Shown: positions 1-64,000 of the stretch, piece after piece
How positions within the stretch are numbered: the stretch's first letter is position 1
How the letters are laid out: each line of letters begins with the position of its first letter
Assembly: GCA_963808125.1 (NCBI GenBank)
Contig: CAWEEP010000059.1
Coordinates: 39,380 to 103,379 of the forward strand
DNA: 64,000 nucleotides
Source: Candidatus Dormiibacterota bacterium
GTDB lineage: Bacteria > Chloroflexota > Dormibacteria > Aeolococcales > Aeolococcaceae
Reading direction: 5' to 3'
Notes under the pieces: model-generated
Databases searched by the model: none
What the model saw: the letters and a program-made list of their open reading frames with translations, nothing else
Told to the model about the DNA's origin: nothing
Program-made: the position numbers and the translations under genes

Positions 1-635
1 ACTGAGGAAGACGTGGCCGTCGGGCTCGAAGATCGAGGCCAGGCTGGGGGACTGCGTCTGCGCACCCCCGATGTCGAGGAAATCCGCGCCGAGGCGGAAG
101 GTGAACGCGGAGTCGGCGTCGAGGGTGCGCCAGGCGTGACGCAGGCGCAACTGGCGGCGGACTCCGCCAGTGTCGTCTGTGAGACGCACGCATAGAAATC
201 GGCGAACGTCGCGGCCTGCGCGAACCAGCGCTCGCACCCCCGCACCGTGTCGGGCGGGCAGCTCCCCGGGTACTCCAGCGGGACCACGTCGTACTGCACG
301 AGGCCGACGACGAGGCCGGCCAGCCACCACGGCGACAGTCGCATCAGCGGCTCGCGTTCCCAGGCGGCGCCGATGGCGAGATAGCAGTCGCCGGGTTCCG
401 GCCGGATCACCTCCATGGCACGGAGGTGCGGTCTGTCGCCCGGGCTCGGAATGTGCTCCAGACGGCGGCATTCTCCATGGCTGTCCCAGGCCACTGGGAG
501 GACGCGATGGGCGGAGCTCTGCGCCTGCGAGCGTTGCAGCAGGCCGCCGCCCACCCTGCGCACGACACGGTGCACGCCGCTGTTGCGCGAGGGATCCCGC
601 CAGACGGAGCTGCAATCGAGGAAGAGCGCCGGCAT
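1..635 (-). CDS. Glycosyltransferase family 4-like protein, N-terminal portion (gene runs off the window start); frameshift near nt 155-165
   Basis: Minus-strand reading frame from ATG (rc 633-635) has no stop down to nt 1 and was not in the ORF track because it is open-ended. Translation MPALFLDC...HLRAMEVIRPEPGDCYLAIGAAWE...LVQYDVVPLEYP...FADFYACVSQTTLAE resembles the N-domain of GT4 enzymes (…ad.vi.vS..t motif). The frame switches after TTLAE to ...VRRQLRLRHAWRTLDADSAFTFRLGADFLDIGGAQTQSPSLASIFEPDGHVFLS, consistent with a single-G loss in ggcggag|tcc. Confidence 0.45.
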   Translation of the reverse strand, partial: MPALFLDCSSVWRDPSRNSGVHRVVRRVGGGLLQRSQAQSSAHRVLPVAWDSHGECRRLEHIPSPGDRPHLRAMEVIRPEPGDCYLAIGAAWEREPLMRLSPWWLAGLVVGLVQYDVVPLEYPGSCPPDTVRGCERWFAQAATFADFYACVSQTTLAESAASCACVTPGAPSTPTPRSPSASARISSTSGVRRRSPPAWPRSSSPTATSSS

Positions 636-871
636 CAGGCCTCCGCCAGAGCCTCGGTCACGAGGCGGCGGGGTTGCCGGCCACCGCGTGGAAACGTTTG
701 CCAGGGATCGGGTTGGGCATGCCGATGCCCAACTCTACCGCCGCGAGGCCGGCCCGGGGGTCCCCGTCCGCCGCCCGGCTCGCACCGCCGCGCAGGCGAT
801 GTAGTCTGCCTTGAGATGTCCCGGTTCGCCGTCCACGACCGGCGCGGAGCGCGCCCGTCTCCCCGATCTCG

Positions 872-1574
872 TTGACGCGCCCCCCGATCGACGCCGCCGT
901 CCTCGACATGGACGGGCTGCTCATCGACACGGAGCCGGTCTGGCGCGAGGCCGAGACGGAGGTGTTCGGCGGGCTCGGCATCCGGCTGAGCGAGGCGGAC
1001 ATGCTGGCGACGATGGGGAGGCGCATCGTCGAGCTGGCCGCGCACTGGCGCCGCGCCCACCCGTGGCCGGACGCCGAGACAGGGCGTCCGAGCGACGCCG
1101 AGATCGCCGAGGCGGTCGTGGACCGGGTGGTGGCGCATGTCCAGGCCGCGGGCGAGCTCATGCCCGGCGCCGGTGAGGCCGTCCGCCTCCTCCGCCGGCT
1201 GGGACTGCGTCTGGCGATCGCCTCCTCGTCGCCGCACCGGCTCATCGACGCCGTTTGCGACCGCCTCGGGCTGAACAGCATCGAGGTTCGCTGCTCCGCC
1301 GAGGATGAGGCGCGGGGCAAGCCGGCACCCGACGTGTACCTCACCGCCGCTCGCCGCCTGGAGCTCGGCCCGGGCCGCTGCCTGGCCATCGAAGACTCCC
1401 CTGCGGGGGTCCAGGCGGCCCGGGCGGCGGGGATGCGATGCATCGCCGTCCCCGACCGGCTCATCGCCGACGACCGCCGCTACGACGAGGCGGACGCCGT
1501 CCTCGAACTCCCTGCTCCAGCTCGACACCGCGGTTCTCCGCTCCCTGGGCTGGCGAGACGGCGCGGTGGCCTGA
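872..1574 (+). CDS. HAD-superfamily hydrolase (beta-phosphoglucomutase-like); apparent +1 insertion in a C-run near nt 1510-1516
   Basis: TTG start. N-terminal motif I DMDGLLIDTE, then ...EDSPAGVQAARAAGMRCIAV (motifs III/IV) typical of HAD subfamily IA. As sequenced the frame reads through into the RHH ORF. Removing one C from ctccct at about 1513 gives ...EADAVLELLLQLDTAVLRSLGWRDGAVA* ending at the TGA at 1572-1574, a normal roughly 234-aa HAD. Confidence 0.7.
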
Positions 1575-1615
1575 TCGTCGCCGTCGCGTGCGGGGTGAAC
1601 CGGTACGATGCGGCG

Positions 1616-1870
1616 ATGAGCCGCCGGGTCAGCTTCCTCCTCGACGACGACCTCATCGACGCGCTGAATCAGCACACCCAGGTGTCGCCCCTGTCTCGCA
1701 GCGAGATCGTGGCCATCGCCGTCCGCCGCCTTCTGCGAGACGAGCGGCGCCGGGCGCGCGTCGACATCCCCGCCACGGAGATGGCGCGACGGATCGCCGC
1801 CGGGGAGCTCCCCTCCCAACGAGTCGACGGGCCGCGGCTCCGTGAGTTGCCCCAACCCTGGGAGAATTGA
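1616..1870 (+). CDS. Ribbon-helix-helix (CopG/Arc/MetJ-like) DNA-binding protein, 85 aa
   Basis: ATG at 1616 in the 872-1870 frame. MSRRVSFLLDDDLIDALNQHTQVSPLSRSEIVAIAVRRLL is a canonical RHH beta-strand plus two helices. The apparent fusion to the HAD protein is explained by the indel above. Confidence 0.5.
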   Translation: MSRRVSFLLDDDLIDALNQHTQVSPLSRSEIVAIAVRRLLRDERRRARVDIPATEMARRIAAGELPSQRVDGPRLRELPQPWEN

Positions 1871-1941
1871 CGCGCCGACGAGGTTTTCCCGCGGCTCGCC
1901 TCGGGTATGGAGGCGATGACAACCCCAGACGAGTTCTCAAC

Positions 1942-2298
1942 GTGCCCCTCTACGGATACCGCTGCCCCTCCTGCGGCACCGAATTCGAGGTCGTCCAGCG
2001 GATGACCGACGACGCGGTGGCGAACTGTCCCAAGTGCGGCGCGGCCGGCCGCCGCCAGTTCTTCCCCACCGGCATCGTCTTCAAGGGCAGCGGCTTCTAC
2101 GCCACCAACTCGCGGAGGGGTTCGGCCGGCGTTGCGCCCGGCTCCGGTGGCAAGAAGCCCGCGCCCGGGTCCGACGGCGAGAAGCCGGCGGCGGCCAAGG
2201 GCGGGGACACCACCCCCTCCACCGGAGCCTCGGGACCCAGCGCGGGGGCCGCGGCGCCCGGTTCCGAGGGGACGTCCGCCGGAACGACGGCGGCCTGA
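1942..2298 (+). CDS. FmdB-family zinc-ribbon putative regulatory protein
   Basis: GTG at 1942. MPLYGYRCPSCGTEFEV...ANCPKCG (CxxC…CxxC) followed by a low-complexity Gly/Ala/Pro tail, the hallmark of the FmdB/Zn-ribbon_8 family. Confidence 0.6.
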   Translation: MPLYGYRCPSCGTEFEVVQRMTDDAVANCPKCGAAGRRQFFPTGIVFKGSGFYATNSRRGSAGVAPGSGGKKPAPGSDGEKPAAAKGGDTTPSTGASGPSAGAAAPGSEGTSAGTTAA

Positions 2299-2380
2299 CC
2301 CGCGGAATCACCCCGGTCCGGCGCGTTGCTAGCATGGGGCGGGCGGAGAGCATCTCGTCCGACCGAGTCAGGAGACCATC

Positions 2381-2716
2381 ATGGCGCACCCCCTCACGAT
2401 CACTGACCAGAACTTCAGCGCGGAGGTCCTCCAGTCCGAGGTTCCCGTGCTGGTGGATTTCTGGGCCTCGTGGTGCGGCCCTTGCAAGGCCATCGCGCCC
2501 ATCGTCGAGGAGCTCTCCACCGAGTACGAGGGCCGGGTGAAGGTCGGCAAGGTCGACGTCGACGCCAATCCCGCGACCCCGGGCATGTTCGGCGTGATGA
2601 GCATCCCCACCCTGATGCTCTTCAAGGGCGGCAAGGCCGCGGAGCGCATCGTCGGGTACAAGCCGAAGGCGGCCCTCAAGGCCAGGCTCGACGCCGTCCT
2701 CGCCACTGCGGGCTGA
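2381..2716 (+). CDS. trxA: Thioredoxin
   Basis: 111 aa with the WCGPC active site, VLVDFWASWCGPCKAIAP, and C-terminal GG/Y motifs. Full-length Trx fold. Confidence 0.95.
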   Translation: MAHPLTITDQNFSAEVLQSEVPVLVDFWASWCGPCKAIAPIVEELSTEYEGRVKVGKVDVDANPATPGMFGVMSIPTLMLFKGGKAAERIVGYKPKAALKARLDAVLATAG

Positions 2717-2790
2717 CCCGGTCGGCTGTCCGAACCGCACCGCGGCAATCGCATCTTGCCGTTCCGGGTGGGCTGGCGGAAACTTCGGAG

Positions 2791-3162
2791 ATGGGAAGGG
2801 GGGCGCCGGAGAGCGCCTCGAGAGGTTGGGCGCCCGCCGATCAGGTGAGGGGCGCGCTGGCCTGGCGTGACGTCCGCATCGTGGTCGTCCTCTTCTGCGG
2901 AGCGCAGATGCTGGACGCGGTGACGACGTACATCGCCCTCTCCTCACATCGTTTCGAGGAGACCAATCCGCTCCTCGGACCGGCCCTCGACAGCCACCCG
3001 CTGGCCGCCTTCGCCGTCAAGCTGGCACTCGCCGCGGTGGTGGTCACGGTGCTGCTCGCCATGCGCCTGCGCTGGCGGCTCCGCCTCGCCGTGGTGGGGC
3101 TCTTCACCCTCGCCAGCGCCGTCGCACCGGTCGTCAACATCGTGCGGCTCACCGGCTCCTGA
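2791..3162 (+). CDS. Small hydrophobic membrane protein (about 3 predicted TM helices), unknown function
   Basis: ATG at 2791 in-frame with the 2470 ORF. VVVLFCGAQMLDAVTTYIAL...AAFAVKLALAAVVVTVLLAM...LAVVGLFTLASAVAPVVNIV. No recognisable catalytic motif. Confidence 0.4.
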   Translation: MGRGAPESASRGWAPADQVRGALAWRDVRIVVVLFCGAQMLDAVTTYIALSSHRFEETNPLLGPALDSHPLAAFAVKLALAAVVVTVLLAMRLRWRLRLAVVGLFTLASAVAPVVNIVRLTGS

Positions 3163-4471
3163 GGCCGGAGAGGACGGCTCCGACCAGCGCCAGTGAGCCG
3201 CAGACCACGACGAGCCCCCCGGGCCCGGCGCGGCGGCGCGCCTCGCTGAGTGCCGCGGCGACCGGCTCGACCGGCACCCCTCCCGCCAACAGGCCGGCGA
3301 GCTCCGACGCTGACGTCGCCCGCGAGCCGCCCACACTGGTGAGCACGACCTCGCCGGCGATGGCCCGGAGGTGGGGGAGCATCGCCCCCAAGTCCTTGTC
3401 TCTCATGCACCCGAAGAGGGCGACGACACGGCGGCGGCCGACCAGCTCGGGAAGGGCGTCCCGCAGGGCGGCCATCGCCGCCTCGTTGTGGGCCCCGTCG
3501 AGAATCAGGGGAGGGCGTCCCTCCACCCACTGCAGGCGGCCGGGCCAGTCGGCCGCGGCGGCGCCCGCCGCGATCGCGGGGCCGTCGATCCCCAGCTGGA
3601 GAGCCGCGGCGGCGGCGACGGCGAGGTTCTCGATCTGCACCCGGCCGGCGAGCGGGCTGACGCAGTGCAGCGGGGACGCCGACGGCGTGATGAGATCCAT
3701 CTCGACGCCCTGCCGGCCGCGGGTGGCCCCCCGCCAGTCGATGCCGGACTGCAGCGTCCAGAGCCGTGCTCCGACTCGCTCGGCGCGCGCCGCGATGACG
3801 GATCGCGCCGGCTCGACGCTGGCGGTGATCGCCCAGTTGCCGGGCTTGATGATGCCCGCCTTCTCCGCCGCGATCTCGGCGACGGTGTCGCCCAGCCACT
3901 CGCGGTGGTCGAGGGAGACGTTGGTGACGACGCAACCGCCCAGGTCGCAGACGTTGGTGCTGTCGCGGGCCCCGCCCATGCCGACCTCGCCCACCACCAC
4001 CTCCGCCCCATGGCGGGCCGCCGCCAGCAGGCCCATCACGGTGAGCATCTCGAACTGCGTCGGATGCTCGCCGGGGGCGGCCGCCCCGGCGGCGTCGAGG
4101 ACCTCCTCGGCCAGGACGGCGAAGGCGGCATCGGCGAGCGGCATGCCGTCGAGCACGATGCGCTCGCCCCAGTGGACCAGGTGGGGCTTGGCGAGGAGAG
4201 CTGTGCGCCGGCCCGCGGCTCGGGCCACGGACTCGACGAGGGCGGCCACCGAGCCCTTCCCGTTGGTACCGGCGACGAGGACGCCGTGCAGGGAGTGATG
4301 CGGGTTGGCGAACCGGCCGAGAAGCCAGCGGGTGCGCTCGAGGCCGGGGACGATGCCGAAGCGGCCCGCCGCCTCGAGCCGCTCCATGGCCGCGGCGAGC
4401 CGCGGCGGTGTGGGGGGGCCGGGCCCCTCCGGAACCCCGCCCGGGCTCACGGGACGGGTCGCGGGCGCCAT
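3149..4471 (-). CDS. folC: Folylpolyglutamate synthase / dihydrofolate synthase
   Basis: VLVAGTNGKGSV (P-loop), ...NVSLDHREWLGDTVAEIAAEKAGIIKPG..., LDGAHNEAAMAAL..., Mur-ligase architecture. The 549-aa ORF has a roughly 110-aa low-complexity N-extension that is probably not translated. Preferred start is ATG rc at 4471 (MAPATRPV), alternative at 4387 (MERLEAAGRF). Confidence 0.85.
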   Translation of the reverse strand: MAPATRPVSPGGVPEGPGPPTPPRLAAAMERLEAAGRFGIVPGLERTRWLLGRFANPHHSLHGVLVAGTNGKGSVAALVESVARAAGRRTALLAKPHLVHWGERIVLDGMPLADAAFAVLAEEVLDAAGAAAPGEHPTQFEMLTVMGLLAAARHGAEVVVGEVGMGGARDSTNVCDLGGCVVTNVSLDHREWLGDTVAEIAAEKAGIIKPGNWAITASVEPARSVIAARAERVGARLWTLQSGIDWRGATRGRQGVEMDLITPSASPLHCVSPLAGRVQIENLAVAAAAALQLGIDGPAIAAGAAAADWPGRLQWVEGRPPLILDGAHNEAAMAALRDALPELVGRRRVVALFGCMRDKDLGAMLPHLRAIAGEVVLTSVGGSRATSASELAGLLAGGVPVEPVAAALSEARRRAGPGGLVVVCGSLALVGAVLSGLRSR

Positions 4472-5022
4472 GGCCAGTCGACGGTCATCGCCTCGTCGGC
4501 GGCGGGCCTCTGGAGCACTCCGGCCAGCTCCGCCAGCCAAGCACGGTGACGATCCGACGGGTCGGCAACCGCCTCGACGCCGCGGTTCCGGTACAGCCCG
4601 CCGCTCCGATGGGCGAGCGCCGCCTGAAGATCCTGGTACTCGAGGACGGCCGATGCGTCCAGGGCCACCGGGTCCCCGAGGCCGGGAATCGCCGCCTCGA
4701 CCCAGAAGATGCGGCCCTGCTCGTGGTCGAAGCTCGACGACGGGCGCAGGGTCAGCGTCGCTATGGGGGGCAGCAGTCCGCTCAGCAGGTCGAGCCATGC
4801 CCTCTGGGGGTCGCCAGAGGCCTCAACCGCTGGGTCGGTGAAGAGCTCGCCCGAGAGGGCAAGGACGGCAGCCTGGAACTGCCTGTAGTAGAGGAGGTCG
4901 GCACCGCTCACCGCGACGGCACCCAGGGGGACGCCGCCGTCGCCGAGGAAGCTGACCATGAAGGGACGGGCATACGGCTTGGGTGCCTCGTGCTCCGACC
5001 AGCGGACGCCGATCGCCGGCAT
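4447..5022 (-). CDS. Hypothetical protein between folD and folC (about 191 aa)
   Basis: ORF in-frame from ATG (rc 5020-5022), whose T is shared with the folD stop. The 3' end overlaps the folC 5' region. No recognisable domain (…LLYYRQFQAAVLALSGELFTDPAVEASGDPQRAWLDLLSG…). Coding status uncertain. Confidence 0.35.
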   Translation of the reverse strand: MPAIGVRWSEHEAPKPYARPFMVSFLGDGGVPLGAVAVSGADLLYYRQFQAAVLALSGELFTDPAVEASGDPQRAWLDLLSGLLPPIATLTLRPSSSFDHEQGRIFWVEAAIPGLGDPVALDASAVLEYQDLQAALAHRSGGLYRNRGVEAVADPSDRHRAWLAELAGVLQRPAADEAMTVDWPWRPRPVP

Positions 5023-5888
5023 CAGGCGGTGCCGGTCCCACGGCGGGCACGGGCCAGTGCCAGGGTGTTGCGCAGGAGCATGGCCACGGTCATGGGGCCG
5101 ACCCCTCCGGGGACGGGGGTGAGCCACCCGGCGACCGGCTCCACCGACGCCCTGTCAACGTCGCCGACGACCCGTCCGTCAATGGGTGTCGTCCCGACGT
5201 CGACCACCGCGGCCCCGGGTTTCACGTAGTCGGCCGTGACCATGCCGGGCCGGCCGATGGCGGCGACGAGAATATCCGCCTCTCGGCACACGCCGGGAAG
5301 GTCCCGGGTCTTGGAGTGGCAGACCGTCACGGTGGCGCTGGCATTGAGGAGGAGGAGCGCCAGCGGCCGGCCGACGATGACACTGCGGCCGATGACGACG
5401 GCGCGGCTGCCCGTCACCGGCACGCCGGCGCGGCGGAGCAACTCCATGCAGCCGAAGGGCGTCCCGGGACCGACGGTCACCGTCTGCCCGGCGGCGATGC
5501 GGCCCAGGTTGAGGGGATGGAAGCCGTCGGCGTCCCGGTCGGCGGGGACCGCCTCGAGGACAGGGCCCGTCTCGATCTGAGCCGGCAGTGGCAACTGCAC
5601 CAGCATGCCGTCGATGTCGGGGTCCTCACGCATCCGCGTGCACAGGTCGACGATGTCCCGGGTGCGGCTGTCGGCCGGCGGGGTGTGGAGGGTGACCCGG
5701 ATGCCGACCTTGTCCGCCGCCCTCAGCTTGTTGCGCACGTAGGTGGCGCTGCCGGCGTCGTCGCCGCAGAGGACGATGCCGAGATGTGGGGAGGCCAGGC
5801 CGGCCGCGGTCATCTCCGCAACCTCGGCGGCGATCTCGTCGCGCACCGCCTGGGCGACCGCCTTCCCGTCGATGATGACGGCGCTCAC
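5022..5888 (-). CDS. folD: Bifunctional methylenetetrahydrofolate dehydrogenase / methenyl-THF cyclohydrolase
   Basis: GTG start rc at 5888 (VSAVIIDGKAVAQAVRDEIA...). ...ATYVRNKLRAADKVGI..., GRSVIVGRPLALLLL..., PVPGGVGPMTVAMLLRNT are FolD signatures. The 4-nt overlap with the folB stop indicates translational coupling. Confidence 0.9.
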   Translation of the reverse strand: MSAVIIDGKAVAQAVRDEIAAEVAEMTAAGLASPHLGIVLCGDDAGSATYVRNKLRAADKVGIRVTLHTPPADSRTRDIVDLCTRMREDPDIDGMLVQLPLPAQIETGPVLEAVPADRDADGFHPLNLGRIAAGQTVTVGPGTPFGCMELLRRAGVPVTGSRAVVIGRSVIVGRPLALLLLNASATVTVCHSKTRDLPGVCREADILVAAIGRPGMVTADYVKPGAAVVDVGTTPIDGRVVGDVDRASVEPVAGWLTPVPGGVGPMTVAMLLRNTLALARARRGTGTA

Positions 5889-6235
5889 CCGCGGCTCCTC
5901 TCGACGACAACGCTGAAACGGTCGACCGCCACAGGGAGCGGCGGCCGCTTGCCGACGCGCACCCTCACCGAATCGATCCTGGGCTCCTCGAGCAGGGAGG
6001 CGGCGATGCGCTCGGCGACCGACTCGACCAGGTGGTGGCTCTGCTCCTCGACGACCTTCCGGCAGCGCTCGATGAGCCGCGCGTAGTCGATGGTGTCGTC
6101 GACCGAGTCGGTGGCCGAGGCAGGCCGCAGATCGGTGCGCACCTCGATGTCGACGTCGAAATGCACCCCCGCCTCGCGCTCCTCCGGCCGGCATCCATGG
6201 TGTCCGAAGAAGTGCATCCCCTCCAGGCAGAGCAC
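5885..6235 (-). CDS. folB: Dihydroneopterin aldolase
   Basis: VLCLEGMHFFGHHGCRPEEREAGVHFDVDIEV...IDYARLIE... matches the FolB core (…G.HG...E...). Start chosen at GTG (rc about 6235); the ORF continues to 6292, so the start is uncertain. Confidence 0.8.
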   Translation of the reverse strand: MLCLEGMHFFGHHGCRPEEREAGVHFDVDIEVRTDLRPASATDSVDDTIDYARLIERCRKVVEEQSHHLVESVAERIAASLLEEPRIDSVRVRVGKRPPLPVAVDRFSVVVERSRG

Positions 6236-6380
6236 GTCGCCACGATCCGGCTGGCTGTGGCCGCTCTCGGGTCGTGTCTCGGGGCTCACCACGCCGATTC
6301 TACGGAGCCGCGCGGCGGCGCCTCGTCTCCGCCCGCGAAGCCGGTGGTCCGGTGGCCACGCCCGCGCCTGGAGTGGGCGG

Positions 6381-6656
6381 TCAGCCGGCCTCCGCCCGGG
6401 ACTCCGCGACGGGCATGAGGAGCGTCTCGTGGTTGTCCACGGGATTGATCATCACGACCTGGAAGAGGTCTTCGAAGTCGCACTGGAAGAGCTGCATGAG
6501 CTGCTGGCGCAGCTTGGGCCCGGGGTTCCTCGTCCCAGCCTCCAGCGCCGGGATGTAGTTCTGGGTCACCCCGAGGCGGTGGGCCAGCTCGCGCTGGGTG
6601 AGGTGGTGCCGGTCCCGCATGGCGCGGAGTCCAGTGGCACGAACCTCGACGTTCAC
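6381..6656 (-). CDS. XRE-family helix-turn-helix transcriptional regulator
   Basis: LRAMRDRHHLTQRELAHRLGVTQNYIPALEAGTRNP is a classic Cro/C1-type HTH. GTG start at 6656 preferred over the ATG at 6698, because the ATG lies inside the upstream palindrome. Confidence 0.7.
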   Translation of the reverse strand: MNVEVRATGLRAMRDRHHLTQRELAHRLGVTQNYIPALEAGTRNPGPKLRQQLMQLFQCDFEDLFQVVMINPVDNHETLLMPVAESRAEAG

Positions 6657-6685
6657 TGCAGCCAATGTAGTACCTGGGAGTATGT

Positions 6686-6698
6686 TTGTCAATGACAA
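6686..6698. promoter_or_regulatory. Perfect 13-bp palindrome TTGTCA-A-TGACAA immediately upstream of the XRE regulator; candidate operator
   Basis: Read directly as gtTTGTCAATGACAAga at 6686-6698, in the divergent intergenic region between the XRE gene and the 6927 ORF. Confidence 0.35.
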
Positions 6699-6926
6699 GA
6701 AGGCAGTCAGGGAGCGTTACGTGGAGGGGGGCCGCCAGCCGTCCCGTCCCAGGCGTCGGTCAGGACGGAGGAATCGACGGATCGAGCATGGCGCTATATC
6801 CGCCCATGCCGCTCGACGGCGTTCACGAGGGGTCCTGTCAGGTGTGTCGCGTGCACTCCCGGGCGACGCTTTCCATCTCACGAAGGGGAGAAGGCCACCG
6901 GGAGCATCCAGGTTTCGGGGATCCGG

Positions 6927-7319
6927 GTGCGGATCTGCCACCATCAGAGCCTCATGTGCCGCGTCTGCCACAAGCGCCCGGAGATCCCCGACGAGCGCAA
7001 CGGCCGCTGCGAGGCCTGCGTCAAGGCGGGGCGGCTCGCGCTGCGCTTCCGACTCGGACCGGGAGCGGGCGGCGCGGGGCTCCGAGTCAAGGCTGGGGAG
7101 ATCGCGCCGCGCCTGCTCAAACAGAAATGGGCGGCGTCGCTGACGGCGTATTCCGGGCAGCTGATGACCCGACCGCATCTCGGTCTTCACGAGATGGAGA
7201 TGGTCGTCGCCAAGGATCATCTGGAGACGGTCCGGGTGGCCGCGGACCTCACCGGGCACGAAGCGGAGGCGCTCCAGGCGCTGCGCCTGGCCGCCGAACG
7301 CAGCGACGCCTCCTGGTAG
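6927..7319 (+). CDS. Hypothetical zinc-ribbon protein, divergent from the XRE regulator
   Basis: MRICHHQSLMCRVCHKRPEIPDERNGRCEACVKAG contains a CxxC…CxxC pair. The rest has no recognisable domain. Coding status moderate. Confidence 0.35.
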   Translation: MRICHHQSLMCRVCHKRPEIPDERNGRCEACVKAGRLALRFRLGPGAGGAGLRVKAGEIAPRLLKQKWAASLTAYSGQLMTRPHLGLHEMEMVVAKDHLETVRVAADLTGHEAEALQALRLAAERSDASW

Positions 7320-7362
7320 GTCGCGACGGGGAGCGGGGATCGGCCCCGCGCCGGAATCGGGA

Positions 7363-8610
7363 TCAGGGGGTGAGCCGCCACTCCCAACTCGGCGCGCCGA
7401 CGCCAACGGTGGTGACCACCCGCCAGGTGGCCACGGTCGTGCCGTCGAGGCTGCCGGTGACGGTGGCGACCACCGTGCCGGCTCTGACGGGTGCGGAGAG
7501 GTGTTTCGTGGCCGGCCCCTGGACGTGGAGTTGGAGCTCGGCTCCCCAGGGCAGCGTCACCGGCTCGAGCCCGCTCACGAAATCTGCCTCCAGCCCGCTC
7601 CTCTCACCCCAGGGAGCGGTCACCGCCCCGGAGACGACGGGCGGGGTGAGGGTGCCGGCGTAGACGGTGTCGTACCCGGCGAAGGCGGCGTCGACGGCCG
7701 CGGCCGCCCCCTGGAGGGCGTCGTCCAGGCTGGCCTGGCCGAGGATGGCGCCGACGACGCGCGCAACCGGCATCCCCAGCGGCGCCGGACCGGCGGCGGC
7801 GAAGAGGAGGCACCCGCCGGCCTCGGGCGTCGAGCCGGTCTTGATCCCCAACCAGCCCGGCACCGTGCCCAGGTCGGAATCCAGGTTCTGGACCGTGGTG
7901 CCGTCGGGCATCACGGCCGTCGGCGTGCCGACGAGCTCGGCGAGCTCGGGGTTGGCCAGCGCGGCCTCACCCAGGAGCACCAGGTCGGCGGCCGTCGAGA
8001 CGGTGTCTGGGCTGTAGCCGCTGGGATCGGCGAAGGTGGTCTGGGTCATGCCCACAGCGGTCGCCTCGGCGTTCATGGCGGCGAGGAACGCCGCGCGCGA
8101 GCCCGCCGCCCAGTCCGCCAGCGTCTCCGCGAGGTTGTTTGCCGAGGGCAGGAGCAGGCCGAGCAGCAGCTGGCGCTCGGTGAAGCGCTCGCCGGCGGTC
8201 ACGGGGAGCGCCGACCCGTCCTCGGCGATCGTCTGGTCGTAGAGGGCGACATCGTGGTCCGTGATGGTGTAGGTGGGGCCGGGGTCATCGCCGCTCAGCG
8301 GCTTTCTGATGAGCACCACCAGGGCCGTCATCACCTTGGCCACCGAGCCGATGGGGACGACCGTCTCGGCCGCGACCGCCCCGAGCTGGCCGCCGTCGTT
8401 CGACACCAGGTCGAAGCTGCCCACGCCCGGCAGGGGGACGGCCTGCGTCTCACCGGGGTCGAGGCCATACGTCGAGGGGAGCGCCATCGTGAGGACCGGC
8501 CGGGGCGGGGTGCTGCGGAGCTTGACGGTACCGTAGGCAGCGGCCCCGGCGAGGACGACGGCCGCGCCGAGGCAGACGGCAGGGAGAAGGCTCAGGCGCA
8601 CGGCCGACAA
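7363..8610 (-). CDS. D-alanyl-D-alanine carboxypeptidase (S11 / PBP5-like serine peptidase) with signal peptide
   Basis: N-terminal signal sequence MSAVRLSLLPAVCLGAAVVLAGAAA. The SxxK motif is GSVAKVMTA, the SxN motif is LPSANNLAE and the KTG motif is GIKTGST, in the correct order and spacing. Confidence 0.85.
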   Translation of the reverse strand: MSAVRLSLLPAVCLGAAVVLAGAAAYGTVKLRSTPPRPVLTMALPSTYGLDPGETQAVPLPGVGSFDLVSNDGGQLGAVAAETVVPIGSVAKVMTALVVLIRKPLSGDDPGPTYTITDHDVALYDQTIAEDGSALPVTAGERFTERQLLLGLLLPSANNLAETLADWAAGSRAAFLAAMNAEATAVGMTQTTFADPSGYSPDTVSTAADLVLLGEAALANPELAELVGTPTAVMPDGTTVQNLDSDLGTVPGWLGIKTGSTPEAGGCLLFAAAGPAPLGMPVARVVGAILGQASLDDALQGAAAAVDAAFAGYDTVYAGTLTPPVVSGAVTAPWGERSGLEADFVSGLEPVTLPWGAELQLHVQGPATKHLSAPVRAGTVVATVTGSLDGTTVATWRVVTTVGVGAPSWEWRLTP

Positions 8611-8710
8611 TCCTGCCCGAGTTGAGGACGGCCGCGCGTCCCGGTCAGGTCACCGGCGGCGGGTGGAGCCCGCCTCCCGCTCGATGGAGGTTCCCCGTGC
8701 CGCTCCAGCC

Positions 8711-9040
8711 TCAGCGCTTGGCGCGGCGGCCACCGCTCTTGACCGACGCCGACAGCGTGGTGGAGGGGGCGAACCGGACCACCTTGCGAGCCGCCACCTT
8801 CACCGCCTCGCCGGTGCGCGGGTTGCGGCCCATGCGAGCGGCGCGCTGCTGGATCTTGAAGTTGCCGAAGCCGTGGATGCGAACCTCGTCTCCCTTCTGC
8901 AGGGCTGACGCGATGGTGGCGAAGAACCAGCGCACGTCATCCCGCGCACGCGTCATGGCGTAGGTTCCACCGCCCTCGTCGTTCTCGACCTTCGCCTTCC
9001 ACAACTCTGCCAGGGAATCGCGAGTGATGACTTCGGACAT
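8711..9040 (-). CDS. hup: HU / IHF-family nucleoid-associated DNA-binding protein
   Basis: ATG rc at 9038-9040. ...VRIHGFGNFKIQQRAARMGRNPRTGEAVKVAARKVVRFAPS matches the HU arm region (GFG.F…R.aR.GRNP.TGE.i.i.a…v.F.…). Confidence 0.85.
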   Translation of the reverse strand: MSEVITRDSLAELWKAKVENDEGGGTYAMTRARDDVRWFFATIASALQKGDEVRIHGFGNFKIQQRAARMGRNPRTGEAVKVAARKVVRFAPSTTLSASVKSGGRRAKR

Positions 9041-9176
9041 GCGCACTTCTCCATCGGCGTTGGCGGTTGCAGCGGCCCGAATTGTATGCGGCGGCAACGG
9101 CTTTTGCCAACTCCCAGTTCGGGGCGCCGGGATTCGTGAGGCACGCAGCAAACCTCAGCGAGCATGCTAGGGTGCA

Positions 9177-10169
9177 GTGGTGCAGGAGATATCCACAGGC
9201 CTGCCCGGTGGCGACTGGGACAGCGAACTGTTCGCACACGGCGGCCATTTCATGCAGAGCCGCTCATGGCTAGAGGTCCAGCAGGCACTCGGCGACGAGG
9301 TGTTCGCGCAGCAGGGAGACGGCTGGCGCTGGGCTGGGGTCGTGCACCGCGGCCGCAGCATCCGCTACGCGTATTCGCCGTACGGCCCGTCGGTCGACGA
9401 TCCCTCGCGGCTCGGGGCCGCCGTCGAGGCGATGCGCCGGTCCGGCGCCGCCCTGGGCGTCGACTTCGTCCGCGTCGAGCCGGATCTCGAAGTGGAAAAG
9501 GGGCAGCTCACGCGGCTCGGGGCGTTGCCCAGCCGGAGCGTGCAGCCCCGCCACACCCTGGTCCTGGACCTCACCCGGCCAGAGCCTGAGCTGCGCTCCG
9601 ATCTCACCTCGGGTCGCCGCCGGAGCATCAACACCGCCACCGCCAAGGGCATCGCCGTCCGCCGCACCAGGGAGATGGCGGAGGTTGAGCACTTCCTCCA
9701 GTTGATCCGGAAGACCGGCGAGCGCAACGGCTTCGCCCCTCATTCCGACGCGTACTACCGGACCGTGTGCCGGGTCCTCTTCGAGCGCGAGGCGGCCTCG
9801 CTCTACCTGGCCGACGTGGAGGGGGAGAGCGTCGCCGGGGTCATCGCCTTCGAATCGCCGACCACCGGGTATTACGCGCACGCCGCCGCCGACGCCGAGC
9901 GCTCGCGGCAGATCATCGCCGCCGCCCCGCTCGCCTGGAGGATCGTCCTCGACTGCCGCGCCGAGGGACGCCGTGCCTTCGACTTCTGGGGGGTCCTTCC
10001 CGACGACACCGCCGACCATCCCTGGGCCGGCCTCAGCCGGTTCAAGAAGACCTTCGGGGGCCGCCTGGTCACGCGCCCGGGCACCTTCGACCTGCCGGTC
10101 CGGCCATGGCGCTACCGCCTGTACCGGACGGCCCGCTTGGCGAGATCGGCGCACGGGGCCGGCCGGTGA
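9177..10169 (+). CDS. FemAB-family peptidyltransferase (lipid II amino-acid branch ligase-like), paralogue 1
   Basis: N-terminal …HFMQSRSWLEV… and a later Y.A…A…..A……W is the FemABX/GNAT-fold signature. 330 aa. Confidence 0.8.
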   Translation: MVQEISTGLPGGDWDSELFAHGGHFMQSRSWLEVQQALGDEVFAQQGDGWRWAGVVHRGRSIRYAYSPYGPSVDDPSRLGAAVEAMRRSGAALGVDFVRVEPDLEVEKGQLTRLGALPSRSVQPRHTLVLDLTRPEPELRSDLTSGRRRSINTATAKGIAVRRTREMAEVEHFLQLIRKTGERNGFAPHSDAYYRTVCRVLFEREAASLYLADVEGESVAGVIAFESPTTGYYAHAAADAERSRQIIAAAPLAWRIVLDCRAEGRRAFDFWGVLPDDTADHPWAGLSRFKKTFGGRLVTRPGTFDLPVRPWRYRLYRTARLARSAHGAGR

Positions 10170-11212
10170 GGCCGGCGACAACGGCCGAGATCAGCGGGTG
10201 GGACGACCTCCTCCTCGCCAACCCCGACGGCGGCGAGATGCTCCAGACGCGGGCGTGGGGCGAATTCAAGCGAGGGTGGGGCTGGGGGCCGGCGTACCGC
10301 ATCTCGGAAGGACCGGGCACCCCGCTGGCGGCGCTCTTCCTTCGCCACAACGTTCCCGGCCTGGGTCACCTCTGGTACTCCCCCAAGGGGCCCGGCATCG
10401 CCTCGGCGGCTCAGCTGGCGGCGGTGCTCGACGAGCGCGACAGCTTCGGCGGCGCCTTCTGCGTCCAGGTCGAGCCGGAGCTGGTGGATACGGAGGACAA
10501 CCGGTCGGCGCTTCTCGCCATGGGGCTTCGCAAGTCTGCCGATGTGCAGATCTCCCGAGCCACTGTCTTCGTGGACCTCGATCCCGCCCGTGACGAGGCG
10601 GCACTCCGGGCGTCGTTCCGCCGCGACGCGCGCTACAACATCGGGCTGGCGAGCCGTCGCGGGGTGACCGCCTCGCCCGTCCCCTGCAGCGACGAGAACG
10701 TGGCGGTCATGCATGCCCTGGTGGCCGGCGCCTTCGACCGCCACGGCCGCTACCCGGCCCGCTCCCTCCCCTACCACGCCGGCTACTGGAGGCTGTTCGA
10801 GGCGAGTGGCCAGGGCCAACTCTTCCTCGCCCGCGACGGGGATGACGTGCTGGCCGGTGCCTACGTGGTCGTGCTGGGGACGAGAGCCTGGTACAAGGAC
10901 GGGGGAACCTCCCTGCGCAAGCGCGAGCTCAAGGCCGCCCACCTTCTGCAGTGGGAGGTGATGCGGTGGCTGCGCCAGCGCGGCGTGCGCTGCTACGACC
11001 TGGTGGCGGTGCCGCGGCCCGCAGAACTTGGCCCCGACCATCCTTTGTATGGGCTCTGGGAATTCAAGACCGGCTTCTCCTCGGACGTGCGGGAGTTCGT
11101 CGGCACCTGGGACCTCGCCCTCGACGAGCGCCGGTACCAGCTCTGGAAGCGGGCCGCCGAGCCGGTGATGAGGCGGGTGCGCTGGCGGCTGCGCCGCGAC
11201 CTGCTGTACTGA
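10166..11212 (+). CDS. FemAB-family peptidyltransferase, paralogue 2
   Basis: GTG at 10166 overlaps the TGA of paralogue 1 (GTGA). …EMLQTRAWGEFKRGWGW… is the same architecture as 9177-10169 but only distantly similar in sequence. Confidence 0.8.
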   Translation: MRPATTAEISGWDDLLLANPDGGEMLQTRAWGEFKRGWGWGPAYRISEGPGTPLAALFLRHNVPGLGHLWYSPKGPGIASAAQLAAVLDERDSFGGAFCVQVEPELVDTEDNRSALLAMGLRKSADVQISRATVFVDLDPARDEAALRASFRRDARYNIGLASRRGVTASPVPCSDENVAVMHALVAGAFDRHGRYPARSLPYHAGYWRLFEASGQGQLFLARDGDDVLAGAYVVVLGTRAWYKDGGTSLRKRELKAAHLLQWEVMRWLRQRGVRCYDLVAVPRPAELGPDHPLYGLWEFKTGFSSDVREFVGTWDLALDERRYQLWKRAAEPVMRRVRWRLRRDLLY

Positions 11213-11225
11213 CCCGCCGGCGGGC

Positions 11226-12518
11226 CTATCTCCAGATGCGCTTCATGATCACCCGGGCGAGCTTGTCCGGGTCGTGGTGCGAACTGATGGAGGTGCTGAC
11301 GACGTCGGCGACGACGAAGCGCACCGGGTGCTCCTGAGATCGCTGCCGGTCGAAGTTGACGCGCGTCACGCCCGCCCGCTCCGACGACGCCGGCAAGGGC
11401 GGCGTCAGGTTGCTGTTGACGATCACGTAGTCGAAGAGATTGCCGCCGACGTGGGCGTCGATGACGTTGAGGTACTCGCTCACCGCATAGCCCATCGTCT
11501 CGCCGGGCTGGTCGGCGACGTTGCAGACGTAGATCTTGACGGCGGGGGTGACGCGCAGCGCCTCGACCATGCCGTCCACGAGGAGATTCGGCAGGATCGA
11601 GGTGTAGAGGGAGCCGGGGCCGATGATGACGATCTCGGCGTCGAGGACCGCCGCCTCCGCCTCGGGGTTGACGGGGGGAGACGCCGGCTCGAGGAAGACC
11701 CGGTCGATGCGGTCGGTGCCAATGGGAACCTTGGACTCGCCGACCCGGACCTCCTCGCCGGCGCGGGCGCAGAGGACGACGTCGGTCAGGGTGCTGGGGA
11801 CGATCTCACCGCGGATGGCGAGGACCCGCCCCAACTCGCGGACGGCGTGCTCGAAGTCGCCGGTGATCTCCGCCATGGCCGTGATGAAGAGGTTGCCGAA
11901 GGAGTGGCCGCCGAGCGCTCCGTCTCCGGTGAAGCGGTGCTGGAAGAGCTCGGTCATCATCGGTTCGGTCTCGGCCAGCGCCGTCAGGCACTGGCGGAAG
12001 TCGCCCGGAGGTAAGACCCGGAACTCGCTGCGCAATCGCCCGCTGGAGCCTCCGTCGTCGGCGACCGTGACGATCGCCACGATGTTGCCGGTGTACTTCT
12101 TGATGCCGCGGAGGACCGTCGACAGGCCGGTGCCACCGCCCAGGGCGACCACCTTCGGACCCTTGGCCAGCAGCCGGGAGGTGTAGAGCTGCTGGACCAG
12201 GCCACGCTCACCGCGGCCGCCGGGGAAGAATGGGCCGAGGACCGAGCGGCCGAGGAAGTAGAAGCTGACCCCGATGATGATCAGGCCGACGAGGAGGAAG
12301 AGCACGGCGCGGACCGACCGGGGCAGGAACTGCAGGGTGGCCTGCTGCACCCAGGCGGGGAAGCCCACTCCCTCCGAGTAGACGTCGCGGAGGATGTAGC
12401 CGACGGCCAGGCTGATCATGACGATGCCGACCATCAGCAGCAGCAGCCATCGCTTGACGTAGAGGCCGGGGGTGAACAGACGCACCAGCGTGCTGTTGGG
12501 CCGGAGGCGCGCCTTCAT
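11226..12518 (-). CDS. yvcK: YvcK/CuvA-family (UPF0052, CofD-like) protein with N-terminal TM anchor
   Basis: ALGGGTGLSTVLRGIKKY…NIVAIVTVADDGGSSGRLR…GDFRQCL…IIGPGSLYTSILPNLLV are the defining YvcK motifs. Start at ATG rc 12518 (MKARLRPNS…), preceded in-frame by a short improbable extension. Confidence 0.85.
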   Translation of the reverse strand: MKARLRPNSTLVRLFTPGLYVKRWLLLLMVGIVMISLAVGYILRDVYSEGVGFPAWVQQATLQFLPRSVRAVLFLLVGLIIIGVSFYFLGRSVLGPFFPGGRGERGLVQQLYTSRLLAKGPKVVALGGGTGLSTVLRGIKKYTGNIVAIVTVADDGGSSGRLRSEFRVLPPGDFRQCLTALAETEPMMTELFQHRFTGDGALGGHSFGNLFITAMAEITGDFEHAVRELGRVLAIRGEIVPSTLTDVVLCARAGEEVRVGESKVPIGTDRIDRVFLEPASPPVNPEAEAAVLDAEIVIIGPGSLYTSILPNLLVDGMVEALRVTPAVKIYVCNVADQPGETMGYAVSEYLNVIDAHVGGNLFDYVIVNSNLTPPLPASSERAGVTRVNFDRQRSQEHPVRFVVADVVSTSISSHHDPDKLARVIMKRIWR

Positions 12519-12779
12519 CCTGATGGCGATTGTCCCACGGCGATCGGGGGCGTCGAGGATCATCCACGGCGGCAAGCGGCGTCCGACACCTGGCGGAGTG
12601 GCGGGACGTGGGCCAAGGACACGCTCTCCGCCGCGTAGACTGTCGCGGTTCCGGGCCGGACATGCCGGCGGGTCCGGCGGCTCCCAGACCGCAGGCGGGA
12701 CTTGGTGGGTGCGCCCCGATGCCGACGGCGTCCTGACCCATGGCGCTAATACCCGGTACCGAGGGTCCCGCTCGGAGGC

Positions 12780-14149
12780 TCAGCCGAGAGCGATGGAGGG
12801 GGCCACCCCCGGCTGCTCGATCTCCGGCAGGGCGGAGGGTGCGGCGATGGCCCGGCGGCCCATGCTCAGGTAGACGCCTCCGTGGGCGGCGATCAGCTCG
12901 CCGTCCAGGCAGTTGCGCCCGTCGACGACGAGGCTCCCGCGCATGAGCGAGACCACCCTCGCCCAGTCGAGCTCCAAGTACTCCGGCCACTCGGTGACCA
13001 GACCGACGGCGTCACTGCCGGTGACCGCCTCGTAAGGGTCCTCGACCAGCTCGACGCGGGAAAGGATCGACCGGGCATTGGTGAGCGCCACCGGGTCGGT
13101 GGCGACGATCTGGGCGCCCGACCCCTGGACGTGCCGGATGATGTCGATGGCCGGCGCCTGCCGCAGATCGTCGGTGAAGGGCTTGAAGGCGAGGCCGAGG
13201 ATGGCCACGCGGCGTCCCTGGAGGCTCCCTCCAGGCCTTCGCGCAGCTTCCCAATGAAGCGACGCCGCTGCTGGTTGTTGACCTCGATGGCGGCCTTGAG
13301 AAGCCAGAAGCTCTGACCGTGGTACCCGGCTGACGTCTCCAAGGCGCGGACGTCCTTGGGGAAACAGGAGCCCCCCCAGCCGAGACCGGCACTCAGGAAG
13401 CTGCGCCCGACGCGGGGGTCGAGGCCCATCCCGTCGGCGACGTGGTCGATGTCCGCGCCGGTGAGCTCGCAGAGCTGGGCCATCTCGTTAATGAAGCTGA
13501 TTTTGGTGGCGAGAAAGGCGTTGGAGCCGTACTTGATCAGCTCGGCGCTGGTGCTGTCGCAGAGCAGGCGCACGGAATCCAGGCCGTCGAACAGAGCTGC
13601 CACCCGCTGCCTGGCCGTGGGATCTTCGCCGCCGACCACGATGCGACTGGGGTTCCGGAAGTCGTGCATGGCCGAGCCCTCGCGGAGGAACTCGGGGCAC
13701 ATCACGAACGCCACGTCGCGCCTCTCGGTCCGGGCGGCCAGGGCGCGGGTGCTTCCCGGTGGGATGGTGCTCTTGATGGCAATGACGACGTCGGGACCCA
13801 CGTGGAGGAGCGCCTCGCCCACCGCCTGGTGGACCTGGGAGAGGTCGGCCTCGCCGTCAGGTGTTGGAGGGGTGCCGACCGCGACCATGACGATGCCGGC
13901 ACCCTCGACGCCCTCCTGCATCGTCTCCACCGTTCGCAGGCGGCCGGCGCTCACCACCTCGGCGAGGAGCGTATCGAGCCCAGGCTCGTGGATTGGGCAG
14001 ATTCCCGCCGCGACCGCAGCACGGCGGTCAGGATCGATCTCGACCAGGCGGACCTCGCGGCCCAGGTCGGCCAGGCCCACGGCGGTCACGAGACCGACGT
14101 AACCGGCGCCGACGATGCAGACGACCCGGTCGTCGGGGGTTGGGCCCAT
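12780..14149 (-). CDS. UDP-glucose 6-dehydrogenase; reading frame broken once near nt 13225-13240
   Basis: N-terminal Rossmann VVCIVGAGYVGLVTAVGLADLG, catalytic region GGSCFPKDVRAL, and …NNQQRRRFIGKLREGLEG on one frame (12893-14149). The C-terminal …VAILGLAFKPFTDDLRQAPAIDII… is on the 12780-13208 frame. The junction ggagggagcctccag is consistent with a 1-nt indel. Confidence 0.8.
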
Positions 14150-14224
14150 GGCTGGGACTCTACGGCTTCAGCGCAGGTCCGGCGTGACCGTCGGGGTCCT
14201 GCGTGATGCCGGACGCGCGCCCGG

Positions 14225-14860
14225 TTATCCGGGGAGGCTCCACACCAGGACACCCTGATCGGAGCCCGGCGGGCCGTCCGCGACCTGATCGAGGAAGTTC
14301 TCCACCGGGCGTTGGAGCGCGGGGTCCGTTCCGTACGCCATCGGTCCCATGATGATCACGGTGACGTGCAACGCCTGCAACTCGCCGCGCGAGGCACCGA
14401 CGATATCCGGCCCGCACTGGCCTGTGGGGTACGAGGACTCGAGTGCATCCATGACGCAGGCCAGCGTGGTCCCGACAACTCCAGACGAGGAGGCTGATGC
14501 CGGAAGGCCCCAGGGGTGTTGTTCAAGCTGGATCAGGCTGGGAAGGCCTACGGAGATGCCGTCCGGCCCGGCGCTGACGATGCCACCGGAGACGACGCGC
14601 ACCCGGAACCCTGATTGCGCCTGCCAGAGCAGCGGACCGAGGGTCGCCTCGTTGTATGCGCCGAAGGGCACGAGGAGCGCCAAGGTGCCCCTGGGTAGCT
14701 GCGCGACGTCGCCGCCCGCCAGGAAGTAGGCCGGGGTCGCGGAGTTCCAAGCCGGGAGCGGCATGCTGGGGACCAGGGTGGCGCACACTACGAGAAGTGC
14801 CGTCGCGGCGACCACGCGTGCGCGTCGCGTCCCCTGGAGAACCGTCCGATCGGTGAGCAC
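14225..14860 (-). CDS. Hypothetical exported protein
   Basis: Possible signal anchor …ARVVAATALLVVCATLVPSMPLPAW. No recognised domain. Located upstream of ugd on the same strand. Could be spurious in this GC-rich DNA. Confidence 0.3.
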   Translation of the reverse strand: MLTDRTVLQGTRRARVVAATALLVVCATLVPSMPLPAWNSATPAYFLAGGDVAQLPRGTLALLVPFGAYNEATLGPLLWQAQSGFRVRVVSGGIVSAGPDGISVGLPSLIQLEQHPWGLPASASSSGVVGTTLACVMDALESSYPTGQCGPDIVGASRGELQALHVTVIIMGPMAYGTDPALQRPVENFLDQVADGPPGSDQGVLVWSLPG

Positions 14861-14984
14861 GGCGATGACCGCGGCGAGGCCGAGGTCGATGAACAGCGCG
14901 AACCGTGAGCCGCGGGATCCCCCCGCGCCCGAGCCACGCCGCCACGCCCCTCCGACAGGTCAGGAACACTAGTATTCGCCCACC

Positions 14985-16655
14985 ATGGCAGCGCCAAATC
15001 TTGCCACGCGGAGCGCGCCTCTAAGTATCCCAGCGCGGACAGGGATCGGCCGTCTGGCGCTGGGTCTGCGAGCTCCGGCGCTGTTCCTGGCGCTCGCGCT
15101 GGTGGTGCTGCGGCCCGGGCTGTTCACTGGCCACGACACGATCGTGGGTAACGCCGGGGATCCCTCGCTGTCCATCTGGGCGTTGCAGTGGCTGCCATTC
15201 GCCCTGGGCCACCACCTGAATCCGCTGATGACCGACTACCTCCACTACCCGACTGGCGCCAACCTGATGTGGAACGGTTCCATCCTCTTCCCCGCCCTGG
15301 TGCTGGCGCCAGTCACCCTCATCTTCGGCCCCATCGTCTCCTACAACGTCTTGGCCCTCCTCAGCGTATGGCTCTCCGGCTGGTGCGCCTACCTCGGAGT
15401 GCGCCGCTTCTCACGCCGCTGGGTCTCCGCGCTGATCGGAGGTCTCCTCTACGAGCTGAGCCCCTTCATGGCCAGCCAGATCACCGGCCACGCCCAGATG
15501 TTCGTGGCCATCTTTCCCCCACTGCTGCTGCTCTTCGCCAACGAGATCCTGGTGCGCCAGCGGCGACGGCCGGCGCTCATGGGGGCGCTGCTGGGCTTCG
15601 CCGCCGCCGCCCAGCTCCTCACCGGTACGGAGATGCTGGCCATCTGCGCTGTCATGGCCATCCCGCCCCTGGTCACGCTCGCCGTCCTCCGCCGCGACCA
15701 GGTGCGGGAGAAGCTCCCCTACGCGCTCCGGGCGGCCGGTTTCGCCGCCCTCACCTTCGCCGTGCTGGCGGCGTATCCGCTGTACCTGGTGCTCCTCGGA
15801 CCGCAGCACGTTTCCGGAGCTCTCCAGGGTTTCGTCTACATGGCGCGGCCGACCTCCTTCCTGATCCCGTCGAACGTCCAGCTGATCAGCGGGCCCACCA
15901 CCGTCCTCGACTCCAGCGTGTATATCGGCATCCCAATGGCGATCCTGGCCGTGGCCGTCGGCGTCCGGCTGCGACACAGCCTCGTGGTGGCGGTGGCGTC
16001 GGTGACGCTGGCCTGTGCCGTGGTGCTGTCTCTAGGCGGCCATCTGACCATCCACGGCGGCCCCACGCCGATACCGCTCCCGTGGGACATCGCCCAGCAC
16101 CTGCCCGTGCTCGACAACGTGCTGCCGGTCCGCCTCATGGTGGCGGGCTACCTGGCCTTGTCGGTGATCGTCGCCGTCTTCATCGACGCCGTGCTCGAGG
16201 CTGTGCCGCGGCGGCAGCTCGCCGGGCTGGCGGCGGTCGCCGTGGCGCTGGTGTTCCTCGCCCCCCCGCTGCCGTTCTTCGCCGGACAGCTCATGGTCCC
16301 CGCCTTCTTCACGGACGGCTCGTCCCAGCGGCTCCCGCAGACAGGCTCAGTGCTGATCACCCCATACGGAGTCGCCTATGGGGACTACCCCCCGGAGCTC
16401 TGGCAGGCGGTGTCGAACATGGCCTTCAAGACCCAGCTGGGGATCGTCTACACCCCAGGGCCGGGCGGCCATGAGGTCGGCCCCGAGCTGGATCCGCTCG
16501 GCCGGGAACTGAGCGCCGTGGGAGACGCCGGCAGGCCCGTGCCGGCCACCCTTGCTGTCTCGGTCCGCCAGACGTACCTCGGCGACCTGCGGGCCCACGA
16601 CGTGACCACGGTGATCGTCGGCCCCTCGCCGGGGAGGCTCAGGTCGTGCAGCTGA
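14985..16655 (+). CDS. Polytopic integral membrane protein, GT-C-like topology (putative lipid-linked-sugar glycosyltransferase)
   Basis: 556 aa with at least 11 hydrophobic segments. The first extracytoplasmic loop after TM1 is rich in conserved small, acidic and aromatic residues (…GHDTIVGNAGDPSLSIWALQWLPF…), as in GT-C enzymes. Function inferred from topology and genomic context only. Confidence 0.6.
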   Translation: MAAPNLATRSAPLSIPARTGIGRLALGLRAPALFLALALVVLRPGLFTGHDTIVGNAGDPSLSIWALQWLPFALGHHLNPLMTDYLHYPTGANLMWNGSILFPALVLAPVTLIFGPIVSYNVLALLSVWLSGWCAYLGVRRFSRRWVSALIGGLLYELSPFMASQITGHAQMFVAIFPPLLLLFANEILVRQRRRPALMGALLGFAAAAQLLTGTEMLAICAVMAIPPLVTLAVLRRDQVREKLPYALRAAGFAALTFAVLAAYPLYLVLLGPQHVSGALQGFVYMARPTSFLIPSNVQLISGPTTVLDSSVYIGIPMAILAVAVGVRLRHSLVVAVASVTLACAVVLSLGGHLTIHGGPTPIPLPWDIAQHLPVLDNVLPVRLMVAGYLALSVIVAVFIDAVLEAVPRRQLAGLAAVAVALVFLAPPLPFFAGQLMVPAFFTDGSSQRLPQTGSVLITPYGVAYGDYPPELWQAVSNMAFKTQLGIVYTPGPGGHEVGPELDPLGRELSAVGDAGRPVPATLAVSVRQTYLGDLRAHDVTTVIVGPSPGRLRSCS

Positions 16656-16814
16656 TGACCGAGTTGCTCGGAACGCCCGGCACGGCAACGGGCGGGGTCG
16701 TCGTCTGGTACGGGGTGGGCGCCGAGACGTCGCCATGACCGCACCGCCGGGGCTGAATGCCCCCGGGCCACGGCGCCGCGCATCCCGCCACCTTTCGTGC
16801 GAGCATCTCGCTCC

Positions 16815-17441
16815 ATGAGCAGCTTCAGCCAGACGTACCTCGAGGAGGTCGGGCGCATCGCCGCCGCCATCGACAGCGACCAGGTGGAGCGACTGGCCGC
16901 CGGCCTGGCCCAGGTCAGAGAGCGGTCTGGCCGGCTCTTCGTCCTCGGCGTCGGCGGCTCGGCGGGCCACGCCGGCCACGCCGTCAACGATTTCCGGAAG
17001 CTGTGCGGTATCGAGGCGTACGCTCCCACCGACAACGTGTCCGAACTGACCGCACGCATCAATGACGACGGCTGGGACACCTCCTATAGTGCGTGGCTCG
17101 CCGGTTCCCATCTCCGGGCCCATGACGCGATCCTGGTCTTCTCGGTGGGGGGCGGCGACCGTGAGCGGGGCATCTCCGCCAACATCGTCAAAGCGCTGGA
17201 GGCAGCCCGGGCGGCGGGCTGCTTCATCGGCGGCATCGTGGGCAGGGACGGGGGGTACACCGCCCGCGTCGGCGACGCCGTCGTCATCATCCCGCCCCTC
17301 GTGGGTGAGCGGGTCACCGCCCACACCGAGGGTCTCTGCGCCGTCATCTGGCACCTCCTGGTCTCCCACCCCCTGCTGCAGCGGAACCCGACCAAGTGGG
17401 AATCGGCGGTGGGAGGCCCATCGTGGCCAGCCGTTTCCTGA
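16815..17441 (+). CDS. gmhA: SIS-domain D-sedoheptulose 7-phosphate isomerase
   Basis: ATG at 16815 (MSSFSQTYLEEV…). …GRLFVLGVGGSAGHAGHAVNDFRKL… and …DAILVFSVGGG… are GmhA-type SIS motifs. Confidence 0.8.
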   Translation: MSSFSQTYLEEVGRIAAAIDSDQVERLAAGLAQVRERSGRLFVLGVGGSAGHAGHAVNDFRKLCGIEAYAPTDNVSELTARINDDGWDTSYSAWLAGSHLRAHDAILVFSVGGGDRERGISANIVKALEAARAAGCFIGGIVGRDGGYTARVGDAVVIIPPLVGERVTAHTEGLCAVIWHLLVSHPLLQRNPTKWESAVGGPSWPAVS

Positions 17442-18411
17442 TCGTCGGAGGCGCCGGCTTCATCGGCAGTCATCTGACCGATCGCCTCCTCGGTGAGCCG
17501 GGCACCGAGCGCGTCACCCTGTACGACAACTTCTCCTCCGGCCGCGAGTGGCACTACGCGGCTTGGCGCGACGATCCGCGGCTGGACGTCATACGCGCCG
17601 ATGTCCACGAGCAGGAGCGTCTGAACGCCACCGCGGCGGGGCACGAGGTGGTGATTCACCTGGCGTCGAACCCCGACATCGCCCGGGCCGTGCGCGAGCC
17701 GTCGATCGACTTCCACGAGGGCACCGAGCTGACGCACGCCGTGGTCGAGGCGGCGCGGATCTCGGGTGCAACCACCCTCCTCTATCCCTCGGGAAGCGGG
17801 GTGTACGGAGATCTGGGAGAACTGGAGGTCGAGGAGGATCACGGTCCCCTGGTCCCGGTCTCCACGTATGGGGCGTCCAAGATGGCCGGAGAGGCCCTGA
17901 TCGCCGCCTACTGCCACATGTTCGGGCTGGTCGGACGGGCCTTCCGCTTCGGCAACGTCGTCGGAGCCAGGCAGACGCACGGCGTCGGTCTCGACTTCCT
18001 CCGCCGCCTGATCGAGGATCCGACGCGGCTGCGGATCCTCGGTGACGGCAAGCAGAGCAAGTCGTACATCCACGTGAGCGACGTGGTGGAGGCGGTCATG
18101 ACCGCCCTTGCGCGCGAGACACGGCCATTCCAGGTCTACAACGTCGCCACCGGCGACTACACGACGGTCCGCGAGATCGCCGACATGGCCGTCGAGGTTC
18201 TCGGCCTGCGGCCGGGATCTGTGACCTACGAATTCACCGGTGGGGATCGGGGCTGGAAGGGGGACGTGCCGGTCGTGCCGAACTCCGGACGGACCGCATC
18301 CGAGCGCTGGGGTGGAGCAACCGGCTGCGATCCTCCGAAGCCCTGCGGGCGTCCCTCGAGGAGATGCGCGCCACGCTTCCGGGGGGGGCGCCCGAAGGCA
18401 CCGGGGCGTGA
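17423..18411 (+). CDS. NAD-dependent epimerase/dehydratase (extended SDR); frame broken once near nt 18276-18284
   Basis: GTG at 17423. LIVGGAGFIGSHL (Rossmann), the YGASK catalytic motif, …HVSDVVEA…. The true C-terminus …ELRTDRIRALGWSNRLRSSEALRASLEEMRATLPGGAPEGTGA* lies in the +1 frame and ends at the TGA at 18409-18411, so a single missing G in ccgg is inferred. Paralogue of the 30439-31455 gene (…GDSPLIDLDTTKIRSLGWEPTLTIREAI…). Confidence 0.8.
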
Positions 18412-18968
18412 ACTCGGTTCCCGCCGTCTTCCTCGACCGCGACGGCGTGCTGAACGCGGCCGTCGTCGTCGACGGTCGCCCGCACCCCCCCCGAAGCGCC
18501 GCCGAGATGATGCTTCTGCCGGGCGTCGAGGACGCTTGCGCCCGGCTGCATGGTGCCGGTTTCGTGCTGGTCTGTGTGACCAACCAGCCCGATATCGCCC
18601 GGGGCGTGACCACCGCCGCCAGGGTGGCGGAGATCAACGACGACATCCAGCGCCGCCTCGGCCTCGATGCCGTCGCGGTCTGCCCCCATGACGACGCCGA
18701 CGGCTGTGCCTGCCGCAAACCCAAGCCGGGGCTGATCAGGGAAGCCGCCGCACGCCTCGGCCTGGATCTCACCCGAAGCGTGGTGGTCGGCGACCGCTGG
18801 CGCGACGTCGAGGCGGGTAGACAGGCGGGCTGCCGGACCGTCCTCATCGACCGCGCGTACGATGAGCCGGCGGCGATCGCCGACGCCGTTGCCGCCTCTC
18901 TGGCCGAGGCGGTCCCGTGGATCATCAGCCTCTCCCGCAGGGGGACCTCCCCGAGAGCGGAGGCATGA
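18408..18968 (+). CDS. gmhB: D-glycero-D-manno-heptose 1,7-bisphosphate phosphatase (HAD family)
   Basis: GTG at 18408 overlapping the epimerase stop (GTGA). AVFLDRDGVLN… (DxDx motif), …VCVTNQPDIARG…, …CPHDDADGCACRKPKPGL… (the Zn-binding Cx..C of GmhB), …VVGDRWRDVEAG…. Confidence 0.8.
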   Translation: MNSVPAVFLDRDGVLNAAVVVDGRPHPPRSAAEMMLLPGVEDACARLHGAGFVLVCVTNQPDIARGVTTAARVAEINDDIQRRLGLDAVAVCPHDDADGCACRKPKPGLIREAAARLGLDLTRSVVVGDRWRDVEAGRQAGCRTVLIDRAYDEPAAIADAVAASLAEAVPWIISLSRRGTSPRAEA

Positions 18969-18969
18969 C

Positions 18970-19696
18970 ATGGTGGACAGGGTGGATCTGAGCACATTGC
19001 GCGTCGAGGTGTTCGCCGACGGGGCGGATCGCGCCGGGATCGAGGGTCTGGCACGGAATCCCTGGATCAAGGGGTTCACCACCAACCCGACGCTGATGCG
19101 CGCTTCCGGCGTCGCCGACTACGAGGCGTTCGCACGGGACGTCCTCACCGTGGTCGGTGGCCGCCCAATCTCGTTCGAGGTCTTCGCCGACGATTTCGAC
19201 GAGATGATCCGCCAGGGGCGGCGGATCGCCGGCTGGGGTGAGGCGGTGTTCGTGAAGATTCCCGTCACCGACACCCAGGGCCGCCCCACCTCCGCCGTGC
19301 TCAGATCCCTGAGCTCGGAGGGTATCCAGCTCAACGTCACGGCGATGACCACCCCGGCACAGGTCCGCCGCGTCGTCGATTGCCTGGCGCCGGGAAGCCG
19401 TCACTTCGTGTCCCTCTTCGCCGGCAGGGTCGCGGACACGGGAAGGGACCCGCTGCCGCTGGTGCGGGAGTGCCTGGAGATCCTCGGTCCGCGTCCCGAG
19501 ATCAGGTTGATCTGGGCCAGTCCCCGAGAGATCCTCAACGTGATCCAGGCCCACGAGGTGGGCTGCCACGTCATCACGGTGACTTCACGACCTCCTCGCG
19601 AAGCTGCCGCTCCTGGGCAAGGATCTCGACGAGTACTCCCTGGAGACGGTGCGCATGTTCCATCGCGACGCGGTCACCGCCGGCTTCCACCTGTGA
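18970..19696 (+). CDS. tal: Transaldolase, short TalC/fructose-6-phosphate-aldolase-type; frame broken once near nt 19585-19590
   Basis: ATG at 18970 (MVDRVDLSTLRVEVFADGADRAGIEGLARNPWIKGFTTNPTLM…). Schiff-base Lys region …AVFVKIPVT…. The true C-terminus DLLAKLPLLGKDLDEYSLETVRMFHRDAVTAGFHL* lies in another frame ending at 19694-19696, so a 1-nt insertion in acttcacga is inferred. Confidence 0.8.
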
Positions 19697-19738
19697 GACC
19701 CGGGCGGCGCGACGCTCGACGCTGATGGCGACGGACTG

Positions 19739-20460
19739 ATGCCGCTGCCCGTGGTCATCCTCGCCGGCGGCCTCGCGACGCGGATGTACCCGCTCACTGA
19801 GACCGTACCCAAGGCGTTGCTACCGGTGAACGGGCGCCCCTTCGCGGACATCCAGCTGCGCTGGCTCAGTTTCTCGGGGTGCGCGACGTCGTGTACAGCA
19901 TCGCCTACTTGGGTGAGGCGATCCAAGAGCATGTCGGAGACGGTCGGCAATTCGGCCTTCGGGTCCGCTATGTGGCGGACGGCGAGCGGTACCTCGGTAC
20001 CGCCGGCGCGCTGCGCGCCGTCATCGACGCGCAGGCGGTGCCCAAAGACTTCGGGGTCGTCAACGGCGACTCCTTTCTCACCCTCGATCTCGCCGCGGTC
20101 GAACGTGCCTTCAGGGCGAGCGGCTCGCCGGCGCTGATGACAGTGATGCGCAACCGCGACCGCTGGGACAGCAGCAACGTGGTCTTCGACAAGGGGCGCG
20201 TCGTCGTCTACGACAAAAGCCGGCCCGGTGCGTCGCGGGACCGGATGGAGTGGATCGACTACGGTTTCTCGGTCCTGGCCCGCCACGCCATCACCGACCG
20301 CGTCGCGGCGGGCCAGGTCGCCGACCTCTCCGATGTGATGCGCGAACTGAGCCTCGCCGGACAGCTGGCTGGCTTCGAGGTTGCCGACCGCTTCTACGAG
20401 ATCGGCTCACCACAAGGATTAGCTGACCTCGAGCGCCACCTGGGACCGCTTGCCCCATAG
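19739..20460 (+). CDS. hddC: Sugar-1-phosphate nucleotidyltransferase, D-glycero-alpha-D-manno-heptose-1-phosphate guanylyltransferase-like; frame broken near nt 19866-19876
   Basis: MPLPVVILAGGLATRMYPLTETVPKALLPVNGRPFADIQLRWL on one frame, then …VRDVVYSIAYLGEAIQEHVGDG…YLGTAGAL…VVNGDSF… on the next. A single-base loss in agtttctc is inferred. Context is gmhA/gmhB/hddA. Confidence 0.75.
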
Positions 20461-20476
20461 TGCCGCCGGAGGCGGC

Positions 20477-21055
20477 TCAGATGTTCTCGATCGACCAGTC
20501 GAAGCCGATGCGAGGATCGTTCCAGCCGATCCGGCCCTCGTCGGGCTTCTGCGGGTCGTACGGCTCCGTAACATAGTAGTTGAGGATGACGTCGCGCAGG
20601 TCCAGCGCCTGGTAACCGTGCGCAACGAGCGGAGGGATGGCCACCATCTTGGGGGCGTTCTCACCCAGGATGACCACCTGGATGACGCCGCGGGTGGGTG
20701 ACTCGTGGCGCAGGTCGACTAGCACGACGCGCGCGTTGCCCTGGACAATGTCCCAGTAGTCCCACTGCTTCCTGTGCCAGTGGAAGGCCTTGATGAGCTC
20801 CGGCGGGTTGCCGCCCCGCGCGTAGGCGAGACTGCGCGACATCTGCGCGAACGGCTGCTCGGGGATGAAGAGGTTGCCATCGTCGTCCCTGTCGCCACGC
20901 TTCAGCTGCTCGATGAAGTAGCCGCGCTGGTCGGCCGATTTCCGGAACGTCTTGACGCGGACGTCGTGAATCCTTCCCAGCCGTTCGCGGGCCGGGGTGC
21001 CGGCCATGTCGTCGAGCACATGCTCCATCTCGGTGGGCACGGGTGTCCAGGCCAT
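20477..21055 (-). CDS. rmlC: dTDP-4-dehydrorhamnose 3,5-epimerase-like cupin
   Basis: ATG rc at 21055 (MAWTPVPTEMEHV…). …RGYFIEQLKRG…, …AFHWHRKQWDYWDIVQGNARVVLVDLR…, …PPLVAHGYQAL…, …YYVTEPYDPQKPDEGRIGWNDPRIGFDW…. 193 aa. The upstream 278 codons of the ORF are non-coding extension. Confidence 0.75.
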   Translation of the reverse strand: MAWTPVPTEMEHVLDDMAGTPARERLGRIHDVRVKTFRKSADQRGYFIEQLKRGDRDDDGNLFIPEQPFAQMSRSLAYARGGNPPELIKAFHWHRKQWDYWDIVQGNARVVLVDLRHESPTRGVIQVVILGENAPKMVAIPPLVAHGYQALDLRDVILNYYVTEPYDPQKPDEGRIGWNDPRIGFDWSIENI

Positions 21056-22152
21056 CAGCGCAACTCCACAATGGAATGGTCGCCCAGCATCAGCTTGTAG
21101 GCGCGGGGGCGGACCGGGGATCGACGGATGACGCAGCCTTTGCCGATAAGCGATGACTCGATCTTGCCGTCGGCGTTCTCGATGGTCGTGCCCGCCAGGA
21201 CGATGCTGTGCTCGATCTCCGCACTCCGTATCGTGCAGTCGGGGCTGATCGAGGTGTAGGGCCCGACGTAGGCGTCGTCGATCAACGTGCCGGTGCCGAT
21301 GATGGCGGGGCCCCTCACGGTGCAGTTGCGTAGCCGCGCACCGGCTTCGATGACGACCTTGCCCTCGATGCGCACGTCCGGGCCGACATCGCCGTCGACG
21401 CGGGGAGGCATGTCGTCGAGGACGATGCGATTGGCCTCGAGGAGGTCCTCGGGGCGGCCGGTGTCCTTCCACGTGGCCACCAGGGCCTCATGGGGCGCGG
21501 TGATGATGTGAGCACGCACCGTCTTGCCCTGGTCGATCATCTCCTGGATGGCGTCGGTGATCTCCAACTCCCCTCGAGGCGAGTAGTCGATCCGGTCGAT
21601 CGCATCGAAGATGGCCTGGGTGAAGAGATACACCCCAACCAGGGCCAGGTCGGAGCGCGGCACGGCTGGCTTCTCCACCAGCCGCACGACGCGGCCGTCC
21701 TCCAGCTCCGCGACGCCGAAGTGCTGGGGCTCCGAAACCCGGGCGAGCAGGATCATGGCGTCGGGTTCGGTGGCGCGGAACTCATCGACGATCGGGATGA
21801 TCCCGTGGCGGACGAGATTGTCGCCGAGGTACATGACGAAGGCGCTGCCGGCTAGGAAGTCCCGGGCGGTGAGAACGGCATGGGCGAGGCCGAGCGGAGC
21901 CTCCTGGCGGATGTAGGTGCAGCGGGCACCGAAGCTGGAACCGTCCCCGACGGCGGCCTCGACCTCGTCAGCGGTGTCGCCGGTGATGATGCCGATGTCG
22001 TCGATCCCTGCCGCGACCAGGGCGTCCATGGCGTAGAAGAGGATGGGCCGGTTGCCCACCGGGATCAGCTGCTTGGCACTGGTGTGGGTGATGGGACGCA
22101 GCCGGGTGCCCTTCCCCCCGCTGAGGATCAAGCCTTTGAGGGTTCGGGACAC
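21055..22152 (-). CDS. rmlA: Glucose-1-phosphate thymidylyltransferase, long form with C-terminal left-handed beta-helix
   Basis: GTG rc at 22152. GLILSGGKGTRLRPITHTSAKQLIPVGNRPILFYAMDAL…GLAHAV… are the N-terminal nucleotidyltransferase motifs. The C-terminal hexapeptide repeats (…IEGKVVIEAGARLRNCTVRGPAIIGTGTLIDDAYVGPYTSI…) are as in actinobacterial and archaeal RmlA. Confidence 0.85.
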   Translation of the reverse strand: MSRTLKGLILSGGKGTRLRPITHTSAKQLIPVGNRPILFYAMDALVAAGIDDIGIITGDTADEVEAAVGDGSSFGARCTYIRQEAPLGLAHAVLTARDFLAGSAFVMYLGDNLVRHGIIPIVDEFRATEPDAMILLARVSEPQHFGVAELEDGRVVRLVEKPAVPRSDLALVGVYLFTQAIFDAIDRIDYSPRGELEITDAIQEMIDQGKTVRAHIITAPHEALVATWKDTGRPEDLLEANRIVLDDMPPRVDGDVGPDVRIEGKVVIEAGARLRNCTVRGPAIIGTGTLIDDAYVGPYTSISPDCTIRSAEIEHSIVLAGTTIENADGKIESSLIGKGCVIRRSPVRPRAYKLMLGDHSIVELR

Positions 22153-22276
22153 AGGTTCAGGCTCTCCGGGCAGCGGTCGCCGGGCGCACGGGGAATGCCA
22201 CACTCGTCCCGGCGCTCCGGATCGGGCGCGAGTTCTACGCGATCGGACCGGATTTCGGGGCCGGGCGCGGTCCGTC

Positions 22277-23383
22277 TCACTGCCGCGGCTGCGGCCTCTT
22301 CACCGGCCGCAGCCTGTGATAGACACGGCTCGGCGCGCGCGACCACCGCCACATCCGGCTGCCCTCGATGGCGTCGAGACGACGCTGGGCGTCGATGAGA
22401 CGGCGGTTGAAGTCGGCCACCTCAGCGTTCAGCTCGACGATCCGTGCCTCGGCGCGGGCGGCGCGGGCTTGGCGGATGACGACCTCCGGCTCCAGCTCTC
22501 CGAAGAGGGAGTCCCGCTGCCGCGCCCGGCTGATCTTGACCACCATCTCCGCATCGCGGGCATCGAATGAGGCCGCCACCAGACCGTCCCCACTGAAGGA
22601 CTCGCCCACGGTGTGTTCGGCGATCACGTGCCCGCCGGCGGCTTCGACCGCCGCGAGGACGTTCTGATGGGTCATCGGATCCCCCGAGATCGAGTGATGA
22701 TGGGTCGATATCAGAGCGAATCGAATGTCACCGCGAGCGACGAGCGGTCGCAGCTGCTCGATGAGCGTTGTCTCCGCCCCCTGGATGTCGGCGAGGAGCA
22801 GGCTGACCCGCTCCATACCGCCGAGTGCCATCAGAGCCCGGACATCGAACTGGGGGACGTCGTGCAGCTCGCCGTCGCTCTCCGCCAGGAACCTCATCGT
22901 CCCGCCCGGATGGGGACCGACGGCGCCGTGCACGAAGGTCGCCGTCTCGCGGTTGTAGCCGAAATTCCGGCGGCCGACCTCGAGGAACCGCTCGTCCGGC
23001 TCCAGGTCGACGACGATGCTCGCGGGGAGCGCGTGCCGGAACCAGAGACTGTAGAAGGCCCACCAGCTGCCGAGCTCGATCATCGTGGGATGCTCGTCGG
23101 TGGCGAGCAGACGCTCCACCATGCGGGCGAAGACCAGTTCCTCCTGCGGCTCGTGATGGCCGCGAAGGCAGCGGATGATCTCCGTCGTCCAGCGGCCGCA
23201 GTACGCGTCCCTCTCGACCACGACGCCGTTGTGCATGACCTGAACGGCGACACCGTCCACTTCGCGGAAGCCACCGGCATCGGGGACCTTGGGCAGGTCG
23301 TCGCAGTCGTGACAGGAGACGGTCAGCGCAATGCGCCTGGCGTGGTCGGGAAAGTCGCTCAGATGCGGGCTACGCCGCTCCAT
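22277..23383 (-). CDS. SAM-dependent methyltransferase, FkbM-like, with C-terminal coiled-coil
   Basis: …MIELGSWWAFYSLWF… and …FLLADIQGAETTLI… resemble the FkbM-family MTase core. The C-terminal roughly 70 aa (…RAARAEARIVELNAEVADFNRRLIDAQRRLDAIEGS…) is predicted coiled coil. The family call is from motif memory only. Confidence 0.7.
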   Translation of the reverse strand: MERRSPHLSDFPDHARRIALTVSCHDCDDLPKVPDAGGFREVDGVAVQVMHNGVVVERDAYCGRWTTEIIRCLRGHHEPQEELVFARMVERLLATDEHPTMIELGSWWAFYSLWFRHALPASIVVDLEPDERFLEVGRRNFGYNRETATFVHGAVGPHPGGTMRFLAESDGELHDVPQFDVRALMALGGMERVSLLLADIQGAETTLIEQLRPLVARGDIRFALISTHHHSISGDPMTHQNVLAAVEAAGGHVIAEHTVGESFSGDGLVAASFDARDAEMVVKISRARQRDSLFGELEPEVVIRQARAARAEARIVELNAEVADFNRRLIDAQRRLDAIEGSRMWRWSRAPSRVYHRLRPVKRPQPRQ

Positions 23384-23527
23384 CGCATCTCATCGTGAAC
23401 GCCGGACGCCGGGTCATCCCTGACCTTGCGGCAGTAGTCTCATCTCGCCATGAAGCCTACCAGCACGGCAGCGGACCCGGTGATCGAGACCCCATCCCAG
23501 GATGGGCCTCCCGGGAAGCAGAAAAGG

Positions 23528-23902
23528 CTACACGAACGCCATCAACTCCTCGATCAGACCGGTCAGCCTGCTCTCGTCGACCGGCTTGGCGAGCACCCCT
23601 GCCGCGCCGAGCTGGTTGGCCCGGTCACGGGAGTGCGTGTCCCCCGGCTCGATCAGCACCACCACGCCGCCGGGGGGGCACTGCGGGGTGAACCGGATGG
23701 CCTGGAAATACTCCAGGCCGTCGGTGTCGAGACCCACGTCGATGACCAGGATGTCGGGGTTGAGCTGGGGCAGCTCGGCGCGGATCTCCCGGACCGCCCG
23801 GACCCAACGCACCGTGTGGCCGCGTGACTTGAGGTGGGCGATGAGGGGCCTGGCCACCGCGCCGTGCTCCTCGGCGATGAGGATGCGTGCGGCCCTGCTC
23901 AT
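23528..23902 (-). CDS. Stand-alone response-regulator receiver domain (CheY-like)
   Basis: ATG rc at 23902. ARILIAEEHGAVARPL…DILVIDVGLDTDGLEYFQAIRF…VVVLIEPGD…GAAGVLAKP gives the phospho-acceptor Asp and Thr/Lys positions of REC. No output domain and no kinase nearby. Confidence 0.75.
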   Translation of the reverse strand: MSRAARILIAEEHGAVARPLIAHLKSRGHTVRWVRAVREIRAELPQLNPDILVIDVGLDTDGLEYFQAIRFTPQCPPGGVVVLIEPGDTHSRDRANQLGAAGVLAKPVDESRLTGLIEELMAFV

Positions 23903-23971
23903 GCCGGGATCGTAGCGGCCTCGCGGCGGCACCTGCCCGGCGACGGCGGAGGTCGGCTATCCTGACCCTGG

Positions 23972-24604
23972 ATGGGACGGGTGCGGTCGATCCTCCAGGC
24001 CGCGAGGCTCCGCTCGGCGGGCGACGCCGAGCCTGCTGACCCCACGACGCCGACCGCTCACCGCGTCCTGGTCGACGCCAGCACCCGGACCTTCTGGTCG
24101 CGCGGCGCGACGGTCCCGGTGACGCTGGTGGAGGCCGACGAGGTCCCGCCCCCCGGCAACGCACCAGGCCGGGTGAGGGCCATGGTCGCCGCCCACGAGC
24201 GCGGCACGGACGGCGCCGCGCGCCGAGGGACCGGGGATCCCGCGTTCAGCGAGACGCTGTTCGTGGAGCTGGTCCGTGGGGGGCAGTACGGGCGGGCCTT
24301 CGCTCTCCTGGCGCCCGGCTGCCAGCGCCGCTGGGGTACCGCCGAGCGCTTTGCCGCCGCGCACAGCGGCGATGCCCGGCGCCGCCTCCATGGCGTCACC
24401 GTGGTCGGAGTTCGCCGTCTCGAGGCGTGGTCCGACCCCGAGACGGGCGAACGCCATCGAGACGTCGCCGAACTCGATGTCGAATACAACTTCGACGCCG
24501 GGGCCCGGGCCGCTGTGCTCCGTCGGACGGTCCATCTCGTCGCCGTGGCGGGGACGTGGCGCTCCCTTTCCTACCCGGAGAGACCGGCCGGGGCCACCAG
24601 CTGA
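23972..24604 (+). CDS. Hypothetical protein
   Basis: 210-aa ORF divergent from the REC gene. No recognisable motif. Composition plausible for coding. Confidence 0.35.
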   Translation: MGRVRSILQAARLRSAGDAEPADPTTPTAHRVLVDASTRTFWSRGATVPVTLVEADEVPPPGNAPGRVRAMVAAHERGTDGAARRGTGDPAFSETLFVELVRGGQYGRAFALLAPGCQRRWGTAERFAAAHSGDARRRLHGVTVVGVRRLEAWSDPETGERHRDVAELDVEYNFDAGARAAVLRRTVHLVAVAGTWRSLSYPERPAGATS

Positions 24605-24653
24605 TCGTCACCAGCTCAGAACCTCCCGGACGGGCCGCGATATCTAGAATGCG

Positions 24654-25046
24654 TTGATGATCTCCGCCGCCGTCCTGCGCAGCCAGCCTGGTCCGCTGGC
24701 CCGGACACGCGCCGAACTCATCCACATCGAGCGCCGTGCCGCCTTCCGGCGGGCGCGCCTCACCCGGGAGCGGATGTGGCTCAACGAGTCCGACACGCTG
24801 CTCGATCTCGTCGAGGAGTGCCGCCTGCGCCGGATCAGCCCGCTGCCCGTCGCACTGTGGTCCGCCGTAGTCCGCCTGGTGGGCACCGTCGAGCCGGCGC
24901 TGCGCGACGAGTTGGGGATCAACCGCGACGCCGACCACGTGTGCGACGTCCTGTTCGCGGCCCAGGAGGTTCTCCAGGAGCGAGCCCACAGGGCGCGCCA
25001 GCCTCAGCTGGCCCCGATCATCCAGCTGTTCCCGGGCGCGGGCTGA
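24654..25046 (+). CDS. Hypothetical protein
   Basis: 130-aa ORF, no recognisable motif. Confidence 0.3.
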   Translation: MMISAAVLRSQPGPLARTRAELIHIERRAAFRRARLTRERMWLNESDTLLDLVEECRLRRISPLPVALWSAVVRLVGTVEPALRDELGINRDADHVCDVLFAAQEVLQERAHRARQPQLAPIIQLFPGAG

Positions 25047-25076
25047 CCCGGGTCACTCCCACAGCACCTCCGCGCC

Positions 25077-25955
25077 ATGGCCTGGGAGATCTCGGTGGCG
25101 GGCACCGTCCACCTCGACGACGTCGAGACGCCTCGCGGCCACCGGCCGCGCCAGCTGGGCGGTTCGGCCCTCTACTTCTCCCTCGCCGCGGCGCCCCAAG
25201 CACGCGTCCATTTCCACGCCATCGCGGGACGCGACTGCGAGGAGGAGTTGCGCCGGACCCTTGCCGGACTTCCCGTCGACCTCTCCGGCCTGACCGTCAG
25301 TGAGACACCGACCTTCCGCTGGCACGCCGTCCATGACTTCGAGCGGTGGGAGGCAGAGACCATCGCCGAGGAGCCGGGCTGCGAACCCGAGTGGCGCCCG
25401 CGCCTGAGTAGGGAGGCCGCCGGTGCAGAGGTGCTCTTCCTCGGCAGTCTGGCGCCGGCCCTGCAGAGGGAGGTCCTGGCGCAATCATCGGCACGCCTGA
25501 TCGGGATGGACAGCATGACCTGCTTCACCGGGCCGGAGCGCGCCGCCGTGCTGACCTTGGCCGGGGCCTGCGACGTCCTATTCTTCAACCGCGCCGAGCT
25601 GATGAGCCTCGTCCCCGGCGCCCGGGACTGGCGGGACGCGGCCCTGGGCCTGGCGGGCCGGGGGCGGCTCCGCGCCCTGGTGGTCAAGGCCGGGCCCCTC
25701 GGGGCGGCCCTCGTCACCACCGATGGGATCGTCCACCGGCCCGCCTCCCCGGTCGGCGACGTCGTCGATCCCACGGGCGCGGGAGACGGGGTCGCCGGAG
25801 GCTTCCTGGGGCACTGCGCGAGCGTCGGGCGCGACGACGACGAGACCTTTCTCGATGCGCTGGACGAGGGCCTCCGGCGTGCCGCCGCCGTCATCGGCAC
25901 GTTCGGCACGACCGGGCTGCGCGCCCTCGCCACCGGCACCTCCGAGAGGTCGTGA
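25077..25955 (+). CDS. PfkB/ribokinase-family carbohydrate kinase
   Basis: …DVLFFNRAEL… and the C-terminal anion hole DPTGAGDGVAGGFL (DTxGAGD) are diagnostic of the PfkB family. Confidence 0.8.
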   Translation: MAWEISVAGTVHLDDVETPRGHRPRQLGGSALYFSLAAAPQARVHFHAIAGRDCEEELRRTLAGLPVDLSGLTVSETPTFRWHAVHDFERWEAETIAEEPGCEPEWRPRLSREAAGAEVLFLGSLAPALQREVLAQSSARLIGMDSMTCFTGPERAAVLTLAGACDVLFFNRAELMSLVPGARDWRDAALGLAGRGRLRALVVKAGPLGAALVTTDGIVHRPASPVGDVVDPTGAGDGVAGGFLGHCASVGRDDDETFLDALDEGLRRAAAVIGTFGTTGLRALATGTSERS

Positions 25956-26010
25956 GCGGCACGACCGCCTCAGATCACGATGTCGAAAGGCAGGCGGGTA
26001 AAGTGGGGAC

Positions 26011-26349
26011 ATGATGCGTTATGGATTCGGTCGCGGCATCGGTTTCGGCTTCCCCCTCTGGGGAGCCATTGTCGGGTTCGTTCTCCTCTTCCTCCTCGTC
26101 GCTGCCATCGCCTGGCTCATCGTGGTCCTCGCCCGTCCTAGGCGCTTCGGACCCATGGACCCGTTCGCGTACCGGCACCCGCACCACAACCCGGCGCTCC
26201 ACGAGTTGGATCTCGCCTACGCGAGGGGCCAGGTCAGCCGCGAGGAGTACCTCCGGCGCAGGGCCGACCTCAGCTGGTCGGGTTACCCGGGCGGCCCCCC
26301 GGCTGGCTCCCCGCAGGAACCGGGCGAGAGTTCCACGCCTCCGCAGTAG
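26011..26349 (+). CDS. SHOCT-domain small membrane protein
   Basis: N-terminal TM helix, C-terminal …ELDLAYARGQVSREEYLRRRADL… (SHOCT-like). Confidence 0.5.
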   Translation: MMRYGFGRGIGFGFPLWGAIVGFVLLFLLVAAIAWLIVVLARPRRFGPMDPFAYRHPHHNPALHELDLAYARGQVSREEYLRRRADLSWSGYPGGPPAGSPQEPGESSTPPQ

Positions 26350-26403
26350 CGAAGGGCGGCGCCGCTTCCAGGCGGCTCTGACGCGTCGTCGCGATCCCGT
26401 CGC

Positions 26404-27264
26404 TCACGCTTTCCGGGCCGCGACGATGGTCATTTCGCCAAATCTGAGGGGTAGACGCACATGTGCCGGTCTGAGCGCGAGCAGCCCCCGACTTGCCCGC
26501 GTCAGGGCCCGCATCGGGCCCGGTCCGAACGTCGCCGCCTGCCCGAACAGATAGGCAAAGGTCACGTATTTGGTGGTGGGGACGACCTTGAGGATCTTCA
26601 TCCCGGCCGAGTCCAGGGCGATTCGCATACCACGCAGGGAGAACAGGACCAGATGCTCCTCCCGATACTGTGGCCACAGGCGTCCTGTCATGCGATGAAC
26701 GGCTGATCCCGCCCGCGGGGTGGAGATCAACAGCCGACCCTGCGGCGCGAGAACGGCGGCCGCGGCACCGAGCGTCTCGCCCGGCGATCGCACATGCTCG
26801 ATGAAGTCGAACATAGTCACGATGTCCCAGCCGCCCTTGACGGTTACGGGATCGAGCTCCCCGCAGAGAAAGTCGGCGTCGGGGACTCGCTTCCTCGCCA
26901 CATCGATGGCCGCGGCATTCAGATCAACTCCGGTGACCTTCAGTCCGGCTGAGACAGCCGCCTCAGCGAGTTCGCCCTGGGCACAGCCGACATCGAGAAG
27001 GCGCGCGCCGGCGACCGGCTTGAGGAACGCCAAGGCTCGCAAGAACGTTCTGGCCTTCATGGCGCGAACGACCGGAGCCCTTTCCCATTGCCATGGCTCG
27101 TAGTAGCTGGGACCGTAGATCGCCGACAAGCGCGCGTCGTCCGGCTGAGGGGAGAGGAACTCCGAGTCGCAGTCCATGCACCGGACCAGGCGCGTATACC
27201 CATACACGGCACGCCCGGCGGCCACCCCTATCTCGACGCCGCAGGCGGGACAGCTTTCAGCCAT
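26404..27264 (-). CDS. Class I SAM-dependent methyltransferase with N-terminal zinc ribbon
   Basis: MAESCPACG…CMDCD, then motif I LLDVGCAQG, post-I, motif II …IVTMFDFIEHV…, motif III …LAPQGRLLIST…. Confidence 0.8.
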   Translation of the reverse strand: MAESCPACGVEIGVAAGRAVYGYTRLVRCMDCDSEFLSPQPDDARLSAIYGPSYYEPWQWERAPVVRAMKARTFLRALAFLKPVAGARLLDVGCAQGELAEAAVSAGLKVTGVDLNAAAIDVARKRVPDADFLCGELDPVTVKGGWDIVTMFDFIEHVRSPGETLGAAAAVLAPQGRLLISTPRAGSAVHRMTGRLWPQYREEHLVLFSLRGMRIALDSAGMKILKVVPTTKYVTFAYLFGQAATFGPGPMRALTRASRGLLALRPAHVRLPLRFGEMTIVAARKA

Positions 27265-27369
27265 GTTCGAGCGTCACCTCCGCCACTCGGACCGGATGCG
27301 CCACTCGCTCCGGCGTGTCGACGGCCCGTATCCTACGGCTTCCCGCCTGGGCTCAGGCGGCGTCCGCGC

Positions 27370-30300
27370 ATGGTATCGTACGCGCGGTTTTCGGGAGTAA
27401 CGGCCCGTTCGCCGCGCTCATGGAGGACCCTCGACACCTTGGGTGGCCCTGAACTGGGAGACGCCGCGGCGGTTGGCGGCGCGCCCCCGCGTCACGAGGC
27501 CGTCGATCCGCGGGCGCCAGCGCCGCCCGAGGCGTCCACTTCCGCGCTGAGAGCCGCCCGTGTGGCTGTTGTCGGCGCCGCAGCGCTGAGCTGGGTGGTG
27601 TGGGGGCGGGTGGGCACCCAGCTCTCGGTGAGGACGGACATCGTCGGCGGCACCACGTTCTACGACTTCGACATCTACCAGTACCTGGACTATCTCTACA
27701 TCGTCCTGCTCCTGCTCCCTGCTCTGGCCGCCGCCCTGTTCCTGGCACTGAGCCGCTGGGGGCCTCTGGCCTCCCGGCGATCACGACCGTCGTGGCCCCC
27801 ACTGCTTTCACGCCGCGAGGGAGCGTCTCCCGACCGCCGGGCGGCTCCGGAACCGGCGGCAACGGCATCGATCGAGGCGGCGGGCGGAGACGTCCCCAAT
27901 CGGCGGCGGCTGTCGCCCCTGGAAATGGCCGGTGTCGCAGCCCGCCTGCTCCTGCCGGCCCTGGTGATCGCGGCGGAGATCGAGGTTGGTGTCTCGACGC
28001 GAGGCCAGATTCTCACCTTCGGCAAGATGGGTGTCGGCGTGGTGATCATCTATATCGTTCTCGTACTCACCGTGGCCCTGCTCTGCGAGAAGTGGGGACA
28101 TGCTGGGGTCGCCGCCCTTTCCGCCGCCAACGCGGTCATCGCCACTGCGGTCGTCCCCTTGCTGCTTCTCGTCTCGGCATCAACATCGGTGTTCGTCGCC
28201 TCCGACCACGACGTCGTCCGTTACCCGTGGCTCCCCATTTGGGTGGCGGTGCCTGTCGCCGCCGCCATCGTGGTGGGGGTTGGCCTAGGGCTGGCCCGCG
28301 GCGGTTGGAAGGCAGCCCACAGTATCGAGCGCTGGGTGCTCATCGCCGCGGTGATGCCGGTGGCGCTGTTCCTCGCGACCGCCATGCTTCAGGGCGCTCA
28401 GGGCGCGATCAACGCCTTCGACGACTCGCAATCGATGGTGGGCGCACAACTCGTCTTCGGCCACGGTCTCCTCCCTTGGAAGAGCGTGTTCCTGCTGCAC
28501 GGCTTCCTCGCCGACGGGTTCGACGGAGCGCTCGGCATCTGGGCCTTCGGCGCCACGCGGTGGGCATCGAATTCCGGTCTCTCGTTCTTCGTCACACCGG
28601 TGACGGTGATCTGCCTCTGCGGGTTCATCGCCTACTTCTGCCGCAGGAACTGGGCACTCGTGGTGGGCGGAGCCCTTGTCCTCCTCCTCGGCCTGCTCTC
28701 GAATCCGTACTCGCCCCGTTACGTGCTCGTCCCGGTGGTGCTGATCCTCTTCGACATGGTGCTGCGCCGGCCCAGTTGGCGCCGCTGCTGGCTGTTCATG
28801 AGTGCAGTCGTGTTCACCGCGATCGTCACGCCAGAGGCGACCATCCTCGTCGTCGGGGTGCTCGTCACTCTTGCCGGCGCGGAGCTGGTTCACCACCGCT
28901 GGGGCACGCCGGTCCTCGACGGCTTTCCCGCCACGGTGCGTTCCATCGTCGCCGGCTCGGTCCTGACGGCGCTGTGGGTCGCCTTTCTTCTCGCCAACGG
29001 CGCCCTCTCAGGCTTCGTCAACTACTACACGAGCACCGTGGCAGGGCATGAACTGTGGGGAGCCCTGTCGATTGCCTGGCCGCTGAACGGAGACCTCAAT
29101 TCGACGGTCTGGTTCGCACTGCCCATCGCCCTTTTCCTGCTCACCGTCGCAAAGGTGGTGCGGAAGCTCCACCGCCGTTCGCCGTGGCGAAGTGCGGAGT
29201 GGACACTGGTCGCGTCGTCCACCTTCGTCCCGCTCTTCTACCAGGTCATCATCGACCGCTTCGACCCACCACACATCGACGAGGTCGCCGCTGCGCTCAT
29301 CCCCTTCGTGTTCCTCTGGGGAATCGAGGGCGTGGCGGCGGCCGATCGCCTCCTCGCCCGGCTCGGCACCCGGGCGTCCGGCTGGATCTCGCGGCATGGC
29401 GCACGACGGCGCGATACCCGTGCCTGGAGTGGATTCGGCGGGCAGTGGAGGGCCGCCACCCCTGCGGCGCTGGCGGTGATCGTCGGGGTCGTCCTCTGGT
29501 CCCCCAACCGCTGGCCTATCTCAAGACCATCCCCGGCCACTTCCACCCCACGGTCCCCGTCGAGGCTCCGACGGCGCTGCCTCTGGGCTACACCCTCCCA
29601 GGGTCGATCGACACGACACAGCTCGAGGATCTCTCGACCGTGCTCGACCTCTACGCCGGTCCCTCCGGCCCAGTCGTTGACTTCGCCGAGGAGATGGGCG
29701 TGACGTACTATCTCCTCGGTCGGGTTCCCGGAGCACCCTTCGTGGTCATCAGTTCGGCCCAGACTGCCGCCGCCCAGCAGGAGGATATAGCCGCCCTGCG
29801 CCAGAGTCGCCCGCCGGTCGCGATCTTCAATGACGCGACGTTTGGACTTACCGACTACGACGGCATCTGGAGTATGGAGCGGGACTACCTCGTGAGCCAG
29901 TATCTCCTCGACAACTACCGTCCCATCCTTGACGTGGAGGGCCAGATCGTCATGCTGCGGGACGACCTGGTGAACACGGCACCGCCGCCCCCGACCCTCC
30001 AGATCGCGCCGGTCACCACGGGGCTGTACTTCGCCGGTGAGCCCTCATGCGCCTGGGGCGACGTGCCCGACTTTTTCGATCCCCCAACGGCGACCGAGAT
30101 CAGCGATGGGGTGGCGGTGCCGACGGCTGCCGATGTCCCCCCCGCCACGATGGCGGCGTCCACGTCGCTGCTGAGCCTCACCGTGCCCGGGGCGCTGACC
30201 TCGTATCAATGGCTCGAGTTCTCCGCCCCTCCGGTTTCGGCCGGGCGACCATCCAAGTCACGGATCAGACGCTGGGGGCCAAGGCATCCCACGTCATCAG

Positions 30301-30442
30301 TTTCACGACACTGCCGCGCGTGGGTTCGACCGTCTTCCTGAGAGTCTGCAGCTGCATCCAGTGGCACGGGTACGCCGCCGGCTCGCTTCATCTCCTCTTG
30401 CAGGGGGCGCCCACCGACATGACCGTGCGGGCGCTGCCATGA
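27370..30442 (+). CDS. Very large polytopic membrane protein (about 1020 aa) with C-terminal extracytoplasmic domain, GT-C-like glycosyltransferase candidate; two frame breaks (about nt 29501-29509 and 30226-30234)
   Basis: ATG at 27370. At least 15 hydrophobic helices. The first loop carries …TFYDFDIYQYLDYLY… (acidic DxD-like motif as in GT-C). The C-terminal roughly 300 aa is soluble (…VDFAEEMGVTYYLLGRVPGAPFVVISSAQ…). Frame 1 to frame 2 joins at a C5 run (tcccccaacc). Frame 2 to frame 3 joins at cccctccgg. The final C-terminus …ATIQVTDQTLGAKASHVISFTTLPRVGSTVFLRVCSCIQWHGYAAG…RALP* overlaps the next gene start (ATGA). Confidence 0.6.
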
Positions 30443-31455
30443 CCGCGGCATCCGCTCTCCAGCTCCCCACCGTCCGACGGGCATGTATCACCGGAGGTGC
30501 GGGGTTCATCGGCAGCAACCTGGCGGACGCGTTGCACGCGCGTGGCGCCGAGATCGTGGTCGTCGACAACTTCCGGACAGGACGACCCGACTTCCTGGCG
30601 TCGCTCGTAGGCTCGCCACGGTTCACGCTCATCGAAGGGGATGTGCTCGACCCCAAGGTCATGGCCCGGAGCCTTGAGGGGTGCGACTGGGTCTTTCATC
30701 TCCAAGCCAATGCCGACGTGCGCGACGGGCTCACGCATCCCACCGTGGATCTCCGACTCAACACCATCGCCACCTCGCATGTCCTCGAGGCGGCGCGCGT
30801 CGCCGGCGTGACGCGCGTCGTCTTCTCATCGACGGGCTCCGTGTATGGCGAGCCGCTCCTCGTGCCGACACCGGAGGACGCTCCTTTCCCCCTCCAAACC
30901 TCTCTGTACGGCGCCTCCAAGCTCGCCGGAGAGGGGTTGGTGGCCGCGTACTGCGAGGGATTCGGTTTCACCGGGGTGATCCTGCGTTTCGTCTCAATTC
31001 TTGGCGAGCGGTACACTCACGGCCATGTTCGCGACTTCCACCGCGCGCTGAGGCGAGACCCGTCGCGGCTGCGCGTGCTCGGCGACGGTTTGCAGCGGAA
31101 ATCCTACCTCTATGTGCAGGACTGCGTCTCGGCCATGCTCCTGGCCGTGGAGCGTCACGCCCGTATCGCTGGCGCCCACGTGTACAACCTGGGGCTGCGG
31201 GAGACAGTGACAGTCGACGAGTTGGTCGGCATCATCACCGAATGGCTCGGCGTGACCCCGGCCATCGAGCACACCGGCGGACCCCGCGGATGGATAGGCG
31301 ACAGCCCGCTGATCGATCTCGACACTACCAAGATCCGCTCTCTCGGCTGGGAGCCGACGCTGACGATCCGAGAAGCGATCACCCGGACACTCGATTGGCT
31401 CGACCAGACGGATCGGGCGGCGAAGCCCGCGGCGAGGCGGCGCGCGAATGTGTAG
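30439..31455 (+). CDS. NAD-dependent epimerase/dehydratase (extended SDR), paralogue of 17423-18411
   Basis: CITGGAGFIGSNLADAL, the YGASK catalytic motif, …RFVSILGER…, …IDLDTTKIRSLGWEPTLTIREAITRTLDWL…. Intact. Confidence 0.85.
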   Translation: MTAASALQLPTVRRACITGGAGFIGSNLADALHARGAEIVVVDNFRTGRPDFLASLVGSPRFTLIEGDVLDPKVMARSLEGCDWVFHLQANADVRDGLTHPTVDLRLNTIATSHVLEAARVAGVTRVVFSSTGSVYGEPLLVPTPEDAPFPLQTSLYGASKLAGEGLVAAYCEGFGFTGVILRFVSILGERYTHGHVRDFHRALRRDPSRLRVLGDGLQRKSYLYVQDCVSAMLLAVERHARIAGAHVYNLGLRETVTVDELVGIITEWLGVTPAIEHTGGPRGWIGDSPLIDLDTTKIRSLGWEPTLTIREAITRTLDWLDQTDRAAKPAARRRANV

Positions 31456-31479
31456 GTTCTCGGTCGGAGCGCGCGCGCC

Positions 31480-32466
31480 GTGGGCGTGATCTTCGCCAGA
31501 GCGCCGCTCAGGATCTCACTAGGCGGCGGCGGCACCGACCTGCCGTCGTATTACCGCGACCACGAAGGCTTTCTCATCGCCGGGGCGATCGACAAGTACG
31601 TCTACCTGCTCGTGCACACGGTCTTCCAGCGCCGCTATCGGATGAAGTACTCGCTGCTCGAGGAGGTGGACGATGTCCGTGAGATTCGCCACCCCATCCT
31701 GCGCGAGACCCTGAGCCGGCATTGGCACGGCAATCCGTTGGAGATCGCCTCGGTGGCCGATGTGCCGGCGGGCACAGGAATGGGCTCCTCGGGCGCCTTT
31801 ACCGTGTGCCTTCTCAAGGCCCTGGCGCAGGCACGGTCGACGTCCATCACGCCTTTGGCCCTGGCCGAGGCAGCCGCGGACATCGAGATGAACGTCCTCA
31901 GAGAGCCCGTCGGCAAGCAGGACCCGGATGTCGCCGCCTTCGGCGGCATCTGCGCCTACACCTTCCATCGCGACGGCAGCGTGGACGTCGAGCCGCTCGA
32001 GCTGTCCGAGCGCACCCTGCGCCGGCTGCGCGACCAACTGCTCCTCTTCTACACGGGCGAGACGCGGTCGGCGGCCGCCATCCTCTCCGACCAGGATCGC
32101 CGCTCGCTCGCCCGAGACCAGTCGATGGTTGACAACCTTCATCACATCAAGCAGATCGGCCTGGAGAGCCGCGAGCTCCTGGTGAGCGGCGACCTGGAGG
32201 GGTACGCCGCCCTGATGCACACCCACTGGGAGTACAAGCGACAGCGAACGACCGGGATCAGCAGCGAGCGGATCGATCAGTTGTACGCATTGGCACGCGA
32301 GAGTGGCGCGCTGGGGGGAAAGCTCGTCGGCGCGGGCGGTGGTGGATTCCTTCTTGTCTTCACCCCGCAGCCGGAGAGCACCCGCGAGGCGATGACGTCG
32401 GCCGGCGCAATCGAGCTCCCCTTCACATTCGAGTTCTCCGGCGCGACGGCGAGCGAGTTCCGATGA
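31480..32466 (+). CDS. hddA: GHMP kinase, D-glycero-alpha-D-manno-heptose-7-phosphate kinase-like
   Basis: APLRISLGGGGTDLPSYY (GHMP motif I), …PAGTGMGSSGAFTVCLL… (motif II), …GAGGGGFLLVF… (motif III). Gene order and paralogy match GDP-heptose clusters. Confidence 0.85.
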   Translation: MGVIFARAPLRISLGGGGTDLPSYYRDHEGFLIAGAIDKYVYLLVHTVFQRRYRMKYSLLEEVDDVREIRHPILRETLSRHWHGNPLEIASVADVPAGTGMGSSGAFTVCLLKALAQARSTSITPLALAEAAADIEMNVLREPVGKQDPDVAAFGGICAYTFHRDGSVDVEPLELSERTLRRLRDQLLLFYTGETRSAAAILSDQDRRSLARDQSMVDNLHHIKQIGLESRELLVSGDLEGYAALMHTHWEYKRQRTTGISSERIDQLYALARESGALGGKLVGAGGGGFLLVFTPQPESTREAMTSAGAIELPFTFEFSGATASEFR

Positions 32467-33455
32467 GCGGCCACGCGCTGCGGGTGGGCATCGCCGGCTG
32501 TGGGCTCGATCGGCGCGAAGCGGGCGAAGGTCCTCGGTACGGATCGTCTCATCGGCTGCTATGACATCGACCCCGACGCCGCCGAACGCCTGGGGGCGCC
32601 CACGGCGCCGCCGCGTGCCCCTCTCTGGGGAACTGATCTCCCTCCACCCCGATGTCGTCATCGTCGCGGCGATCCACAGCGAACTCTCACGCATCGCCTG
32701 CGAGGCGCTGGCCGGCGGCTGCCACGTCCTGGTGGAGAAGCCCGCCGGTGCCAGCCTCCACGACGTCGAAGCCATACGCGAGGCCGCGGCGGCGTCCGGG
32801 AAACTGGTGAAGGTCGGCTTCAACCACCGGTTCCACCCGGGCATCGAGCGTGCCGTGAGCGAGGCCATGTCCGGGTCGCATGGGCCGGTGATGTTCATGC
32901 GGGCTCGCTACGGGCACGGCGGCCGCATCGGATACGAGCGGGAGTGGCGGGCCGATCCGGCCCGGTCGGCGGTGGCGAGATCATCGATCAGGGTATGCAC
33001 CTCCTCGATCTCTCCTACTGGCTCTTCGGCGCGCTGCCGCTGACCGGCTCGCTTCTGCGCACGCATTTCTGGCAGGCGCCCGTCGATGACAACGCCGTGC
33101 TCATCCTGGGCGAGCGGGGCGGCGTCGGTGTCCGCTCCCCGTGGTCATTGATCCACGTGAGCTGGACCGAGTGGAAGAACCTCTTCTCGCTGGAGATCTA
33201 CTGCGAACGGGCCAAGCTGGCGGTCGACGGGCTGACCCGGTCATATGGGGCCCAGGAGCTGCGCATCTACCGGATGAGGCCGGAGCTTGGGCCCCCCGAC
33301 GTCGAGCATCTCCGCTATGCCGAGCGCGACGTCTCCTGGGAGCGCGAGTGGGAACACTTCGCCGGCGCCATCCGGCTCGGTGACGGCCGGCCACTCCTCG
33401 GTGATCTCGACTGGCGGCGTACGCGTGGCAGTGCGTGGAGGAGGCCGTCCGGTGA
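32463..33455 (+). CDS. Gfo/Idh/MocA-family NAD(P)-dependent oxidoreductase; at least four frame breaks
   Basis: ATG at 32463 overlapping the hddA stop. MSGHALRVGIAGCG|SIGAKRAKVLGTDRLIGCYDIDPDAAERLG|…ELISLHPDVVIVAAIHSE…EKPAGASLHDVEAI…VKVGFNHRFHPG…EREWRADPA|GGGEIIDQGMHLLDLSYWLFG… across frames. The breaks fall in ggg/ggggg/ccc runs at about 32503, 32594, 32963 and 33415. The stop overlaps the SDR GTG start. Confidence 0.65.
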
Positions 33456-34320
33456 GCCGGCGCATCGTCGTCACCGGCGCCGGTGGCGGCATCGGTGCCG
33501 CCACCGCCCGCCACCTCGCCTCCCTTGGCGACCGGCTGCTGCTGGTCGGCCGCCGGGAGGCGGCGCTCGAGGAGGTCAGGGCGTCACTTCCCGGTGGCCC
33601 CCACATGTCCCTGGCCCTCGACGTCTGCAACGAGAGGGCGTGGACCTTCGCCGCGAATTGGCTGGCGCCAGGGGACGCTGGATGGGCTGGTCACCGCTGC
33701 CGGTGTGCTGGGGCCAATCGGTCCCCCCGGCTCCTGGGACGTCGACGCGTTCCGGCAGACCATCGAGATCAACCTCGTCGGCACTCTCCTCTCCGTCCTC
33801 AGCCTGCTGGCGCCACTTCGGGCCGGCCACGGTGCAGTGGTCGCTTTCTCGGGAGGGGGTGCCACATCCCCCTTGCCGCGCTTCGACGCCTACGCCGCCT
33901 CTAAGGCGGCGGTGGTGCGACTGGTCAACCTCGCGGTGGAACTCGCGCCGGACGGAGTGCGGATCAACTGCGTGGCACCGGGCTTCGTGGCCACGGCCAT
34001 CCACCAGGCGACCATCGACGCGGGGCCGCAACTCGCCGGCGACGCCTACTACGAGCGCACCCGTCGCGCCCTCGACGTCGGCGGCGACTCCGCGGACACG
34101 GCCGCCGAACTGACCGCCTTCCTCCTCTCGCACGATGCCGAGGGGATCACCGGACGGCTGCTCAGACGCCCGGTGGGACCCGTGGACCGATCCGGTCTTT
34201 CGCGAGCGCCTGCGCAGCGACCCCGACCTGGCCCGGCTCCGCCACATCGACGACCAGGCTTTCACGGCGCGTCGGCGGCCTCGCCGCGCAGCCAGATCCG
34301 GATCAGCCCCTTGTTCTTGA
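33452..34320 (+). CDS. Short-chain dehydrogenase/reductase (SDR); two frame breaks; 3' end abuts the IS element
   Basis: GTG at 33452. RIVVTGAGGGIGAATARHLA (TGxxxGxG), …AFSGGGATSPLPRFDAYAASKAAVVRL… (YxxxK), …INCVAPGFVAT…. Breaks at about 33668 and 34165. The C-terminal 20 codons may be IS-derived. Confidence 0.6.
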
Positions 34321-35565
34321 TCTGTCCGAACACCGGCTCCACCACCTGCTGGCGCAACCGGTAGCGCTCTCGCCCCCGCTTGGTCATCAGCCTGCGCTTC
34401 ATCCGCTCCCGGCGCGTCAGCCCCGCCGGAATCCGGCCCCGCGGCGACGGAGGGCACCGGTAGCTCCGCGGCATCCGCCCGGTGGCCACGTAGGCGGTGA
34501 CGCCGAGCTCATCCAGCGCCTCGAGATTGGCCTCCGAGCAGTAGCCGGCGTCCGCCGAGAGCTCCCTCGGCAGCCCACCCAGGTTGGCCTCGATCTCGGC
34601 CACCACCTCCAGCAGTTGCGGGCAGTCGGCAGCGCTGTTGGTCAGCCTGGCCGCCACGATCACCTGCGACGAGGCGTCCACCGCCGCCTGCCCGTTGTAG
34701 CCCTGGATGAAGGCCCCCTCGCCGCCCTTCATGATCCGCGACTCCGGGTCGGTGAAGTTCTGCTGCGCCTTGGCCTCCGGCTCCGTCTTCCCCTCGGCCT
34801 GGGCCCGCTCCTTCAGGTCCTTGATCGCCGTGCGGATCGCCTCTCGCCGCTTCGCCGCCGTGCGCAGGTTCTCCGGCAGCTCGTCGCCGTCGTTGTCCGC
34901 CCCGTACTTGGCGTCCTCCTCGGCGTCGGTCTGGTCGCACTCCCGAAACCACTTGTCCAGCTCGGCGGTGATCCGGTCCACCTCCGGCTGCATCCGGTCG
35001 TAGCTCATGGCCGCATGCTTGCTGGCGTTCGCCTTCAGCTTGGTGCCGTCCACCGCCACGTGGTCCAGCTTCACCAAGCCCTCCTCACGGCAGAGCAGCA
35101 GCACCTGCTGGAACAGCCCTCCCAGCGCCGCCAGGTGGCGCAGCCGGAAGCTGTTGAGCGTTCGGAAGTCAGGCCGGTTGCCCGCCGCCAGCATCATGCA
35201 GCCGACGTCCCGAGTGGCCAGCCTCGCCAGCTTCCGGCAGCTGCGGGTGCCCACCGCGTAGGCGTACAGCCACAGCTTGGTCATCGTCCGAGGGTGGTAC
35301 GGCGGATAACCGCGCAGCTCCTCCTCGTACACCGCCTCGATCTCGGACAGGTCAAGCGCGTCGACGATGTCGCTGATGAAGTGGGCCATGTCCCCCTCGG
35401 GGACCCACTCCTGCACCGACGAAGGCAACAGCAGCATCTGGTTGGGAGCGTACGGGCGGAACGTCTCCGGCATCCCCAGATTGACTCACATCCGCCCCGC
35501 CACCCGCCAGCGGTTACCGGGACGGGCTGCTAGGGGGGACTCCGGGTCCAGCGTACGACACGGCT
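34200..35565 (-). mobile_element. Insertion sequence (IS1182 family), about 1.3-1.4 kb, boundaries approximate
   Basis: Single transposase ORF flanked by the SDR gene (3' side) and the GT2 fusion gene stop at 35570. No clean terminal inverted repeats could be verified by eye. Confidence 0.5.
34262..35473 (-). CDS. IS1182-family (IS5-superfamily) transposase, DUF772 N-domain plus DDE domain
   Basis: MPETFRPYAPNQMLLLPSSVQEWVPEGDMAHFISDIVDALDLS… (DUF772-type N-terminus). …VAVDGTKLKANAS… and …YCSEANLEAL…AYVATG… give the DDE triad context. C-terminal …VEPVFGQIKNKGLIRIWLRG is characteristic of this family but ends about 20 aa short of typical members. Confidence 0.75.
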   Translation of the reverse strand: MPETFRPYAPNQMLLLPSSVQEWVPEGDMAHFISDIVDALDLSEIEAVYEEELRGYPPYHPRTMTKLWLYAYAVGTRSCRKLARLATRDVGCMMLAAGNRPDFRTLNSFRLRHLAALGGLFQQVLLLCREEGLVKLDHVAVDGTKLKANASKHAAMSYDRMQPEVDRITAELDKWFRECDQTDAEEDAKYGADNDGDELPENLRTAAKRREAIRTAIKDLKERAQAEGKTEPEAKAQQNFTDPESRIMKGGEGAFIQGYNGQAAVDASSQVIVAARLTNSAADCPQLLEVVAEIEANLGGLPRELSADAGYCSEANLEALDELGVTAYVATGRMPRSYRCPPSPRGRIPAGLTRRERMKRRLMTKRGRERYRLRQQVVEPVFGQIKNKGLIRIWLRGEAADAP

Positions 35566-35569
35566 GGGC

Positions 35570-37084
35570 TCAGCTCTCCCGGTACAGCCTGACGAAGCGG
35601 AACTTGAAGCAGGCTCGGACCCAGGTCAGCGGGTCCCGAAAGAAGGCGATCTTCTTGCCCTGACCGAAGGAGCGTGACCGGTACCCGACGGGGATCTCGC
35701 GCGGGTGATAGCCGGCGCGCACCAGCTTCCCGGTCAGTTCCCAGTCGAAGTCGAAGCGATTGGACTCGAAGGTCAACCCGTACAGGCAGTCGCGCCGGAT
35801 CACCTTGTACATCGTGAAAGGATCCCGCAGTCGCTGCCCGTACACGACGTTGAAGAGGGTGAGGAACACCTCATGACCGAGGTTCATGAAGTGGCTCCTC
35901 ATATCGCGCTGGCCGAAGTCCCGCAGCCCCCATGAGCCGTCCGGACTGGTCCGCATGCCGAGGACGAAGCCGACCTCGCCCGAGCGCAGCGGCTCCAGCA
36001 GGACCTCATAGTCGTCGATGTCGTACTCCATGTCGGCATCCTGGATCAGGACGAAATCACCGCGAGCCGCCTCGAGCCCGGCGCGGACGGCGTGGCCCTT
36101 GCCCCGCGGGCGCTCCTCCAGGATGACCCGGACGCGCGGGTGGTCCGAGTGCTGAAGCACCTGGGTCCGAGTGCCATCGGTTGAGTTGCTCTCCACCACG
36201 ATGACGTCGATCTCCATGCCGGGGATCGTCTTGGCGAGCACCAGGCTCATGGTCTTCTCGAAAGTGGAGGCCTCGTTGTATACCGCCATGATCACGGAGA
36301 GCCGTTGGAGGCGCTCGACCGGCGGCGGCAGCGCGCTGCGGCGCGCGCTGACGACGAGCGCGCCATCACAGCGGCGGAGCCGGGGCTCCTCGAAGCCTTC
36401 CCGGAACAGCAGCCCCTGAAGGGTCTCACCGGGAAACGGAGGGGCAGTGTCCGGCCCCGACCCCATCCGGGATCGGTGACGGCCGACGCCCGACGCCCGG
36501 TCGTGGCGTAAATGGAGGACCAACCGCCCACCCGGCCGGAGCCGGCGATACGCCCACGCCAGCAGATCGGCGGGCTCGACGGCCGTTTCGAGGACGCCGT
36601 CGAGGACGCAGACGGAGAGCCCCAGATGGTCTGCGGGGACCCCCAGGCTGCGATCGGTGTCGATCGCGGCGAGTTCAACCCTTTCGAGGGCCGCCGACAC
36701 CTGGAGCGCCGGGGGCAGCCCATCCGACACCCAGAGTGCGCCGCCGTCACCACCACGGGCACCGGCGGAGAGGGGCTCCGCGATGGCGGCGAGAAGGGCG
36801 CTCTGAACGTGGGCCGACGCTCCACGCCCGGCGGGCGCAGGGGCGCGCGCACCCGCAGAGGAGAAGTTCACGGCTCGGGCGATGCTATCCCACCCGGTGG
36901 AGGACCCGCCTCCCCGGCCGATCGGCGCTGCGCGCCGGGATCCGATGCGCCTCTTCCTGCCCGGGTGAGTGTTGTGTACGATTGCTCCGCTTTGGGAAGA
37001 GGGCGCGCACCCCGCGAGGGGACGGACCCGGGTCGGCTCGCCGGTTCGGCGTGCGACGAGGGCTACCCGGATCTGATCGGCCAT
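35570..37084 (-). CDS. Fusion protein: N-terminal methyltransferase-like domain (degenerate SAM motif I) plus C-terminal family-2 glycosyltransferase
   Basis: C-terminal domain …LSVIMAVYNEASTFEKT…VIVVESNSTDGT…FVLIQDADMEYD… (GT2 DxD). N-terminal region aligns with the 26404 MTase core (…ALLAAIAEPLSAGAR—ALWVSDG…RVELAAIDTD…SVCVLDGVLETAVEPADLLAWAYRRLRPGGRLVL…) but has lost the GxGxG. Start uncertain (ATG rc 37084, possible later starts). The upstream 259 codons of the 763-aa ORF are antisense to a + strand MTase and are rejected. Confidence 0.6.
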   Translation of the reverse strand: MADQIRVALVARRTGEPTRVRPLAGCAPSSQSGAIVHNTHPGRKRRIGSRRAAPIGRGGGSSTGWDSIARAVNFSSAGARAPAPAGRGASAHVQSALLAAIAEPLSAGARGGDGGALWVSDGLPPALQVSAALERVELAAIDTDRSLGVPADHLGLSVCVLDGVLETAVEPADLLAWAYRRLRPGGRLVLHLRHDRASGVGRHRSRMGSGPDTAPPFPGETLQGLLFREGFEEPRLRRCDGALVVSARRSALPPPVERLQRLSVIMAVYNEASTFEKTMSLVLAKTIPGMEIDVIVVESNSTDGTRTQVLQHSDHPRVRVILEERPRGKGHAVRAGLEAARGDFVLIQDADMEYDIDDYEVLLEPLRSGEVGFVLGMRTSPDGSWGLRDFGQRDMRSHFMNLGHEVFLTLFNVVYGQRLRDPFTMYKVIRRDCLYGLTFESNRFDFDWELTGKLVRAGYHPREIPVGYRSRSFGQGKKIAFFRDPLTWVRACFKFRFVRLYRES

Positions 37085-37099
37085 GCGCAGGCAGACCGT

Positions 37100-38078
37100 C
37101 ACAGCGGCGGGAGCCTGCGGACCTGTCCTCTGTGCGGCGAGCCACCGCGGCTCAATTCGCGAATCCGCTCGCCCTTCTCGTCGATGACCTTTCAGCTGGG
37201 TCGGTGCGACACCTGCGGTATCGGCCTCGTCCTCGATCCGCGAACCGACTTCGCGAACCTCGACGGGCCCGAGTACTAGGCGGGGAAGGGGGCCGACCCC
37301 TGGATCGACTACGTGGCGGACGAGGCGCCCGGATCCATCCGCGAGATCGAGTGGCGGGGCATCGTGCGGACGGTGGCTGACGTCGTGAGGCGCCGGCGGC
37401 CGGATTCCAGGGCGTGGAACCTCCTGGACTGGGGAGCCGGCCTGGGCGGACTGGTGCGGACGGCTCGACAGCTGGGCATTGAGGCCGACGGTCTGGACGA
37501 GGGTTACGCGGCGACCGTACTGGCCGCCAAGGGCCTTCTGGCTCGACCGATTCCGGAATTGCGTGAGCGCTATGACGTCGTCACGGCGATCGAGGTCGTC
37601 GAGCACCTGACCGACCCCCTGCCGGTGCTGCGCGCCATGGCGAGCTGCCTCAAGCCGGGGGGTTTCCTCTTCATCACCACGGGCAACCTGGCGAAGGCCC
37701 CGACCTCGTTGGACCGCTGGCAATACGCCCGCATCCCCGACGTCCACGTGACCTTCTGGTCGCCTCGAGCTTGGGCGGGGGCACTCGGCCGGATCGGGCT
37801 GGAACTCGGTCCCTCTCCCGATTGCCCGGGTCGACTCGCGCATCGTGCAATACAAGGTCATGAAGGCCCTACCGAGGTACCGCCGTCGGCTGGCCGCGAC
37901 GCTCCCGATGTGGAGGCCCGCGGCGCGGTTCGTCGATTTCAGTCATGGGGTGTCGGGATTCCCCATCGGCGTCAGACCGATGGCGATGCAGGCCAAACCC
38001 ATGGATGCGGCGGCCGAGGTCGAGTTGGTGGGGAGCCCGTCGATCTCGCTCCGCGAAACCCGGGAGGCCGACGTTTGA
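37100..38078 (+). pseudogene. Zinc-ribbon class I SAM methyltransferase (paralogue of 26404-27264) interrupted by an in-frame TAG (37277-37279) and a frameshift near 37825-37840
   Basis: …LRTCPLCGEPPRL…CDTCGIGLVLDPRTDFANLDGPEY*AGKGADPW…LLDWGAGLGGL (motif I)…DVVTAIEVVEHL…LKPGGFLFITT…, then the C-terminus …IVQYKVMKALPRYRRRLAATLPMWRPAARFVDF… in the 37845 frame. This parallels the paralogue domain by domain. The start codon is not identifiable. Whether this is true gene decay or sequence error is open. Confidence 0.45.
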
Positions 38079-38140
38079 ACTGGCGTCGGAGTGGCCGGCC
38101 AGAGGTTGTAATCCGCCCGTGAAGTCGGTATAAGGGCACC

Positions 38141-40489
38141 ATGCTCTCCTCCCCCAAACTCCACCGCTGGCTCGCGCTTGGATGCGCCGGGGTCCTCCTC
38201 GGAAGCAGCCTGGTTCTCGCGGCCAGCCGCGTGGAGGCCTCGGCGGCGGGCGGTTCTGTCTTCTCAACGGCGCAGTCCGTGTTCCCGTCGATCAGTTCCC
38301 TGCCAAGCAAGGTGTCTGGGGTCGGCGCGCCGACGTCGTCGAGCCCGAGGCCGGGTGGATCTCAGAAGGAAGTGACCAACACCGCCGACCAGGCGAACGG
38401 CGCCTACACCCCGCTGACCCCCTATCGCATCTGTGACACGCGGACCGGCCATGGCACTTCCTGCCAAGGCAATACACTCGGCCCCCTGGGCACCCTGAGC
38501 CTCACCGTCACCGGTGTCGACGGGGTGCCCGACACGGCGACGGCGGTGGCCCTCAACGTCACCGTCACCGACACCGACGCCAACAGTTTCCTCACCGTCT
38601 ATCCCGCCGGAGAGGCGACTCCCACCGTCTCCAACCTCAACTGGTTTCCCGGGATGACCATCCCCAACCTCGTCATCGTCCCCCTCGGCACCGCCGGGCA
38701 GGTGACCTTCTTCAACGGATTCGGCACCGTCGACGTCATCGCCGACCTGGAGGGGTACTTCTCCCCTGAGGGCACCGGCCAGACCGCCGGCAGCTACGTC
38801 CCCCTGACCCCGGCCAGGATCGCCGACACCCGCCCCGGCAGCGGCGAGCCCTATGCCGGCGACACCCTTCAGGCGGGCAGCACGCTGAACATCCAGGTCA
38901 CCGGGGAGGGTGGGGTGCCCGCCACCGGCGTCGCCGGCGCGCTCCTCAACGTCACCGTCACCGGCACCAGCGCGCAGAGCTTCCTCACCGTCTACCCGCA
39001 GGGGGTGAGTATGCCGCTGGCCTCCAACCTGAACTGGATGGCCGGAGACACGATCCCCAACCGGGTGGTGGTGCCGGTCAGCCCCACCACCGGCCAGATC
39101 ACCGTCTACAACCCTTTCGGCACGGTGGACGTGATCGTCGACGTCGACGGCTACTTCACCACCGGCACCACGACGCCGGCGGGAGCCAGCCTGTTCGGCA
39201 CGGTCAGCCCCGTCCGGGTGCTGGACAGCCGGCTGAGCAGCCAGACCCTCAGTTCCAGCGGCGTCGTCACCCAGCAGATCGCCGGAGTGGACGGCATCGC
39301 CTCCAACGCCACCGCGGTGGTCTCCAACATGACCGCCACCGACACCTCCTGGGAGAGCTTCTTCACGGTCTATCCGGGAGGGTCCCGGCCCAACGCGTCG
39401 GACCTGAACTGGTTCGCGGGCAACACCATCCCCAACCTCACCGTGGCCACCCTGAGCAGCACCGGCAGCGTCTCGGTCTTCAACGCCTTCGGCTACGCGG
39501 ACCTCATCATCGACGCCTCCGGCTACTTCGCCCCGGAGACGCCGGCCCCGGTGACGATCCTCACGACCTCGCTTCCCTCGGCGACGGTCGGTGACATCGG
39601 CTACTCGGCGACGCTGAGCGGCTACGGGGGCACCCCGGCGTACACCTGGACAATGGACGGCGGGTCGCTTCCCCCGGGCCTCAGCCTCTCCACCGCCGGG
39701 GTGATCTCCGGCCAGCCCACGGCGTCGTCCGGCTCACCGTATCACTTCACGGTCGAGCTGACCGACTCCACCACCATCGTCAAGACGGCGACGCAGGCAC
39801 TGTCGATCACCGTCGCGTCGACCATGACGGAAAGCCTCGGGTACAGCTATAACTGGTCCGGCTACGCGGTGACCGGAGGCCCGTTCACTTCGGTCACGGG
39901 GACCTTCGTCATGCCCAATCTCTATTCCTCTGACCCAGACAACACGGCGATGTCGGAGTGGGTCGGCATCGACGGTTTGGACAACGATAATCTGATCCAG
40001 GCGGGCATCATCGAGTACCCGAACGGATCAGGGGGTTACAACTACTTTCCGTGGTGGGAGATCCTTCCGAACGATGCGGTGGACATCTTCCCGGGAGCGC
40101 TGACTGATCTAGCGGCCGGGGACAGTGTCACCATCACGATCAGCCAGATCGACGGCACCGATTGGGCGATCAACTTTGTCGACACCACGCAGTCGGAGAC
40201 GTTCACGACCGACCAGAAGTACACCGGAGCAGCGACGTCGGCGGAGTGGATTGTGGAAACCCCCAATTACGACGTTCTCGATCCGGCCGCAGGGGACTTT
40301 ATGGCGAACTACACCGCCACGGGGTTCCGTGACCTCGGTGCGGTCGGACCCGTGTATGGCGTGTCGGGCGGGACTGGCCTGACCGAGATCCTGATGGTTC
40401 AGACTCCTCCGGGGGGGCCTGAAGCGCAGGTTTCCACACCGTCCTCCCTCGACTTCTCGTGGGCTTTAACATGGCATACGGGAACCTAG
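38141..40489 (+). CDS. Secreted multidomain protein: signal peptide, 3 copies of an unassigned roughly 120-aa repeat, He_PIG (putative Ig) domain, then a C-terminal eqolisin/G1 glutamic peptidase-like domain
   Basis: The signal peptide is MLSSPKLHRWLALGCAGVLLGSSLVLAASRVEA. Repeat pattern: Y.PLTP.RI.DTR-[Cys pair]-…LNVTVT.T…SFLTVYP.G…P..SNLNW..G.TIPN.V.VP…GQ.T..N.FG.VD.I.D..GYF. He_PIG region …SLPPGLSLSTAGVISGQPTASSGSPYHFTVELTD…. C-terminal domain …YSYNWSGYAV…SEWVGIDG…NLIQAGII…AEWIVETP… matches my memory of the scytalidoglutamic-peptidase fold with catalytic Gln and Glu contexts. Confidence 0.85.
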   Translation: MLSSPKLHRWLALGCAGVLLGSSLVLAASRVEASAAGGSVFSTAQSVFPSISSLPSKVSGVGAPTSSSPRPGGSQKEVTNTADQANGAYTPLTPYRICDTRTGHGTSCQGNTLGPLGTLSLTVTGVDGVPDTATAVALNVTVTDTDANSFLTVYPAGEATPTVSNLNWFPGMTIPNLVIVPLGTAGQVTFFNGFGTVDVIADLEGYFSPEGTGQTAGSYVPLTPARIADTRPGSGEPYAGDTLQAGSTLNIQVTGEGGVPATGVAGALLNVTVTGTSAQSFLTVYPQGVSMPLASNLNWMAGDTIPNRVVVPVSPTTGQITVYNPFGTVDVIVDVDGYFTTGTTTPAGASLFGTVSPVRVLDSRLSSQTLSSSGVVTQQIAGVDGIASNATAVVSNMTATDTSWESFFTVYPGGSRPNASDLNWFAGNTIPNLTVATLSSTGSVSVFNAFGYADLIIDASGYFAPETPAPVTILTTSLPSATVGDIGYSATLSGYGGTPAYTWTMDGGSLPPGLSLSTAGVISGQPTASSGSPYHFTVELTDSTTIVKTATQALSITVASTMTESLGYSYNWSGYAVTGGPFTSVTGTFVMPNLYSSDPDNTAMSEWVGIDGLDNDNLIQAGIIEYPNGSGGYNYFPWWEILPNDAVDIFPGALTDLAAGDSVTITISQIDGTDWAINFVDTTQSETFTTDQKYTGAATSAEWIVETPNYDVLDPAAGDFMANYTATGFRDLGAVGPVYGVSGGTGLTEILMVQTPPGGPEAQVSTPSSLDFSWALTWHTGT
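38396..39539 (+). repeat. Three tandem in-frame protein repeats (about 390 nt each) inside 38141-40489
   Basis: Repeat starts at about nt 38396, 38786 and 39182. Each unit carries a conserved N-x-T site (ALNVTVT, LLNVTVT, VSNMTAT). Units 1 and 2 carry RI[CA]DTR near the start; unit 1 has a Cys pair. Confidence 0.7.
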
Positions 40490-40502
40490 CGCCGGCCGCC
40501 CC

Positions 40503-40778
40503 GTGACCTCGGGCGGCCAGATCTACACCACCGACGTGGCGTACTCGGGACCCGCGTCGGCGGCGGAATGGGGCGGCGGGGTGGCGCCGTTCACCGTGTC
40601 AACCCCCTTCGCCGACTACGGGCAGACGACCTTCAGCCAGCTCAGTGTCGCCGGCCCCGAGACCTCGCTGCTGCGGGAGACCCTGTCGCAGAGCGGCGTT
40701 CAACTCTCGACCCCGTCTGCGCTCGATTCCACCGGGTTCAACGTGGCGTACGGGAGCACGACACCCAGCCCTCCGTGA
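40503..40778 (+). CDS. Degenerate duplicated fragment of the G1-peptidase C-terminal half (91 aa), possibly a remnant
   Basis: GTG at 40503. …YSGPASAAEWGGGVAPFTVSTPFADYGQTTFSQLSVAG…SLLRETLSQSGVQLSTPSALDSTGFNVAYG parallels …YTGAATSAEWIVETPNYDVLDPAAGDFMANYTATGFRDLGAVG…TGLTEILMVQTPPGGPEAQVSTPSSLDFSWALTW of the upstream gene. It has lost the EWIVE glutamate context and is in a different frame from 38141-40489. Confidence 0.3.
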   Translation: MTSGGQIYTTDVAYSGPASAAEWGGGVAPFTVSTPFADYGQTTFSQLSVAGPETSLLRETLSQSGVQLSTPSALDSTGFNVAYGSTTPSPP

Positions 40779-40813
40779 TGCTCGCCTTCTGAGTGCGGCT
40801 GTGGCCCGGCCCC

Positions 40814-41692
40814 TCAGCGGTCTGACGGGACCGCGCCCTTCGCCCCGTCGGCACGCAGAGCGGACATGTAGGCGTGGAGGCCCTCCCGCCAGTCGGGGAG
40901 GGGGGGCTCGCCGAGTTCTCTCCAGCGCCGGTTGTCGAGCACGGAGTAGGCGGGGCGGGGCGCCGGCGTCGGGTATTCGGCACTCCCGATCGCCTCGACC
41001 GGGACGTCCAGTCCGGCGTCGGACACGATCGTCTCGGCGAACCCGTGCCAGGTAGACACCCCCGCGTTGGTGAGGTGGAAGGTGCCGAGGTCCCCACGCT
41101 CGAGCAGCCGGACGATCGCCGAAGCGAGATGGCCGGTCCAGGTGGGCGACCCGTACTGGTCCGCAACGACCCGCAGCGGCCTCCCGTCGCGCGCCAGGCG
41201 GAGCATGGTGAGGACGAAGTTGGGCCCCTGCTGGCCGTACAGCCAGGCGGTCCTGACGATCTGGTGGCGGTGCCACGTCTCGCGCACCGCCTCCTCGCCG
41301 GCGAGCTTCGTTCGCCCGTAGGCGCTGCGCGGCGCCGGCGGCGCAGTCTCGTCGATGGGCGAGGTGGCGGTGCCGTCGAAGACGTAGTCGGTGCTCAGGT
41401 GGCAGAGGAGGACATCCCGCTCCCGGCATGCCTTGGCAAGCACACGAGGGCCGTCGGCGTTGACAGTTCGCGCCGCGTGCTCCGCGTCCTCGGCCGCGTC
41501 CACCCGGGTCCAGGCGGCGCAGTTGACGACGGCGTCCGGAACAACATGGTCGAGCAGCGTCGCCACCGACTCGGGGCTGCGGATGTCGACACTGTCGACG
41601 TCGTGCCCGGAGGCTTGGTGGCCGGTGCGAGAGAGGGTGTCCAGGAGTTCGCGACCGAGCTGCCCCCGCGAGCCCACCACCTCGATGCGCAC
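40814..41692 (-). CDS. rmlD: dTDP-4-dehydrorhamnose reductase
   Basis: GTG rc at 41692 (VRIEVVGSRGQLGRELL…). …VVNCAAWTRVDAAE…, …LSTDYVFDG…PIDETAPPAPRSAYGRTKLAGEE… (YxxxK). The upstream 193 codons of the ORF are rejected. Confidence 0.85.
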   Translation of the reverse strand: MRIEVVGSRGQLGRELLDTLSRTGHQASGHDVDSVDIRSPESVATLLDHVVPDAVVNCAAWTRVDAAEDAEHAARTVNADGPRVLAKACRERDVLLCHLSTDYVFDGTATSPIDETAPPAPRSAYGRTKLAGEEAVRETWHRHQIVRTAWLYGQQGPNFVLTMLRLARDGRPLRVVADQYGSPTWTGHLASAIVRLLERGDLGTFHLTNAGVSTWHGFAETIVSDAGLDVPVEAIGSAEYPTPAPRPAYSVLDNRRWRELGEPPLPDWREGLHAYMSALRADGAKGAVPSDR

Positions 41693-41699
41693 GAGCGCC

Positions 41700-42713
41700 T
41701 CAGGCCGCGCCCGGCGGCAGCGGCTTGTAGTTGCGCTGGTAGAACTCCCAGAACTCGCCGCTCTTGAGAGGGCGCCACCACTCCGGGTGCTCGACATACC
41801 AGCGAACGGTGCGCTCCATGCCCGCGGCGAAGGACACCCGAGGCGCCCACCCGAGGCCCTGCAGCTTGCTGCAGTCCAGCGCGTAGCGGCGGTCGTGGCC
41901 AGGGCGGTCGGCGACCAGCTGCTTGAGCGAGTCCGGCTTGCCCAGAAGTCGCAGAACCGTGTCGGCGACGGTGCGCCCATCGATCTCGCCGCCCATCCCG
42001 ACGTTGTAGTCCTCACCGGTGCGCCCGTCGCGCAGCGCCTTGTCGATGCCCCGACAGTGATCCTCGACATGGATGTAGTCGCGCACCGCGGAGCCGTCGC
42101 CGTAGATGGGTAGCGGCCTGTCCTCGATGGCGTTGGTGATGAAGAGGGGAATGATCTTCTCCGGGTACTGATACCAGCCGTACGTGTTGGAGCCGCGCGT
42201 GACGATGGCGGGGAAGCCGAACGATGCGCGGTAGGCCTTGACGAGCATCTCCCCGCCGGCCTTGCTGGCACTGTACGGGCTCCTCGGATCGAGGCAGTCG
42301 CCCTCGCGGCTCCGCCCTTCGTTCACCTCGCCGTAGACCTCGTCGGTGCTCACGTGCAGGAAGCGCTGGTGGCCGCTCGCCCGTGCCGCCTCCATGAGCA
42401 CGTAGACCCCGTGGACATCGGTCTGGATGAACTGCCCCGCTGCCTCGAGGGAGCGGTCCACGTGCGATTCCGCCGCGAAGTTGACGATGACGTCCGTTTC
42501 CCTCGCCAGCGTCGCGACGGTAGCCGAGTTGCAGATGTCGCCGTGGACGAAGCGCATTCGGGGATCGTCCGCCACCGGGTCCAGGTTGCGAAGATTGCCA
42601 GCGTAGGTCAGCTTATCGAGGACGATCACGGAGTCCCCGGCATGCTCGCGAAGAGTCATCCGCACGAACTCGCTGCCGATGAAGCCGGCTCCGCCCGTGA
42701 CCAGGAGCCTCAT
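41700..42713 (-). CDS. rmlB: dTDP-glucose 4,6-dehydratase
   Basis: MRLLVTGGAGFIGSEFVR…, …HVSTDEVYG…, …YSASKAGGEMLVKAY…, …YIHVEDHCRGI…. Textbook RmlB. Confidence 0.92.
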   Translation of the reverse strand: MRLLVTGGAGFIGSEFVRMTLREHAGDSVIVLDKLTYAGNLRNLDPVADDPRMRFVHGDICNSATVATLARETDVIVNFAAESHVDRSLEAAGQFIQTDVHGVYVLMEAARASGHQRFLHVSTDEVYGEVNEGRSREGDCLDPRSPYSASKAGGEMLVKAYRASFGFPAIVTRGSNTYGWYQYPEKIIPLFITNAIEDRPLPIYGDGSAVRDYIHVEDHCRGIDKALRDGRTGEDYNVGMGGEIDGRTVADTVLRLLGKPDSLKQLVADRPGHDRRYALDCSKLQGLGWAPRVSFAAGMERTVRWYVEHPEWWRPLKSGEFWEFYQRNYKPLPPGAA

Positions 42714-42723
42714 TCCAGCACCC

Positions 42724-44937
42724 CTATTCGAACCAGCCCTGAACGTCGACCACGGCGTTGATCGTACCGTACAGGTTGTACAGGTCGAACGCCCCGGGAT
42801 GGCTGCCTGAGGTGGCCAGCTGGACGATGGTCAGGTTGGGGATGACCTGGCCCGTCCAGGCATTGACGTCACTGGCGAGGGGCAGGGCGTCACCGTCTGG
42901 GTAGGCGGTGAGGAAGGTGGGGGACGTCCCGCTCACCGCCGTGAGGTTGGCCAGGACGGCAACGGGCGGGGAGCTGCCGCCCGAGGCGGGAAGGCCGTCG
43001 ACGCCGGACACCTGGACCGTCATGCTCTGTCCGGGGCCCAGGGGATTCCCCGAGCACTCCGTCGCAAAGCCCAGGCTGGCGATTCGCGTGTCGCAGATCC
43101 GGGTCGGCGCGATGGCGTAGAAATGGGCTCCCGCCAACGTCTCGGCACCGGTGCCGAACCAGCCGTTGACGTCGAGGATCGCATTGATGCTGCCCTGCAT
43201 GTTGTAGACGCAGACGTCGGCGTTCGGACCGAGACGGGTGATCACCCGGTTGGGTCGGGTCTCGAAGGGCCAGACGTTGACGTTGGAGTAGGCAGGTGGA
43301 CTGGTGGGGCAGGCGTCGGCGCTGTTGGGAGAGGTGACACTCAGGAAGGATTGCTGGGTTCCGGAGACTGCGGTGAGGTTGAGGGCAACGGCCTCCGCCG
43401 TGCCGTTGGTCGGCACCGATGCTGTCCCCGCCGCCGCACCTGCGGGCAGCCCGCCAACGGTGATCTTCGTCCAGGAGTTGACCCCAAGCGGAGTGCTCGC
43501 GCAGCCCGTGCCGCTCGACGGACGGGTGTCACAGATGCGCAAGGGGGCGATGGCGTGGAAGAGGCCTGGAGCCGAGGTCCCCGACGCTGCGGCGAAGTAG
43601 CCGACGACGTCGACGGCGACGTCGACGCGCCCATACGGGCTGTAGATGCTGACCTGGCCGGCGTCGCCGAGGGGTACCACCGCGAGGTTGGCGACGATGT
43701 CCCCGGCGAGGACGTTGATGTTGGAGGTGCCGGGCAAGGCGGCGCCGGTGGGATAGACCGTCAAGAAGGTGGCCTGGGTCGGCCCAATGGCCGTGACGTT
43801 GAGCACCACCTCCTGGGCGTCGGCGGGCACCAGCTGACCCTGAGGGCCGGTGACCCCGGCGATAAACATGCTCACCGTCCCCCCTGGCCCGATGGGATGC
43901 CCGGAGCACCCGGTGCCCGTGCCGACCCGCGTGTCACAGATGCGATAGGGGGTGAGCGGCGTGTAGGCACCGGCGCTTCCGAGCGGTGCGTACGCCCCGC
44001 CGCCCCACAGCAGGGATGAGTAAGCGCTCAGGAACTCGTCGACATCGACGTTCGGGTCGTTGTTGGGGACGGGAAAACCGCTGTTGATCTCGTACTGCCA
44101 TGCGACGGTGGTGTTGGCGCAGGGCAGCGGGTACGGGGTCTCGTCGGCCGGGTCCCAGGGCGGGGCATTCCCTGCGATGGGGAAGTACGGTGGCTGTTGG
44201 CCCGGATACCAGTAATACGGCTCGAATTCGTTCGTCCAGAGAGCGACGCCGTTGGCGAGCGCGGGCTCCGCTGCCACCGCCGAGCACCACGCCCCCGAGG
44301 TGCCGGCAAACGGGCCCGCGGTGTTGTAACTGTTTTCGTAGAAGCCGGGGACGTAGCCGCTGCCCGAGTCGGCGAAGGCCTGGTACCAGCTCTCGATGTA
44401 CGGGGTGGAGATGCCGTCATAGATTTCGACGTCGCGGAAGATCGCCGTTCCCGGTGGGGCGCCCAGCGTGTGGGCCTGCTGAATGGCCGTCTGGGCCTCG
44501 CTGGTGCCCTGGGCCGTCTCCGCCTGGACGCTCGAGGTGTTGAATCCGTCGGCGTCGGCGATGAGCAGGATGCTCACACCGTTCGAGGCGAGGAAGCTGA
44601 CCTCCGCAGCGCTGAGGCCGTTCGTCCCGCAGCGGTTGGACCCCAGATACCGACCGATGAAGGCGGGCGTGCCCATGCCGACCGTCTCTGCGATCGGGAC
44701 GACGCTCGTGGCCGAGTCGCAGCTGTCGATGCCCCAGAGGGTCGCGGGATAGGAGGCGGCCGCAACGGCGACCGGCTGGAACTGGAATGCCAGAGCGCAC
44801 ACCGCCACCGCCACCGCGGCACCGATCAGGCTGCGCCACCGTCGAGATCGGCTGGCCAAGGATCCTCCGCCCGTGTGTTCGTCCTGTCGCCGGCCACCCC
44901 TGCCGCGCGGGCGCCGACCGCCCGGGGATTCTCGCAC
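42724..44937 (-). CDS. Secreted protein: N-terminal DUF1906/Rv2525c-like glycoside-hydrolase-like domain plus 3 copies of the same roughly 120-aa repeat family as 38141-40489
   Basis: Hydrophobic leader …SLIGAAVAVAVCALAFQ…. …LWGIDSCDSATSVVPIAETVGMGTPAFIGRYLGSN…ILLIADADGF… resembles the DUF1906 TIM-barrel hydrolase-like family (family call from memory). C-terminal repeats …YTPLTPYRICDTRVGTGTGCSGHP…VLNVTAIGPT…FLTVYPTG…VPLGDAGQVSIYSPYGRVDVAVDVVGYF…, each with a Cys pair and an N-x-T. Confidence 0.8.
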   Translation of the reverse strand: MRESPGGRRPRGRGGRRQDEHTGGGSLASRSRRWRSLIGAAVAVAVCALAFQFQPVAVAAASYPATLWGIDSCDSATSVVPIAETVGMGTPAFIGRYLGSNRCGTNGLSAAEVSFLASNGVSILLIADADGFNTSSVQAETAQGTSEAQTAIQQAHTLGAPPGTAIFRDVEIYDGISTPYIESWYQAFADSGSGYVPGFYENSYNTAGPFAGTSGAWCSAVAAEPALANGVALWTNEFEPYYWYPGQQPPYFPIAGNAPPWDPADETPYPLPCANTTVAWQYEINSGFPVPNNDPNVDVDEFLSAYSSLLWGGGAYAPLGSAGAYTPLTPYRICDTRVGTGTGCSGHPIGPGGTVSMFIAGVTGPQGQLVPADAQEVVLNVTAIGPTQATFLTVYPTGAALPGTSNINVLAGDIVANLAVVPLGDAGQVSIYSPYGRVDVAVDVVGYFAAASGTSAPGLFHAIAPLRICDTRPSSGTGCASTPLGVNSWTKITVGGLPAGAAAGTASVPTNGTAEAVALNLTAVSGTQQSFLSVTSPNSADACPTSPPAYSNVNVWPFETRPNRVITRLGPNADVCVYNMQGSINAILDVNGWFGTGAETLAGAHFYAIAPTRICDTRIASLGFATECSGNPLGPGQSMTVQVSGVDGLPASGGSSPPVAVLANLTAVSGTSPTFLTAYPDGDALPLASDVNAWTGQVIPNLTIVQLATSGSHPGAFDLYNLYGTINAVVDVQGWFE
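42727..43974 (-). repeat. Three tandem in-frame protein repeats inside 42724-44937
   Basis: Units begin at …AYTPLTPYRICDTR, …AIAPLRICDTR and …AIAPTRICDTR. Same family as the 38396-39539 repeats, with 30-45% identity by eye. Confidence 0.7.
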
Positions 44938-45032
44938 GAGATCGCCGCGAGCGCGCCTGTCGATGCCAAATCGAAGCCACCCCCGGGGCTCACCGCGACA
45001 CGCCCCCGGCTCCCGGGGCGGCGCGACGCCAG

Positions 45033-45470
45033 CTACCCGAGCTCCAGACGCTCGATACGGCCCTGCCTGCGGTCCACCGTCGCCGTCAGATGGTGGCTCA
45101 GCGAGACGGCCGGGACCGGCGCTAAGGCGGGACCCCAGACCACCTCGTCATCGGCGACCTCCAACTCCACCTCCACCTGGTTGGACTCCTCCTCGGGCCA
45201 GTAGGCGGTGGTGACGCAGCGCTCTCCCGCGTCCTCCAGGGAGGAGGCGGCGCGCCCGATCAAGTGGTAGGTGTCGGGGTCACGGCGAACCGCGTCGAGG
45301 GCCGCGGGGTCGAGGTAGTCGAGGCGGGGATGCTGGGGGGAGTCGAGGCGCGAGAGGTCACCGAGAAGGCGGCTGAGCAGCTCGCCGACGCGGGTCGTCT
45401 CAGACGCCCGCACGGCGGCATCCTTGCTCCACCCCTCCTCCCGAACGGGGGCCACGTGGATGAAGGTCAT
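45033..45470 (-). CDS. Hypothetical protein (145 aa)
   Basis: No recognisable motif. Sits downstream of the secreted repeat protein. Confidence 0.35.
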   Translation of the reverse strand: MTFIHVAPVREEGWSKDAAVRASETTRVGELLSRLLGDLSRLDSPQHPRLDYLDPAALDAVRRDPDTYHLIGRAASSLEDAGERCVTTAYWPEEESNQVEVELEVADDEVVWGPALAPVPAVSLSHHLTATVDRRQGRIERLELG

Positions 45471-45564
45471 CTCTCTCCGATCTGTGCCAGACCGCTGCCC
45501 GCCCGTCCAGGGGCGGAATCATCCCAGGTCCGGGAGGATCTCTGCACCACCTTACACTGGCCGG

Positions 45565-46770
45565 GTGGAGCCCATCTACCTCGACCATGCGGCCACCACG
45601 CCCCTCGACCCCGCCGTTCGCGAGGCCATGCTGCCCTGGCTGGGGGAGCGTTTCGGCAACCCGTCGTCGGTCCACAGCCTGGGCCGGAGGGCACGGGCGG
45701 CCGTCGACGAGTCTCGCGACCGCGTCGCCGCCGCGGCCGGATGCGCGGCGCGGGAGGTCACCTTCACCTCGGGCGGCACCGAGGCCGACAACCTGGCGCT
45801 CCGCGGCGTCCTCGACCGTTGGGGGGCGGAACGGGGCCGCCATCTGGTGGTGGGTGCGGTCGAGCACGAGGCCGTCCTGGCCACGGCGGAGGCCCTCGCC
45901 AGATCGGGGCGGGCCGAGCTGACGGTCATCGGTTGCGACCGCTTGGGTCGGATCGATCCGGCCGAGCTGGCCTCGGCTGTTCGGCGCGACACGGTCCTCG
46001 TCTCCGTGATGCTCGCCAACAACGAGGTCGGCACCCTGGAGGACGTGGCCGGGATCACGGCCGCGGTCCGCGTCCGGAATCCGCAGGTGCTGGTCCACAC
46101 GGACGCGGTGCAGGCACTAGGCCGCATCCCGGTGGGCCTCGCCGAGCTCGGCGTCGACCTCCTCAGCCTCAGCGCCCACAAGGCGTACGGCCCGCCGGGG
46201 GCGGGCGCCCTGGTCGTTCGCCACGGCGTCTTCCCGACGGCCCAGATCAGTGGCGGCGGCCAGGAGCGCGACCGGCGAAGCGGCACGGAGAACGTCGCCG
46301 GCCTGGTCGGCCTCGGGGTGGCCGCATGGCTGGCGGAGGAGCGTCGTGAGCCCGAGGCCTGGCGTGAGACCGCCCTCGCTGGTCGGTTGACCAACCTATT
46401 GACCGGGTCGATCCCTGGCATCCAGCCCACCGGGGACCCGGACCGCCGTCTGCCGGGCCTGGTGAGCTTCGCCGTCCCCGGCTGCCGCAGCGACCTCCTG
46501 CTCGCCGTGCTGGACGAGATAGGAATCTGCGCATCGGCGGGGAGCGCCTGCTCCAGCGGCGCCCCGGTGGCATCCCACGTCCTCGGCGCCATGGGCTATG
46601 GCGACCTTGCCGGGTGCGCTCTGCGTCTCAGCCTGGGTCACTCGACCACCGATGCCGACGTCGAGAACGCCGCCGGGCTGGTGGCCGCGGCGGTGTCCCG
46701 GGTGCGTTCAGGGGCGTTGGGCCGCGGCGCCGGGCGGGCCGGGGCAACCCCTTCCCTCGACCGGGTATAA
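45565..46770 (+). CDS. Cysteine desulfurase (class I, NifS/IscS-like)
   Basis: GTG at 45565 (VEPIYLDHAATTPLDPAVREAM…). …FTSGGTEADNLAL…, PLP lysine …LSLSAHKAYGPPGAGALV…, active-site loop …SAGSACSSGAP…. Confidence 0.85.
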   Translation: MEPIYLDHAATTPLDPAVREAMLPWLGERFGNPSSVHSLGRRARAAVDESRDRVAAAAGCAAREVTFTSGGTEADNLALRGVLDRWGAERGRHLVVGAVEHEAVLATAEALARSGRAELTVIGCDRLGRIDPAELASAVRRDTVLVSVMLANNEVGTLEDVAGITAAVRVRNPQVLVHTDAVQALGRIPVGLAELGVDLLSLSAHKAYGPPGAGALVVRHGVFPTAQISGGGQERDRRSGTENVAGLVGLGVAAWLAEERREPEAWRETALAGRLTNLLTGSIPGIQPTGDPDRRLPGLVSFAVPGCRSDLLLAVLDEIGICASAGSACSSGAPVASHVLGAMGYGDLAGCALRLSLGHSTTDADVENAAGLVAAAVSRVRSGALGRGAGRAGATPSLDRV

Positions 46771-46814
46771 TCCTGACCATGACGGTCGGGATTTCTCTTT
46801 CTGCCCCCTTCAGC

Positions 46815-47300
46815 ATGCGGGTGAGCTCCAAGGCTCACTACGGCCTCCGGATGATGACCGAGTTCGCCAAGGCGTACGGGGAAGGACCCGTGAGCCTCGC
46901 CGAGGTCTCCAAGAAGGAGCACCTTCCCCTCGCCTACCTCGAGCAGCTCGCGGCGCACCTGCGCCGGGGCGGCCTCGTCGATTCGACCAGGGGGGTGCGC
47001 GGCGGCTACCAGCTGACGCGAAGCCCTGCCTCGATCTCGGTCCTCGACGTCGTCAGAGTGGTGGAGGGCGAGGTGGCCCCGGTGGAGTGCGTCGCCCACG
47101 ATTACGTCCCCGGGACGTGCGTCCGCGAGGACGACTGCGCTTCCCAGTCCCTGTGGCGCCGGCTCAAGCAGTCCGTTGACGCCGTGCTCAGCCAGACCAC
47201 CCTGGACGAGCTGGTCGCCGACCACTCCCTGACCGACACGTTCGCCCCGCCTCCCAGCCTCCAGCGCGTGACCCGGCTCCGCGAGGTGGCCCATGTCTGA
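46815..47300 (+). CDS. Rrf2-family transcriptional regulator (IscR/SufR-like)
   Basis: ATG at 46815. MRVSSKAHYGLRMMTEFAK…PVSLAEVSKKEHLPLAYLEQLAAHLRRGGLVDSTRGVRGGYQLTRSP is an Rrf2 wHTH. Three Cys (…VECVAHDYVPGTCVREDDCAS…) suggest an Fe-S-sensing member. The 7-nt overlap with the sufC start suggests cotranscription. Confidence 0.8.
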   Translation: MRVSSKAHYGLRMMTEFAKAYGEGPVSLAEVSKKEHLPLAYLEQLAAHLRRGGLVDSTRGVRGGYQLTRSPASISVLDVVRVVEGEVAPVECVAHDYVPGTCVREDDCASQSLWRRLKQSVDAVLSQTTLDELVADHSLTDTFAPPPSLQRVTRLREVAHV

Positions 47301-48069
47301 GACCGCCGAGCTCCGCGTCGACGGCCTCCACGTTGCCGTCGAGGGCAAGGAGATCCTTCACGGCGTGGACCTTCGGGTTCCCGTCGGCGAGGTGCACGCC
47401 CTGATGGGGCCCAACGGCTCCGGCAAGTCCACGCTCGCCTACACCCTGATGGGGCATCCGAAGTACGCCGTGACCGCAGGTGCGGCCAGCTTCGACGGGG
47501 AGGACCTCCTGGCCCTCACCCCCGACAAGCGGGCGAAGCTCGGCATCTTCCTGTCCTTCCAGTACCCCACCGCCATCCCCGGCGTGACCACCGTCAACTT
47601 CCTCCGCGCCTCGCTGCGGTCACTGGGCCGTGAGCTCCCCGCCCGGGAGTTCATCCAGCGCCTCGGCGAGGAGATGGAGGCCCTGCGCATCGATCCGAGC
47701 TTCCGCTCGCGCTACATCAACGACGGGTTCTCCGGCGGGGAGAAGAAGCGCGCCGAGATCCTCCAACTGGCGATGCTCGAGCCTCGGCTGGCCATCCTCG
47801 ACGAGACCAACTCGGGTCTGGACGTGGACGCCCTACGCACCGTCGCCGAGGGCGTCGGCCGGGTGATGCAGCGCAAGGAGCGCCGCATGGGCGTCCTCCT
47901 CATCACCCACTACTGCCGCATCCTCGACTACCTCACCCCGGACCGGGTGCACATCCTCCACCAGGGCCAGGTCATCCTGAGCGGCGGCCCGGAGCTGGCC
48001 CAACAGGTCGAGCGCGACGGCTACGACCCCTTCATCGGCGCCCTCAGCGCCGTCGCACAGGCGGGCTAA
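47293..48069 (+). CDS. sufC: Fe-S cluster assembly ATPase SufC
   Basis: Walker [13 protein letters not shown] signature FSGGEKKR, Walker [14 protein letters not shown]-loop ITHY. Confidence 0.95.
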
Positions 48070-48071
48070 GC

Positions 48072-49472
48072 ATGGCCATCAAGGCGCGCGAGCTGACGAA
48101 GGACTACAAGTACGGATTCCACGACGTCGACGTCTCCGTCTTCCGCACCGAGAAGGGGATCTCCCCGGAGGTGGTCGCCGCCATCTCCCAGCACAAGGGC
48201 GAGCCGGCGTGGATGCTCAAGTTCCGCCTCAAGGCGCTCGAGCACTTCTTCAAGCGGCCCATGCCCACCTGGGGCGCCGACCTGTCCGGCATCGACTTCG
48301 ACAACATCTATTACTACGTCAAGCCCGTCGACGAGATGGGCCGAACCTGGGACGACGTCCCCATCTCCATCAGGGAGACCTTCGACAAGCTGGGCATCCC
48401 CGAGGCGGAGAGGAACTTCCTGGCAGGGGTCTCAGCCCAGTACGACTCCGAGGTCGTCTACCACAACATCCGCGAGGACCTCAACAAGCTGGGCGTCATC
48501 TTCAGCGACTGCGACACGGGGCTGCGCGAGCACGAGGACATCTTCAAGCGCTACTTCGGCACGATCATCCCGCCCAACGACAACAAGTTCGCCGCTCTCA
48601 ACAGCGCGGTGTGGTCGGGCGGCTCGTTCGTCTACGTTCCGGCCGGAGTGCGCGTCGACGTCCCGCTGCAGGCATACTTCCGCATCAACAGCGACAACAT
48701 GGGGCAGTTCGAGCGGACCCTCATCATCGCCGGGGAGGGCTCCTACGTCCATTACATCGAGGGCTGCACCGCCCCCACCTACTCCAGCGACTCGCTCCAC
48801 GCCGCGGTGGTGGAGATCATCGCCGAGCGTGGCGCCCACGTCCGCTACACCACCATCCAGAACTGGTCGGACAACGTCTACAACCTGGTGACCAAGCGGG
48901 CCGTCGCCAAGGAGGACGCCACGGTCGAGTGGATCGACGGCAACCTCGGCTCCAAGATCACCATGAAGTACCCCTCGATCTACCTGATGGGGGAGCGGGC
49001 CCACGGTGAGATCCTCTCCGCCGCCTTCGCCGGCAACGGCCAGCATCAGGATGCCGGCAGCAAGTGCATCCACGTCGCCCCCAACACCACCAGCAACGTG
49101 GTCAGCCGCTCCATCTCCAAGGGCACCGGGCGCACCTCCTATCGCGGTCACATCAAGGTGCTGGCCAAGGCGACCAACGTCAAGGCCAATGTCCGCTGTG
49201 ACGCGCTGCTCCTCGACGAGGAGTCGCGGAGCGACACCTACCCCTACATGGATATTGACAATCCTGACGTGAACTTTGGGCACGAGGCGACGGTGTCGAA
49301 GGTGGGTGAGGAGCAGATCTTCTACCTGCAGTCGCGCGGCATCGACGAGCAGGAGGCCACCGCCCTCATCGTCAACGGCTTCTTCGAGCCCTTCGTCAAG
49401 GAGCTGCCGATGGAATACGCCGTCGAGCTCAACCGGCTCCTCGCACTCTCCATGGAGGGGTCCATCGGGTGA
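48072..49472 (+). CDS. sufB: Fe-S cluster assembly scaffold SufB
   Basis: 466 aa. …[17 protein letters not shown]…, …[21 protein letters not shown]…, …[26 protein letters not shown]… are SufB signatures. Confidence 0.95.
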
Positions 49473-49488
49473 CCCGGGGGCCGCAGCG

Positions 49489-50829
49489 ATGACCGAGGCC
49501 ACCGCCACCGCCGCCGCAGTGAGCCGCGAGACACTGGACGCACGGCTGGCCCGCAGCCCGGGCTGGCTCGCCGACCGCCGCAGCGCCGCGTGGGACGCCT
49601 TCACAGGCCTGTCCTTCCCGTCTGCTGCACGCGACGAGGATTGGCGGCGCACCGACATCTCCGAGCTCCACCTGGAACGCTTCGGCCCTTCCGGCCCGGC
49701 GGCCGAAGAGGTGGTGGCGCTGGCTCGCCGACGCCATGCGGAGGCGATGCCCGGAGCGGCCCTGGTCCTCAGCGGTCCGGACGGCGCGACGTCGATGGAG
49801 AACGCGGAGTTCCTCCTCGCCCAGGGGGTGATCGTGTCCTCCCTGGAGGACGCCGCCACCCGGCACCCCGAGCTGGTGCAGCGGGGGCTGGCGTCCGTCG
49901 GGACCGGCGAGTCCTACTTCACGGTCCTCTGGAACGCGCTGTGGTGCGGGGGGGTCTTCGTCTACGTCCCACACGGCGTCGAGGCGATGACACCGCTGTG
50001 GATCGGCCACCTGGCGGCGGGTGAGGGGGCTGCCGCCTTCCCCGCCACCGTCGTGGTGGTCGAGGAGCGCGCCTCGCTCACTCTGGTCGAAGACCTCGTG
50101 GCCCTGCGCGAGGCCGGCCCCAGCCTCAGCGTCGCCGTGACCGCCCTGGGCCTGGCGGCCGAGGCCCGAGTGGACGACATCGCAGTCCAGCATCTGTCGG
50201 CCGAGGCCTGGCATTTCGCCACTCGCCGGGCCAGCTGCGACCGCTCCGCACACTACCGCCTCTTCGGCGCAACCCTCGGGGCCCGAACGCAGAAGGCTTA
50301 TTGGGACGTCTTGCTGGACGGGGATGGTGCCGAGGCGGACATCTTCGGCGTCTGCTTCGCCGGCGGCGACCAGCACCTCGACCACCAGTCGCTGCAGGTC
50401 CACCGCGGCCGCGACACCAGAAGCAACCTCCTCCTCAAGGTGGCCGCCAGGGACCGTGCCCACAGCGTCTACAGCGGCTTGATCGATGTCCTCCCCTCGG
50501 CGGTCCACGCCGACGGCTACGTGGCCAACCGCAACCTCCTGCTCAGCCACGGCTCCGGCGCCAGCGGAGTGCCTCGCTTGGAGATCAAGGCGAACGACGT
50601 CCGCTGCGGGCATGGCACCACGGTCGGCCACGTCGACGACGAGGAGCGTTTCTACCTGATGGCCCGCGGCGTCCCTGCGGACGAGGCCGAGCGGCTGATC
50701 GTGCGCGGCTTCTTCGCCGACGTGCTCGATCGCGTCCCGGTCGAGACGGCGAGGGATTGGCTCGTGGAGCTCATGAACGCCGAGATCGGCCAGGGGCCGG
50801 GTCAGGCCGCCGCGGAGGCGCTGGCGTGA
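49489..50829 (+). CDS. sufD: Fe-S cluster assembly protein SufD
   Basis: ATG at 49489. The SufBD C-terminal beta-helix region …HQSLQVHRGRDTRSNLLLKVAARDRAHSVYSGLIDV…GHGTTVGHVDDEERFYLMARG… has the SufD pattern. The upstream 71 codons of the ORF overlap sufB in another frame and are rejected. Confidence 0.85.
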   Translation: MTEATATAAAVSRETLDARLARSPGWLADRRSAAWDAFTGLSFPSAARDEDWRRTDISELHLERFGPSGPAAEEVVALARRRHAEAMPGAALVLSGPDGATSMENAEFLLAQGVIVSSLEDAATRHPELVQRGLASVGTGESYFTVLWNALWCGGVFVYVPHGVEAMTPLWIGHLAAGEGAAAFPATVVVVEERASLTLVEDLVALREAGPSLSVAVTALGLAAEARVDDIAVQHLSAEAWHFATRRASCDRSAHYRLFGATLGARTQKAYWDVLLDGDGAEADIFGVCFAGGDQHLDHQSLQVHRGRDTRSNLLLKVAARDRAHSVYSGLIDVLPSAVHADGYVANRNLLLSHGSGASGVPRLEIKANDVRCGHGTTVGHVDDEERFYLMARGVPADEAERLIVRGFFADVLDRVPVETARDWLVELMNAEIGQGPGQAAAEALA

Positions 50830-51152
50830 TTGTCCGCGACTGGGTAGAGGTGGGGGACATCGCCGACCTCCCCCCCGGCCAGGCCCTGCGGGTGGTGGTC
50901 GGCGACGTTCCCCTGGCCGTCTTCAACGTCCTGGGCACGCTCCACTGCATCGACGACACCTGCACCCATGAGAAGGCATCGCTAAGCGACGGCGACATCG
51001 ACATCGACCGCTGCGCGGTCGAGTGCCCGTTGCACGGCTCCGTTTTCGACCTGATGACCGGCGACGCCGTCAGCCTGCCGGCCGTGGAGCCCGTGCGCGT
51101 CCATCATGTGGAGGTCGCGGATGGGATGATCCGCATCTCCCTCGGCGAATGA
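50826..51152 (+). CDS. Rieske [2Fe-2S] domain protein (ferredoxin-like) within the suf cluster
   Basis: GTG at 50826 overlapping the sufD stop (GTGA). CxH…CxxH boxes are CIDDTCTHE…CAVECPLHGSVFD. Confidence 0.8.
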   Translation: MIVRDWVEVGDIADLPPGQALRVVVGDVPLAVFNVLGTLHCIDDTCTHEKASLSDGDIDIDRCAVECPLHGSVFDLMTGDAVSLPAVEPVRVHHVEVADGMIRISLGE

Positions 51153-51159
51153 AGCGACC

Positions 51160-52414
51160 GTGACCACCCGCGGCGATCCCCTCTCCAACTCGGCGCTGGA
51201 CGTCCAGCGCATCCGGGCCGACTTCCCGATCCTGGCACGCGAGGTCAACGGCAGTTCCCTCGTCTACCTCGAACTCGGCGGCGACGTCGCAGAAGCCGGT
51301 TCAGGTCCTGGAGGCGGTGGACGCCTACTACGGCCGGAGCAACGCCAACGTCCACCGCGGTGTGCACCAGCTCGCCAGCGAGGCGACCGACGTCTTCGAG
51401 CAGTCAAGGGAGAGGGTGGCGCGCTTCATCGACGCCGACCCGGCGGGGCTCGTCTTCGTGCGCAACACCACCGAGGCCCTGAACTTGGTGGCGAGCTCGT
51501 ACGCCCGGGAGCTCCTCTCCCCCGGTGATCGCCTTGTGCTGAGCGTCACCGAGCACCACAGCAACCTGGTGCCGTGGCAGCTCGCCGCGCAGCGCTCCCG
51601 TCTCCTCCTGGCTTTCATCGGCCTGGGCGACGACGGCCGCCTCGACCTCTCCAATCTCGACGAGCTCCTCGCCCCCCCCACCCGTCTGCTCAGCCTCACC
51701 CAGCAGTCGAACGTCCTGGGCACCATCAACGACGTCGCCGCCATCACCCGTGAGGCCCACGCGCAAGGCGTTCTCGTCTGTGTCGACGCCGCGCAGTCGG
51801 TCCCCCACATGCGGGTCTCGGTGCGCGAGCTGGGGGTAGACTTCCTGGCCTTCTCCGGCCACAAGATGTGCGGTCCGATGGGGATCGGCGCTCTCTGGGC
51901 CCGGCCCGAGCTGCTGGAACGCATGCCGCCCTACCAGGGGGGCGGGGGGATGATCTTCAAGGTCGAGCTCGAAAGCTCGTCGTGGGATGAGATCCCCCAC
52001 AAGTTCGAGGCGGGGACCCCCGATGTCGCTTCGGCGGCCGGCCTCGCCGCCGCCTGCGACTACCTGGACGTGGTGGGCATGGAGAGCATCCACGCTCACG
52101 AACGGGCGCTGGTGCGGCACATGCTCGATGTCCTCGACGAGTTGGGTGCCACCGTCTACGGGCCGCGTGACCTCGTCGTCCACGGTGGTTCCGTCAGCTT
52201 CAACATCGCCGACGTCCACCCTCACGACACCGGCACCATCCTCGACCGCGAGGGCATCGCCGTCCGAGCGGGGCACCATTGCTGCCAGCCGCTGATGCGG
52301 CGTCTGGGTGTGGCCGCCACGACACGCGCCTCGGTGTACCTCTACACCAGCCATGAAGAGATCGACCGGCTCGGCGAGGGCCTGGCCGAGGTGCGGCGGG
52401 TCTTCAGGGTCTGA
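51160..52414 (+). CDS. sufS: Cysteine desulfurase SufS (class II); frame broken once near nt 51270-51276
   Basis: N-terminal MTTRGDPLSNSALDVQRIRADFPILAREVNGSSLVYL on one frame, then …ATSQKPVQVLEAVDAYYGRSNANVHRGVHQLASEAT…FSGHKMCGPMGIGALW…RAGHHCCQPLMRRLGV… on the next. A single-base loss at ctcgaa|ctcgg is inferred. Confidence 0.85.
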
Positions 52415-52690
52415 CCGGTCGGGTCAGCCCTTCCCGGGTGGGCGCGAGCGCAGCAGCCTGCGCACCACTCGGCCCATCCTCCTCAGTGGATGACGCGGGC
52501 CTCTCACCGGCTCGGAGCCCCCGCCTCCATTGCCGGCCCGGCGGCCGCGCCCCGTTGCGGAGGCGGTTGTGGCGGGCACGCTGGGGTCGTCCCCTGAGAG
52601 GCTCCGGATCTCGACCTCCACGCGCAGTGGTGTGCCACCACGCTGCCCGAACCAGCCCACGGGCTCCTGCACCATGTCCCATTCCAGGAC

Positions 52691-53789
52691 CTACGCACCA
52701 GGCTGCGGCGGAGCCGCCACGTGGGCTGTGAGCACCACCGTCTCGTCCGGGGCCACCCTTTGCGGAAGCCAGCTCCGCACCCCGTCGTGGACGACCTCCT
52801 CACCATCCCGCCACCAGTGGTACGAGACGTGGATCGGGCCCGGAGCACCGCCGGTGTCCCAGACACCGTCGCTCGTGTTGCGCACGGTGAGATGAGCCAG
52901 GTGGGCGCTTTCCCGGGCCATGACCCTGGGCGTGTCGTGGCCCAGGAAGGCGACGCCGCAGTCGGTGAGAAGGAGTGAGCTGCGCCTGGCCGACGTCGTC
53001 ATGTCGACCGTCGAGGTCACCAGTGCCGCTGCCGATGGCGCGGCGGCTGATTCAGCTCGTGCCACTGGCGCCGGTGCCCGGCGCGCCGCGAGCATCGCCT
53101 CGGCGAAATCGATCACCGTGAGCTCGGCTGCGGGAACGACCGCTTCCGCGGCGGAGCGCTCCTCGAAGAGGTAGTACTCCTTACAGGCTCCGTGATACCG
53201 CTCCCAGACCTTGCGCTCCCGCTGCTCCCGGGTGCACCAAAGAAGGTCGAGATGGTAGAAGGGCGCCTCGTCCTGATCGAGCACCTTTCCCGCGCCCAGA
53301 ACCGTCGTGGCAGTGTGCATCTCCGGCGAGTGCCAGAAGATGCTGGGGATGTTGCGGAAGAGCCGAAGGCAGGGGTCGTATCCCCACGGAGACTGGGTCA
53401 ACCAGCCGAGCCGCCCGTCAGCCTGGCGGATGAGCCTTCGGCGGTCGAAGTAGTAGTGGGTGAGCTCCGGCGCGTCGAGCAGGCGAGGGAGACTCGCCGC
53501 GAATTCGGGGCCCATGAACTCGTCGTCGTCGAGGTGGAGGATCCATCCGCCGCCTGCCTGATGGAATATCCAATTGGCGGCGGCGGCGTTCGAAGTCCCC
53601 ATCCGGATGCTCGACCAGGTAGGTGCGATCGGCGACGCGGCGAGCGATCGCCTCGGTGGCATCGTCGGACGACGCGTCGATGGCGATGACGATCTCGTCG
53701 GCATAGGCGCGGACGGCTCCCGCCCACAACTCCAGGGAGGCGGCGGAGTTTCGGGTGAGGCTGCAGACAGTGAGCCGGGACGGCGTCAT
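52691..53789 (-). CDS. Family-2 glycosyltransferase, antisense to and splitting sufS from sufU; frame broken once near nt 53585-53592
   Basis: ATG rc at about 53789 (MTPSRLTVCSLTRNSAASLELWAGAVRAYADEIVIAIDASSDDATEAIARRVADRTYLVEH…) gives the GT2 N-terminal A-domain. It continues in the 52691 frame …WIFHQAGGGWILHLDDDEF… (DxD) …FYHLDLLWCTREQRE…. The upstream 181 codons of the 304-aa ORF are rejected. Confidence 0.65.
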
Positions 53790-54185
53790 GGCGCAACGCG
53801 GCGGGCCGACGGGGTGCCGCCTCCACTCTGCCGCGCCGGCTGAGATGACCGCATCAACCGCTCGCGGTCGGAGTCCGTGCCGCCGTCCGTTTGGCAAGTC
53901 GGCGACAGAGAGGACACGCCTGCCGTCGTCAGGACCATCCGATGGCTCCATTGGGTGTCGTGACCCGCTCAGGGGTGGAGTGAAGTATGCATTCGCGATT
54001 TCGCCACCCGCTGCTGAGTGCCGCCGGTGTGAGCGCGCTTGCCCGCGCCGAGCACAAGGGGCACGTGGGAGATCGAGGGACGGAGGCCTGTCCGGCCCGT
54101 CTGGTAGGCGACACCGCAACGCCGGCGAGAGGCTTGTCCGGACCCGTCCAGGGGTTGAGCCCCGCGGCTGCGTACAATTCTGAGC

Positions 54186-54638
54186 ATGGCAGTCGGATAT
54201 ACCCCCGTCGACGACGACCTCTATCGCGAGATCATCCTCGACCATTACCGCAATCCCCGCCGCCGCGGCGAGGTGAATCCGGCCGACGGCGCCCTCGAGG
54301 CGGACAACCCGCTGTGCGGCGATGAAATCCACCTGACCTGGCGCCTAGACGGCGAGGGGAAGGCGGAGGTCGCCTTCACCGGCAGGGGTTGCTCGATCAG
54401 CCAGGCTGCGGCGAGCATGCTCTGCGAGGGCTGCAACGGAAGAAGCCGTGAGGAGGCGGTCAGCTTGGCCCGACGCTATCGGGAGATGTTGGTGGCGGAC
54501 GGTGGGACCGGCGAGCTCGGCGATCTCGAGGCCCTCCAGGGTGTGCGGGCGTACCCCGTCCGCGTCAAGTGCGCCACCCTCGCCTGCAACGCCATCCTCC
54601 GCGCCCTGGACACCCCGACAGAAGGAGACGCCGCATGA
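54186..54638 (+). CDS. sufU: SUF-system zinc-dependent sulfurtransferase / scaffold SufU (NifU-like N-domain)
   Basis: …YRNPRRRGEVNPADGALEADNPLCGDEIHLTWRL…FTGRGCSISQAAASML…VKCATLACNAI… gives the three conserved Cys plus the Asp of SufU. Confidence 0.85.
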   Translation: MAVGYTPVDDDLYREIILDHYRNPRRRGEVNPADGALEADNPLCGDEIHLTWRLDGEGKAEVAFTGRGCSISQAAASMLCEGCNGRSREEAVSLARRYREMLVADGGTGELGDLEALQGVRAYPVRVKCATLACNAILRALDTPTEGDAA

Positions 54639-55012
54639 GCGACATCCGGACCGACGCCGCCCCGGCCGTCTCGCCCGCCACCGCCGCCGCAGGGAGCGAG
54701 ACGCTGAAGGCCTCCGAGGAGATGATCAGGGACGCCCTCGCCGAGGTCTACGACCCGGAGATCGGCATCGACATCGTCTCCCTCGGGCTCATTTATGGCA
54801 CCGAGGTTGACGACGTCGGCCTGCTCACGGTCGACATGACCCTGACCTCGCCGTTCTGCCCCCTGGGCAGCATCCTCCAAGCCCAGATCCACGCCGTCTG
54901 CGCCACTCTCCCCGGCGTCGATGACGTTCGGGTGAACCTCGTCTGGGTCCCGCCGTGGGATCCCCGGACGATGGCGTCGGACGAGGCCAGGCTGGAGCTC
55001 GGCATCTATTGA
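54635..55012 (+). CDS. sufT: DUF59/MIP18-family Fe-S assembly protein SufT
   Basis: ATG overlapping the sufU stop (ATGA). …IRDALAEVYDPEIGIDIVSLGLIYGTEVDD…LTSPFCPLGSILQ… is the DUF59 signature with the conserved Cys. Confidence 0.8.
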   Translation: MSDIRTDAAPAVSPATAAAGSETLKASEEMIRDALAEVYDPEIGIDIVSLGLIYGTEVDDVGLLTVDMTLTSPFCPLGSILQAQIHAVCATLPGVDDVRVNLVWVPPWDPRTMASDEARLELGIY

Positions 55013-55056
55013 GCCGGCGCCACCCAGCCGTGAGCCCCCGCAGCTAGCGACGCGGG

Positions 55057-55440
55057 ATGTCTGCGGTGCCCGAGCGGCTCTACGACAAGCGCCAGGCCGA
55101 CGCGGTGCTGCCCCGTCTCCGAGAGCTGATTGGCGATCTGCAGACTGCGGCTGCCTCGGATGCGGCGCTGGTCGCCCGCGAGAATCTCGCCGCGGCGGGC
55201 CGCTCCAACGGCTCGGCGGCGGCCGCGGCGGCGGCGAGCAGCGCGGTGGCCGAGATCGGTGCCGCTCTCGATGAGATCGATCGCCTCGGCGTCATCCTCC
55301 GCGACGCCGCGACCGGCCTGTGCGACTTCCCTGCGAATCGGGGGGGCGATGACGTCTATCTGTGCTGGAAGCTGGGCGAGGACGAGGTGGGCTGGTGGCA
55401 CCCACGAGACGTCGGCATCGCGGGACGCCGCCCGCTGTAA
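55057..55440 (+). CDS. DUF2203-family protein
   Basis: …LGVILRDAATGLCDFPANRGGDDVYLCWKLGEDEVGWWHPRDVG… is the motif I associate with DUF2203. Otherwise it is Ala-rich and low-complexity. Confidence 0.5.
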   Translation: MSAVPERLYDKRQADAVLPRLRELIGDLQTAAASDAALVARENLAAAGRSNGSAAAAAAASSAVAEIGAALDEIDRLGVILRDAATGLCDFPANRGGDDVYLCWKLGEDEVGWWHPRDVGIAGRRPL

Positions 55441-55468
55441 CCGCGTCCGCGGAGCCCGGAGCAGCGTT

Positions 55469-55980
55469 TCACGGCCACGGGGAATCGGGCCAGTCGGCCC
55501 AGAGGGTAAGCGGGCCTGACGTGGCTTCGGGCGGCCCCAGCGCGTCGTTGAACAAGTTCATGACCGGACCGCTTCCACTGTGTGAGCTGTCCACGATAAC
55601 CAACCGGATGTGGTACCTGGACATGGTGGTCCTGGTCGCCGCCACCAGCTCGGAGTTGACCGGAAGCTTCGGTCCGTTCCCAAGGGGAAGCCCTCCTGGG
55701 CGGCGAGAAACTGCTGTAGACCCGAGGGGTTCATGCGGCCCGGCACGGGCGTTCCGGTGCCGTCGGGACCCCGGATGCAGACATAGCCGCCGAGGAGGCG
55801 GAAGTTGAAGCCGTCCGTGGCCTGCCAGAGCATTGGCTCGGTGACGGATGCGGCGTCATACGGGTACGTGATGGTCACCGGGTCTCCTGCTGGAATCGCT
55901 CGACTGAGAGTTGCCGGGAGCGGAGACCCCACCGCCGTCACATAGGGCCAGTTCGGCAGTTGAGTGACGCCCAGGGCCAC
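55469..55980 (-). CDS. Hypothetical protein; frame broken once near nt 55681-55692
   Basis: …LWQATDGFNFRLLGGYVCIRGPDGTGTPVPGRMNPSGLQQFLAAQEGFPLG on the 55558 frame. It continues …GPKLPVNSELVAATRTTMSRYHIRLVIVDSSHSGSGPVMNLFNDALGPPEATSGPLTLWADWPDSPWP* on the next frame, down to 55469. No family recognised. Confidence 0.3.
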
Positions 55981-56482
55981 GCGTCGGGTGGTCGGCGCCG
56001 GGATGGAGGGCCGGGGCTTGAGCTGGCTGGCGTTAGCCCTTGGTCACCTCCACGAGGGACTCGGCGGCTGTTCGGCATCGTCGCCGGGGAACCCCGCCAC
56101 CGCGCGAGGTGGGTCTTGGGAGCGAAGGCTGTAGCCTCGGCCTCGGCGCTCCCGGTACACTGTCAGAAGCGTCTCCGGCCCACCGTCTCACCGCACCTTC
56201 TGAACGACGCTTCGCGGTCCTGAGGCGATGCGGCACTCCAAGAAAAGGAGGGTCATGCCGATGAATGATTGCCCAAGTACAGGCTTACAGCCGACCAGCG
56301 CCGGAGGCGTTTGCTGATCGCCGAAAGCCGGACCATGTGAGACGCGATCGCTGACAGCGATCGGGGCGTCTCCGAGCGCTCGACGGGGTGTCCACCGCAC
56401 AGGTGGGCGCCCCGTTGTCGTTTCCGTCGGCTCGCCGGACGGGACCGCGCCCGCCCGTTGCGGCCGGGCCCAGAAGATCCCC

Positions 56483-57097
56483 TCAGACGAAGCGGGCGGC
56501 CTCCAGTTGCGCCTCTCGGGTGGCCGCCCTCGGAGCGGCCACGATCTGATCCGTCTCCACGTAGCCCTCGGTACCGTCTGCCAGGCGCACCCGAGTGAAG
56601 GGCCCGGTTCCCCCCGGCAGAGCCTCGACCGGGCTGGCAGTGAGGATGCCGGCGCCCCGCGGAGCGTCCCACTCCGCGGCGGTGAAGAGGTGATAGGGCA
56701 TGCCCGCCCACGACGCGACGAGGCTGATCGGGCCTGGCGGCACCCGCCTGGCGCGGTAGACGGTGCGGTCGTCCGCTGAGCCGTGGGTCAGGAGATTGAC
56801 CAACTGGAGAGCCCGGGGCACCGCCCCGAGGCCGGCGCTGGCGGCGACGGTGACCAGGGTCCCGGCCGGCGTGATCTGCGCCTCGCACGTGACCCACCTG
56901 GTCCTGAACCCGACGCGCTTGGACCACTGGCCGATGAGACCCTTGCGGCGGAACTCGACGACGCGGGCCCGTCCTTCGCCAATCACCTCGAAGCGAAAGG
57001 GGAAGGTGCCCAGCATCTGCTCCATGACCGAGAAGACCTCTCGCGGAGGCACGGCGGCAAGGAGAGTCCAGCGATGAGCCTGCTTCGCCTTGAACAT
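56483..57097 (-). CDS. Hypothetical protein (about 204 aa)
   Basis: ATG rc at 57097 (MFKAKQAHRWTLLAAVPPREVFSVMEQMLGTFPFRFEVIGEGRARVVEF…). The C-terminal …FTRVRLADGTEGYVETDQIV… is vaguely SH3-like. The upstream 103 codons of the ORF are rejected. Confidence 0.4.
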   Translation of the reverse strand: MFKAKQAHRWTLLAAVPPREVFSVMEQMLGTFPFRFEVIGEGRARVVEFRRKGLIGQWSKRVGFRTRWVTCEAQITPAGTLVTVAASAGLGAVPRALQLVNLLTHGSADDRTVYRARRVPPGPISLVASWAGMPYHLFTAAEWDAPRGAGILTASPVEALPGGTGPFTRVRLADGTEGYVETDQIVAAPRAATREAQLEAARFV

Positions 57098-57147
57098 GAT
57101 CGAGATTGTACGAAGGGGCGGCCCCGCGGAGGCCCGCTTCCCACGCG

Positions 57148-57620
57148 TCAGGTCCCGCCGGCGGCACTCCCGGGGAGGCGCCGCCGCTGCGGGCGGGGCG
57201 GGATGGCGGGAAGGGGGAGGGACGGCGAACTGCCCGGCCGGACCAACGGGTCGACGGTCGCCAGCGGCAGCCTCGTGAACACCTCGATCTCGTAGGTCTG
57301 GCACATGGCGTCGAAGCGGTCGCGGGCGGGACCGTCCAGCCACTCCCGGTGCTGGGCCAGGAAGGGCACGACCGCACGGCGGAGGTACGGCCCGCGGGCC
57401 ATCCACTGATAGTAGTCGCGACCGGCGTGGTGGTACGGCCCGTAGAGGCTCCCGCCGGGAAGCGCCAGGTCAGCCACCGGAAGATGCCCTCGTGGCGCAC
57501 GTGCATCCGGAGTGTGATCTGGGGTTGCCTCCCGTCGCCACCAAAATGCGCCTCTCCGGCGAGGAGCCCGAGGAGGTAGCCGGTGCTGATCCCGTCGACG
57601 TCGCGCAGGAGGGTGTCCAT
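57148..57620 (-). CDS. Free-standing LAGLIDADG-like (single-motif homing-endonuclease fold) protein; frame broken once near nt 57465-57480
   Basis: MDTLLRDVDGISTGYLLGLLAGEAHFGGDGRQPQITLRMHVRHEGIFRWL on the 57620 frame, then …LADLALPGGSLYGPYHHAGRDYYQWMARGPYLRRAVVPFLAQHREWLDGPARDRFDAMCQTYEI on the 57477 frame. The spacing mirrors I-CreI-type LAGLIDADG proteins (motif helix, beta-hairpins, then helices with conserved K/R-F/L). The rest of the 56253-57620 ORF is rejected. Confidence 0.4.
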
Positions 57621-57640
57621 ATCATCTGTATTCTAGAGCT

Positions 57641-57671
57641 TGTTTCACCGTAGGTTGTTTCCGTGAATCAC
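57641..57671. promoter_or_regulatory. Two parS-like sequences in the AT-richer region upstream of parA
   Basis: TGTTTCACcgtagg at 57641-57654 is a perfect left half-site of TGTTTCAC-GTGAAACA. TGTTTCCGTGAATCAC at 57656-57671 matches 13 of 16 after a 1-nt gap. The local sequence atcatctgtattctagagcttgtttcac is the only AT-rich stretch for several kb. Confidence 0.35.
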
Positions 57672-57753
57672 CGCCGCACGCCTCGGCGGCCCTGAGGGCC
57701 GCTCCACCGCCGGCCGGCGGCCGGCTGACCTCTCCTCCCGCCATAATCCAGAC

Positions 57754-58562
57754 GTGCCCGCCCTCGTCATCGCAGTCGCCAACCAGAAGGGCGGCGTAGG
57801 CAAGACCACGACGGTGATCAACGTCGCCGCCGTCCTGGCCGAGATGGGACGGCGGGTCCTCCTCATCGACTGCGATCCTCAGGCCAACGCCACGTCGGGT
57901 CTGGGCGTGGCTCGGCGGGACATCAGCGCCAGCATCTACGACGTCCTCGTCCTCGGGCGCCCGCTCTCGGAAGCCCGGATCCCCACCCGTGTCCCGCGCC
58001 TCGAACTCGATTCCCTCCGACATCGCTCTCGCCGGAGCCGAAATCGAGCTGGTCGCGGTCGCACGGCGGGAGAAGCGCCTCACCTACGCCCTGGAGGCCC
58101 TGGCCGACGACCCGGTGGACTACATCTTCCTCGACTGCCCGCCCAGCCTCGGGCTGCTCACCGTCAACGCGGTGGTCGCCGCCCATGCCCTGCTGGTTCC
58201 CATTCAGTGCGAGTTCTATGCGCTCGAGGGGCTTGGCCTGCTCACGCACACGATCCAGCTGCTCCGGCGCGAGCTGAACCCGACCCTCGCCATCGCGGGC
58301 ATTGTCCTGACCCTCCACGATGCCCGGTTCGACTCTCGCCAACCAGGTTGTCGACGAGGTCCGCGTCCGCTTCGGCGACGATGTCCTCGATCCGGTCATC
58401 CCCCGCAACGTCCGGCTGAGCGAGGCTCCCAGTTACGGCCTCCCCATCACCGAATACGCGCCAACCTCCCGCGGTGCCATCGCATATCGCGACCTGGCCG
58501 CCAATCTCGACGCCCGCCTCCAAGAACGCGCCGCCGACCTTCTGGCGGGTTCCCTCGCATGA
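57754..58562 (+). CDS. parA: Chromosome-partitioning ATPase ParA/Soj; two frame breaks (about nt 58005-58015 and 58325-58340)
   Basis: GTG at 57754. Deviant Walker [28 protein letters not shown]. …[16 protein letters not shown]…. The next frame gives …[15 protein letters not shown]…[17 protein letters not shown]…[13 protein letters not shown]…. The third frame gives …[36 protein letters not shown]…. Stop at 58560-58562. Confidence 0.85.
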
Positions 58563-58599
58563 CCGCGACAGCCGCCTCTCAGAAAGGGGGACCATCCCG

Positions 58600-59493
58600 A
58601 TGACCCCACCACCCCGTCGCGGTCTCGGCAGAGGCCTAGACGCCCTGCTCGCCAGCAGCGACCCCGCCCGCGACCTGGAGGGCGGATCCGCCCTCATCGA
58701 GGTCGATCCCTCCCAGGTCCGTCCCAACCCGGAGCAGCCCCGCCGCCACTTCGACCCGGTCTCCCTGGCTCCCCTTGCCGACTCCATCCGCCGTGACGGC
58801 CTGCTCCACCCCATCGTCGTGGAGGCTGACGCCGACGGCTACCGCCTGGTCGCCGGCGAACGCCGGCTCCGCGCCGCCCAGCAGGCGGGCGTCAGCAGTC
58901 TTCCGGCCATCGTCCGGCCCGCCTCGGAATCGGCGCGGCAGGCCCTGGAACTGGCCCTGACCGAGAACCTCCTCCGCGAGGACCTCAGCCCGCTCGATGA
59001 GGCCGCCGCCTACGCACGCCTCGCCGACGCCTTCGGCCTCTCGCACGAAGCCATCGCCCTCCGCCTCGGACGCAGCCGCCCCGCGGTCACCAACGCCATC
59101 CGCCTCCTCCAGCTCCCCGCCCCTCTCCAGGTGTCGGTCGCCTCGGGAGAGCTGAGCGCCGGTCAGGCCCGCGCCCTGCTGGGCCTCCGCGACGAGGCCG
59201 AGATGATCGCGCTCGGCCGCCGCGCCGTCCACGACGCCCTGACCGTCCGAGCTCTCGAGGAGGCTGTCCAGAATCTCCACGCCGAGCCGGCCCCGCCGCC
59301 ACCCTCGCGCCCCGCGGCGACCGCGCCCCCCCTGGCCCCGGACGACGAGCACCTCCGTCGCGGCTTCGAGCAGGCTCTCGGCCTGCCCGTCACCCTCCAG
59401 CGGCGGCGCACCGGTGGACGCCTCATCGTCGACTTCGCCGATGACGAGGATCTCGACAGCCTCTACCACAGGCTGGGCGGCCCGAAGCTCTAG
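58600..59493 (+). CDS. parB: Chromosome-partitioning protein ParB/Spo0J
   Basis: ATG at 58600. …LIEVDPSQVRPNPEQPRRHFD… (ParB box I), …GLLHPIVVE…YRLVAGERRLRAAQQAG… (GERRxRA box II), HTH …LSHEAIALRLGRSRPAVTNAIRLL…. Confidence 0.9.
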   Translation: MTPPPRRGLGRGLDALLASSDPARDLEGGSALIEVDPSQVRPNPEQPRRHFDPVSLAPLADSIRRDGLLHPIVVEADADGYRLVAGERRLRAAQQAGVSSLPAIVRPASESARQALELALTENLLREDLSPLDEAAAYARLADAFGLSHEAIALRLGRSRPAVTNAIRLLQLPAPLQVSVASGELSAGQARALLGLRDEAEMIALGRRAVHDALTVRALEEAVQNLHAEPAPPPPSRPAATAPPLAPDDEHLRRGFEQALGLPVTLQRRRTGGRLIVDFADDEDLDSLYHRLGGPKL

Positions 59494-59579
59494 ACGGCGC
59501 CGATCCGCTCTGGGCGGCCTCGTCCGCGCGTCACCGCCTCAGTTCCGTCGCGCCGTCGCCTTCGGCGCCAAGCCCCCGG

Positions 59580-60206
59580 TCAGCCGACTGGCCGGTCCAC
59601 CGCCCCCGTCAGTCGCCCTTCACACGTGGCGACGTCAAGGTTCTGCACGAAGGCCTCGATGTACTTCGGGCGCTCGGCCGGCTTGTAGTCGAGGAGGAAC
59701 GCGTGCTCCCAGACGTCCATCACCACGATGGGCTTGAACCCGGCGATGTTGCCGTCCTGGTGCAGCGTGATCCAGTGATTGGAGAGCCGGCCGGTCGCCG
59801 GATCCAGATAGGTCACCGCCCAGCCCACGCCACGCATCCCCCCGATGGCAGTGAAGTCGCGCTTCCACGTCTCGATGTCGCCGAACGACTCCCCGAGCGC
59901 CCGTCCCAGCGGCGACGAGCTGGAGATGTCGCCGCCACCCTGGGCGGTCATGTTGCCGAAGTACCACTCGTGGAGGACCATGCCGTTGTACTCGAACGGC
60001 AGCCGACGCGTCAGCTCGGCGTAGGCCAGCGTCCCCGCCTGCCCCTTCTCGCCCAGCTCCACCAGTTGCTCGGTGAGAGTATTTGTGTTTTTGACATAAC
60101 CGGCATAAAGTCCGAAGTGAATCTCCAACGTGTGGTCGGAGATCCCCTGCAAGCCGCTGAGACCGAACTCCTTTGCCTTGTATGGGGAGCGGGTCAAGAG
60201 AGCCAT
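59580..60206 (-). CDS. sodA: Fe/Mn superoxide dismutase
   Basis: ATG rc at 60206 (MALLTRSPYKAKEFGLSGLQGISDHTLEIHF…). …HWITLHQDGN… and DVWEHAF(Y) metal-ligand motifs. The upstream 169 codons of the ORF are rejected. Confidence 0.9.
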   Translation of the reverse strand: MALLTRSPYKAKEFGLSGLQGISDHTLEIHFGLYAGYVKNTNTLTEQLVELGEKGQAGTLAYAELTRRLPFEYNGMVLHEWYFGNMTAQGGGDISSSSPLGRALGESFGDIETWKRDFTAIGGMRGVGWAVTYLDPATGRLSNHWITLHQDGNIAGFKPIVVMDVWEHAFLLDYKPAERPKYIEAFVQNLDVATCEGRLTGAVDRPVG

Positions 60207-60411
60207 CGACGTCCTCCGCCTGGGTGATGACCGCGGGCCGGTCCGCCGGCCGCTGGCGCCTCCCATTGTGGCGCATCGGCGCCGTCGAGGCGACACCGGC
60301 CCCGCCGCCACCCCGGCGCCCGGCCATCCCCGGCCGGGATCCTGGCCGGCCAACCGTATAATCCCGTCCACGCGGCGGCCCCCGGCGGGCGATCCTCGCC
60401 AGCACCCACAA

Positions 60412-61200
60412 ATGCAGAAGCCCGCAGCGGCCTCAGAGCCGCCTCCTCCTATCGACACGGACGTCGCTCCTGTCTCGTCGCTCGCCGTGCACCCGTCCAC
60501 CCGCACCCCCTCGCCGCCCGCGCAGTCGACGTGGTTCCGTGACCTTCTCGAAGTCCTCCTCATCGCCCTGGTCCTGTACGGCGCCATCTCGACCTGCTTC
60601 CAGACGGTCCGGGTGGACGGCACGAGCATGGTCAACACCCTGCAGGACGGCGACCTCCTCGTCGCCAGCAAGATCTCCTTCGTCATCGGCAGCCCCCAGC
60701 GCGGGGACATCGTCGTCCTCGACCCTCCGCCCTACTGCGGCGACACGAACTGCCAGGGGCAGCCGACCATTCCGTACATCAAGCGCGTCATCGGACTCCC
60801 CGGGGACAACCTCGAGATCGACGGCAACGACCACCCCACGGCCATCCTCATCCAGCCCGGCGGCACCGGGCCGTGGAGCCGCCTCGCGGAGCCCTATCTC
60901 CCCGACGCGTGGGATGAGGTGACCGACTGCTGCACCTCGGGCGGCATGTACACCGTGAACCAGCCCGAGGTCATGCACATCCCAGCCGGCATGTACTTCG
61001 TCCTCGGCGACAACCGCAACGCCTCCAACAACTTCCGCTTCTTCGGCCTAGTCCCGCGCGGCAAGATCCTCGCCAAGGCCATCTTCAGGATCTGGCCCCT
61101 CGGGCACTTCGGCAGCCTCGGGGCCGGCCCAACGATGGTGACAGCCCCGGGGGTGAGCGTCCTCCTCCTCGGTTGGGGCCGCCGCCGGCGTCGCCTGATC
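60412..61200 (+). CDS. lepB: Signal peptidase I (LepB); 3' end uncertain
   Basis: ATG at 60412. Proline-rich N-terminus, TM helix …LLEVLLIALVLYGAIS…, catalytic Ser box VDGTSMVNTLQDGDLLV, Lys box …YIKRVIGLPGDNLEI…, box E …YFVLGDNRNASNNFRFFGLVP…, then …KAIFRIWPLGHFGSLG. The ORF runs on to 61563 over ndk. The true stop is probably about 61150-61200 (gcc TGA in the +1 frame at about 61196), so another indel is possible. Confidence 0.7.
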
Positions 61201-61277
61201 CATCGCGAGATGCAGACTCCTGCGGTCACGATCCCCGGCGCTGGCGGCCTGACCTCCCGCTTCCCGCCGGCGCGAGC

Positions 61278-61739
61278 TCAGCTGCCGCCGTCCACCCAGA
61301 TGCCCAGGGCGCTTCCCCAGTCGACCAGCTCCGCCTCGCCGAAGAAGAGGGCCACCTCGACCTCGGCTCGTTCCACCGAGTCGCTGCCGTGCACGACATT
61401 CGTGCCGATGGCGATGGCGAGGTCACCGCGGATGGTCCCCGGGGCCGCGTCCCTGGGGTTGGTCGCACCCATCGTCGACCGCACCAGCCGCACTGCTCCC
61501 TGGCCCTCCCACACCATGGCCACCACCGGTCCCGAGGTGATGAAGTCGACCAGTCCTGGGTAAAAGGGCTTCCCCACGTGCTCGGCATAGTGCCGGGAGG
61601 CAAGTGCCTCGTCGATGCCCATCAGCTTGAGACCCGTCAGGTGCAGCCCGCGCCGCTCCAGACGGCCGATGATCTCGCCGACCAGGCCGCGCTGGACCCC
61701 GTCGGGCTTCACCAGGACGAGAGTGCGTTCCGCGGTCAT
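61278..61739 (-). CDS. ndk: Nucleoside-diphosphate kinase
   Basis: [32 protein letters not shown]…, active-site …NVVHGSDS…. Full-length NDK. Confidence 0.95.
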
Positions 61740-61791
61740 GCCGTCTCCTGCTCTTCGTGGTCCGACCGCGCCACCGGGGCCGCCTCGGCGG

Positions 61792-63093
61792 TCACGACGC
61801 GCGGGCCAACGCCTGCTCGAAGCGCTCGGGCTTCGAAAATGGTCCGATGACGGCGGCGCGCAGGCCCCGCCGGCAGATCTCCTCCGCCATCTCCCTCACC
61901 TGCTCGGCGGTCACCGCCTCCAGGGCGGCGACCACCTCGTCGGCGACCATGATCGGCCCGGCGAGCAGCTCCTGCTGGCCGAGGAACTGGCCGAGAGCGC
62001 CTGTCCCCTCGAGATGCAGGACGAGACGGCCCTTGGCGTATTCCTTCGCCTTGCGCAGCTCCGTTTCTCCCACCGCGGTACGGGCCACCCGCACCAGCTC
62101 GCCGACTGCGGCATCGACCGCCCGCACCGCCCGGCGCGGCTCGCAGCCGATGTAGATGCCCAGATACCCGGTGTCGCTCAGCTTGCTGGTGAACGAGTGG
62201 ACGTCGTAGGCGAGGGCCTTGACCTCGCGCAGCTCCTGGAAGAGCCGGCTGGACATCCCCTCGCCAAGAATCACGTTGAGCAGATCGAGGACGAACCGCC
62301 GCGGGTCGCGGTAGGAGCACGCGTGCGCCCCGAGAATGATGTTTGCCTGCTCGCTGCGCTTGCGCAGGAACCGCAGGCCGGGGCTGGCGCCCTCGTCGGC
62401 GCCGACCGGCTCCGCAACGTCGCCGTTCCCAGCTCCCGCGGGCAGCGATGACATCAGATCCATCACCGCCTCATGCTCGATGGCCCCTGCGACGCTGACG
62501 ACGAGCCGCTCCGGCCGGTAGTGGCGGCCGAGGTGTGCTCGGCACGCGTCGGCGTCGAAGCTCCGCACTGTCTCCTCCGTTCCCGCCACGTCCCAGCCCA
62601 GCGGCTGTCCCGGGTACATCACCTCGTCGAAGAGCGTGCTCACGTGCTCCTGCGGGTTGTCCAGGTACATCCGCAGCTCCTCGATCACCACCTGGCGCTC
62701 CTTCGCCACCTCCTCGGGATCCAAGGCCGGCTCGAAGAGCATGTCGCCGAGGACGCTCACGGCTAGCGGCAGATGCTCCGCCGGCACCTTGGCGTAGAAG
62801 ACCGTCGCCTCCTTGTCGGTGGCGGCGTTGATGGCGCCGCCGACGCTCTCGATGGCCTCGGAGATGGCTCGCGCCGTGGGGAAGAGGCGGCCTCCCTTGA
62901 AGGCGATGTGCTCGATGAAGTGGCTGAGGCCGCAATTGTCCTGCCGCTCGTGGCGCGACCCCACCGAGAACATGAAGGCAACCGACGCCGAGCGCCGCTC
63001 CGGCATTGGCGCGGTGATCAGCCGGACACCTCCGGCCAGCCGCGCCAGCCGGTAGCCGCGCGTGACCGGCGGCATTCCCGCGACGGCTACCAC
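61792..63093 (-). CDS. M16-family zinc metallopeptidase (pitrilysin/insulinase-like)
   Basis: Inverted zinc motif [10 protein letters not shown] (HxxEH), then …[10 protein letters not shown]… (the downstream Glu). A C-terminal inactive M16 half is present (433 aa). Confidence 0.85.
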
Positions 63094-63884
63094 CGCTCCC
63101 GCCGGGGCCCTCGCTCGCGGTCGTGCGGGCGCTCGCCCGCTCCCCGGCCGGCGGACCGCAGCGGCCGCTCCGGGAGCTCGGGAAGATCCGGCTGCGCCGG
63201 CCCCGTGGCGTGGATCACCACCCGACGCGCCGGCTCGACGCCGATGCTCTCAGTGCGAACGCCCTCGTCGCCGCTCAGCGCCAGGTGGATGGCGCGCCGC
63301 TCGTAGGGATGCATCGGATCGAGCGTGGAGCGCTGCCCCGTCCTCTTCACCCGGTTCGCCAGGCGCAGCGCCAGCTCGCGCACCTGCTCCTCTCGGCGGG
63401 CTCGGTAGCGCTCGACGTCGATGATCACGCGGCGCCTCGTCGGGCCCTCGTCCCCTCCCATCATCAGATTGACGGCGGTCTGCAGGGCGCGCAGGGTCTC
63501 CCCCCGCCAGCCGATGAGCAGACCCAGGTCATCACCGCTCACGTCGAGCACCGGCGGGGCGCCCGGCCCCGAGCCGGCGGCCGGCCGGCGCACGGCGATC
63601 CGCGCCGGGATCTCCATGCGGCGCAGCAGATCGACCAGAGTGGCTCGGGCCCTGGCGGTGTGCTCGTCGAGCTTCGACACGCGCACCCTGGCTTCGCCCG
63701 CCCCGGAGACGTGCTCCCCGGGCAGGGCCTGGGCGGGCCGGGCGAGCACCTCCACCGTGGTGTCCTCCGGCGCCGCTCCCAGCTCTTGGAGCGCGGCCTC
63801 GATGGCGGCCTCCACGCTTGCGCCCGTCGCTTCGACGGTCTCCCACTCCTGCTCGGCGATGCCCACCTCGATCTCAGCCACCAT
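63087..63884 (-). CDS. khpB: Jag/KhpB-type RNA-binding protein (Jag_N, KH and R3H domains)
   Basis: …LLIGWRGETLRALQTAVNLMM… is KH-like. …LDPMHPYERRAIHLAL… is the R3H signature. Position next to the yidC C-terminus fits the conserved yidC-jag pair. Confidence 0.75.
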   Translation of the reverse strand: MVAEIEVGIAEQEWETVEATGASVEAAIEAALQELGAAPEDTTVEVLARPAQALPGEHVSGAGEARVRVSKLDEHTARARATLVDLLRRMEIPARIAVRRPAAGSGPGAPPVLDVSGDDLGLLIGWRGETLRALQTAVNLMMGGDEGPTRRRVIIDVERYRARREEQVRELALRLANRVKRTGQRSTLDPMHPYERRAIHLALSGDEGVRTESIGVEPARRVVIHATGPAQPDLPELPERPLRSAGRGAGERPHDRERGPRRERW

Positions 63885-63895
63885 GCCCTCCCCGC

Positions 63896-64000
63896 CTACC
63901 GGCGGCGCTTGCCTTTCCTCTGGGCCCTCGCCGGAACCCGCCCCGTCCCCGGCGCGGTCGGCCCGGATGACCGTCCCGCCCTGGCGCCCGTGCGCTGGCT
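63896..64000 (-). CDS. yidC: C-terminal end of membrane protein insertase YidC (gene continues beyond window end)
   Basis: The minus-strand frame ends …SSGPTAPGTGRVPARAQRKGKRRR* (stop rc at 63896-63898). The basic Lys/Arg tail is typical of YidC C-termini. Inference from only about 35 codons. Confidence 0.35.
   Translation of the reverse strand, partial: SQRTGARAGRSSGPTAPGTGRVPARAQRKGKRRR

Follow-up and report, generated by a model that had tools for sequence, protein, structure and literature searches.

A strain-variable, probable envelope-glycan locus in an uncultured Candidatus Dormibacteria

Gene content and setting of the block

The analyzed window is a stretch of 64 kb, and its part between 12.8 and 44.9 kb had been described in an earlier note as an island of sugar-nucleotide and glycosyltransferase genes. 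Profile assignments from Pfam and NCBIfam searches, with equivalog status judged by the NCBIfam cut-offs, upheld this gene content with corrections (Table 1). The host is not an actinobacterium, as had been assumed, but an uncultured soil bacterium represented by a Candidatus Dormibacteria MAG; the assignment is evident from the names found in the 90% cluster of SufC and among close homologues of the 556-aa protein. The chromosomal site of the block is fixed, with cell-wall and cofD/yvcK genes on one side and the suf operon on the other. The left flank is syntenic in the loci L001–L006, and the glycan genes downstream of ugd vary. The right flank, consisting of protein B, a 145-aa gene, and a cysteine desulfurase, is kept in L081–L084 whatever the upstream content. 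Five genes in the middle of the block recur in Dormibacteria loci with different other glycan genes. Contrary to the view that almost every gene concerns sugars, the block includes this conserved non-glycan core at 23.5–26.4 kb, and protein B is part of the right flank. A transaldolase, a response regulator, an IS insertion, a truncated GT-C paralogue, and at least 11 frameshifts had been overlooked.

Table 1. Features of the block, with positions in the 64-kb window
Feature	Position	Strand	Assignment and remarks
ugd (UDP-glucose 6-dehydrogenase)	12780–14149	−	apparent frameshift near 13229
Second paralogue, DUF6311/GT-C-like, C-terminal remnant	14225–14902	−	N-terminal membrane part absent
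556-aa polytopic GT-C-like protein	14985–16655	+	Dormibacteria-expanded family; ~10–11 hydrophobic segments
GmhA-like SIS-domain sedoheptulose-7-P isomerase	16797–17441	+	Pfam SIS_2, E = 2.5e-7
Extended SDR (epimerase/dehydratase type)	17396–18402	+	Pfam Epimerase, E = 2e-41; frameshift near 18300
GmhB-like HAD-IIIA phosphatase	18408–18968	+	TIGR01656, 134 bits (cut-off 84)
Transaldolase (tal; staphylococcal type)	18982–19693	+	Pfam TAL_FSA; frameshift at 19585
HddC-like sugar-1-P nucleotidyltransferase	19739–20460	+	Pfam NTP_transferase across two ORFs; frameshift at 19871
rmlC	20477–21055	−	Pfam dTDP_sugar_isom, 80 bits; TIGR01221, 63 bits (below cut-off 156)
rmlA (long form)	21055–22131	−	TIGR01208, 434 bits (cut-off 320)
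FkbM-like protein, weak match	22277–23383	−	PF05050, 20.1 bits (below cut-off 22.7); TIGR01444, 28.5 (below 37.7)
Conserved non-variable core	23528–26349		receiver, unassigned 210-aa and 130-aa genes, PfkB, unassigned 112-aa gene
Response-regulator receiver	23528–23932	−	Pfam
PfkB kinase	25077–25955	+	Pfam
Zinc-ribbon class I methyltransferase	26404–27264	−	Methyltransf_23, E = 9e-24; N-terminal CPAC...CMDC motif
~1023-aa GT-C-fold membrane glycosyltransferase (predicted)	27370–30440	+	family unclassified; frameshifts at 29500 and 30225
Second extended SDR	30439–31455	+	Pfam Epimerase, E = 1e-47; 97% identical to L008
HddA-like GHMP kinase	31480–32466	+	best match NF049969 HddA, 139 bits (below cut-off 600)
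Gfo/Idh/MocA oxidoreductase	32500–33445	+	Pfam domains in two frames
Classical SDR (adh_short)	33452–34290	+	Pfam; two frameshifts
IS insertion	34281–35532	−	DDE_Tnp_1 + DUF772 transposase 34262–35473 (Pfam); between two convergent genes
433-aa GT2, DPMS/ArnC/GtrB/AglJ-like	35570–36871	−	Pfam Glycos_transf_2; best NCBIfam match AglJ
Zinc-ribbon class I methyltransferase	36974–38075	+	Methyltransf_23, E = 4e-22
Protein A	38141–40489	+	signal peptide, three jelly-roll repeats, He_PIG Ig domain, Peptidase_A4 (glutamic peptidase)
rmlD	40814–41692	−	TIGR01214, 323 bits (cut-off 224)
rmlB	41700–42713	−	TIGR01181, 424 bits (cut-off 365)
Protein B	42724–44937	−	Pfam; Rv2525c-like domain, three repeats

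The block encodes the synthesis of UDP-glucuronate and dTDP-L-rhamnose. The ugd gene was confirmed by Pfam domains (N-terminal and central domains in 12893–14149, C-terminal domain in 12780–13208) and by tblastn, in which the intact L002 homologue splits at residues 307/308; an intact homologue scored 411 bits with NCBIfam NDP-sugDHase. All four rml genes are present, with rmlA, rmlB, and rmlD above the NCBIfam cut-offs. No rhamnosyltransferase was evident that would account for the use of dTDP-rhamnose. The Gfo/Idh/MocA, adh_short, and PfkB genes were likewise recovered by Pfam. The first of these likely contains two compensating frameshifts, as its tblastn identity in one frame was 60% versus 76–97% for the adjoining genes; the adh_short gene gave three tblastn segments, each in a different frame. 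The FkbM-type methyltransferase is retained as a weak match below the cut-offs. Two of the three proposed zinc-ribbon methyltransferases are demonstrable, the second of them disrupted, but not the third, said to be fused to a GT2. The likeness of the GT2 N-domain to a methyltransferase was not significant (E = 1.2). Several GT2 genes had been counted; there is a single one.

Heptose-type genes and their membrane partners

An NDP-heptose-type pathway is encoded by an isomerase, a GHMP kinase, a HAD phosphatase, and a nucleotidyltransferase, together with a dedicated transaldolase. The GmhA-like gene is 83% identical to its counterpart in the L001 cassette and scored 38 bits with TIGR00441 (cut-off 209); the GmhB-like phosphatase scored 121 bits with the GmhB model PRK08942 (cut-off 178). 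Cluster members of the HddA-like kinase are named heptose-7-P kinase by JGI. With the intact L008 homologue of the HddC-like enzyme, MurU reached 100 bits and HddC 60 bits, both below cut-off, and the resemblance to MurU is at least equal to that to HddC. The intact L008 homologue of the transaldolase exceeded the TIGR02134 cut-off (319 versus 282 bits), and the enzyme likely supplies sedoheptulose-7-P. In the first extended SDR, the frame changes at residues 287–291 (tblastn). The four enzyme types of the complete GDP-heptose route claimed before are there, together with two extended SDRs, but the heptose enzymes all score below the NCBIfam equivalog cut-offs and "GDP" is unproven. Because of these scores, sugar and nucleotide are deduced from which genes occur together and from how well this set is conserved.

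Two large polytopic GT-C-like proteins had been proposed, and both were found. The larger one is predicted to be a GT-C-type membrane sugar-transferase of a previously unclassified family, on the basis of an AF2 model of a 70%-identical homologue (pLDDT 85.4, pTM 0.86). The 556-aa protein itself had no Pfam or NCBIfam match, its homologues carry PF19830 or PF09594, and members of its family match GT87, DUF2079, PTPS_related, YfhO, and PMT_2 weakly; these Pfam GT-C-clan matches weakly suggest a GT-C-like protein. Its Asp59 after TM1 is invariant in the family alignment, and an Asp after TM1 is near-invariant in both GT-C families. The neighboring remnant is 63% identical to residues 399–632 of the 635-aa L001 paralogue (tblastn), whose first 400 residues had no tblastn match there. 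As the nearest solved chains of the GT2 are 6yv7, DPMS 5mlz, ArnC, and GtrB, we infer that it is a polyprenyl-phosphate sugar synthase.

The heptose cassette, the GT2, and the ~1000-aa GT-C constitute a module conserved across Actinomycetota and Dormibacterota, and its core of heptose pathway, lipid-sugar synthase, and large GT-C was seen again in dozens of other genomes. Cultured strains with the module include Dactylosporangium roseum NRRL B-16295, Rugosimonospora africana NBRC 104875, and Mycobacterium sp. 4858. All five heptose genes were present in 37 of 70 GT-C/heptose-module loci and at least four in 46. Gene clustering of these 70 loci recovered the GT-C in 69, a ~418-aa GT2 in 51, an SDR in 50, hddC in 42, hddA in 41, and tal in 38.

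Actinomycete antibiotic clusters include heptose-nucleotide cassettes that start from sedoheptulose-7-P. As tailoring enzymes are also abundant here, the cassette, methyltransferases, oxidoreductases, and PfkB could in principle make a soluble, heptose-containing natural product resembling septacidin or hygromycin instead of an envelope glycan. We consider this highly improbable, as PKS, NRPS, aminotransferase, cyclitol, and nucleoside-core genes were not found, peptidoglycan genes surround the locus, PfkB is part of the conserved core independent of the sugar genes, and the cassette is constantly accompanied, across the 70 loci, by a DPMS-like GT2 and a membrane transferase of the GT-C type.

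Intactness of the locus

At least 11 frameshifts are spread over the 13–38 kb interval. The methyltransferase preceding protein A has an in-frame Tyr-to-stop exchange and a frameshift near 37.8 kb in comparison to the intact 367-aa L009 gene. The flank genes checked had no interruptions. Together with the IS insertion and the truncated GT-C paralogue, this could indicate real pseudogenization of a surface-glycan island that is now a decaying, non-functional remnant. However, the colinear relatives L008–L010 have every gene whole, and the 1,252-bp IS, for which terminal inverted repeats were looked for and not found, is missing from L008 and occupies an intergenic gap. Third-position GC is still 0.77–0.94 in the affected genes. 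The independent assembly L007 is 99% identical, differs by 66 indel bases, and carries numerous frameshifts of its own that are absent from the window. Exactly at the window frameshifts 19871, 29500, and 30225, L007 has an extra C, whereas the tal frameshift is common to both assemblies (also +1 in L007). As three of the four frameshifts in the region that L007 covers are such single-C differences, most gene disruptions are probably long-read consensus errors, and the locus is therefore probably functional. Some decay may have occurred, given the shared tal frameshift and the true stop codon, but a non-functional remnant is unlikely.

Secreted repeat proteins and the probable acceptor

Proteins A and B had been described as giant secreted proteins that share an otherwise unrecognised repeat. 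They are secreted and share a repeat, but with 782 and 737 aa they are not giants, and they have known catalytic domains. Each contains three copies of a 118–141-aa repeat, and the conserved N-x-T reported for every repeat is indeed invariant across all six. The AF2 model of the repeat (pLDDT 94.5) matches the Bd2133 fibre tip and CBM35, CBM6, and CBM22 modules, and the family comprises 35,633 matching cluster representatives, mostly with three stretches per protein, whose fusion partners include CHAP, GH25, YkuD, Peptidase_A4, GH5, and PL14. The repeat is thus predicted to be a CBM35-like jelly-roll, usually present three times in a fusion with a wall-active enzyme or another secreted one. 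By its motifs WVGIDG..LIQAG and AEWIVE, protein A is a predicted glutamic peptidase, and protein B is a putative Rv2525c-like wall hydrolase; most likely, the triple module targets both to wall glycan.

These data bear on the idea that a self-contained system makes a methylated heptose/rhamnose/uronic-acid glycan, which the GT-C enzymes put on the N-x-T of the repeat proteins as dedicated acceptors. Besides the invariance of this motif, it could be argued that protein A lies inside the island and at the same place in L008–L010, that the L082 repeat protein adjoins GT2 and MT-GT2 genes, and that PMT, PglB, STT3, and AglB, which glycosylate proteins, are among the structural neighbors of the large GT-C. 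However, 73–75 diverse family members showed a near-invariant N-x-T in each of their three repeats, and the motif is a family-wide signature. The Asn is placed mid-strand in the confidently predicted jelly-roll, the −2 residue is A, L, or S instead of the D/E of the bacterial PglB sequon, and Pfam STT3 had no match. Repeat proteins and island occur separately in their local contexts: family members are found in unrelated surroundings (Kitasatospora, other MAGs), neither the repeat nor a Peptidase_A4 domain was present in any of the 70 GT-C/heptose loci, and protein B keeps to its housekeeping flank while the upstream genes change. As both proteins also appear to be enzymes with a CBM-like targeting module, a role as dedicated acceptors is very improbable. 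The system is also not self-contained, as the 64-kb window has no initiating phosphoglycosyltransferase, flippase (GtrA/GtcA), Wzy, ABC exporter, or LCP ligase, so the pathway is incomplete as seen here.

We rather propose that, on the cytoplasmic side, the GT2 would charge polyprenyl phosphate with a sugar, most probably heptose or a modified form of it, and that the lipid-linked sugar would then be flipped and transferred by the GT-C enzymes to an envelope acceptor at the outer face. Heptose is assigned to the GT2 from co-occurrence. The scheme mirrors the pairs ArnC/ArnT, GtrB/GtrV, CsbB/YfhO, and DPM1/PMT; literature searches found no described precedent for a lipid-phosphate-heptose donor, and to our knowledge there is none. 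The acceptor would more likely be a wall polysaccharide, possibly one containing rhamnose, than a protein. With moderate confidence, we therefore regard the block as a strain-variable envelope-glycan locus of an uncultured Candidatus Dormibacteria that uses lipid-linked, probably heptose, donors.

Gene content and the variable site

As the G+C content of the window is about 70%, genes were chosen by third-position GC and then scanned against Pfam and NCBIfam. From 12.8 kb onward, ugd, a 211-aa ORF and a 556-aa polytopic protein are followed by an SIS/GmhA-like isomerase, an extended SDR, a GmhB-like HAD-IIIA phosphatase, a transaldolase and an HddC-like nucleotidyltransferase, and then by rmlC, rmlA and a weak FkbM-like protein. 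Next come a five-gene block, a zinc-ribbon methyltransferase, a ~1023-aa polytopic protein, a second extended SDR, an HddA-like GHMP kinase, a Gfo/Idh/MocA oxidoreductase, a classical SDR and an IS transposase. The order ends with a 433-aa GT2, a second zinc-ribbon methyltransferase, the secreted protein A, rmlD, rmlB and the secreted protein B, which reaches 44.9 kb. The sugar-gene inventory of the earlier note was largely borne out by these scans, but it had missed the transaldolase, the receiver domain, the IS and a truncated paralogue, the 211-aa ORF, which matches just the last third of a paralogue of the 556-aa protein. The several GT2s counted before come down to a single one in the island, and two of the three zinc-ribbon methyltransferases are demonstrable. 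The third had been seen as a fusion to the GT2, which indeed has an extra N-terminal domain of ~190 aa; this fusion is unproven, as BLASTP of that domain against both zinc-ribbon methyltransferases gave E values of at least 1.2.

Coordinates of features in the window and in related loci (L007, a second, near-identical assembly; L082, a locus of another Dormibacteria lineage)
Feature	Coordinates	Strand	Remarks
Mur ligase, PBP5-type carboxypeptidase, two tandem FemAB-family genes	7363-11212		flanking the island
211-aa ORF	14225-14902		
556-aa polytopic protein	14985-16655	+	
Segment aligned with L007	19331-30852		
Five-gene block	23528-26349		receiver-only response regulator, 210-aa and 130-aa unknowns, PfkB kinase, 112-aa protein (weak SHOCT match)
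Large GT-C protein	27370-30440	+	
IS	34281-35532		1,252 bp; 403-aa DDE_Tnp_1 + DUF772 transposase; within a 39-bp gap between two convergent genes
GT2	35570-36871	-	
Protein A	38141-40489	+	
Protein B	42724-44937	-	
145-aa acidic protein	45033-45470	-	
Class-V aminotransferase (cysteine desulfurase) genes	45424-46770; 51317-52414		
337-aa ORF	52691-53704	-	
307-aa ORF	56483-57406	-	
Apparent frameshift sites	13229; 18300; 19585; 19871; 29500; 30225; 32.5-34.3 kb; 37.8 kb		
Phage-type integrase and 907-aa protein	L082:795-2351, 3817-6540		upstream of a protein B homologue
Unaligned segment of L007	L007:1-716		encodes YidC fragments

Both flanks are made up of housekeeping genes, with a Mur ligase, folD, PBP5, two FemAB genes and cofD/yvcK on the left and cysteine desulfurase, Rrf2, sufCBDS, NifU, ParB and signal peptidase on the right. 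The left flank is syntenic with contigs bearing homologues of the 556-aa protein at 60-91% amino-acid identity. Downstream of cofD-ugd, the gene sets of other Dormibacteria differ; they include small GT2s as well as other GT2s, an amine oxidase and between one and three 556-aa protein paralogues, but only sometimes the heptose cassette. The five-gene block is kept in Dormibacteria loci whichever glycan genes surround it (inverted in locus L004), and the right boundary is kept as protein B, a 145-aa gene and cysteine desulfurase. As the gene sets differ while the flanks and the block are constant, the island is, judged by its gene content, a variable region between fixed flanks and not one 32-kb unit. 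Most likely, it is a real, strain-variable envelope-glycan locus. The PfkB kinase was rejected as a heptose kinase, as it belongs to the five-gene core that is kept where the cassette is absent.

Neither a flippase nor an initiating transferase, polymerase, exporter or ligase was found in the 64-kb window, and the view of a self-contained system is therefore unsupported. The host had been taken for an actinobacterium; the homologues nearest to the 556-aa protein, 59-73% identical to it, belong to Candidatus Dormibacteria where named, and SufC falls into a 90%-identity cluster with a Candidatus Dormibacteria protein, which places the window in the phylum Candidatus Dormiibacterota. To our knowledge, there is nothing experimental on the envelope of Candidatus Dormibacteria. 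Since the glycan genes vary between lineages while the flanks are fixed, the locus probably helps to determine surface diversity and the interactions with phages or the environment.

Several neighboring genes deserve mention in their own right. The tandem FemAB-family genes, the PBP5-type carboxypeptidase and the Mur ligase suggest that peptidoglycan of this uncultured phylum may contain an interpeptide bridge. The 145-aa acidic protein, which had no match in Pfam, always adjoins protein B homologues and is 74-84% identical in the four loci that share the right flank (L081-L084). Further right, the two class-V aminotransferase genes bracket the Rrf2 regulator and sufCBD, with NifU-like and FeS_assembly_P genes next, and the 337-aa and 307-aa ORFs have coding-like GC3 and lack a Pfam match.

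Frame changes and the insertion sequence

At least 11 apparent frameshifts lie inside the island, as opposed to intact flank genes among those checked. Compared with intact homologues, ugd, the first SDR, the transaldolase gene and hddC have one frame change each, the genes of the large membrane protein, Gfo and the classical SDR have two each, and the second methyltransferase gene has one in addition to a Tyr-to-stop exchange. A pseudogenised island, which such a pattern could indicate, was mostly rejected after comparison with L007. This independent assembly is 99% identical over the aligned segment, 66 indel bases apart, and has one more C than the window at 19871, 29500 and 30225, so that three of the four checkable frameshifts are single-C differences. 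Conversely, many frameshifts of L007 are not shared by the window, and L007 has dozens of other indels. At the transaldolase site, both assemblies are +1, with a sequence that differs between the two. A colinear relative (L008-L010) matches 17.6-41.9 kb at 83-88% nucleotide identity, with every gene intact and without the IS. Based on the single-C differences and the intact relative, most gene disruptions are probably consensus errors, presumably of long reads, and these frameshifts would, if uncorrected, mislead automated annotation of this MAG.

The first part of L007 did not align with the window, which points to a rearrangement, or else to a chimeric join, in one of the two assemblies. As for the IS, terminal inverted repeats were sought and not found, and its limits were set by comparison with the colinear L008, in which it is missing.

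The secreted repeat proteins

Proteins A and B both have a signal peptide, and both carry three repeats, 118-141 aa long, in which an N-x-T is invariant. In protein A, these are joined by a He_PIG Ig domain and by a Peptidase_A4 domain (PF01828, E = 6e-26) containing the motifs LIQAG and AEWIVE, which we take to be the Gln and Glu catalytic motifs of glutamic peptidases (eqolisins). Protein B combines an RR-containing signal with an Rv2525c-like domain, and this family includes Tat-exported putative peptidoglycan hydrolases (bioRxiv 10.1101/2025.07.02.662783).

The nearest known counterparts of the repeat are the jelly-roll carbohydrate-binding modules CBM35, CBM6 and CBM22, but it has no Pfam model and no sequence match to any Pfam family. 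A search with the repeat gave 35,633 matching cluster representatives (26,054 with E <= 1e-10), mostly with three stretches per protein, and the N-x-T is invariant or near-invariant in each repeat across 73-75 diverse members. Partner domains are TIG, fn3, Peptidase_A4, CHAP, Peptidase_C39_2, GH25, GH5, PL14, YkuD and Big_1. An AF2 model of repeats 1-2 (pLDDT 94.5) is all-beta, with the N-x-T in mid-strand, and the genomic contexts of members from Kitasatospora and from two further MAGs are unrelated. Given the family-wide N-x-T, the enzyme fusions, the predicted fold and the unrelated contexts, the repeat looks like a putative glycan- or wall-targeting module.

The earlier note had put forward, as speculation, that the repeat proteins are dedicated glycan acceptors, a hypothesis that finds no support here. 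The N-x-T, however, is a signature of the whole family, and within 10 kb on either side of the large GT-C protein neither repeat proteins nor Peptidase_A4 occurred in any of the 70 loci analyzed below. Furthermore, position -2 of the N-x-T is occupied by A, L or S in each of the six repeats, at variance with the bacterial sequon D/E-x-N-x-S/T, and no island ORF had a Pfam match to an STT3-family oligosaccharyltransferase. The N-x-T thus looks like a structural or ligand-site signature and not like a dedicated sequon. In L008-L010, protein A is found within the island, and in L082 another repeat protein adjoins GT2 genes; this proximity to Dormibacteria glycan genes would be compatible with binding of wall glycans, which is speculation. 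The 907-aa protein of L082, found together with a phage-type integrase, has the same repeat with Big_1 Ig domains and adjoins a true MT-GT2 fusion. In any case, a very large domain family (~35,600 clusters) that lacks a Pfam model is hereby flagged, and we regard it as the second result of interest.

GT-C-type proteins and the heptose module

RmlA, RmlB, RmlC and RmlD, the dTDP-L-rhamnose set, were all found in the island. The previous pathway calls held at the level of NCBIfam for rmlA_long, rmlB and rmlD (scores/cut-offs 434/320, 424/365 and 323/224), whereas rmlC, which passes in Pfam (80/27), is below its NCBIfam cut-off (63/156), as are all heptose enzymes at the equivalog level (gmhA 38/209, HddA 139/600, GmhB 121/178, HddC 60/300). 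For the nucleotidyltransferase, the MurU, ManB-type and HddC models all gave weak matches of about the same strength, with MurU scoring above HddC. All four heptose enzyme classes (GmhA, HddA, GmhB, HddC) are nevertheless present and clustered, and it is from this complete, tightly clustered and widely conserved set that we infer a heptose pathway, not assigning GDP as the nucleotide. We know of no description of the M. tuberculosis heptose locus with a large GT-C protein. That locus, an island of unknown product (PMC10906988, PMC7705670), has the same enzyme classes clustered with an SDR, but differs from the window, in which the four enzymes are all under the equivalog cut-offs and the cassette has a dedicated transaldolase.

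The large protein had no sequence match in Pfam, NCBIfam or the PDB, and the 556-aa protein had no match of its own in Pfam or NCBIfam. Some members of the 556-aa family weakly match GT87, DUF2079, PTPS_related, YfhO and PMT_2 of the Pfam GT-C clan (CL0111), and its homologues have precomputed matches to PF19830 and PF09594. The 556-aa protein has 10-11 hydrophobic segments and, in its family alignment, an invariant Asp59 (GDP) after TM1, and the large protein has a near-invariant Asp32 (TDIVG) at the same place; both Asp residues would be catalytic. An AF2 model of P0244, a homologue 70% identical to the large protein (pLDDT 85.4, pTM 0.86), has a polytopic membrane module at the N-terminus, with helices in the arrangement that is conserved among GT-C proteins. 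Its structural neighbors, with their scores, are ArnT (11.2), Pmt4 and Pmt2 (both 11.1), ALG12 (10.2), PglB (10.0), STT3B (9.8), ALG9 and GPI mannosyltransferase I (both 9.6), AftA (9.2), AglB (8.8), and GAB1 and ALG3 (both 8.6). The GT-C-like call is hence supported, for the large protein by the fold of the homologue model and for the 556-aa protein by the weak clan matches in its family. The C-terminal third of the large protein is beta-rich, with two invariant cysteines and a weak CBM likeness. An STT3-type oligosaccharyltransferase was considered and rejected, as the large protein has no STT3 Pfam match and PglB does not score above ArnT or PMT; PglB, STT3B and AglB are general neighbors in the GT-C fold, no better than ArnT/PMT.

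Profile searches of both families against PDB sequences returned only noise (TRPV4, a mucin-like protein). As hhalign between the two gave a probability of only 24%, we do not claim their homology at the sequence level. The decaprenyl-phosphate-sugar GT-Cs EmbA/B/C, AftA-D, MptA-D and PimE have no sequence-level relationship to the large protein, and the donor pathway linked in the window differs from that of the polymerising GT-C transferases of mycobacteria and corynebacteria. An exact look-up of the 556-aa protein and of the protein P0121 found no encoding contig.

As a scan of genome contigs with protein A alone gave no match, a second scan was run with the alignment of the large GT-C protein. 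In species-representative genomes, it yielded 70 loci from Acidimicrobiales, Micromonosporaceae (Dactylosporangium roseum, Rugosimonospora africana), Mycobacterium sp. 4858, Nocardioides, Solirubrobacterales, Gaiellales and Dormibacterota. Within 10 kb on either side, all five heptose genes were present in 37 of the 70 loci and at least four in 46; among the 49 loci of at least 20 kb, the figure is 37. Unsupervised clustering of the 1,189 called genes assigned the large GT-C to 69 loci, a ~418-aa GT2 family including that of the window to 51, an SDR to 50, hddC to 42, hddA to 41, the transaldolase to 38, gmhA to 33 and a methyltransferase to 25; rml genes were rare. Two or three large GT-C paralogues per genome were seen in L025 and on contig CAVUNP010000031 (L027, L028, L070). 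As a heptose cassette is absent within 10 kb of the three on this contig, the family may extend beyond heptose.

The nearest solved chains of the window GT2 are 6yv7, DPMS 5mlz, ArnC and GtrB (E = 1e-12 to 1e-5), all of them polyprenyl-phosphate sugar synthases; its best NCBIfam match was AglJ with 80 bits, under the cut-off of 325. The fold of the large protein and its co-occurrence with such a DPMS-like GT2 suggest that it would use a polyprenyl-phosphate-linked sugar donor. This arrangement resembles three-component extracytoplasmic glycosylation systems (PMC7389260, PMC12041528), in which a GT2 (GtrB, CsbB, ArnC, DPM1), a small flippase and a GT-C protein (GtrV, YfhO, GacL, ArnT, PMT) act together, and to which streptococcal PgfS with its GT-C partners also belongs. 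As in the arn operon, sugar-nucleotide supply genes adjoin the transferases. Unlike in these systems, the window is without a GtrA- or GtcA-type flippase (no GtrA_DPMS_TM match among the scanned ORFs), the GT-C protein has ~1000 aa with CBM-like C-terminal domains and stands outside any Pfam family, the linked sugar pathway is that of a heptose, and the GT2 has its additional domain. In the simplest reading, the two-step logic of ArnC/ArnT, GtrB/GtrV, CsbB/YfhO and DPM1/PMT would apply to a heptose. Neither a lipid-linked heptose donor nor a GT-C heptosyltransferase turned up in a search of the literature.

We tentatively propose, as a possibility that we hold to be on the doubtful side, that the ~1000-1100-aa protein founds a new GT-C family and, with the heptose-nucleotide cassette with its own transaldolase and the DPMS-like GT2, would form the first extracytoplasmic heptosyltransferase/polymerase system dependent on lipid-phosphate-heptose, by which many Actinomycetota and Dormibacterota would build or decorate an envelope glycan that contains heptose. 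In a bolder extension, the triple jelly-roll would be an anchor tethering secreted enzymes to such wall glycans, in the manner of triple SLH wall-anchoring modules, a likeness of functional analogy only.

The recurrence of the heptose cassette, the GT2 and an unclassified GT-C protein in ~50 species-level genomes, some of them from cultured actinomycetes, is the most interesting result of this analysis, as it is testable in the latter. The module gives rise to a specific hypothesis, that of a lipid-linked sugar donor of a kind not described so far. If true, such a heptosyltransferase system might bear on the unexplained rv0112-0115 locus of M. tuberculosis, and the module may explain the purpose of actinobacterial heptose loci.

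Follow-up and report, generated by a model that had tools for sequence, protein, structure and literature searches.

A five-gene sugar-nucleotide operon

The window, a 64,000-nt stretch of a Candidatus Dormiibacterota contig, carries a forward-strand operon at 16815–20460. Its genes encode a SIS-domain ketose/aldose phosphate isomerase distantly related to GmhA (16815–17441, 208 aa), the NAD-dependent SDR epimerase-type enzyme SDR1 (17423–18411, ~329 aa, PF01370 at 143 bits), a HAD-IIIA sugar-bisphosphate phosphatase (18408–18968, 186 aa, passing TIGR01656 at 135 bits), a TIGR02134-family transaldolase, Tal (18970–19696, 241 aa once repaired), and a PF00483 sugar-1-phosphate nucleotidyltransferase (19739–20460, 240 aa once repaired). 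Gene calls bore out the order and coordinates that an initial annotation had given these five genes, as well as one of the two types of overlap it had described: the SDR1 stop and the GTG start codon of the phosphatase gene share GTGA at 18408–18411. The ATGA at 18965–18968 is not a stop/start overlap; its ATG lies in another frame, and the start codon of tal is the ATG at 18970, 1 nt past the phosphatase stop, in agreement with the gene calls of contig L002. The isomerase and SDR1 genes overlap by 19 nt, and 42 nt separate tal from the nucleotidyltransferase gene. The order SIS–SDR–HAD–Tal is also found in Mycobacterium seoulense and Rugosimonospora africana.

The annotation had not reported that three of the five genes, in the form that the window gives them, carry 1-nt frameshifts: SDR1 has a deletion near 18277, tal a surplus T at 19584, and the nucleotidyltransferase gene lacks a C at 19871. 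These are most likely assembly errors, because unrelated genes are also affected; Ugd, the GT-C gene and a gene for a 969-aa protein are shifted too, and the frameshifts are therefore not specific to the pathway. Two independent metagenome contigs (L001 and L002) are 99.8–99.9% identical to the window, with no mismatch to L002 over 1.8 kb, and both lack the tal and nucleotidyltransferase indels. The intact Tal (P0001) is found on two independent contigs, the SDR1 orthologue is intact in L003, and the orthologues in L003–L006 are all intact. We consider it very unlikely that the frameshifts are real, the operon and tailoring genes decaying pseudogenes and the pathway dead in this genome. Such decay would accord with the three shifted operon genes, with six further shifts within 1.9 kb in two tailoring genes described below (four in the Gfo/Idh/MocA gene and two in the short-chain reductase gene, from three-frame alignment to the L091 orthologues, that of the former being intact), with the intact IS transposase abutting the reductase gene, and with the frameshifted forms encoded by the deposited assembly (P0241 and P0362, the latter a 251-aa Tal gene call). 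However, the tal and nucleotidyltransferase indels are absent from two independent assemblies of essentially one strain, the shifts extend to genes beyond the pathway, and outside the indels third-position GC is high and the proteins are 76–88% identical to intact orthologues.

A second sub-cluster belongs to the same conserved cassette

Four more forward-strand genes lie at 30.4–34.3 kb. They encode SDR2, a second SDR epimerase-type enzyme (30439–31455, PF01370 at 163 bits), a GHMP sugar-phosphate 1-kinase (31480–32466, 328 aa), a Gfo/Idh/MocA oxidoreductase in an LmbZ-type cassette position (32463–33452, PF22725) and a short-chain dehydrogenase/reductase of the adh_short type (33419–34320, PF13561 and PF00106), whose end abuts the transposase. 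SDR2 is the orthologue of the cassette SDR, with 64% identity to that of locus L077 and 41% to SDR1, and the kinase is 47–54% identical to kinases adjoining Tal in other phyla. The annotation had placed this distant kinase directly after an SDR paralogue and assigned it to the pathway, and both points stand: the kinase gene lies inside the operon in relatives, dormibacterial and actinobacterial ones (loci L007–L011 among them), and in L091, a relative of the window locus, both sub-clusters are contiguous (SIS–Tal–nucleotidyltransferase–SDR2–GHMP–Gfo–reductase). The two linked tailoring genes after the kinase had gone unseen. Linkage and synteny show that the operon forms one half of a single conserved cassette and the second sub-cluster the other.

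The cassette is not confined to these relatives. TIGR02134-type Tal co-occurs with the SIS and HAD enzymes in more than ten phyla. Among 81 loci picked solely for Tal, 65 had SIS nearby, 59 HAD, 43 the GHMP kinase and 37 the nucleotidyltransferase; these counts are lower bounds because many contigs are short. Of 12 kinase-centred loci that were picked solely for the kinase and had sufficient flanking sequence, 10 carried Tal, 11 Gfo, 11 SDR2 and 10 the reductase. A nine-gene cassette (SDR, sugar dehydrogenase, reductase, Gfo, GHMP kinase, nucleotidyltransferase, SIS, HAD and Tal) recurs in Chloroflexota, Acidobacteriota, Deltaproteobacteria and Eremiobacterota-type genomes, and a Lawsonia plasmid carries the same set in a different order. 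Because this synteny recurs in many phyla, the clustering is far beyond chance.

The cassette enzymes fall outside the named heptose families

This locus had been read as a single sugar-nucleotide pathway built like the GDP-heptose route (isomerase, GHMP kinase, HAD phosphatase and nucleotidyltransferase), and that reading holds. The gene names gmhA, hddA, gmhB and hddC attached to it are unjustified, because in the NCBIfam equivalog search none of the four enzymes reached the corresponding cut-off. The isomerase scored 38 bits against TIGR00441 (GmhA, cut-off 209) and 31 bits against Pfam SIS_2, the kinase 139 against HddA (cut-off 600), the phosphatase 122, 79 and 64 against GmhB equivalogs (cut-offs 178, 150 and 250) and the nucleotidyltransferase 64 against HddC (cut-off 300), its top NCBIfam match being MurU at 100 bits. 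SDR1 likewise reached no NCBIfam equivalog cut-off. Among solved structures, the isomerase best matched GmhA, at 27–33 bits only, and shares 54–63% identity with the cassette SIS proteins of other phyla; the kinase is nearest to the heptokinase WcbL (166 bits) and 3K85, and the nucleotidyltransferase to 4Y7T. Ahead of YxxxK, both SDRs carry STGS/SGSG, without the 4,6-dehydratase acid residue. Together with the identity of the linked tailoring genes (Gfo and reductase), this weakens the suggested analogy with Campylobacter-style 6-deoxy sugars.

The transaldolase is an integral cassette enzyme

Tal scores 306 bits against TIGR02134 (cut-off 282). Its Asp17, Glu70, Lys96 and Thr124 are invariant and align with the catalytic Asp/Glu/Lys/Thr of solved transaldolases, positions that we take to be catalytic in the Thermoplasma enzyme, and from its sequence Tal looks active. 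Full-length HAD–Tal fusion proteins exist (P0084 and P0106), and Tal is encoded on Lawsonia and Rhizobium plasmids and in mycobacteria, organisms that presumably already have an ordinary tal. Cassette Tals are 51–65% identical across phyla and only 42–46% identical to the enzymes of Firmicutes (staphylococci and lactobacilli), which, going by the TIGRFAM curators' description, are presumably ordinary pentose-phosphate transaldolases.

Tal could instead be the cell's own pentose-phosphate transaldolase, parked beside the operon with no dedicated role. TIGR02134 was reportedly defined, in its TIGRFAM description, on organisms without other transaldolases, and our view of this genome spans 64 kb only. 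We nevertheless rate this the least likely of the alternatives, given the linkage to SIS and HAD in more than ten phyla, the single nucleotide between the HAD and tal genes together with the fusions, the occurrence on plasmids and the divergence of cassette Tals from the Firmicute enzymes. That synteny supports the annotation's view of Tal as functionally tied to the pathway and no bystander; we regard it as the integral first enzyme of the cassette, not an accessory. The narrower claim of a dedicated sedoheptulose-7-phosphate (S7P) supply is unproven and leaves a near-obligate tal unexplained, because the classical four-enzyme heptose pathway, to our knowledge, includes no transaldolase.

Glycosyltransferases and other neighboring genes

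Upstream of the isomerase gene, by 83 nt and on the same strand, lies a gene (15087–16732, frameshifted near 16630 in the assembly) whose product has no Pfam or NCBIfam match and fits no curated family. Its AlphaFold2 model (mean pLDDT 86.6) shows a GT-C fold: the best 26 Foldseek matches in the PDB are all GT-C enzymes, including AglB/STT3, AftD, AftA, ArnT and PimE. Two homologues reach GT87 right at the cut-off, and the gene is kept upstream in L003, L005 and L007. On the reverse strand, 35570–37942 encodes a large GT2-domain protein of the polyprenyl-phosphate glycosyltransferase type (PF00535 at 94 bits), which in part matches the NCBIfam models for AglJ and dolichyl-phosphate hexose transferase. 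Its orthologue adjoins the cassette in L091 (60% identity), and in actinobacterial carriers a GT2 with GT2_TM_C is encoded a short way upstream; the window protein is probably the first transferase for the activated sugar. A GT2 and a GT-C enzyme beside sugar-activation genes are shared with three-component polyprenyl-phosphate systems (ArnC/ArnT, GtrA/B/C and mycobacterial PpgS with Rv3779), although the GT-C protein here matches no curated family and no flippase was identified.

The UDP-glucose/GDP-mannose dehydrogenase family gene at 12783–14134 (reverse strand, frameshifted near 13228; assigned through the Pfam families of its L003 orthologue) is a doubtful pathway member. Its product is only 34–37% identical to the cassette dehydrogenase of L077, and its sequence suggests an ordinary Ugd, not one of the cassette type, because off-cassette dehydrogenases match the L003 orthologue better (43–47% in L052 and L071). 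No cassette-type sugar dehydrogenase, the enzyme in the LmbL position, was evident within the window. Convergent to the operon lie genes for an RmlC-like cupin (20480–21055, reverse strand, 63 bits against the RmlC model, below its cut-off) and a long-form RmlA nucleotidyltransferase (21058–22131, reverse strand, passing TIGR01208 at 434 bits). This pair also adjoins the operon in L001 and L003–L006, and in L091 RmlA is encoded immediately before SIS, in the same orientation.

Proposed route and nature of the sugar

Our best reading, held tentatively and stopping short of calling it probable, is an NDP-octose-type pathway feeding a GT2 and GT-C envelope glycosylation system; we infer every substrate, carbon number and nucleotide in it. 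Tal would transfer a C3 unit from fructose-6-phosphate or S7P onto an aldose phosphate, most likely ribose-5-phosphate, yielding octulose-8-phosphate as LmbR does. The divergent SIS isomerase would convert this ketose to the aldose 8-phosphate, the GHMP kinase would phosphorylate C1, the HAD-IIIA phosphatase would remove the terminal phosphate and the nucleotidyltransferase would form the NDP-sugar. The SDR epimerases, together with the Gfo/Idh/MocA and short-chain reductase enzymes, would tailor ring and side chain, after which the GT2 would load the sugar onto polyprenyl phosphate and the GT-C enzyme would pass it to an extracytoplasmic acceptor.

Since the eight-carbon sugar route of lincomycin follows the same Tal-primed logic, an octose may be the product instead of a heptose. 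The lincosamide transaldolase LmbR makes octulose-8-phosphate (PMC5854111), and LmbR/N/P/K/O form the one characterised pathway with the cassette's gene set (PMC5854111, PMC12945683). By gene set, the two share enzyme families and logical order, with a cluster transaldolase before a GmhA-like isomerase, and the wider cassette likewise has an SDR epimerase, a sugar-nucleotide dehydrogenase and a Gfo/Idh/MocA oxidoreductase (PMC12945683; PMC5854111). LmbM/L/Z/P/O/N/K/R equal the nine-gene cassette, with its reductase where LmbS sits (PMC12945683); within the window, no LmbS-type aminotransferase was found, and the short-chain reductase stands in that place. The K, N, P, O, M and Z proteins correspond in length between the two systems. 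Outside the lincosamide clusters, CcbK, N, Z, P and O have their nearest homologues (37–49% identity) in Solibacter, Sorangium, uncultured Acidobacteria and Acidobacterium capsulatum (PMC4351081 S1), taxa that in our locus survey also bear the cassette. For the transaldolase, the parallel is at best one of analogous recruitment: the lincosamide enzyme and the 241-aa TIGR02134 Tal probably belong to different subfamilies, because CcbR, at 222 aa, is closest to a transaldolase from Cellulomonas (PMC4351081 S1). The setting also differs, being an envelope-glycan locus with GT-C, GT2 and Rml genes rather than an antibiotic cluster.

Several points weigh against an octose. The likeness to Lmb and Ccb proteins comes from gene set, lengths and published homologues, not direct alignment; sequence does not separate C7 from C8; the Firmicute relatives of Tal are presumably ordinary enzymes; the window shows no evident cassette-type dehydrogenase for the LmbL position; the solved structures nearest to the kinase are heptose kinases; and a literature search found no linear octose in a bacterial envelope glycan, of which we know of no report. 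A heptose route is a strong rival, appreciably possible though on the unlikely side, in which diverged GmhA, HddA, GmhB and HddC would make an NDP- or GDP-heptose from S7P, Tal would boost S7P, and the SDR, Gfo and reductase enzymes would tailor the heptose. Both the enzyme families and the sequence in which they act match the GDP-D-glycero-alpha-D-manno-heptose pathway, which serves the Aneurinibacillus S-layer glycan and the Campylobacter and Burkholderia capsules. Heptose enzymes are the sole named families touched by the isomerase, kinase and phosphatase, and heptokinases and GmhA the nearest solved structures of the kinase and isomerase. S7P is the standard product of transaldolases, and precursor-supply paralogues are common in glycan clusters. 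Yet all four enzymes fall far under the equivalog cut-offs, and Tal is near-obligate and sometimes fused to the phosphatase. Since almost every bacterium has S7P, such a pattern would not be expected of an optional supply gene. The cassette is also present in organisms that presumably already have a normal tal. The tailoring set also differs, comprising Gfo/Idh/MocA and reductase enzymes instead of a GMD-like 4,6-dehydratase, and both SDRs lack the dehydratase acid residue. The side-chain chemistry from GDP-octose to GDP-lincosamide was reportedly described in a 2020 lincosamide pathway paper. The cassette's Gfo and sugar-dehydrogenase pair matches the lincosamide enzymes for that conversion (PMC12945683), whereas known deoxyheptose routes have 4,6-dehydratases of the SDR type.

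The genes of this uncharacterised cassette are real and widespread, and they would supply the cell envelope with a nucleotide-activated higher-carbon sugar.

Transaldolase operon and distant kinase gene

Because the window has a G+C content of ~70%, raw ORF lists are mostly noise, and genes were called from third-position GC and by comparison with relatives. As the initial annotation had it, five genes follow one another on the plus strand between 16815 and 20460: an SIS-domain isomerase (16815–17441), an NAD-dependent SDR (SDR1, 17423–18411), a HAD-IIIA phosphatase (18408–18968), a transaldolase of the TIGR02134 family (Tal, 18970–19696) and a sugar-1-phosphate nucleotidyltransferase (19739–20460). 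The GTGA stop/start overlap at 18408–18411 is real, whereas the ATGA at 18965–18968, also read as an overlap, is not one, because tal starts with the ATG at 18970, 1 nt past the HAD stop codon. Scanning of the 14.8–20.8 kb region for promoters and terminators returned a single weak promoter-like site, within the SIS gene, and no terminators. The GHMP kinase gene (31480–32466) lies apart from the operon, right after the paralogous epimerase-type gene SDR2 (30439–31455), whose product is 41% identical to SDR1. That earlier description was essentially right; what it overlooked were several frameshifts and the tailoring genes that follow the kinase.

Immediately upstream of the SIS gene, 15087–16732 encodes a 550-aa membrane protein that has no match among curated families. 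Its structure was predicted with a pLDDT of 86.6 and a pTM of 0.88, and Foldseek matches 1–26 were all GT-C enzymes (probabilities 0.91–1.0). The predicted fold is multi-pass and of the GT-C type, and the conserved acid expected of the first outer loop corresponds to D59, which follows the first helix and does not vary among the aligned sequences; on the predicted model the protein is a GT-C fold glycosyltransferase. Its source-named homologues, among those listed, all come from Dormibacterota, some of which carry two tandem copies (as in locus L007). The remaining neighbourhood consists of cell-envelope genes (FemAB, YvcK, Ugd, RmlA/B/C-like and methyltransferases), with core genes (Mur ligase, DD-carboxypeptidase, SUF and ParB) further out.

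The stretch between the operon and the kinase sub-cluster (23972–26349 and 27088–29703) holds three small conserved genes (~130–210 aa) and one large gene, whose product has 969 aa in the relative L003, all without a family match. It also contains a PfkB-family kinase gene (25077–25955) for which none of the specific sugar kinase models gave a match; its assignment as an HldA-type heptokinase was dropped, as it scored just 22 bits against rfaE domain I.

Frameshifts most likely reflect assembly errors

In the window sequence the reading frame shifts in three of the five operon genes: SDR1 near 18277, Tal at 19584 and the nucleotidyltransferase at 19871. Two independent metagenome contigs, L001 (JGI) and L002 (assembled by Logan from another run), are 99.8–99.9% identical to the window over 18284–22320 and differ from it by exactly the single-base indels in Tal and the nucleotidyltransferase, together with another at 22233 in the stretch upstream of the rmlA-like start. 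Comparison with the 83%-identical L003 revealed frameshifts in unrelated genes as well, namely Ugd near 13228, the GT-C membrane protein near 16630 and the 969-aa gene near 29540. Cluster-specific pseudogenisation was dropped as an explanation, since unrelated genes are also frameshifted and the indels are absent from the twin contigs. Judging from these alignments, the indels most likely arose as errors of the assembly, with the genes intact in the population. The gene calls of the deposited assembly, on a 159,736-nt contig in NCBI/ENA, are the frameshifted forms (251 aa for Tal, 556 aa for the membrane protein), and those for several window genes are consequently wrong.

One oddity remains. 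The Gfo/Idh/MocA oxidoreductase (Gfo) and short-chain reductase genes that come after the kinase (32463–34320) contain six frameshifts in 1.9 kb, ~10 times the rate elsewhere in the window, and adjoin an intact IS-type DDE transposase gene on the minus strand (34262–35485). When metagenomes were scanned with the kinase, no contig nearly identical over 30–35 kb turned up with which these six could be compared in the same strain; they represent either an error hotspot or real decay.

Family placement of the pathway enzymes

The names gmhA, hddA, gmhB and hddC, assigned by the initial annotation, proved too specific: when NCBIfam equivalog cut-offs were applied, none of the isomerase, kinase, phosphatase and nucleotidyltransferase reached that of GmhA, HddA, GmhB or HddC. 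The SIS protein scored 38 bits with the GmhA model TIGR00441 (cut-off 209) and 31–34 bits with NF010546, NF010547 and NF001628 (cut-offs 265–320); its match to GmhA structures in the PDB (27–33 bits) is remote, a likeness at SIS family level only. The GHMP kinase obtained 139 bits against HddA (NF049969, cut-off 600), and heptokinase structures are its nearest counterparts in the PDB, with WcbL at 166 bits (E 1e-47) and 3K85 at 153 bits. The HAD phosphatase passed the HAD-IIIA model (135 bits) and the histidinol-phosphatase domain model (92 bits) and stayed below the cut-off of every GmhB model (122 against 178, 79 against 150 and 64 against 250). For the nucleotidyltransferase, the HddC model NF049965 gave 64 bits (cut-off 300) over the N-terminal 150 residues only; its best NCBIfam match was MurU (100 bits, cut-off 250) and its best PDB match 4Y7T, with Yersinia HddC aligning to residues 4–119 only.

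Tal, by comparison, is a clear member of TIGR02134 (306 bits, cut-off 282). Its best homologues come from Candidatus Dormibacterota MAGs. Residues D17, E70, K96 and T124 are invariant in 27 homologues and align with the Schiff-base lysine (K96) and the acid/base positions of 3S0C and 1VPX; no close relative of Tal was found among solved structures. In 4,6-dehydratases an acid residue comes directly after the catalytic Thr/Ser; both SDR1 and SDR2 lack it, and from their sequences they look like epimerases or reductases. The analogy with Campylobacter capsule heptose tailoring that had been drawn for these genes is at odds with the enzymes present.

A recurring cassette across phyla

A scan with the Tal alignment, taking one genome per species, recovered at least 596 relatives, the best 80 of which span more than 10 phyla. 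Near 81 Tal genes (these 80 and the Lawsonia plasmid locus), we found SIS in 65, HAD in 59, GHMP kinase in 43 and nucleotidyltransferase in 37 cases, counts that are lower bounds because many contigs are short. A nine-gene block (SDR2, sugar-nucleotide dehydrogenase, short-chain reductase, Gfo, GHMP kinase, nucleotidyltransferase, SIS, HAD and Tal) recurs in Chloroflexota, Acidobacteriota, Deltaproteobacteria and Eremiobacterota-type genomes, and an annotated plasmid of Lawsonia intracellularis carries the same nine families in another order, with an extra membrane-protein gene after Tal. Hosts of the cassette comprise Dormibacterota, Actinomycetota including mycobacteria, Acidobacteriota, Chloroflexota, Myxococcota, Planctomycetota, Proteobacteria including Legionellales, and Lawsonia. 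An independent sample, chosen by kinase, agreed with this: across 12 loci with adequate flanks, Gfo and SDR2 were each present in 11, and Tal and the reductase each in 10.

In L091, a locus whose kinase is 80% identical to that of the window, RmlA, SIS, Tal, nucleotidyltransferase, SDR2, GHMP kinase, Gfo and reductase genes form an uninterrupted run. Given this contiguity, the two sub-clusters of the window, ~10 kb apart, belong to one pathway. At 35570–37942 the window encodes a large protein whose GT2 domain is of the polyprenyl-phosphate glycosyltransferase type, and this protein is conserved next to the cassette in L091. Furthermore, other Dormibacterota and two cultured actinobacteria, Mycobacterium seoulense and Rugosimonospora africana, have the kinase gene within the operon, where it separates Tal from the nucleotidyltransferase. 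The distant kinase is thus part of the pathway, as had been supposed. Full-length HAD–Tal fusion proteins of 421–422 aa occur in metagenomes (P0084 and P0106), although an assembly indel could also yield such a fusion, given the gap of just 1 nt between the genes.

Cultured carriers of the cassette are M. seoulense (L169), R. africana (L170) and L. intracellularis (plasmid 3, L088). In M. seoulense the set lies among GT2, methyltransferase, TPP-enzyme and NeuB-like genes. On plasmid p3211-1 of Streptomyces sp. 3211 (L087, 12468–16427), a Tal with 54% identity has other neighbours: a D-arabinono-1,4-lactone oxidase, the hexitol phosphatase HxpB and an MFS transporter, amid many IS elements, with no SIS or kinase gene annotated nearby. 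A search seeded with a Streptomyces plasmid Tal recovered no lincosamide protein among its best 120 matches.

A second variant, exemplified by L013 (10001–16568), groups Tal with two SDRs, a cytidylyltransferase-family gene resembling HldE domain II, Gfo and a sugar-nucleotide dehydrogenase. It is also found in L012, L024, L043 and others, in Proteobacteria, many of which share at least Tal-SDR-SDR. This composition suggests a version with ADP/beta-type activation. The Coxiella O-antigen genes CBU0674 to CBU0678 (PMC5843353) may belong to this variant, which we regard as only a lead. The literature that could be searched held no description of the cassette and nothing relevant on transaldolases within heptose or O-antigen clusters or on octoses in bacterial glycans.

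Comparison with lincosamide octose biosynthesis

As judged by gene families, the cassette has the architecture of a GDP-heptose route with an added transaldolase, and the one characterised pathway built in this way is that of the lincosamides. There, LmbR transfers a C3 unit from fructose-6-P or sedoheptulose-7-P to ribose-5-P, forming octulose-8-P (PMC5854111); LmbN acts as the C8 isomerase, and LmbP (kinase), LmbK (phosphatase) and LmbO (guanylyltransferase) lead on to GDP-octose (PMC4351081; PMC12945683). GDP-octose is then converted to GDP-lincosamide by the SDR LmbM, the sugar-nucleotide dehydrogenase LmbL, the NAD(P) oxidoreductase LmbZ, and LmbS (PMC12945683). The window contains the corresponding transaldolase, isomerase, GHMP kinase, HAD phosphatase and nucleotidyltransferase, a set linked across phyla and contiguous in L091. 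The product of LmbN is reportedly octose-8-P.

Of the later enzymes, an LmbM-type SDR and an LmbZ-type Gfo are encoded in the window, and the only dehydrogenase there looks like a general Ugd; this upstream Ugd was dropped as an LmbL equivalent, being no closer to the cassette dehydrogenases than any Ugd would be. Many cassette loci, and the Lawsonia plasmid too, encode the complete trio of SDR, sugar-nucleotide dehydrogenase and Gfo. No DegT-type aminotransferase of the LmbS kind was present among the window genes scanned, where the only aminotransferases are of class V, beside SUF genes, and a short-chain reductase occupies the LmbS position. The wider cassette includes all the Lmb families named above but the aminotransferase, in whose place a reductase sits. 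Orthology with the Lmb enzymes is putative, the evidence being indirect and drawn from the taxa of the closest Ccb (celesticetin) homologues.

Octose or heptose product

On this analogy, an octose-type product, for which we infer every substrate and the nucleotide, comes close to an even chance: Tal would use ribose-5-P as acceptor and form octulose-8-P, as LmbR does. Besides the match of the gene set, the taxa of the celesticetin homologues point this way. The nearest non-lincosamide homologues of CcbK, CcbN, CcbZ, CcbP and CcbO come from Solibacter, Sorangium, an uncultured acidobacterium and Acidobacterium capsulatum (37–49% identity; PMC4351081), lineages that carry the cassette in our Tal-alignment scan. 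Against it stands the transaldolase itself. CcbR has 222 aa and is closest to a Cellulomonas transaldolase (PMC4351081), for which reason the lincosamide enzyme probably belongs to another subfamily than cassette Tal. A heptose product with Tal as precursor supply is a plausible reading that we consider the less probable of the two. The initial annotation had favoured such a role, with Tal providing sedoheptulose-7-phosphate. Its heptose-like activation pathway holds, distant kinase included, though without the gene names and the Campylobacter comparison; likewise, the linkage across phyla ties tal functionally to the sugar pathway, while mere substrate supply is probably too modest a role for it.

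Extending the octose reading, we tentatively propose, with rather less than even confidence, that this phylum-spanning cassette supplies envelope glycans with an NDP-activated linear octose whose side chain may be modified, and that a dedicated transaldolase acting on ribose-5-phosphate opens the route. In that case the cassette would belong to primary metabolism, the octose genes of the lincosamides would be its specialised offshoot, and the alpha-type (GHMP kinase and NTP-transferase) and beta-type (HldE-like) variants would mirror the two heptose routes.

The cassette genes are currently annotated merely as ‘transaldolase’, ‘SIS domain protein’ or ‘galactokinase’. If the product is a heptose, they would still encode a distinct and widespread pathway variant. 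If it is an octose, the sugars from which bacterial surfaces are known to be built would come to include an eight-carbon aldose, the origin of the lincomycin sugar pathway would be explained, and the cassette would mark an envelope glycan so far unrecognised, present in many soil phyla without cultured members and in certain pathogens or relatives of pathogens (Lawsonia, Coxiellaceae and Legionellales, and non-tuberculous mycobacteria).

Follow-up and report, generated by a model that had tools for sequence, protein, structure and literature searches.

The gene at positions 42724..44937 on the minus strand (hereafter gene A) may encode an exported, lysozyme-like enzyme that carries at its C-terminus a triple repeat module acting as a lectin-like anchor to a glycopolymer of the cell envelope, a reading to which we give an even chance of being correct. 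It lies in a window of 64,000 nucleotides from an uncultured soil bacterium of the Dormibacterota, this being the whole stretch of DNA that was analysed, close to a second gene (gene B) whose product bears the same module. An anchoring or targeting role is consistent with the predicted fold of the repeats, which is a jelly-roll similar to that of carbohydrate-binding modules (CBMs), with their fixed number of three, with the variety of their extracellular partner domains, and with the linkage of their genes to the rhamnose biosynthesis gene rmlB.

The open reading frame (ORF) of gene A is genuine; it comprises 737 codons with a coding-like GC3 of 0.84 and in its longest form reaches back to a GTG at 44937, giving a product of 737 aa. 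The most likely start is the TTG at 44859; a GGAGGA sequence lies four nucleotides upstream of it, and the resulting protein of 711 aa has the exact length of an identical database protein (P0001). From this start, which the ORF list, the GGAGGA and the identity to P0001 support, the gene (42724..44859, minus strand) encodes a signal peptide, then the DUF1906 head and three jelly-roll repeats. A search around the gene for sites resembling promoters or terminators found none, and an Rfam scan of 37-47 kb of the window returned no matches. The sequence-only reading of this DNA had spoken of an island; the composition, however, gives no sign of one, as the GC content at the locus (0.675-0.69) falls within the range of the window (0.66-0.73), and a composition-defined genomic island was rejected.

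The gene A product is predicted to begin with a cleavable signal peptide (44755..44859, minus strand), which was assigned by inspection as MASRSRRWRSLIGAAVAVAVCALAFQFQPVAVAAA with cleavage ahead of a serine. By eye, it is composed of an n-region with an RR pair, a hydrophobic core, and an A-A-A motif followed at the cleavage site by S, directly ahead of the conserved TLWGID; the hydrophobic maximum over 15 residues is 2.69 on the Kyte-Doolittle scale. Such a peptide was looked for as a check that could have told against a surface role, and its layout proved to be kept in the full-length homologues, with the RR present in approximately 12 of 17. The n-region, SRRWRSL, possesses the RR but lacks the full Tat consensus, and a search of the whole protein against NCBIfam produced nothing at E ≤ 0.1, and hence no match to a Tat-signal model. 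Given the RR, export could go by Tat or by Sec. As the first step of the mechanism that we propose, this signal peptide would carry the gene A product across the membrane.

In the second step, the N-terminus of the mature protein would be formed by a glycoside hydrolase-like head that belongs by family to DUF1906/Rv2525c (44002..44742, minus strand) and whose activity is presumed. Indeed, the claim of the sequence-only reading that this domain is DUF1906-like was borne out by the Pfam family PF08924 (Rv2525c_GlyHyd-like; aa 93-246, E=8.3e-17, 62.4 bits against a cutoff of 27.2) and by the PDB entry 1sfs_A, which the single sequence retrieved at E=2.9e-13 and a family profile at 7.5e-30. The alignment to 1sfs_A covers nearly all of that chain (residues 22-222 of 240). 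The head also matches a PHROG endolysin family (phrog_13480, 1.2e-7), and the orthologue of gene A at another locus (L003) likewise matches PF08924. Membership of this family points to a TIM-barrel fold.

The likeness to mycobacterial Rv2525c, which had also been proposed, holds at the level of the family and not for Rv2525c itself: judged by profile matches, the head is nearer to the Geobacillus DUF1906 structure 1sfs, and Rv2525c was absent from the PDB matches at E ≤ 1 when the family profile of the head was used. Rv2525c is a Tat substrate, and a role as a peptidoglycan hydrolase is suspected for the DUF1906 family; the gene A product, too, is predicted to be exported and has an RR in its signal peptide. 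In contrast to 1sfs, gene A adds the C-terminal triple module of 416 aa, which could not be accommodated in the 240 residues of the 1sfs chain and which Rv2525c is not known to possess either.

GH25 lysozymes of the Cpl-1 and cellosyl type share the TIM-barrel clan with the head and typically show a G-I-D in the first strand, followed by the motifs D-x-E, W-Q-Y and D-x-[ND]-x-F. An equivalent order is seen in the gene A head, a likeness at the level of motifs. Among 24 homologues of the head, LWGID is conserved at 80% or more, and GTAIFRDVE, WQY and VDVDEF at 95% or more, the latter two corresponding to the conserved WQYE (aa 280) and VDVDEF (aa 297) of gene A. On the basis of motif conservation, the candidate catalytic residues (737-aa numbering, minus strand) are D71 (44725-44727), D169 (44431-44433) and E171 (44425-44427), which are kept at 80-95% or more in the same homologues and which, judged from the motifs, may be equivalent to the catalytic residues of GH25. 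PF08924 was the sole family returned, with no match of gene A to the GH25 model PF01183 at E ≤ 0.1, and so the head is best described as GH25-like and not as a GH25 member. Since the GH25-type motif set is kept in the subfamily, the head would be expected to cut glycan strands, either in peptidoglycan or in some other glycan of the wall.

The missing GH25 match would also suit a head that is catalytically inactive and serves in glycan binding or regulation, which would make gene A a non-enzymatic, wall-associated protein. 1sfs, the closest solved relative, has Asn at the position aligned to D169, and we know of no member of the DUF1906 family, Rv2525c included, with a demonstrated activity. 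We nevertheless consider an inactive head very unlikely, in view of the conservation across the subfamily of D71, D169-x-E171, WQY and DxDxF and the resemblance to a phage endolysin family. For Rv2525c, it has been stated that the activity "has not been established" (bioRxiv 10.1101/2021.02.25.432019).

The remainder of the gene A product, its C-terminal 416 aa, consists of three repeat units of approximately 135 aa each, assigned on the minus strand from a unit HMM and alignments: unit 1, a predicted eight-stranded jelly-roll (aa 322-455, 43573..43974), unit 2 (aa 456-601, 43135..43572), and unit 3 (aa 602-737, 42727..43134), which ends at the C-terminus of the protein. When applied to the ORFs of the window, the unit HMM scored each unit at E=1e-48 to 1e-60 and the repeat was confined to genes A and B. 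The two triplets are 39% identical over 416 aa (E=4e-72), while identities between individual units among the six range from 29% to 58%, which substantiates the proposal that both proteins carry the same repeat family.

Gene B (38141..40489, plus strand) encodes a protein of 782 aa with a signal peptide and a linker rich in Ser and Pro; HMM matches and alignments in addition identify the triple module (38393-39538), a He_PIG Ig domain (39554-39814, 4.1e-10), and a G1/A4 glutamic peptidase (39851-40348). The peptidase assignment rests on PF01828 (aa 571-736, 91.5 bits against a cutoff of 22.3, E=6.3e-26). A lipoprotein signal was considered for gene B and rejected, as its A-L-G-C falls outside the lipobox consensus. 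The linker is rich in Ser, Pro and Thr, and linkers of this kind are often O-glycosylated. Two different heads, DUF1906 in gene A and a glutamic peptidase in gene B, are thereby mounted on a shared repeat and bracket rmlB and rmlD, as the sequence-only reading had suggested.

That reading had further assigned to each unit a conserved Cys pair forming a likely disulfide loop. The pair is present in all three units of gene A (C334/C344, C469/C479 and C615/C628), the first Cys lying within R-I-C-D-T-R; however, units 2 and 3 of gene B lack it, and it occurs in only about a quarter of the units of the wider family. Where it does occur it behaves like a disulfide, the first Cys being almost never found without the second, but it is an optional feature of a subfamily. 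A further pair, C543/C576, is specific to unit 2 and corresponds to C222 and C255 of the triplet, which are conserved at 90% or more in the subfamily. The N-x-T reported for each unit was verified, as it is invariant, in the form L-N-[VLM]-T, in all six units of genes A and B. It lies inside a predicted β-strand (residues 55-63 of the model), and this location, together with its invariance across the family, makes a glycosylation sequon unlikely and suggests a structural or ligand-contact role instead. Furthermore, strict conservation in every unit, which extends across phyla, marks a set of polar residues (R11, D14, R16, N59, T61, S84, N87, N96 and D122) and suggests a conserved binding or metal site over a plain spacer.

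Sequence searches of Pfam, NCBIfam, PHROGs and the PDB found no match to the repeat. For the six window units, no Pfam model was matched at E ≤ 10, and hence neither CWB2 (PF04122) nor SLH (PF00395). DUF7709 was considered as a name for the repeat and discarded, as it gave one sub-threshold match in one protein and none in the window units.

Structure prediction of the repeats had been proposed as a check, and the AlphaFold2 model of the triplet consists of three jelly-rolls with a pLDDT of 96.2 and a pTM of 0.93. The linkers between units reach 88-96 in this model; when unit 1 is modelled alone (pLDDT 95.5), the same linker scores 68. The triplet is therefore predicted to be one rigid body of three tandem jelly-roll β-sandwiches, and the pTM, the confidence of the linkers and a best fold match that is trimeric suggest that the units probably pack with pseudo-three-fold symmetry as a single-chain pseudo-trimer. 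Folding into such a body, of predicted compactness and presumed symmetry, would be the third step of the mechanism.

The number of units appears to be fixed. Among the top-scoring matches, a sample biased toward multi-copy proteins, exactly three units are present in 241 of 262 proteins, the others possessing 6, 3+2, 4 or 2; several of the two-unit proteins are short and are probably fragments. The same holds for 90 of 98 ORFs across 79 genomic loci, which were found with a 96-sequence alignment and picked for their similarity to the gene A triplet. Moreover, the three positions are not interchangeable: units matched the HMM of their own position in 109 of 110 cases for unit 1, 110 of 110 for unit 2, and 105 of 110 for unit 3, and all six window units do so. 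This position-specific signature is kept in Dormibacterota; in four actinobacterial proteins there are exactly three units, but the positional signal is lost.

A compact, rigid body would also serve if the triplet bound no ligand and was a scaffold, a spacer or a lattice-forming element of the surface, with the adjacency of rmlB and rmlD reflecting rhamnose glycosylation of surface proteins, for which the linker of gene B would be of the appropriate kind, or simply conserved gene order. We consider this improbable. The polar residues that are strictly conserved in every unit across phyla speak for a ligand, β-sandwich spacers normally vary in number, and the fold matches lean to lectins and CBMs.

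Indeed, a Foldseek search with a single unit found as its best PDB match the β-sandwich of the Bdellovibrio Bd2133 fibre tip (PDB 8ok3 / 8ond; TMq 0.60, TMt 0.64, rmsd 3.8 Å, E=1.9e-4), a moderate similarity of topology at an identity of 12%. This tip is the adhesive end of the fibre and in the crystal forms a homotrimer with ions on its three-fold axis (PMC10769870); three chains are thus employed there, as against three copies in one chain here. Other matches of the single unit include CBM6, CBM36, a porphyran-binding CBM, a trimeric phage cement protein, BclA and the lectin Bc2L-C. The CBMs 1uy0, 1w0n and 5fui, matched with a probability near 1, resemble one unit in size and β-sandwich topology, but TM scores are 0.35-0.50, no sequence family is matched, and CBMs are not limited to triplets. 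Membership of the TNF/C1q family was rejected, as the matches are weak (BclA 0.36, Bc2L-C 0.41). The whole triplet, searched against the PDB and a viral library, retrieved multi-domain proteins at TM ≤ 0.26 (Vip3, Cry, the STIV triple jelly-roll and picornavirus polyproteins), matches that say "jelly-rolls" and are silent on the arrangement.

These single-unit matches, to CBMs and to a tip that recognises prey, raise the question as to whether the triplet targets foreign material. Gene A would in that case be a secreted bacteriolytic or foraging enzyme, binding the walls of other microbes or environmental polysaccharide in the manner of a CBM or of the receptor-binding tip of a phage or predator, and the match of its head to a phage endolysin family would agree with this. 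We hold such a role to be unlikely, though more plausible than a triplet that binds nothing. CBMs usually vary in copy number and are found mainly on glycoside hydrolases, whereas the number here is fixed at three, and searches of phage genomes and PHROGs turned up no homologue of the module.

The distribution of the module bears on the same question. The six-unit profile identified at least 35,822 cluster representatives at 50% identity, and the triplet repeat is thus a very large family that has no name in the databases searched. It is located at the N- or C-terminus of proteins of Dormibacterota and Actinomycetota, and is common in Streptomyces, Kitasatospora and Arthrobacter, examples of homologues being Arthrobacter WP_264638097.1 and Streptomyces WP_326594211.1. 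A genome may hold several paralogues, and as many as four triplet genes can stand in tandem. Its partners comprise DUF1906, CHAP, SLT, G1, S8 and S53 peptidases, TIG, fn3, Big, GH5, GH43, RHS and cutinase. The RHS proteins are polymorphic toxins that sit on conjugative plasmids, and they, like the GH5, GH43 and cutinase heads, are no less compatible with a module that targets foreign substrates or cells than with a self-anchor. Glycosidases, however, are a minority: most members pair the module with TIG, fn3 or a peptidase, or carry no enzyme, which argues against a foraging function. Many members consist of Ig-like domains and the triplet and nothing else, an arrangement that would also suit a scaffold.

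A self-directed anchor has precedents in two modules of Firmicutes, the CWB2 domain, which is of the α/β type, and the SLH domain, whose repeats are helical. CWB2 of Clostridioides difficile (PF04122) binds the polymer PSII and occurs as triplets of non-interchangeable repeats at either terminus of 29 paralogues, whose heads include peptidoglycan hydrolases and proteases (PMC4973711). The SLH triplet (PF00395) forms a pseudo-trimeric unit through which diverse surface proteins are anchored to a secondary cell-wall polysaccharide (PMC4973711). The module described here resembles CWB2 in its three non-identical, position-specific repeats, its placement at either terminus, its large paralogous family with varied heads, and the proximity of wall-polymer genes. 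It differs in its host phyla and in the units themselves, predicted to be all-β jelly-rolls of ~135 aa, with no sequence similarity to CWB2. The repeats of SLH measure ~55 aa against ~135 here and are not homologous, and no counterpart of the pyruvylated SLH ligand was identified. By analogy, the triplet would resemble CWB2 and SLH in function only and is unrelated to them by family. As the fourth step of the proposed mechanism, it would act as a lectin-like unit that keeps the enzyme on a glycopolymer of the envelope, as these triplets do.

The gene neighbourhood offers a hint as to the ligand. The sequence-only reading had placed gene A tail-to-tail with rmlB and rmlD, which is incorrect: the order on the minus strand is gene A, rmlB, rmlD, and it is gene B, on the plus strand, that converges on rmlD. 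The stop codon of gene A (TAG) is separated by 10 nt from the ATG of rmlB, encoding dTDP-glucose 4,6-dehydratase (41700..42713, minus strand; TIGR01181, 2.4e-127, above cutoff), and the end of rmlB is overlapped by the start of rmlD, encoding dTDP-4-dehydrorhamnose reductase (40814..41701, minus strand; TIGR01214, 1.5e-96; PF04321, 1.9e-99). This arrangement, in which no site resembling a terminator was detected, suggests that gene A, rmlB and rmlD share one transcript. Neither rmlA nor rmlC was identified beside them.

In five other genomes, at five of the 79 loci (L003, L011, L032, L068 and L073), rmlB lies at most 8 kb from a triplet gene. The linked genes differ in their heads and orientations, and at L011 rmlB is again bracketed by two of them. 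As the loci were picked by likeness to the gene A triplet, this linkage may be merely inherited gene order at one chromosomal site, and triplet genes do occupy a conserved site between rmlBD and nifS-suf, as a scaffold without a ligand would allow. Nonetheless, repeated linkage to the rhamnose genes of the cell itself suits a self ligand better than a foreign one and hints at a rhamnose-containing ligand for the triplet. A rhamnose-containing wall polysaccharide would be the leading candidate to which gene A is anchored, although this fifth step of the mechanism is speculative.

Extending the anchor reading beyond gene A, we suggest, tentatively and with more doubt than belief, that the triplet is a general non-covalent surface anchor of Dormibacterota and many Actinomycetota. 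It would then represent a third counterpart to SLH and CWB2, structurally unrelated to both: a single-chain pseudo-trimeric lectin on rhamnose-containing wall polysaccharide that displays dozens of enzymes, adhesins and toxins per genome. Dormibacterota are abundant in soil and are not known to have a cultured representative. Should the triplet serve as their shared anchor, their entire surface proteome could be listed with one HMM, and the ligand of the triplet would indicate which wall polymer is the main one. Streptomyces, Kitasatospora and Arthrobacter, being amenable to culture and manipulation, would allow the idea to be examined directly. Defining the triplet family would also give a domain to very many "hypothetical" proteins, and it would provide a context in which to find the substrate of the DUF1906 head, the activity of which is predicted.

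The sequence-only reading of this locus was largely right, with its gene arrangement, its start codon and the generality of its Cys pair requiring correction. The protein encoded at 42724..44937 (minus strand; protein A) and its sister at 38141-40489 (plus strand; protein B) do share a repeat family, as had been claimed: their triplets of repeat units align over 416 aa with 39% identity (E=4e-72). Units 1, 2 and 3 of A (aa 322-455, 456-601 and 602-737, numbered on the 737-aa form) lie behind its head, and identities between units range from 29% to 58%. A unit HMM run against the six-frame translation of the window recovered the six units of A and B (E=1e-48 to 1e-60) and no further ones. The Cys pair proposed for each unit is present throughout A (C334/344, C469/479 and C615/628) but is not general, being confined in B to unit 1. 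Both cysteines are missing from roughly three quarters of general-family units, and among about 800 units of relatives the first occurs without the second only twice; as the first hardly ever lacks the second, and both are often absent, the pair behaves in these sequences like an optional disulfide. The N-x-T, also predicted for each unit, is present and invariant. In the AlphaFold2 model it is part of a predicted strand (residues 55-63), which led us to reject it as a sequon and to read it, on the strength of the model, as structural or ligand-contacting.

The three units appear to form a single module. Exactly three were found in 241 of 262 collected proteins (local hmmsearch) and in 90 of the 98 unit-bearing ORFs of 79 genomic loci, both sets being top-scoring hits and hence biased toward multi-copy proteins. 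The remaining collected proteins possess six units (n=4), 3+2 units with a gap (n=7), four (n=1) or two (n=9), several of the last being short and hence probably fragments, while several ORFs lacking three units are frameshift-split or near locus ends. Position-specific HMMs were built from 130 unrelated family members; applied to 110 Dormibacterota relatives, they assigned unit 1 to its own position in 109 of 110 cases, unit 2 in 110 of 110 and unit 3 in 105 of 110; the own-position model also scored best for 6/6 window units. Four actinobacterial proteins retain exactly three units with the positional signal lost, which suggests that the number three is upheld by structure and not by descent alone. 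The triplet is an evolutionary unit and probably also a functional one.

Modelled by AlphaFold2 from an alignment of 96 sequences, the 416-aa triplet (pLDDT 96.2, pTM 0.93) is predicted to be all beta, each unit having eight strands and the linkers between units scoring pLDDT 88-96; when unit 1 was modelled alone (pLDDT 95.5), its trailing linker fell to 68. A pTM of 0.93 across three domains means, in the predicted structure, that the units adopt a fixed, packed arrangement and are not beads on a string. The top Foldseek match of a single unit is the C-terminal beta-sandwich of the Bdellovibrio fibre Bd2133 (8ond/8ok3; TM 0.60/0.64, rmsd 3.8 Å, 12% identity), followed by CBM6, CBM36, a porphyran-binding CBM and a trimeric phage cement protein, and further by BclA, the Bc2L-C lectin, ephrin-receptor ligand-binding domains and small-virus capsid proteins. 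The Bd2133 tip has been described as a beta-sandwich not characterised before, which assembles as a trimer, its three-fold axis occupied by water, sodium and chloride (PMC10769870).

None of the six units has a match in Pfam at E<=10, and the repeat has none among PDB sequences (E<=10), in NCBIfam or in PHROG. Among 1.84 billion 50%-identity cluster representatives, a six-unit profile nonetheless recovered 35,822 proteins at E<=1e-3, 26,437 at E<=1e-10 and 11,940 at E<=1e-30. The nearest relatives of the triplet are all from Dormibacterota MAGs, with several loci per genome. Seven Dormibacterota-type triplet contigs (loci L005, L010, L012, L023, L024, L026 and L030) are titled Binatia, Saccharimonadales or Acidiferrales, and these are probably mislabelled MAG taxonomies. 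Full triplets of 27-40% identity occur on plasmids of Streptomyces, Arthrobacter, Paenarthrobacter, Curtobacterium and Aeromicrobium, and the triplet is also found in records of Streptomyces, Kitasatospora, Streptacidiphilus, Arthrobacter, Pseudarthrobacter, Longispora and one Planococcus, nearly all annotated as 'hypothetical protein'. In one distant member, the database protein P0125, aa 631-669 within a repeat unit score 32.2 bits against the Pfam family DUF7709 (threshold 33.3); the window units show nothing comparable.

The DUF1906-like character proposed for the N-domain of A is borne out by the HMM for PF08924 (Rv2525c_GlyHyd-like, former DUF1906; E=8.3e-17, 62.4 bits, cutoff 27.2); no other Pfam family, the GH25 model included, matches protein A at E<=0.1. 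The head matches 1sfs_A, a Geobacillus structural-genomics protein, at 2.9e-13 in a PDB sequence search and a PHROGs endolysin family at 1.2e-7, while a profile of 21 head homologues reaches nearly the whole 1sfs_A chain at 7.5e-30 and does not recover Rv2525c from the PDB at E<=1. Among 24 head homologues, LWGID is at least 80% conserved, and GTAIFRD169-V-E171, WQY and VDVDEF are each at least 95% conserved. This order of motifs resembles that of GH25 muramidases (first-strand Asp, D-x-E, W-Q-Y, D-x-N/D-x-F), and on that basis the head is expected to be an active glycosidase. No DUF1906 protein, however, is known to have a demonstrated activity. The activity of Rv2525c 'has not been established' (bioRxiv 10.1101/2021.02.25.432019).

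The ORF of gene A is real, with a GC3 of 0.84 and codon-position GC typical of a gene, but its likely start is not GTG 44937 (737 codons) but TTG 44859, 26 codons inside and just downstream of GGAGGA. This yields a protein of 711 aa, the length also of the identical database protein P0001 (159,736-bp contig). Its N-terminus, MASRSRRWRSLIGAAVAVAVCALAFQFQPVAVAAA followed by SYPATLWGID, displays a basic n-region with RR, then a hydrophobic core leading to an A-x-A site, and this layout, ending directly before the conserved TLWGID, recurs in full-length homologues. Inspection hence points to a signal peptide and to export, by either Tat or Sec; no NCBIfam model, including that for Tat signals, matches whole protein A at E<=0.1. 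Protein A is an ordinary modular exoenzyme.

Gene A had been placed tail-to-tail with rmlB-rmlD, which is wrong: rmlB (41700-42713; TIGR01181, 2.4e-127) and rmlD (40814-41701, overlapping rmlB; TIGR01214, 1.5e-96) lie on the minus strand with it, and it is plus-strand gene B that converges on rmlD. The TAG stop of gene A is followed by GGGTGCTGGA and the rmlB ATG, and no terminator-like sites were found around gene A, so that A-rmlB-rmlD looks like an operon by its layout. Two different heads on one module do bracket rmlBD, as had been noticed: DUF1906 in A and a G1/A4 glutamic peptidase (6.3e-26) in B, the latter preceded by a signal peptide, a Ser/Pro-rich linker, the triplet and He_PIG (4.1e-10). 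Beginning 14 nt past the B stop, a 91-aa ORF (40503-40778, plus strand; no Pfam match) is 32% identical to the last ~90 aa of B's peptidase domain (E=2e-6) and is probably what is left of a duplicated peptidase gene that has decayed.

The genes left of B encode a methyltransferase, a GT2 glycosyltransferase, an IS transposase, a GFO/IDH/MocA oxidoreductase, a GHMP kinase, an epimerase/dehydratase and a second methyltransferase, with a nucleotidyl transferase farther out; neither rmlA nor rmlC was identified beside rmlBD in the window. The GT2 match (35570-36601, minus strand) covers only the C-terminal ~340 aa of an overlong 763-codon ORF (35570-37861), whose upstream part overlaps an opposite-strand methyltransferase gene (37313-38122). 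The transposase (DDE_Tnp_1 + DUF772; 34262-35473, minus strand), between the oxidoreductase and GT2, lies within this stretch of sugar-modifying genes. Two long ORFs (871 and 428 aa) without Pfam matches occupy 27088-30341 (plus strand), where GC is the lowest in the window (0.663) and the AT skew is strong (-0.228). On the right side of A are a conserved 145-aa ORF (45033-45470, minus strand; no Pfam match) and nifS-Rrf2-sufCBD. This ORF is 67-79% identical in the Dormibacterota loci L001, L002 and L005, near nifS each time, and appears tied to the nifS-suf cluster, not to gene A.

Among 79 related loci with 8-kb flanks, chosen by similarity to the window triplet, rmlB (69-79% identity) adjoins a triplet gene in five different MAGs, against a chance expectation that we estimate at about 0.4 (single-copy rmlB, genome of about 3.5 Mb). 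The orientations vary, as do the heads: DUF1906 in L003, a G1 peptidase and an unknown head in L011, and TIG in L032, L068 and L073. In L011 (535-9254), rmlB-rmlD is bracketed by the two triplet genes, all four being co-directional. The nifS side of the site is kept in L001, L002 and L005, and the loci may all go back to a single ancestral site, located between rmlBD and nifS-suf. Because of this, and because the loci were similarity-chosen, the linkage is only suggestive of a rhamnose-containing ligand.

The triplet occurs at either protein end, with partners related to peptidoglycan (DUF1906 again, in distant members, CHAP and SLT), peptidases (G1, pro-kumamolisin/S53, S8 and C39), Ig-like or repeat domains (TIG, fn3, Big, He_PIG, PKD, FG-GAP and RCC1 propellers), and GH5, GH43, CAP and cupredoxin. 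On actinobacterial conjugative plasmids it is fused to RHS toxin repeats and also to cutinase. At plasmid loci L082 (2743-6213), L083 (5776-10275) and L081 (2617-5826), from Arthrobacter, Paenarthrobacter (plasmids typed conjugative) and Curtobacterium (typed non-mobilizable), it is N-terminal to RHS-repeat toxins and to a protein with a C-terminal cutinase; the Curtobacterium gene adjoins transfer genes.

The CWB2 module of C. difficile is likewise a fixed, non-equivalent triplet, found at either terminus in many paralogues with PG-hydrolase and protease heads; its three repeats are all needed and not interchangeable, its ligand is the wall polymer PSII, and an equivalent description is given for the SLH triplet (PMC4973711). 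Our triplet shares with CWB2 its three non-equivalent repeats, N- or C-terminal position, PG-hydrolase and protease heads and many paralogues; the likeness to CWB2 and SLH is, however, functional only, with no sequence-family match in Pfam. We favour a self-anchoring role; targeting of foreign substrates ranks second, and a scaffold that binds no ligand comes last. Protein A would most likely be exported and work as a GH25-like wall glycosidase, with a jelly-roll lectin module, pseudo-trimeric within a single chain, keeping it in place. The point of interest is the module and not protein A: its family is very large and matches no entry of the databases that were searched, and in high-GC Terrabacteria it behaves, by analogy, as a third type of triplet anchor would.
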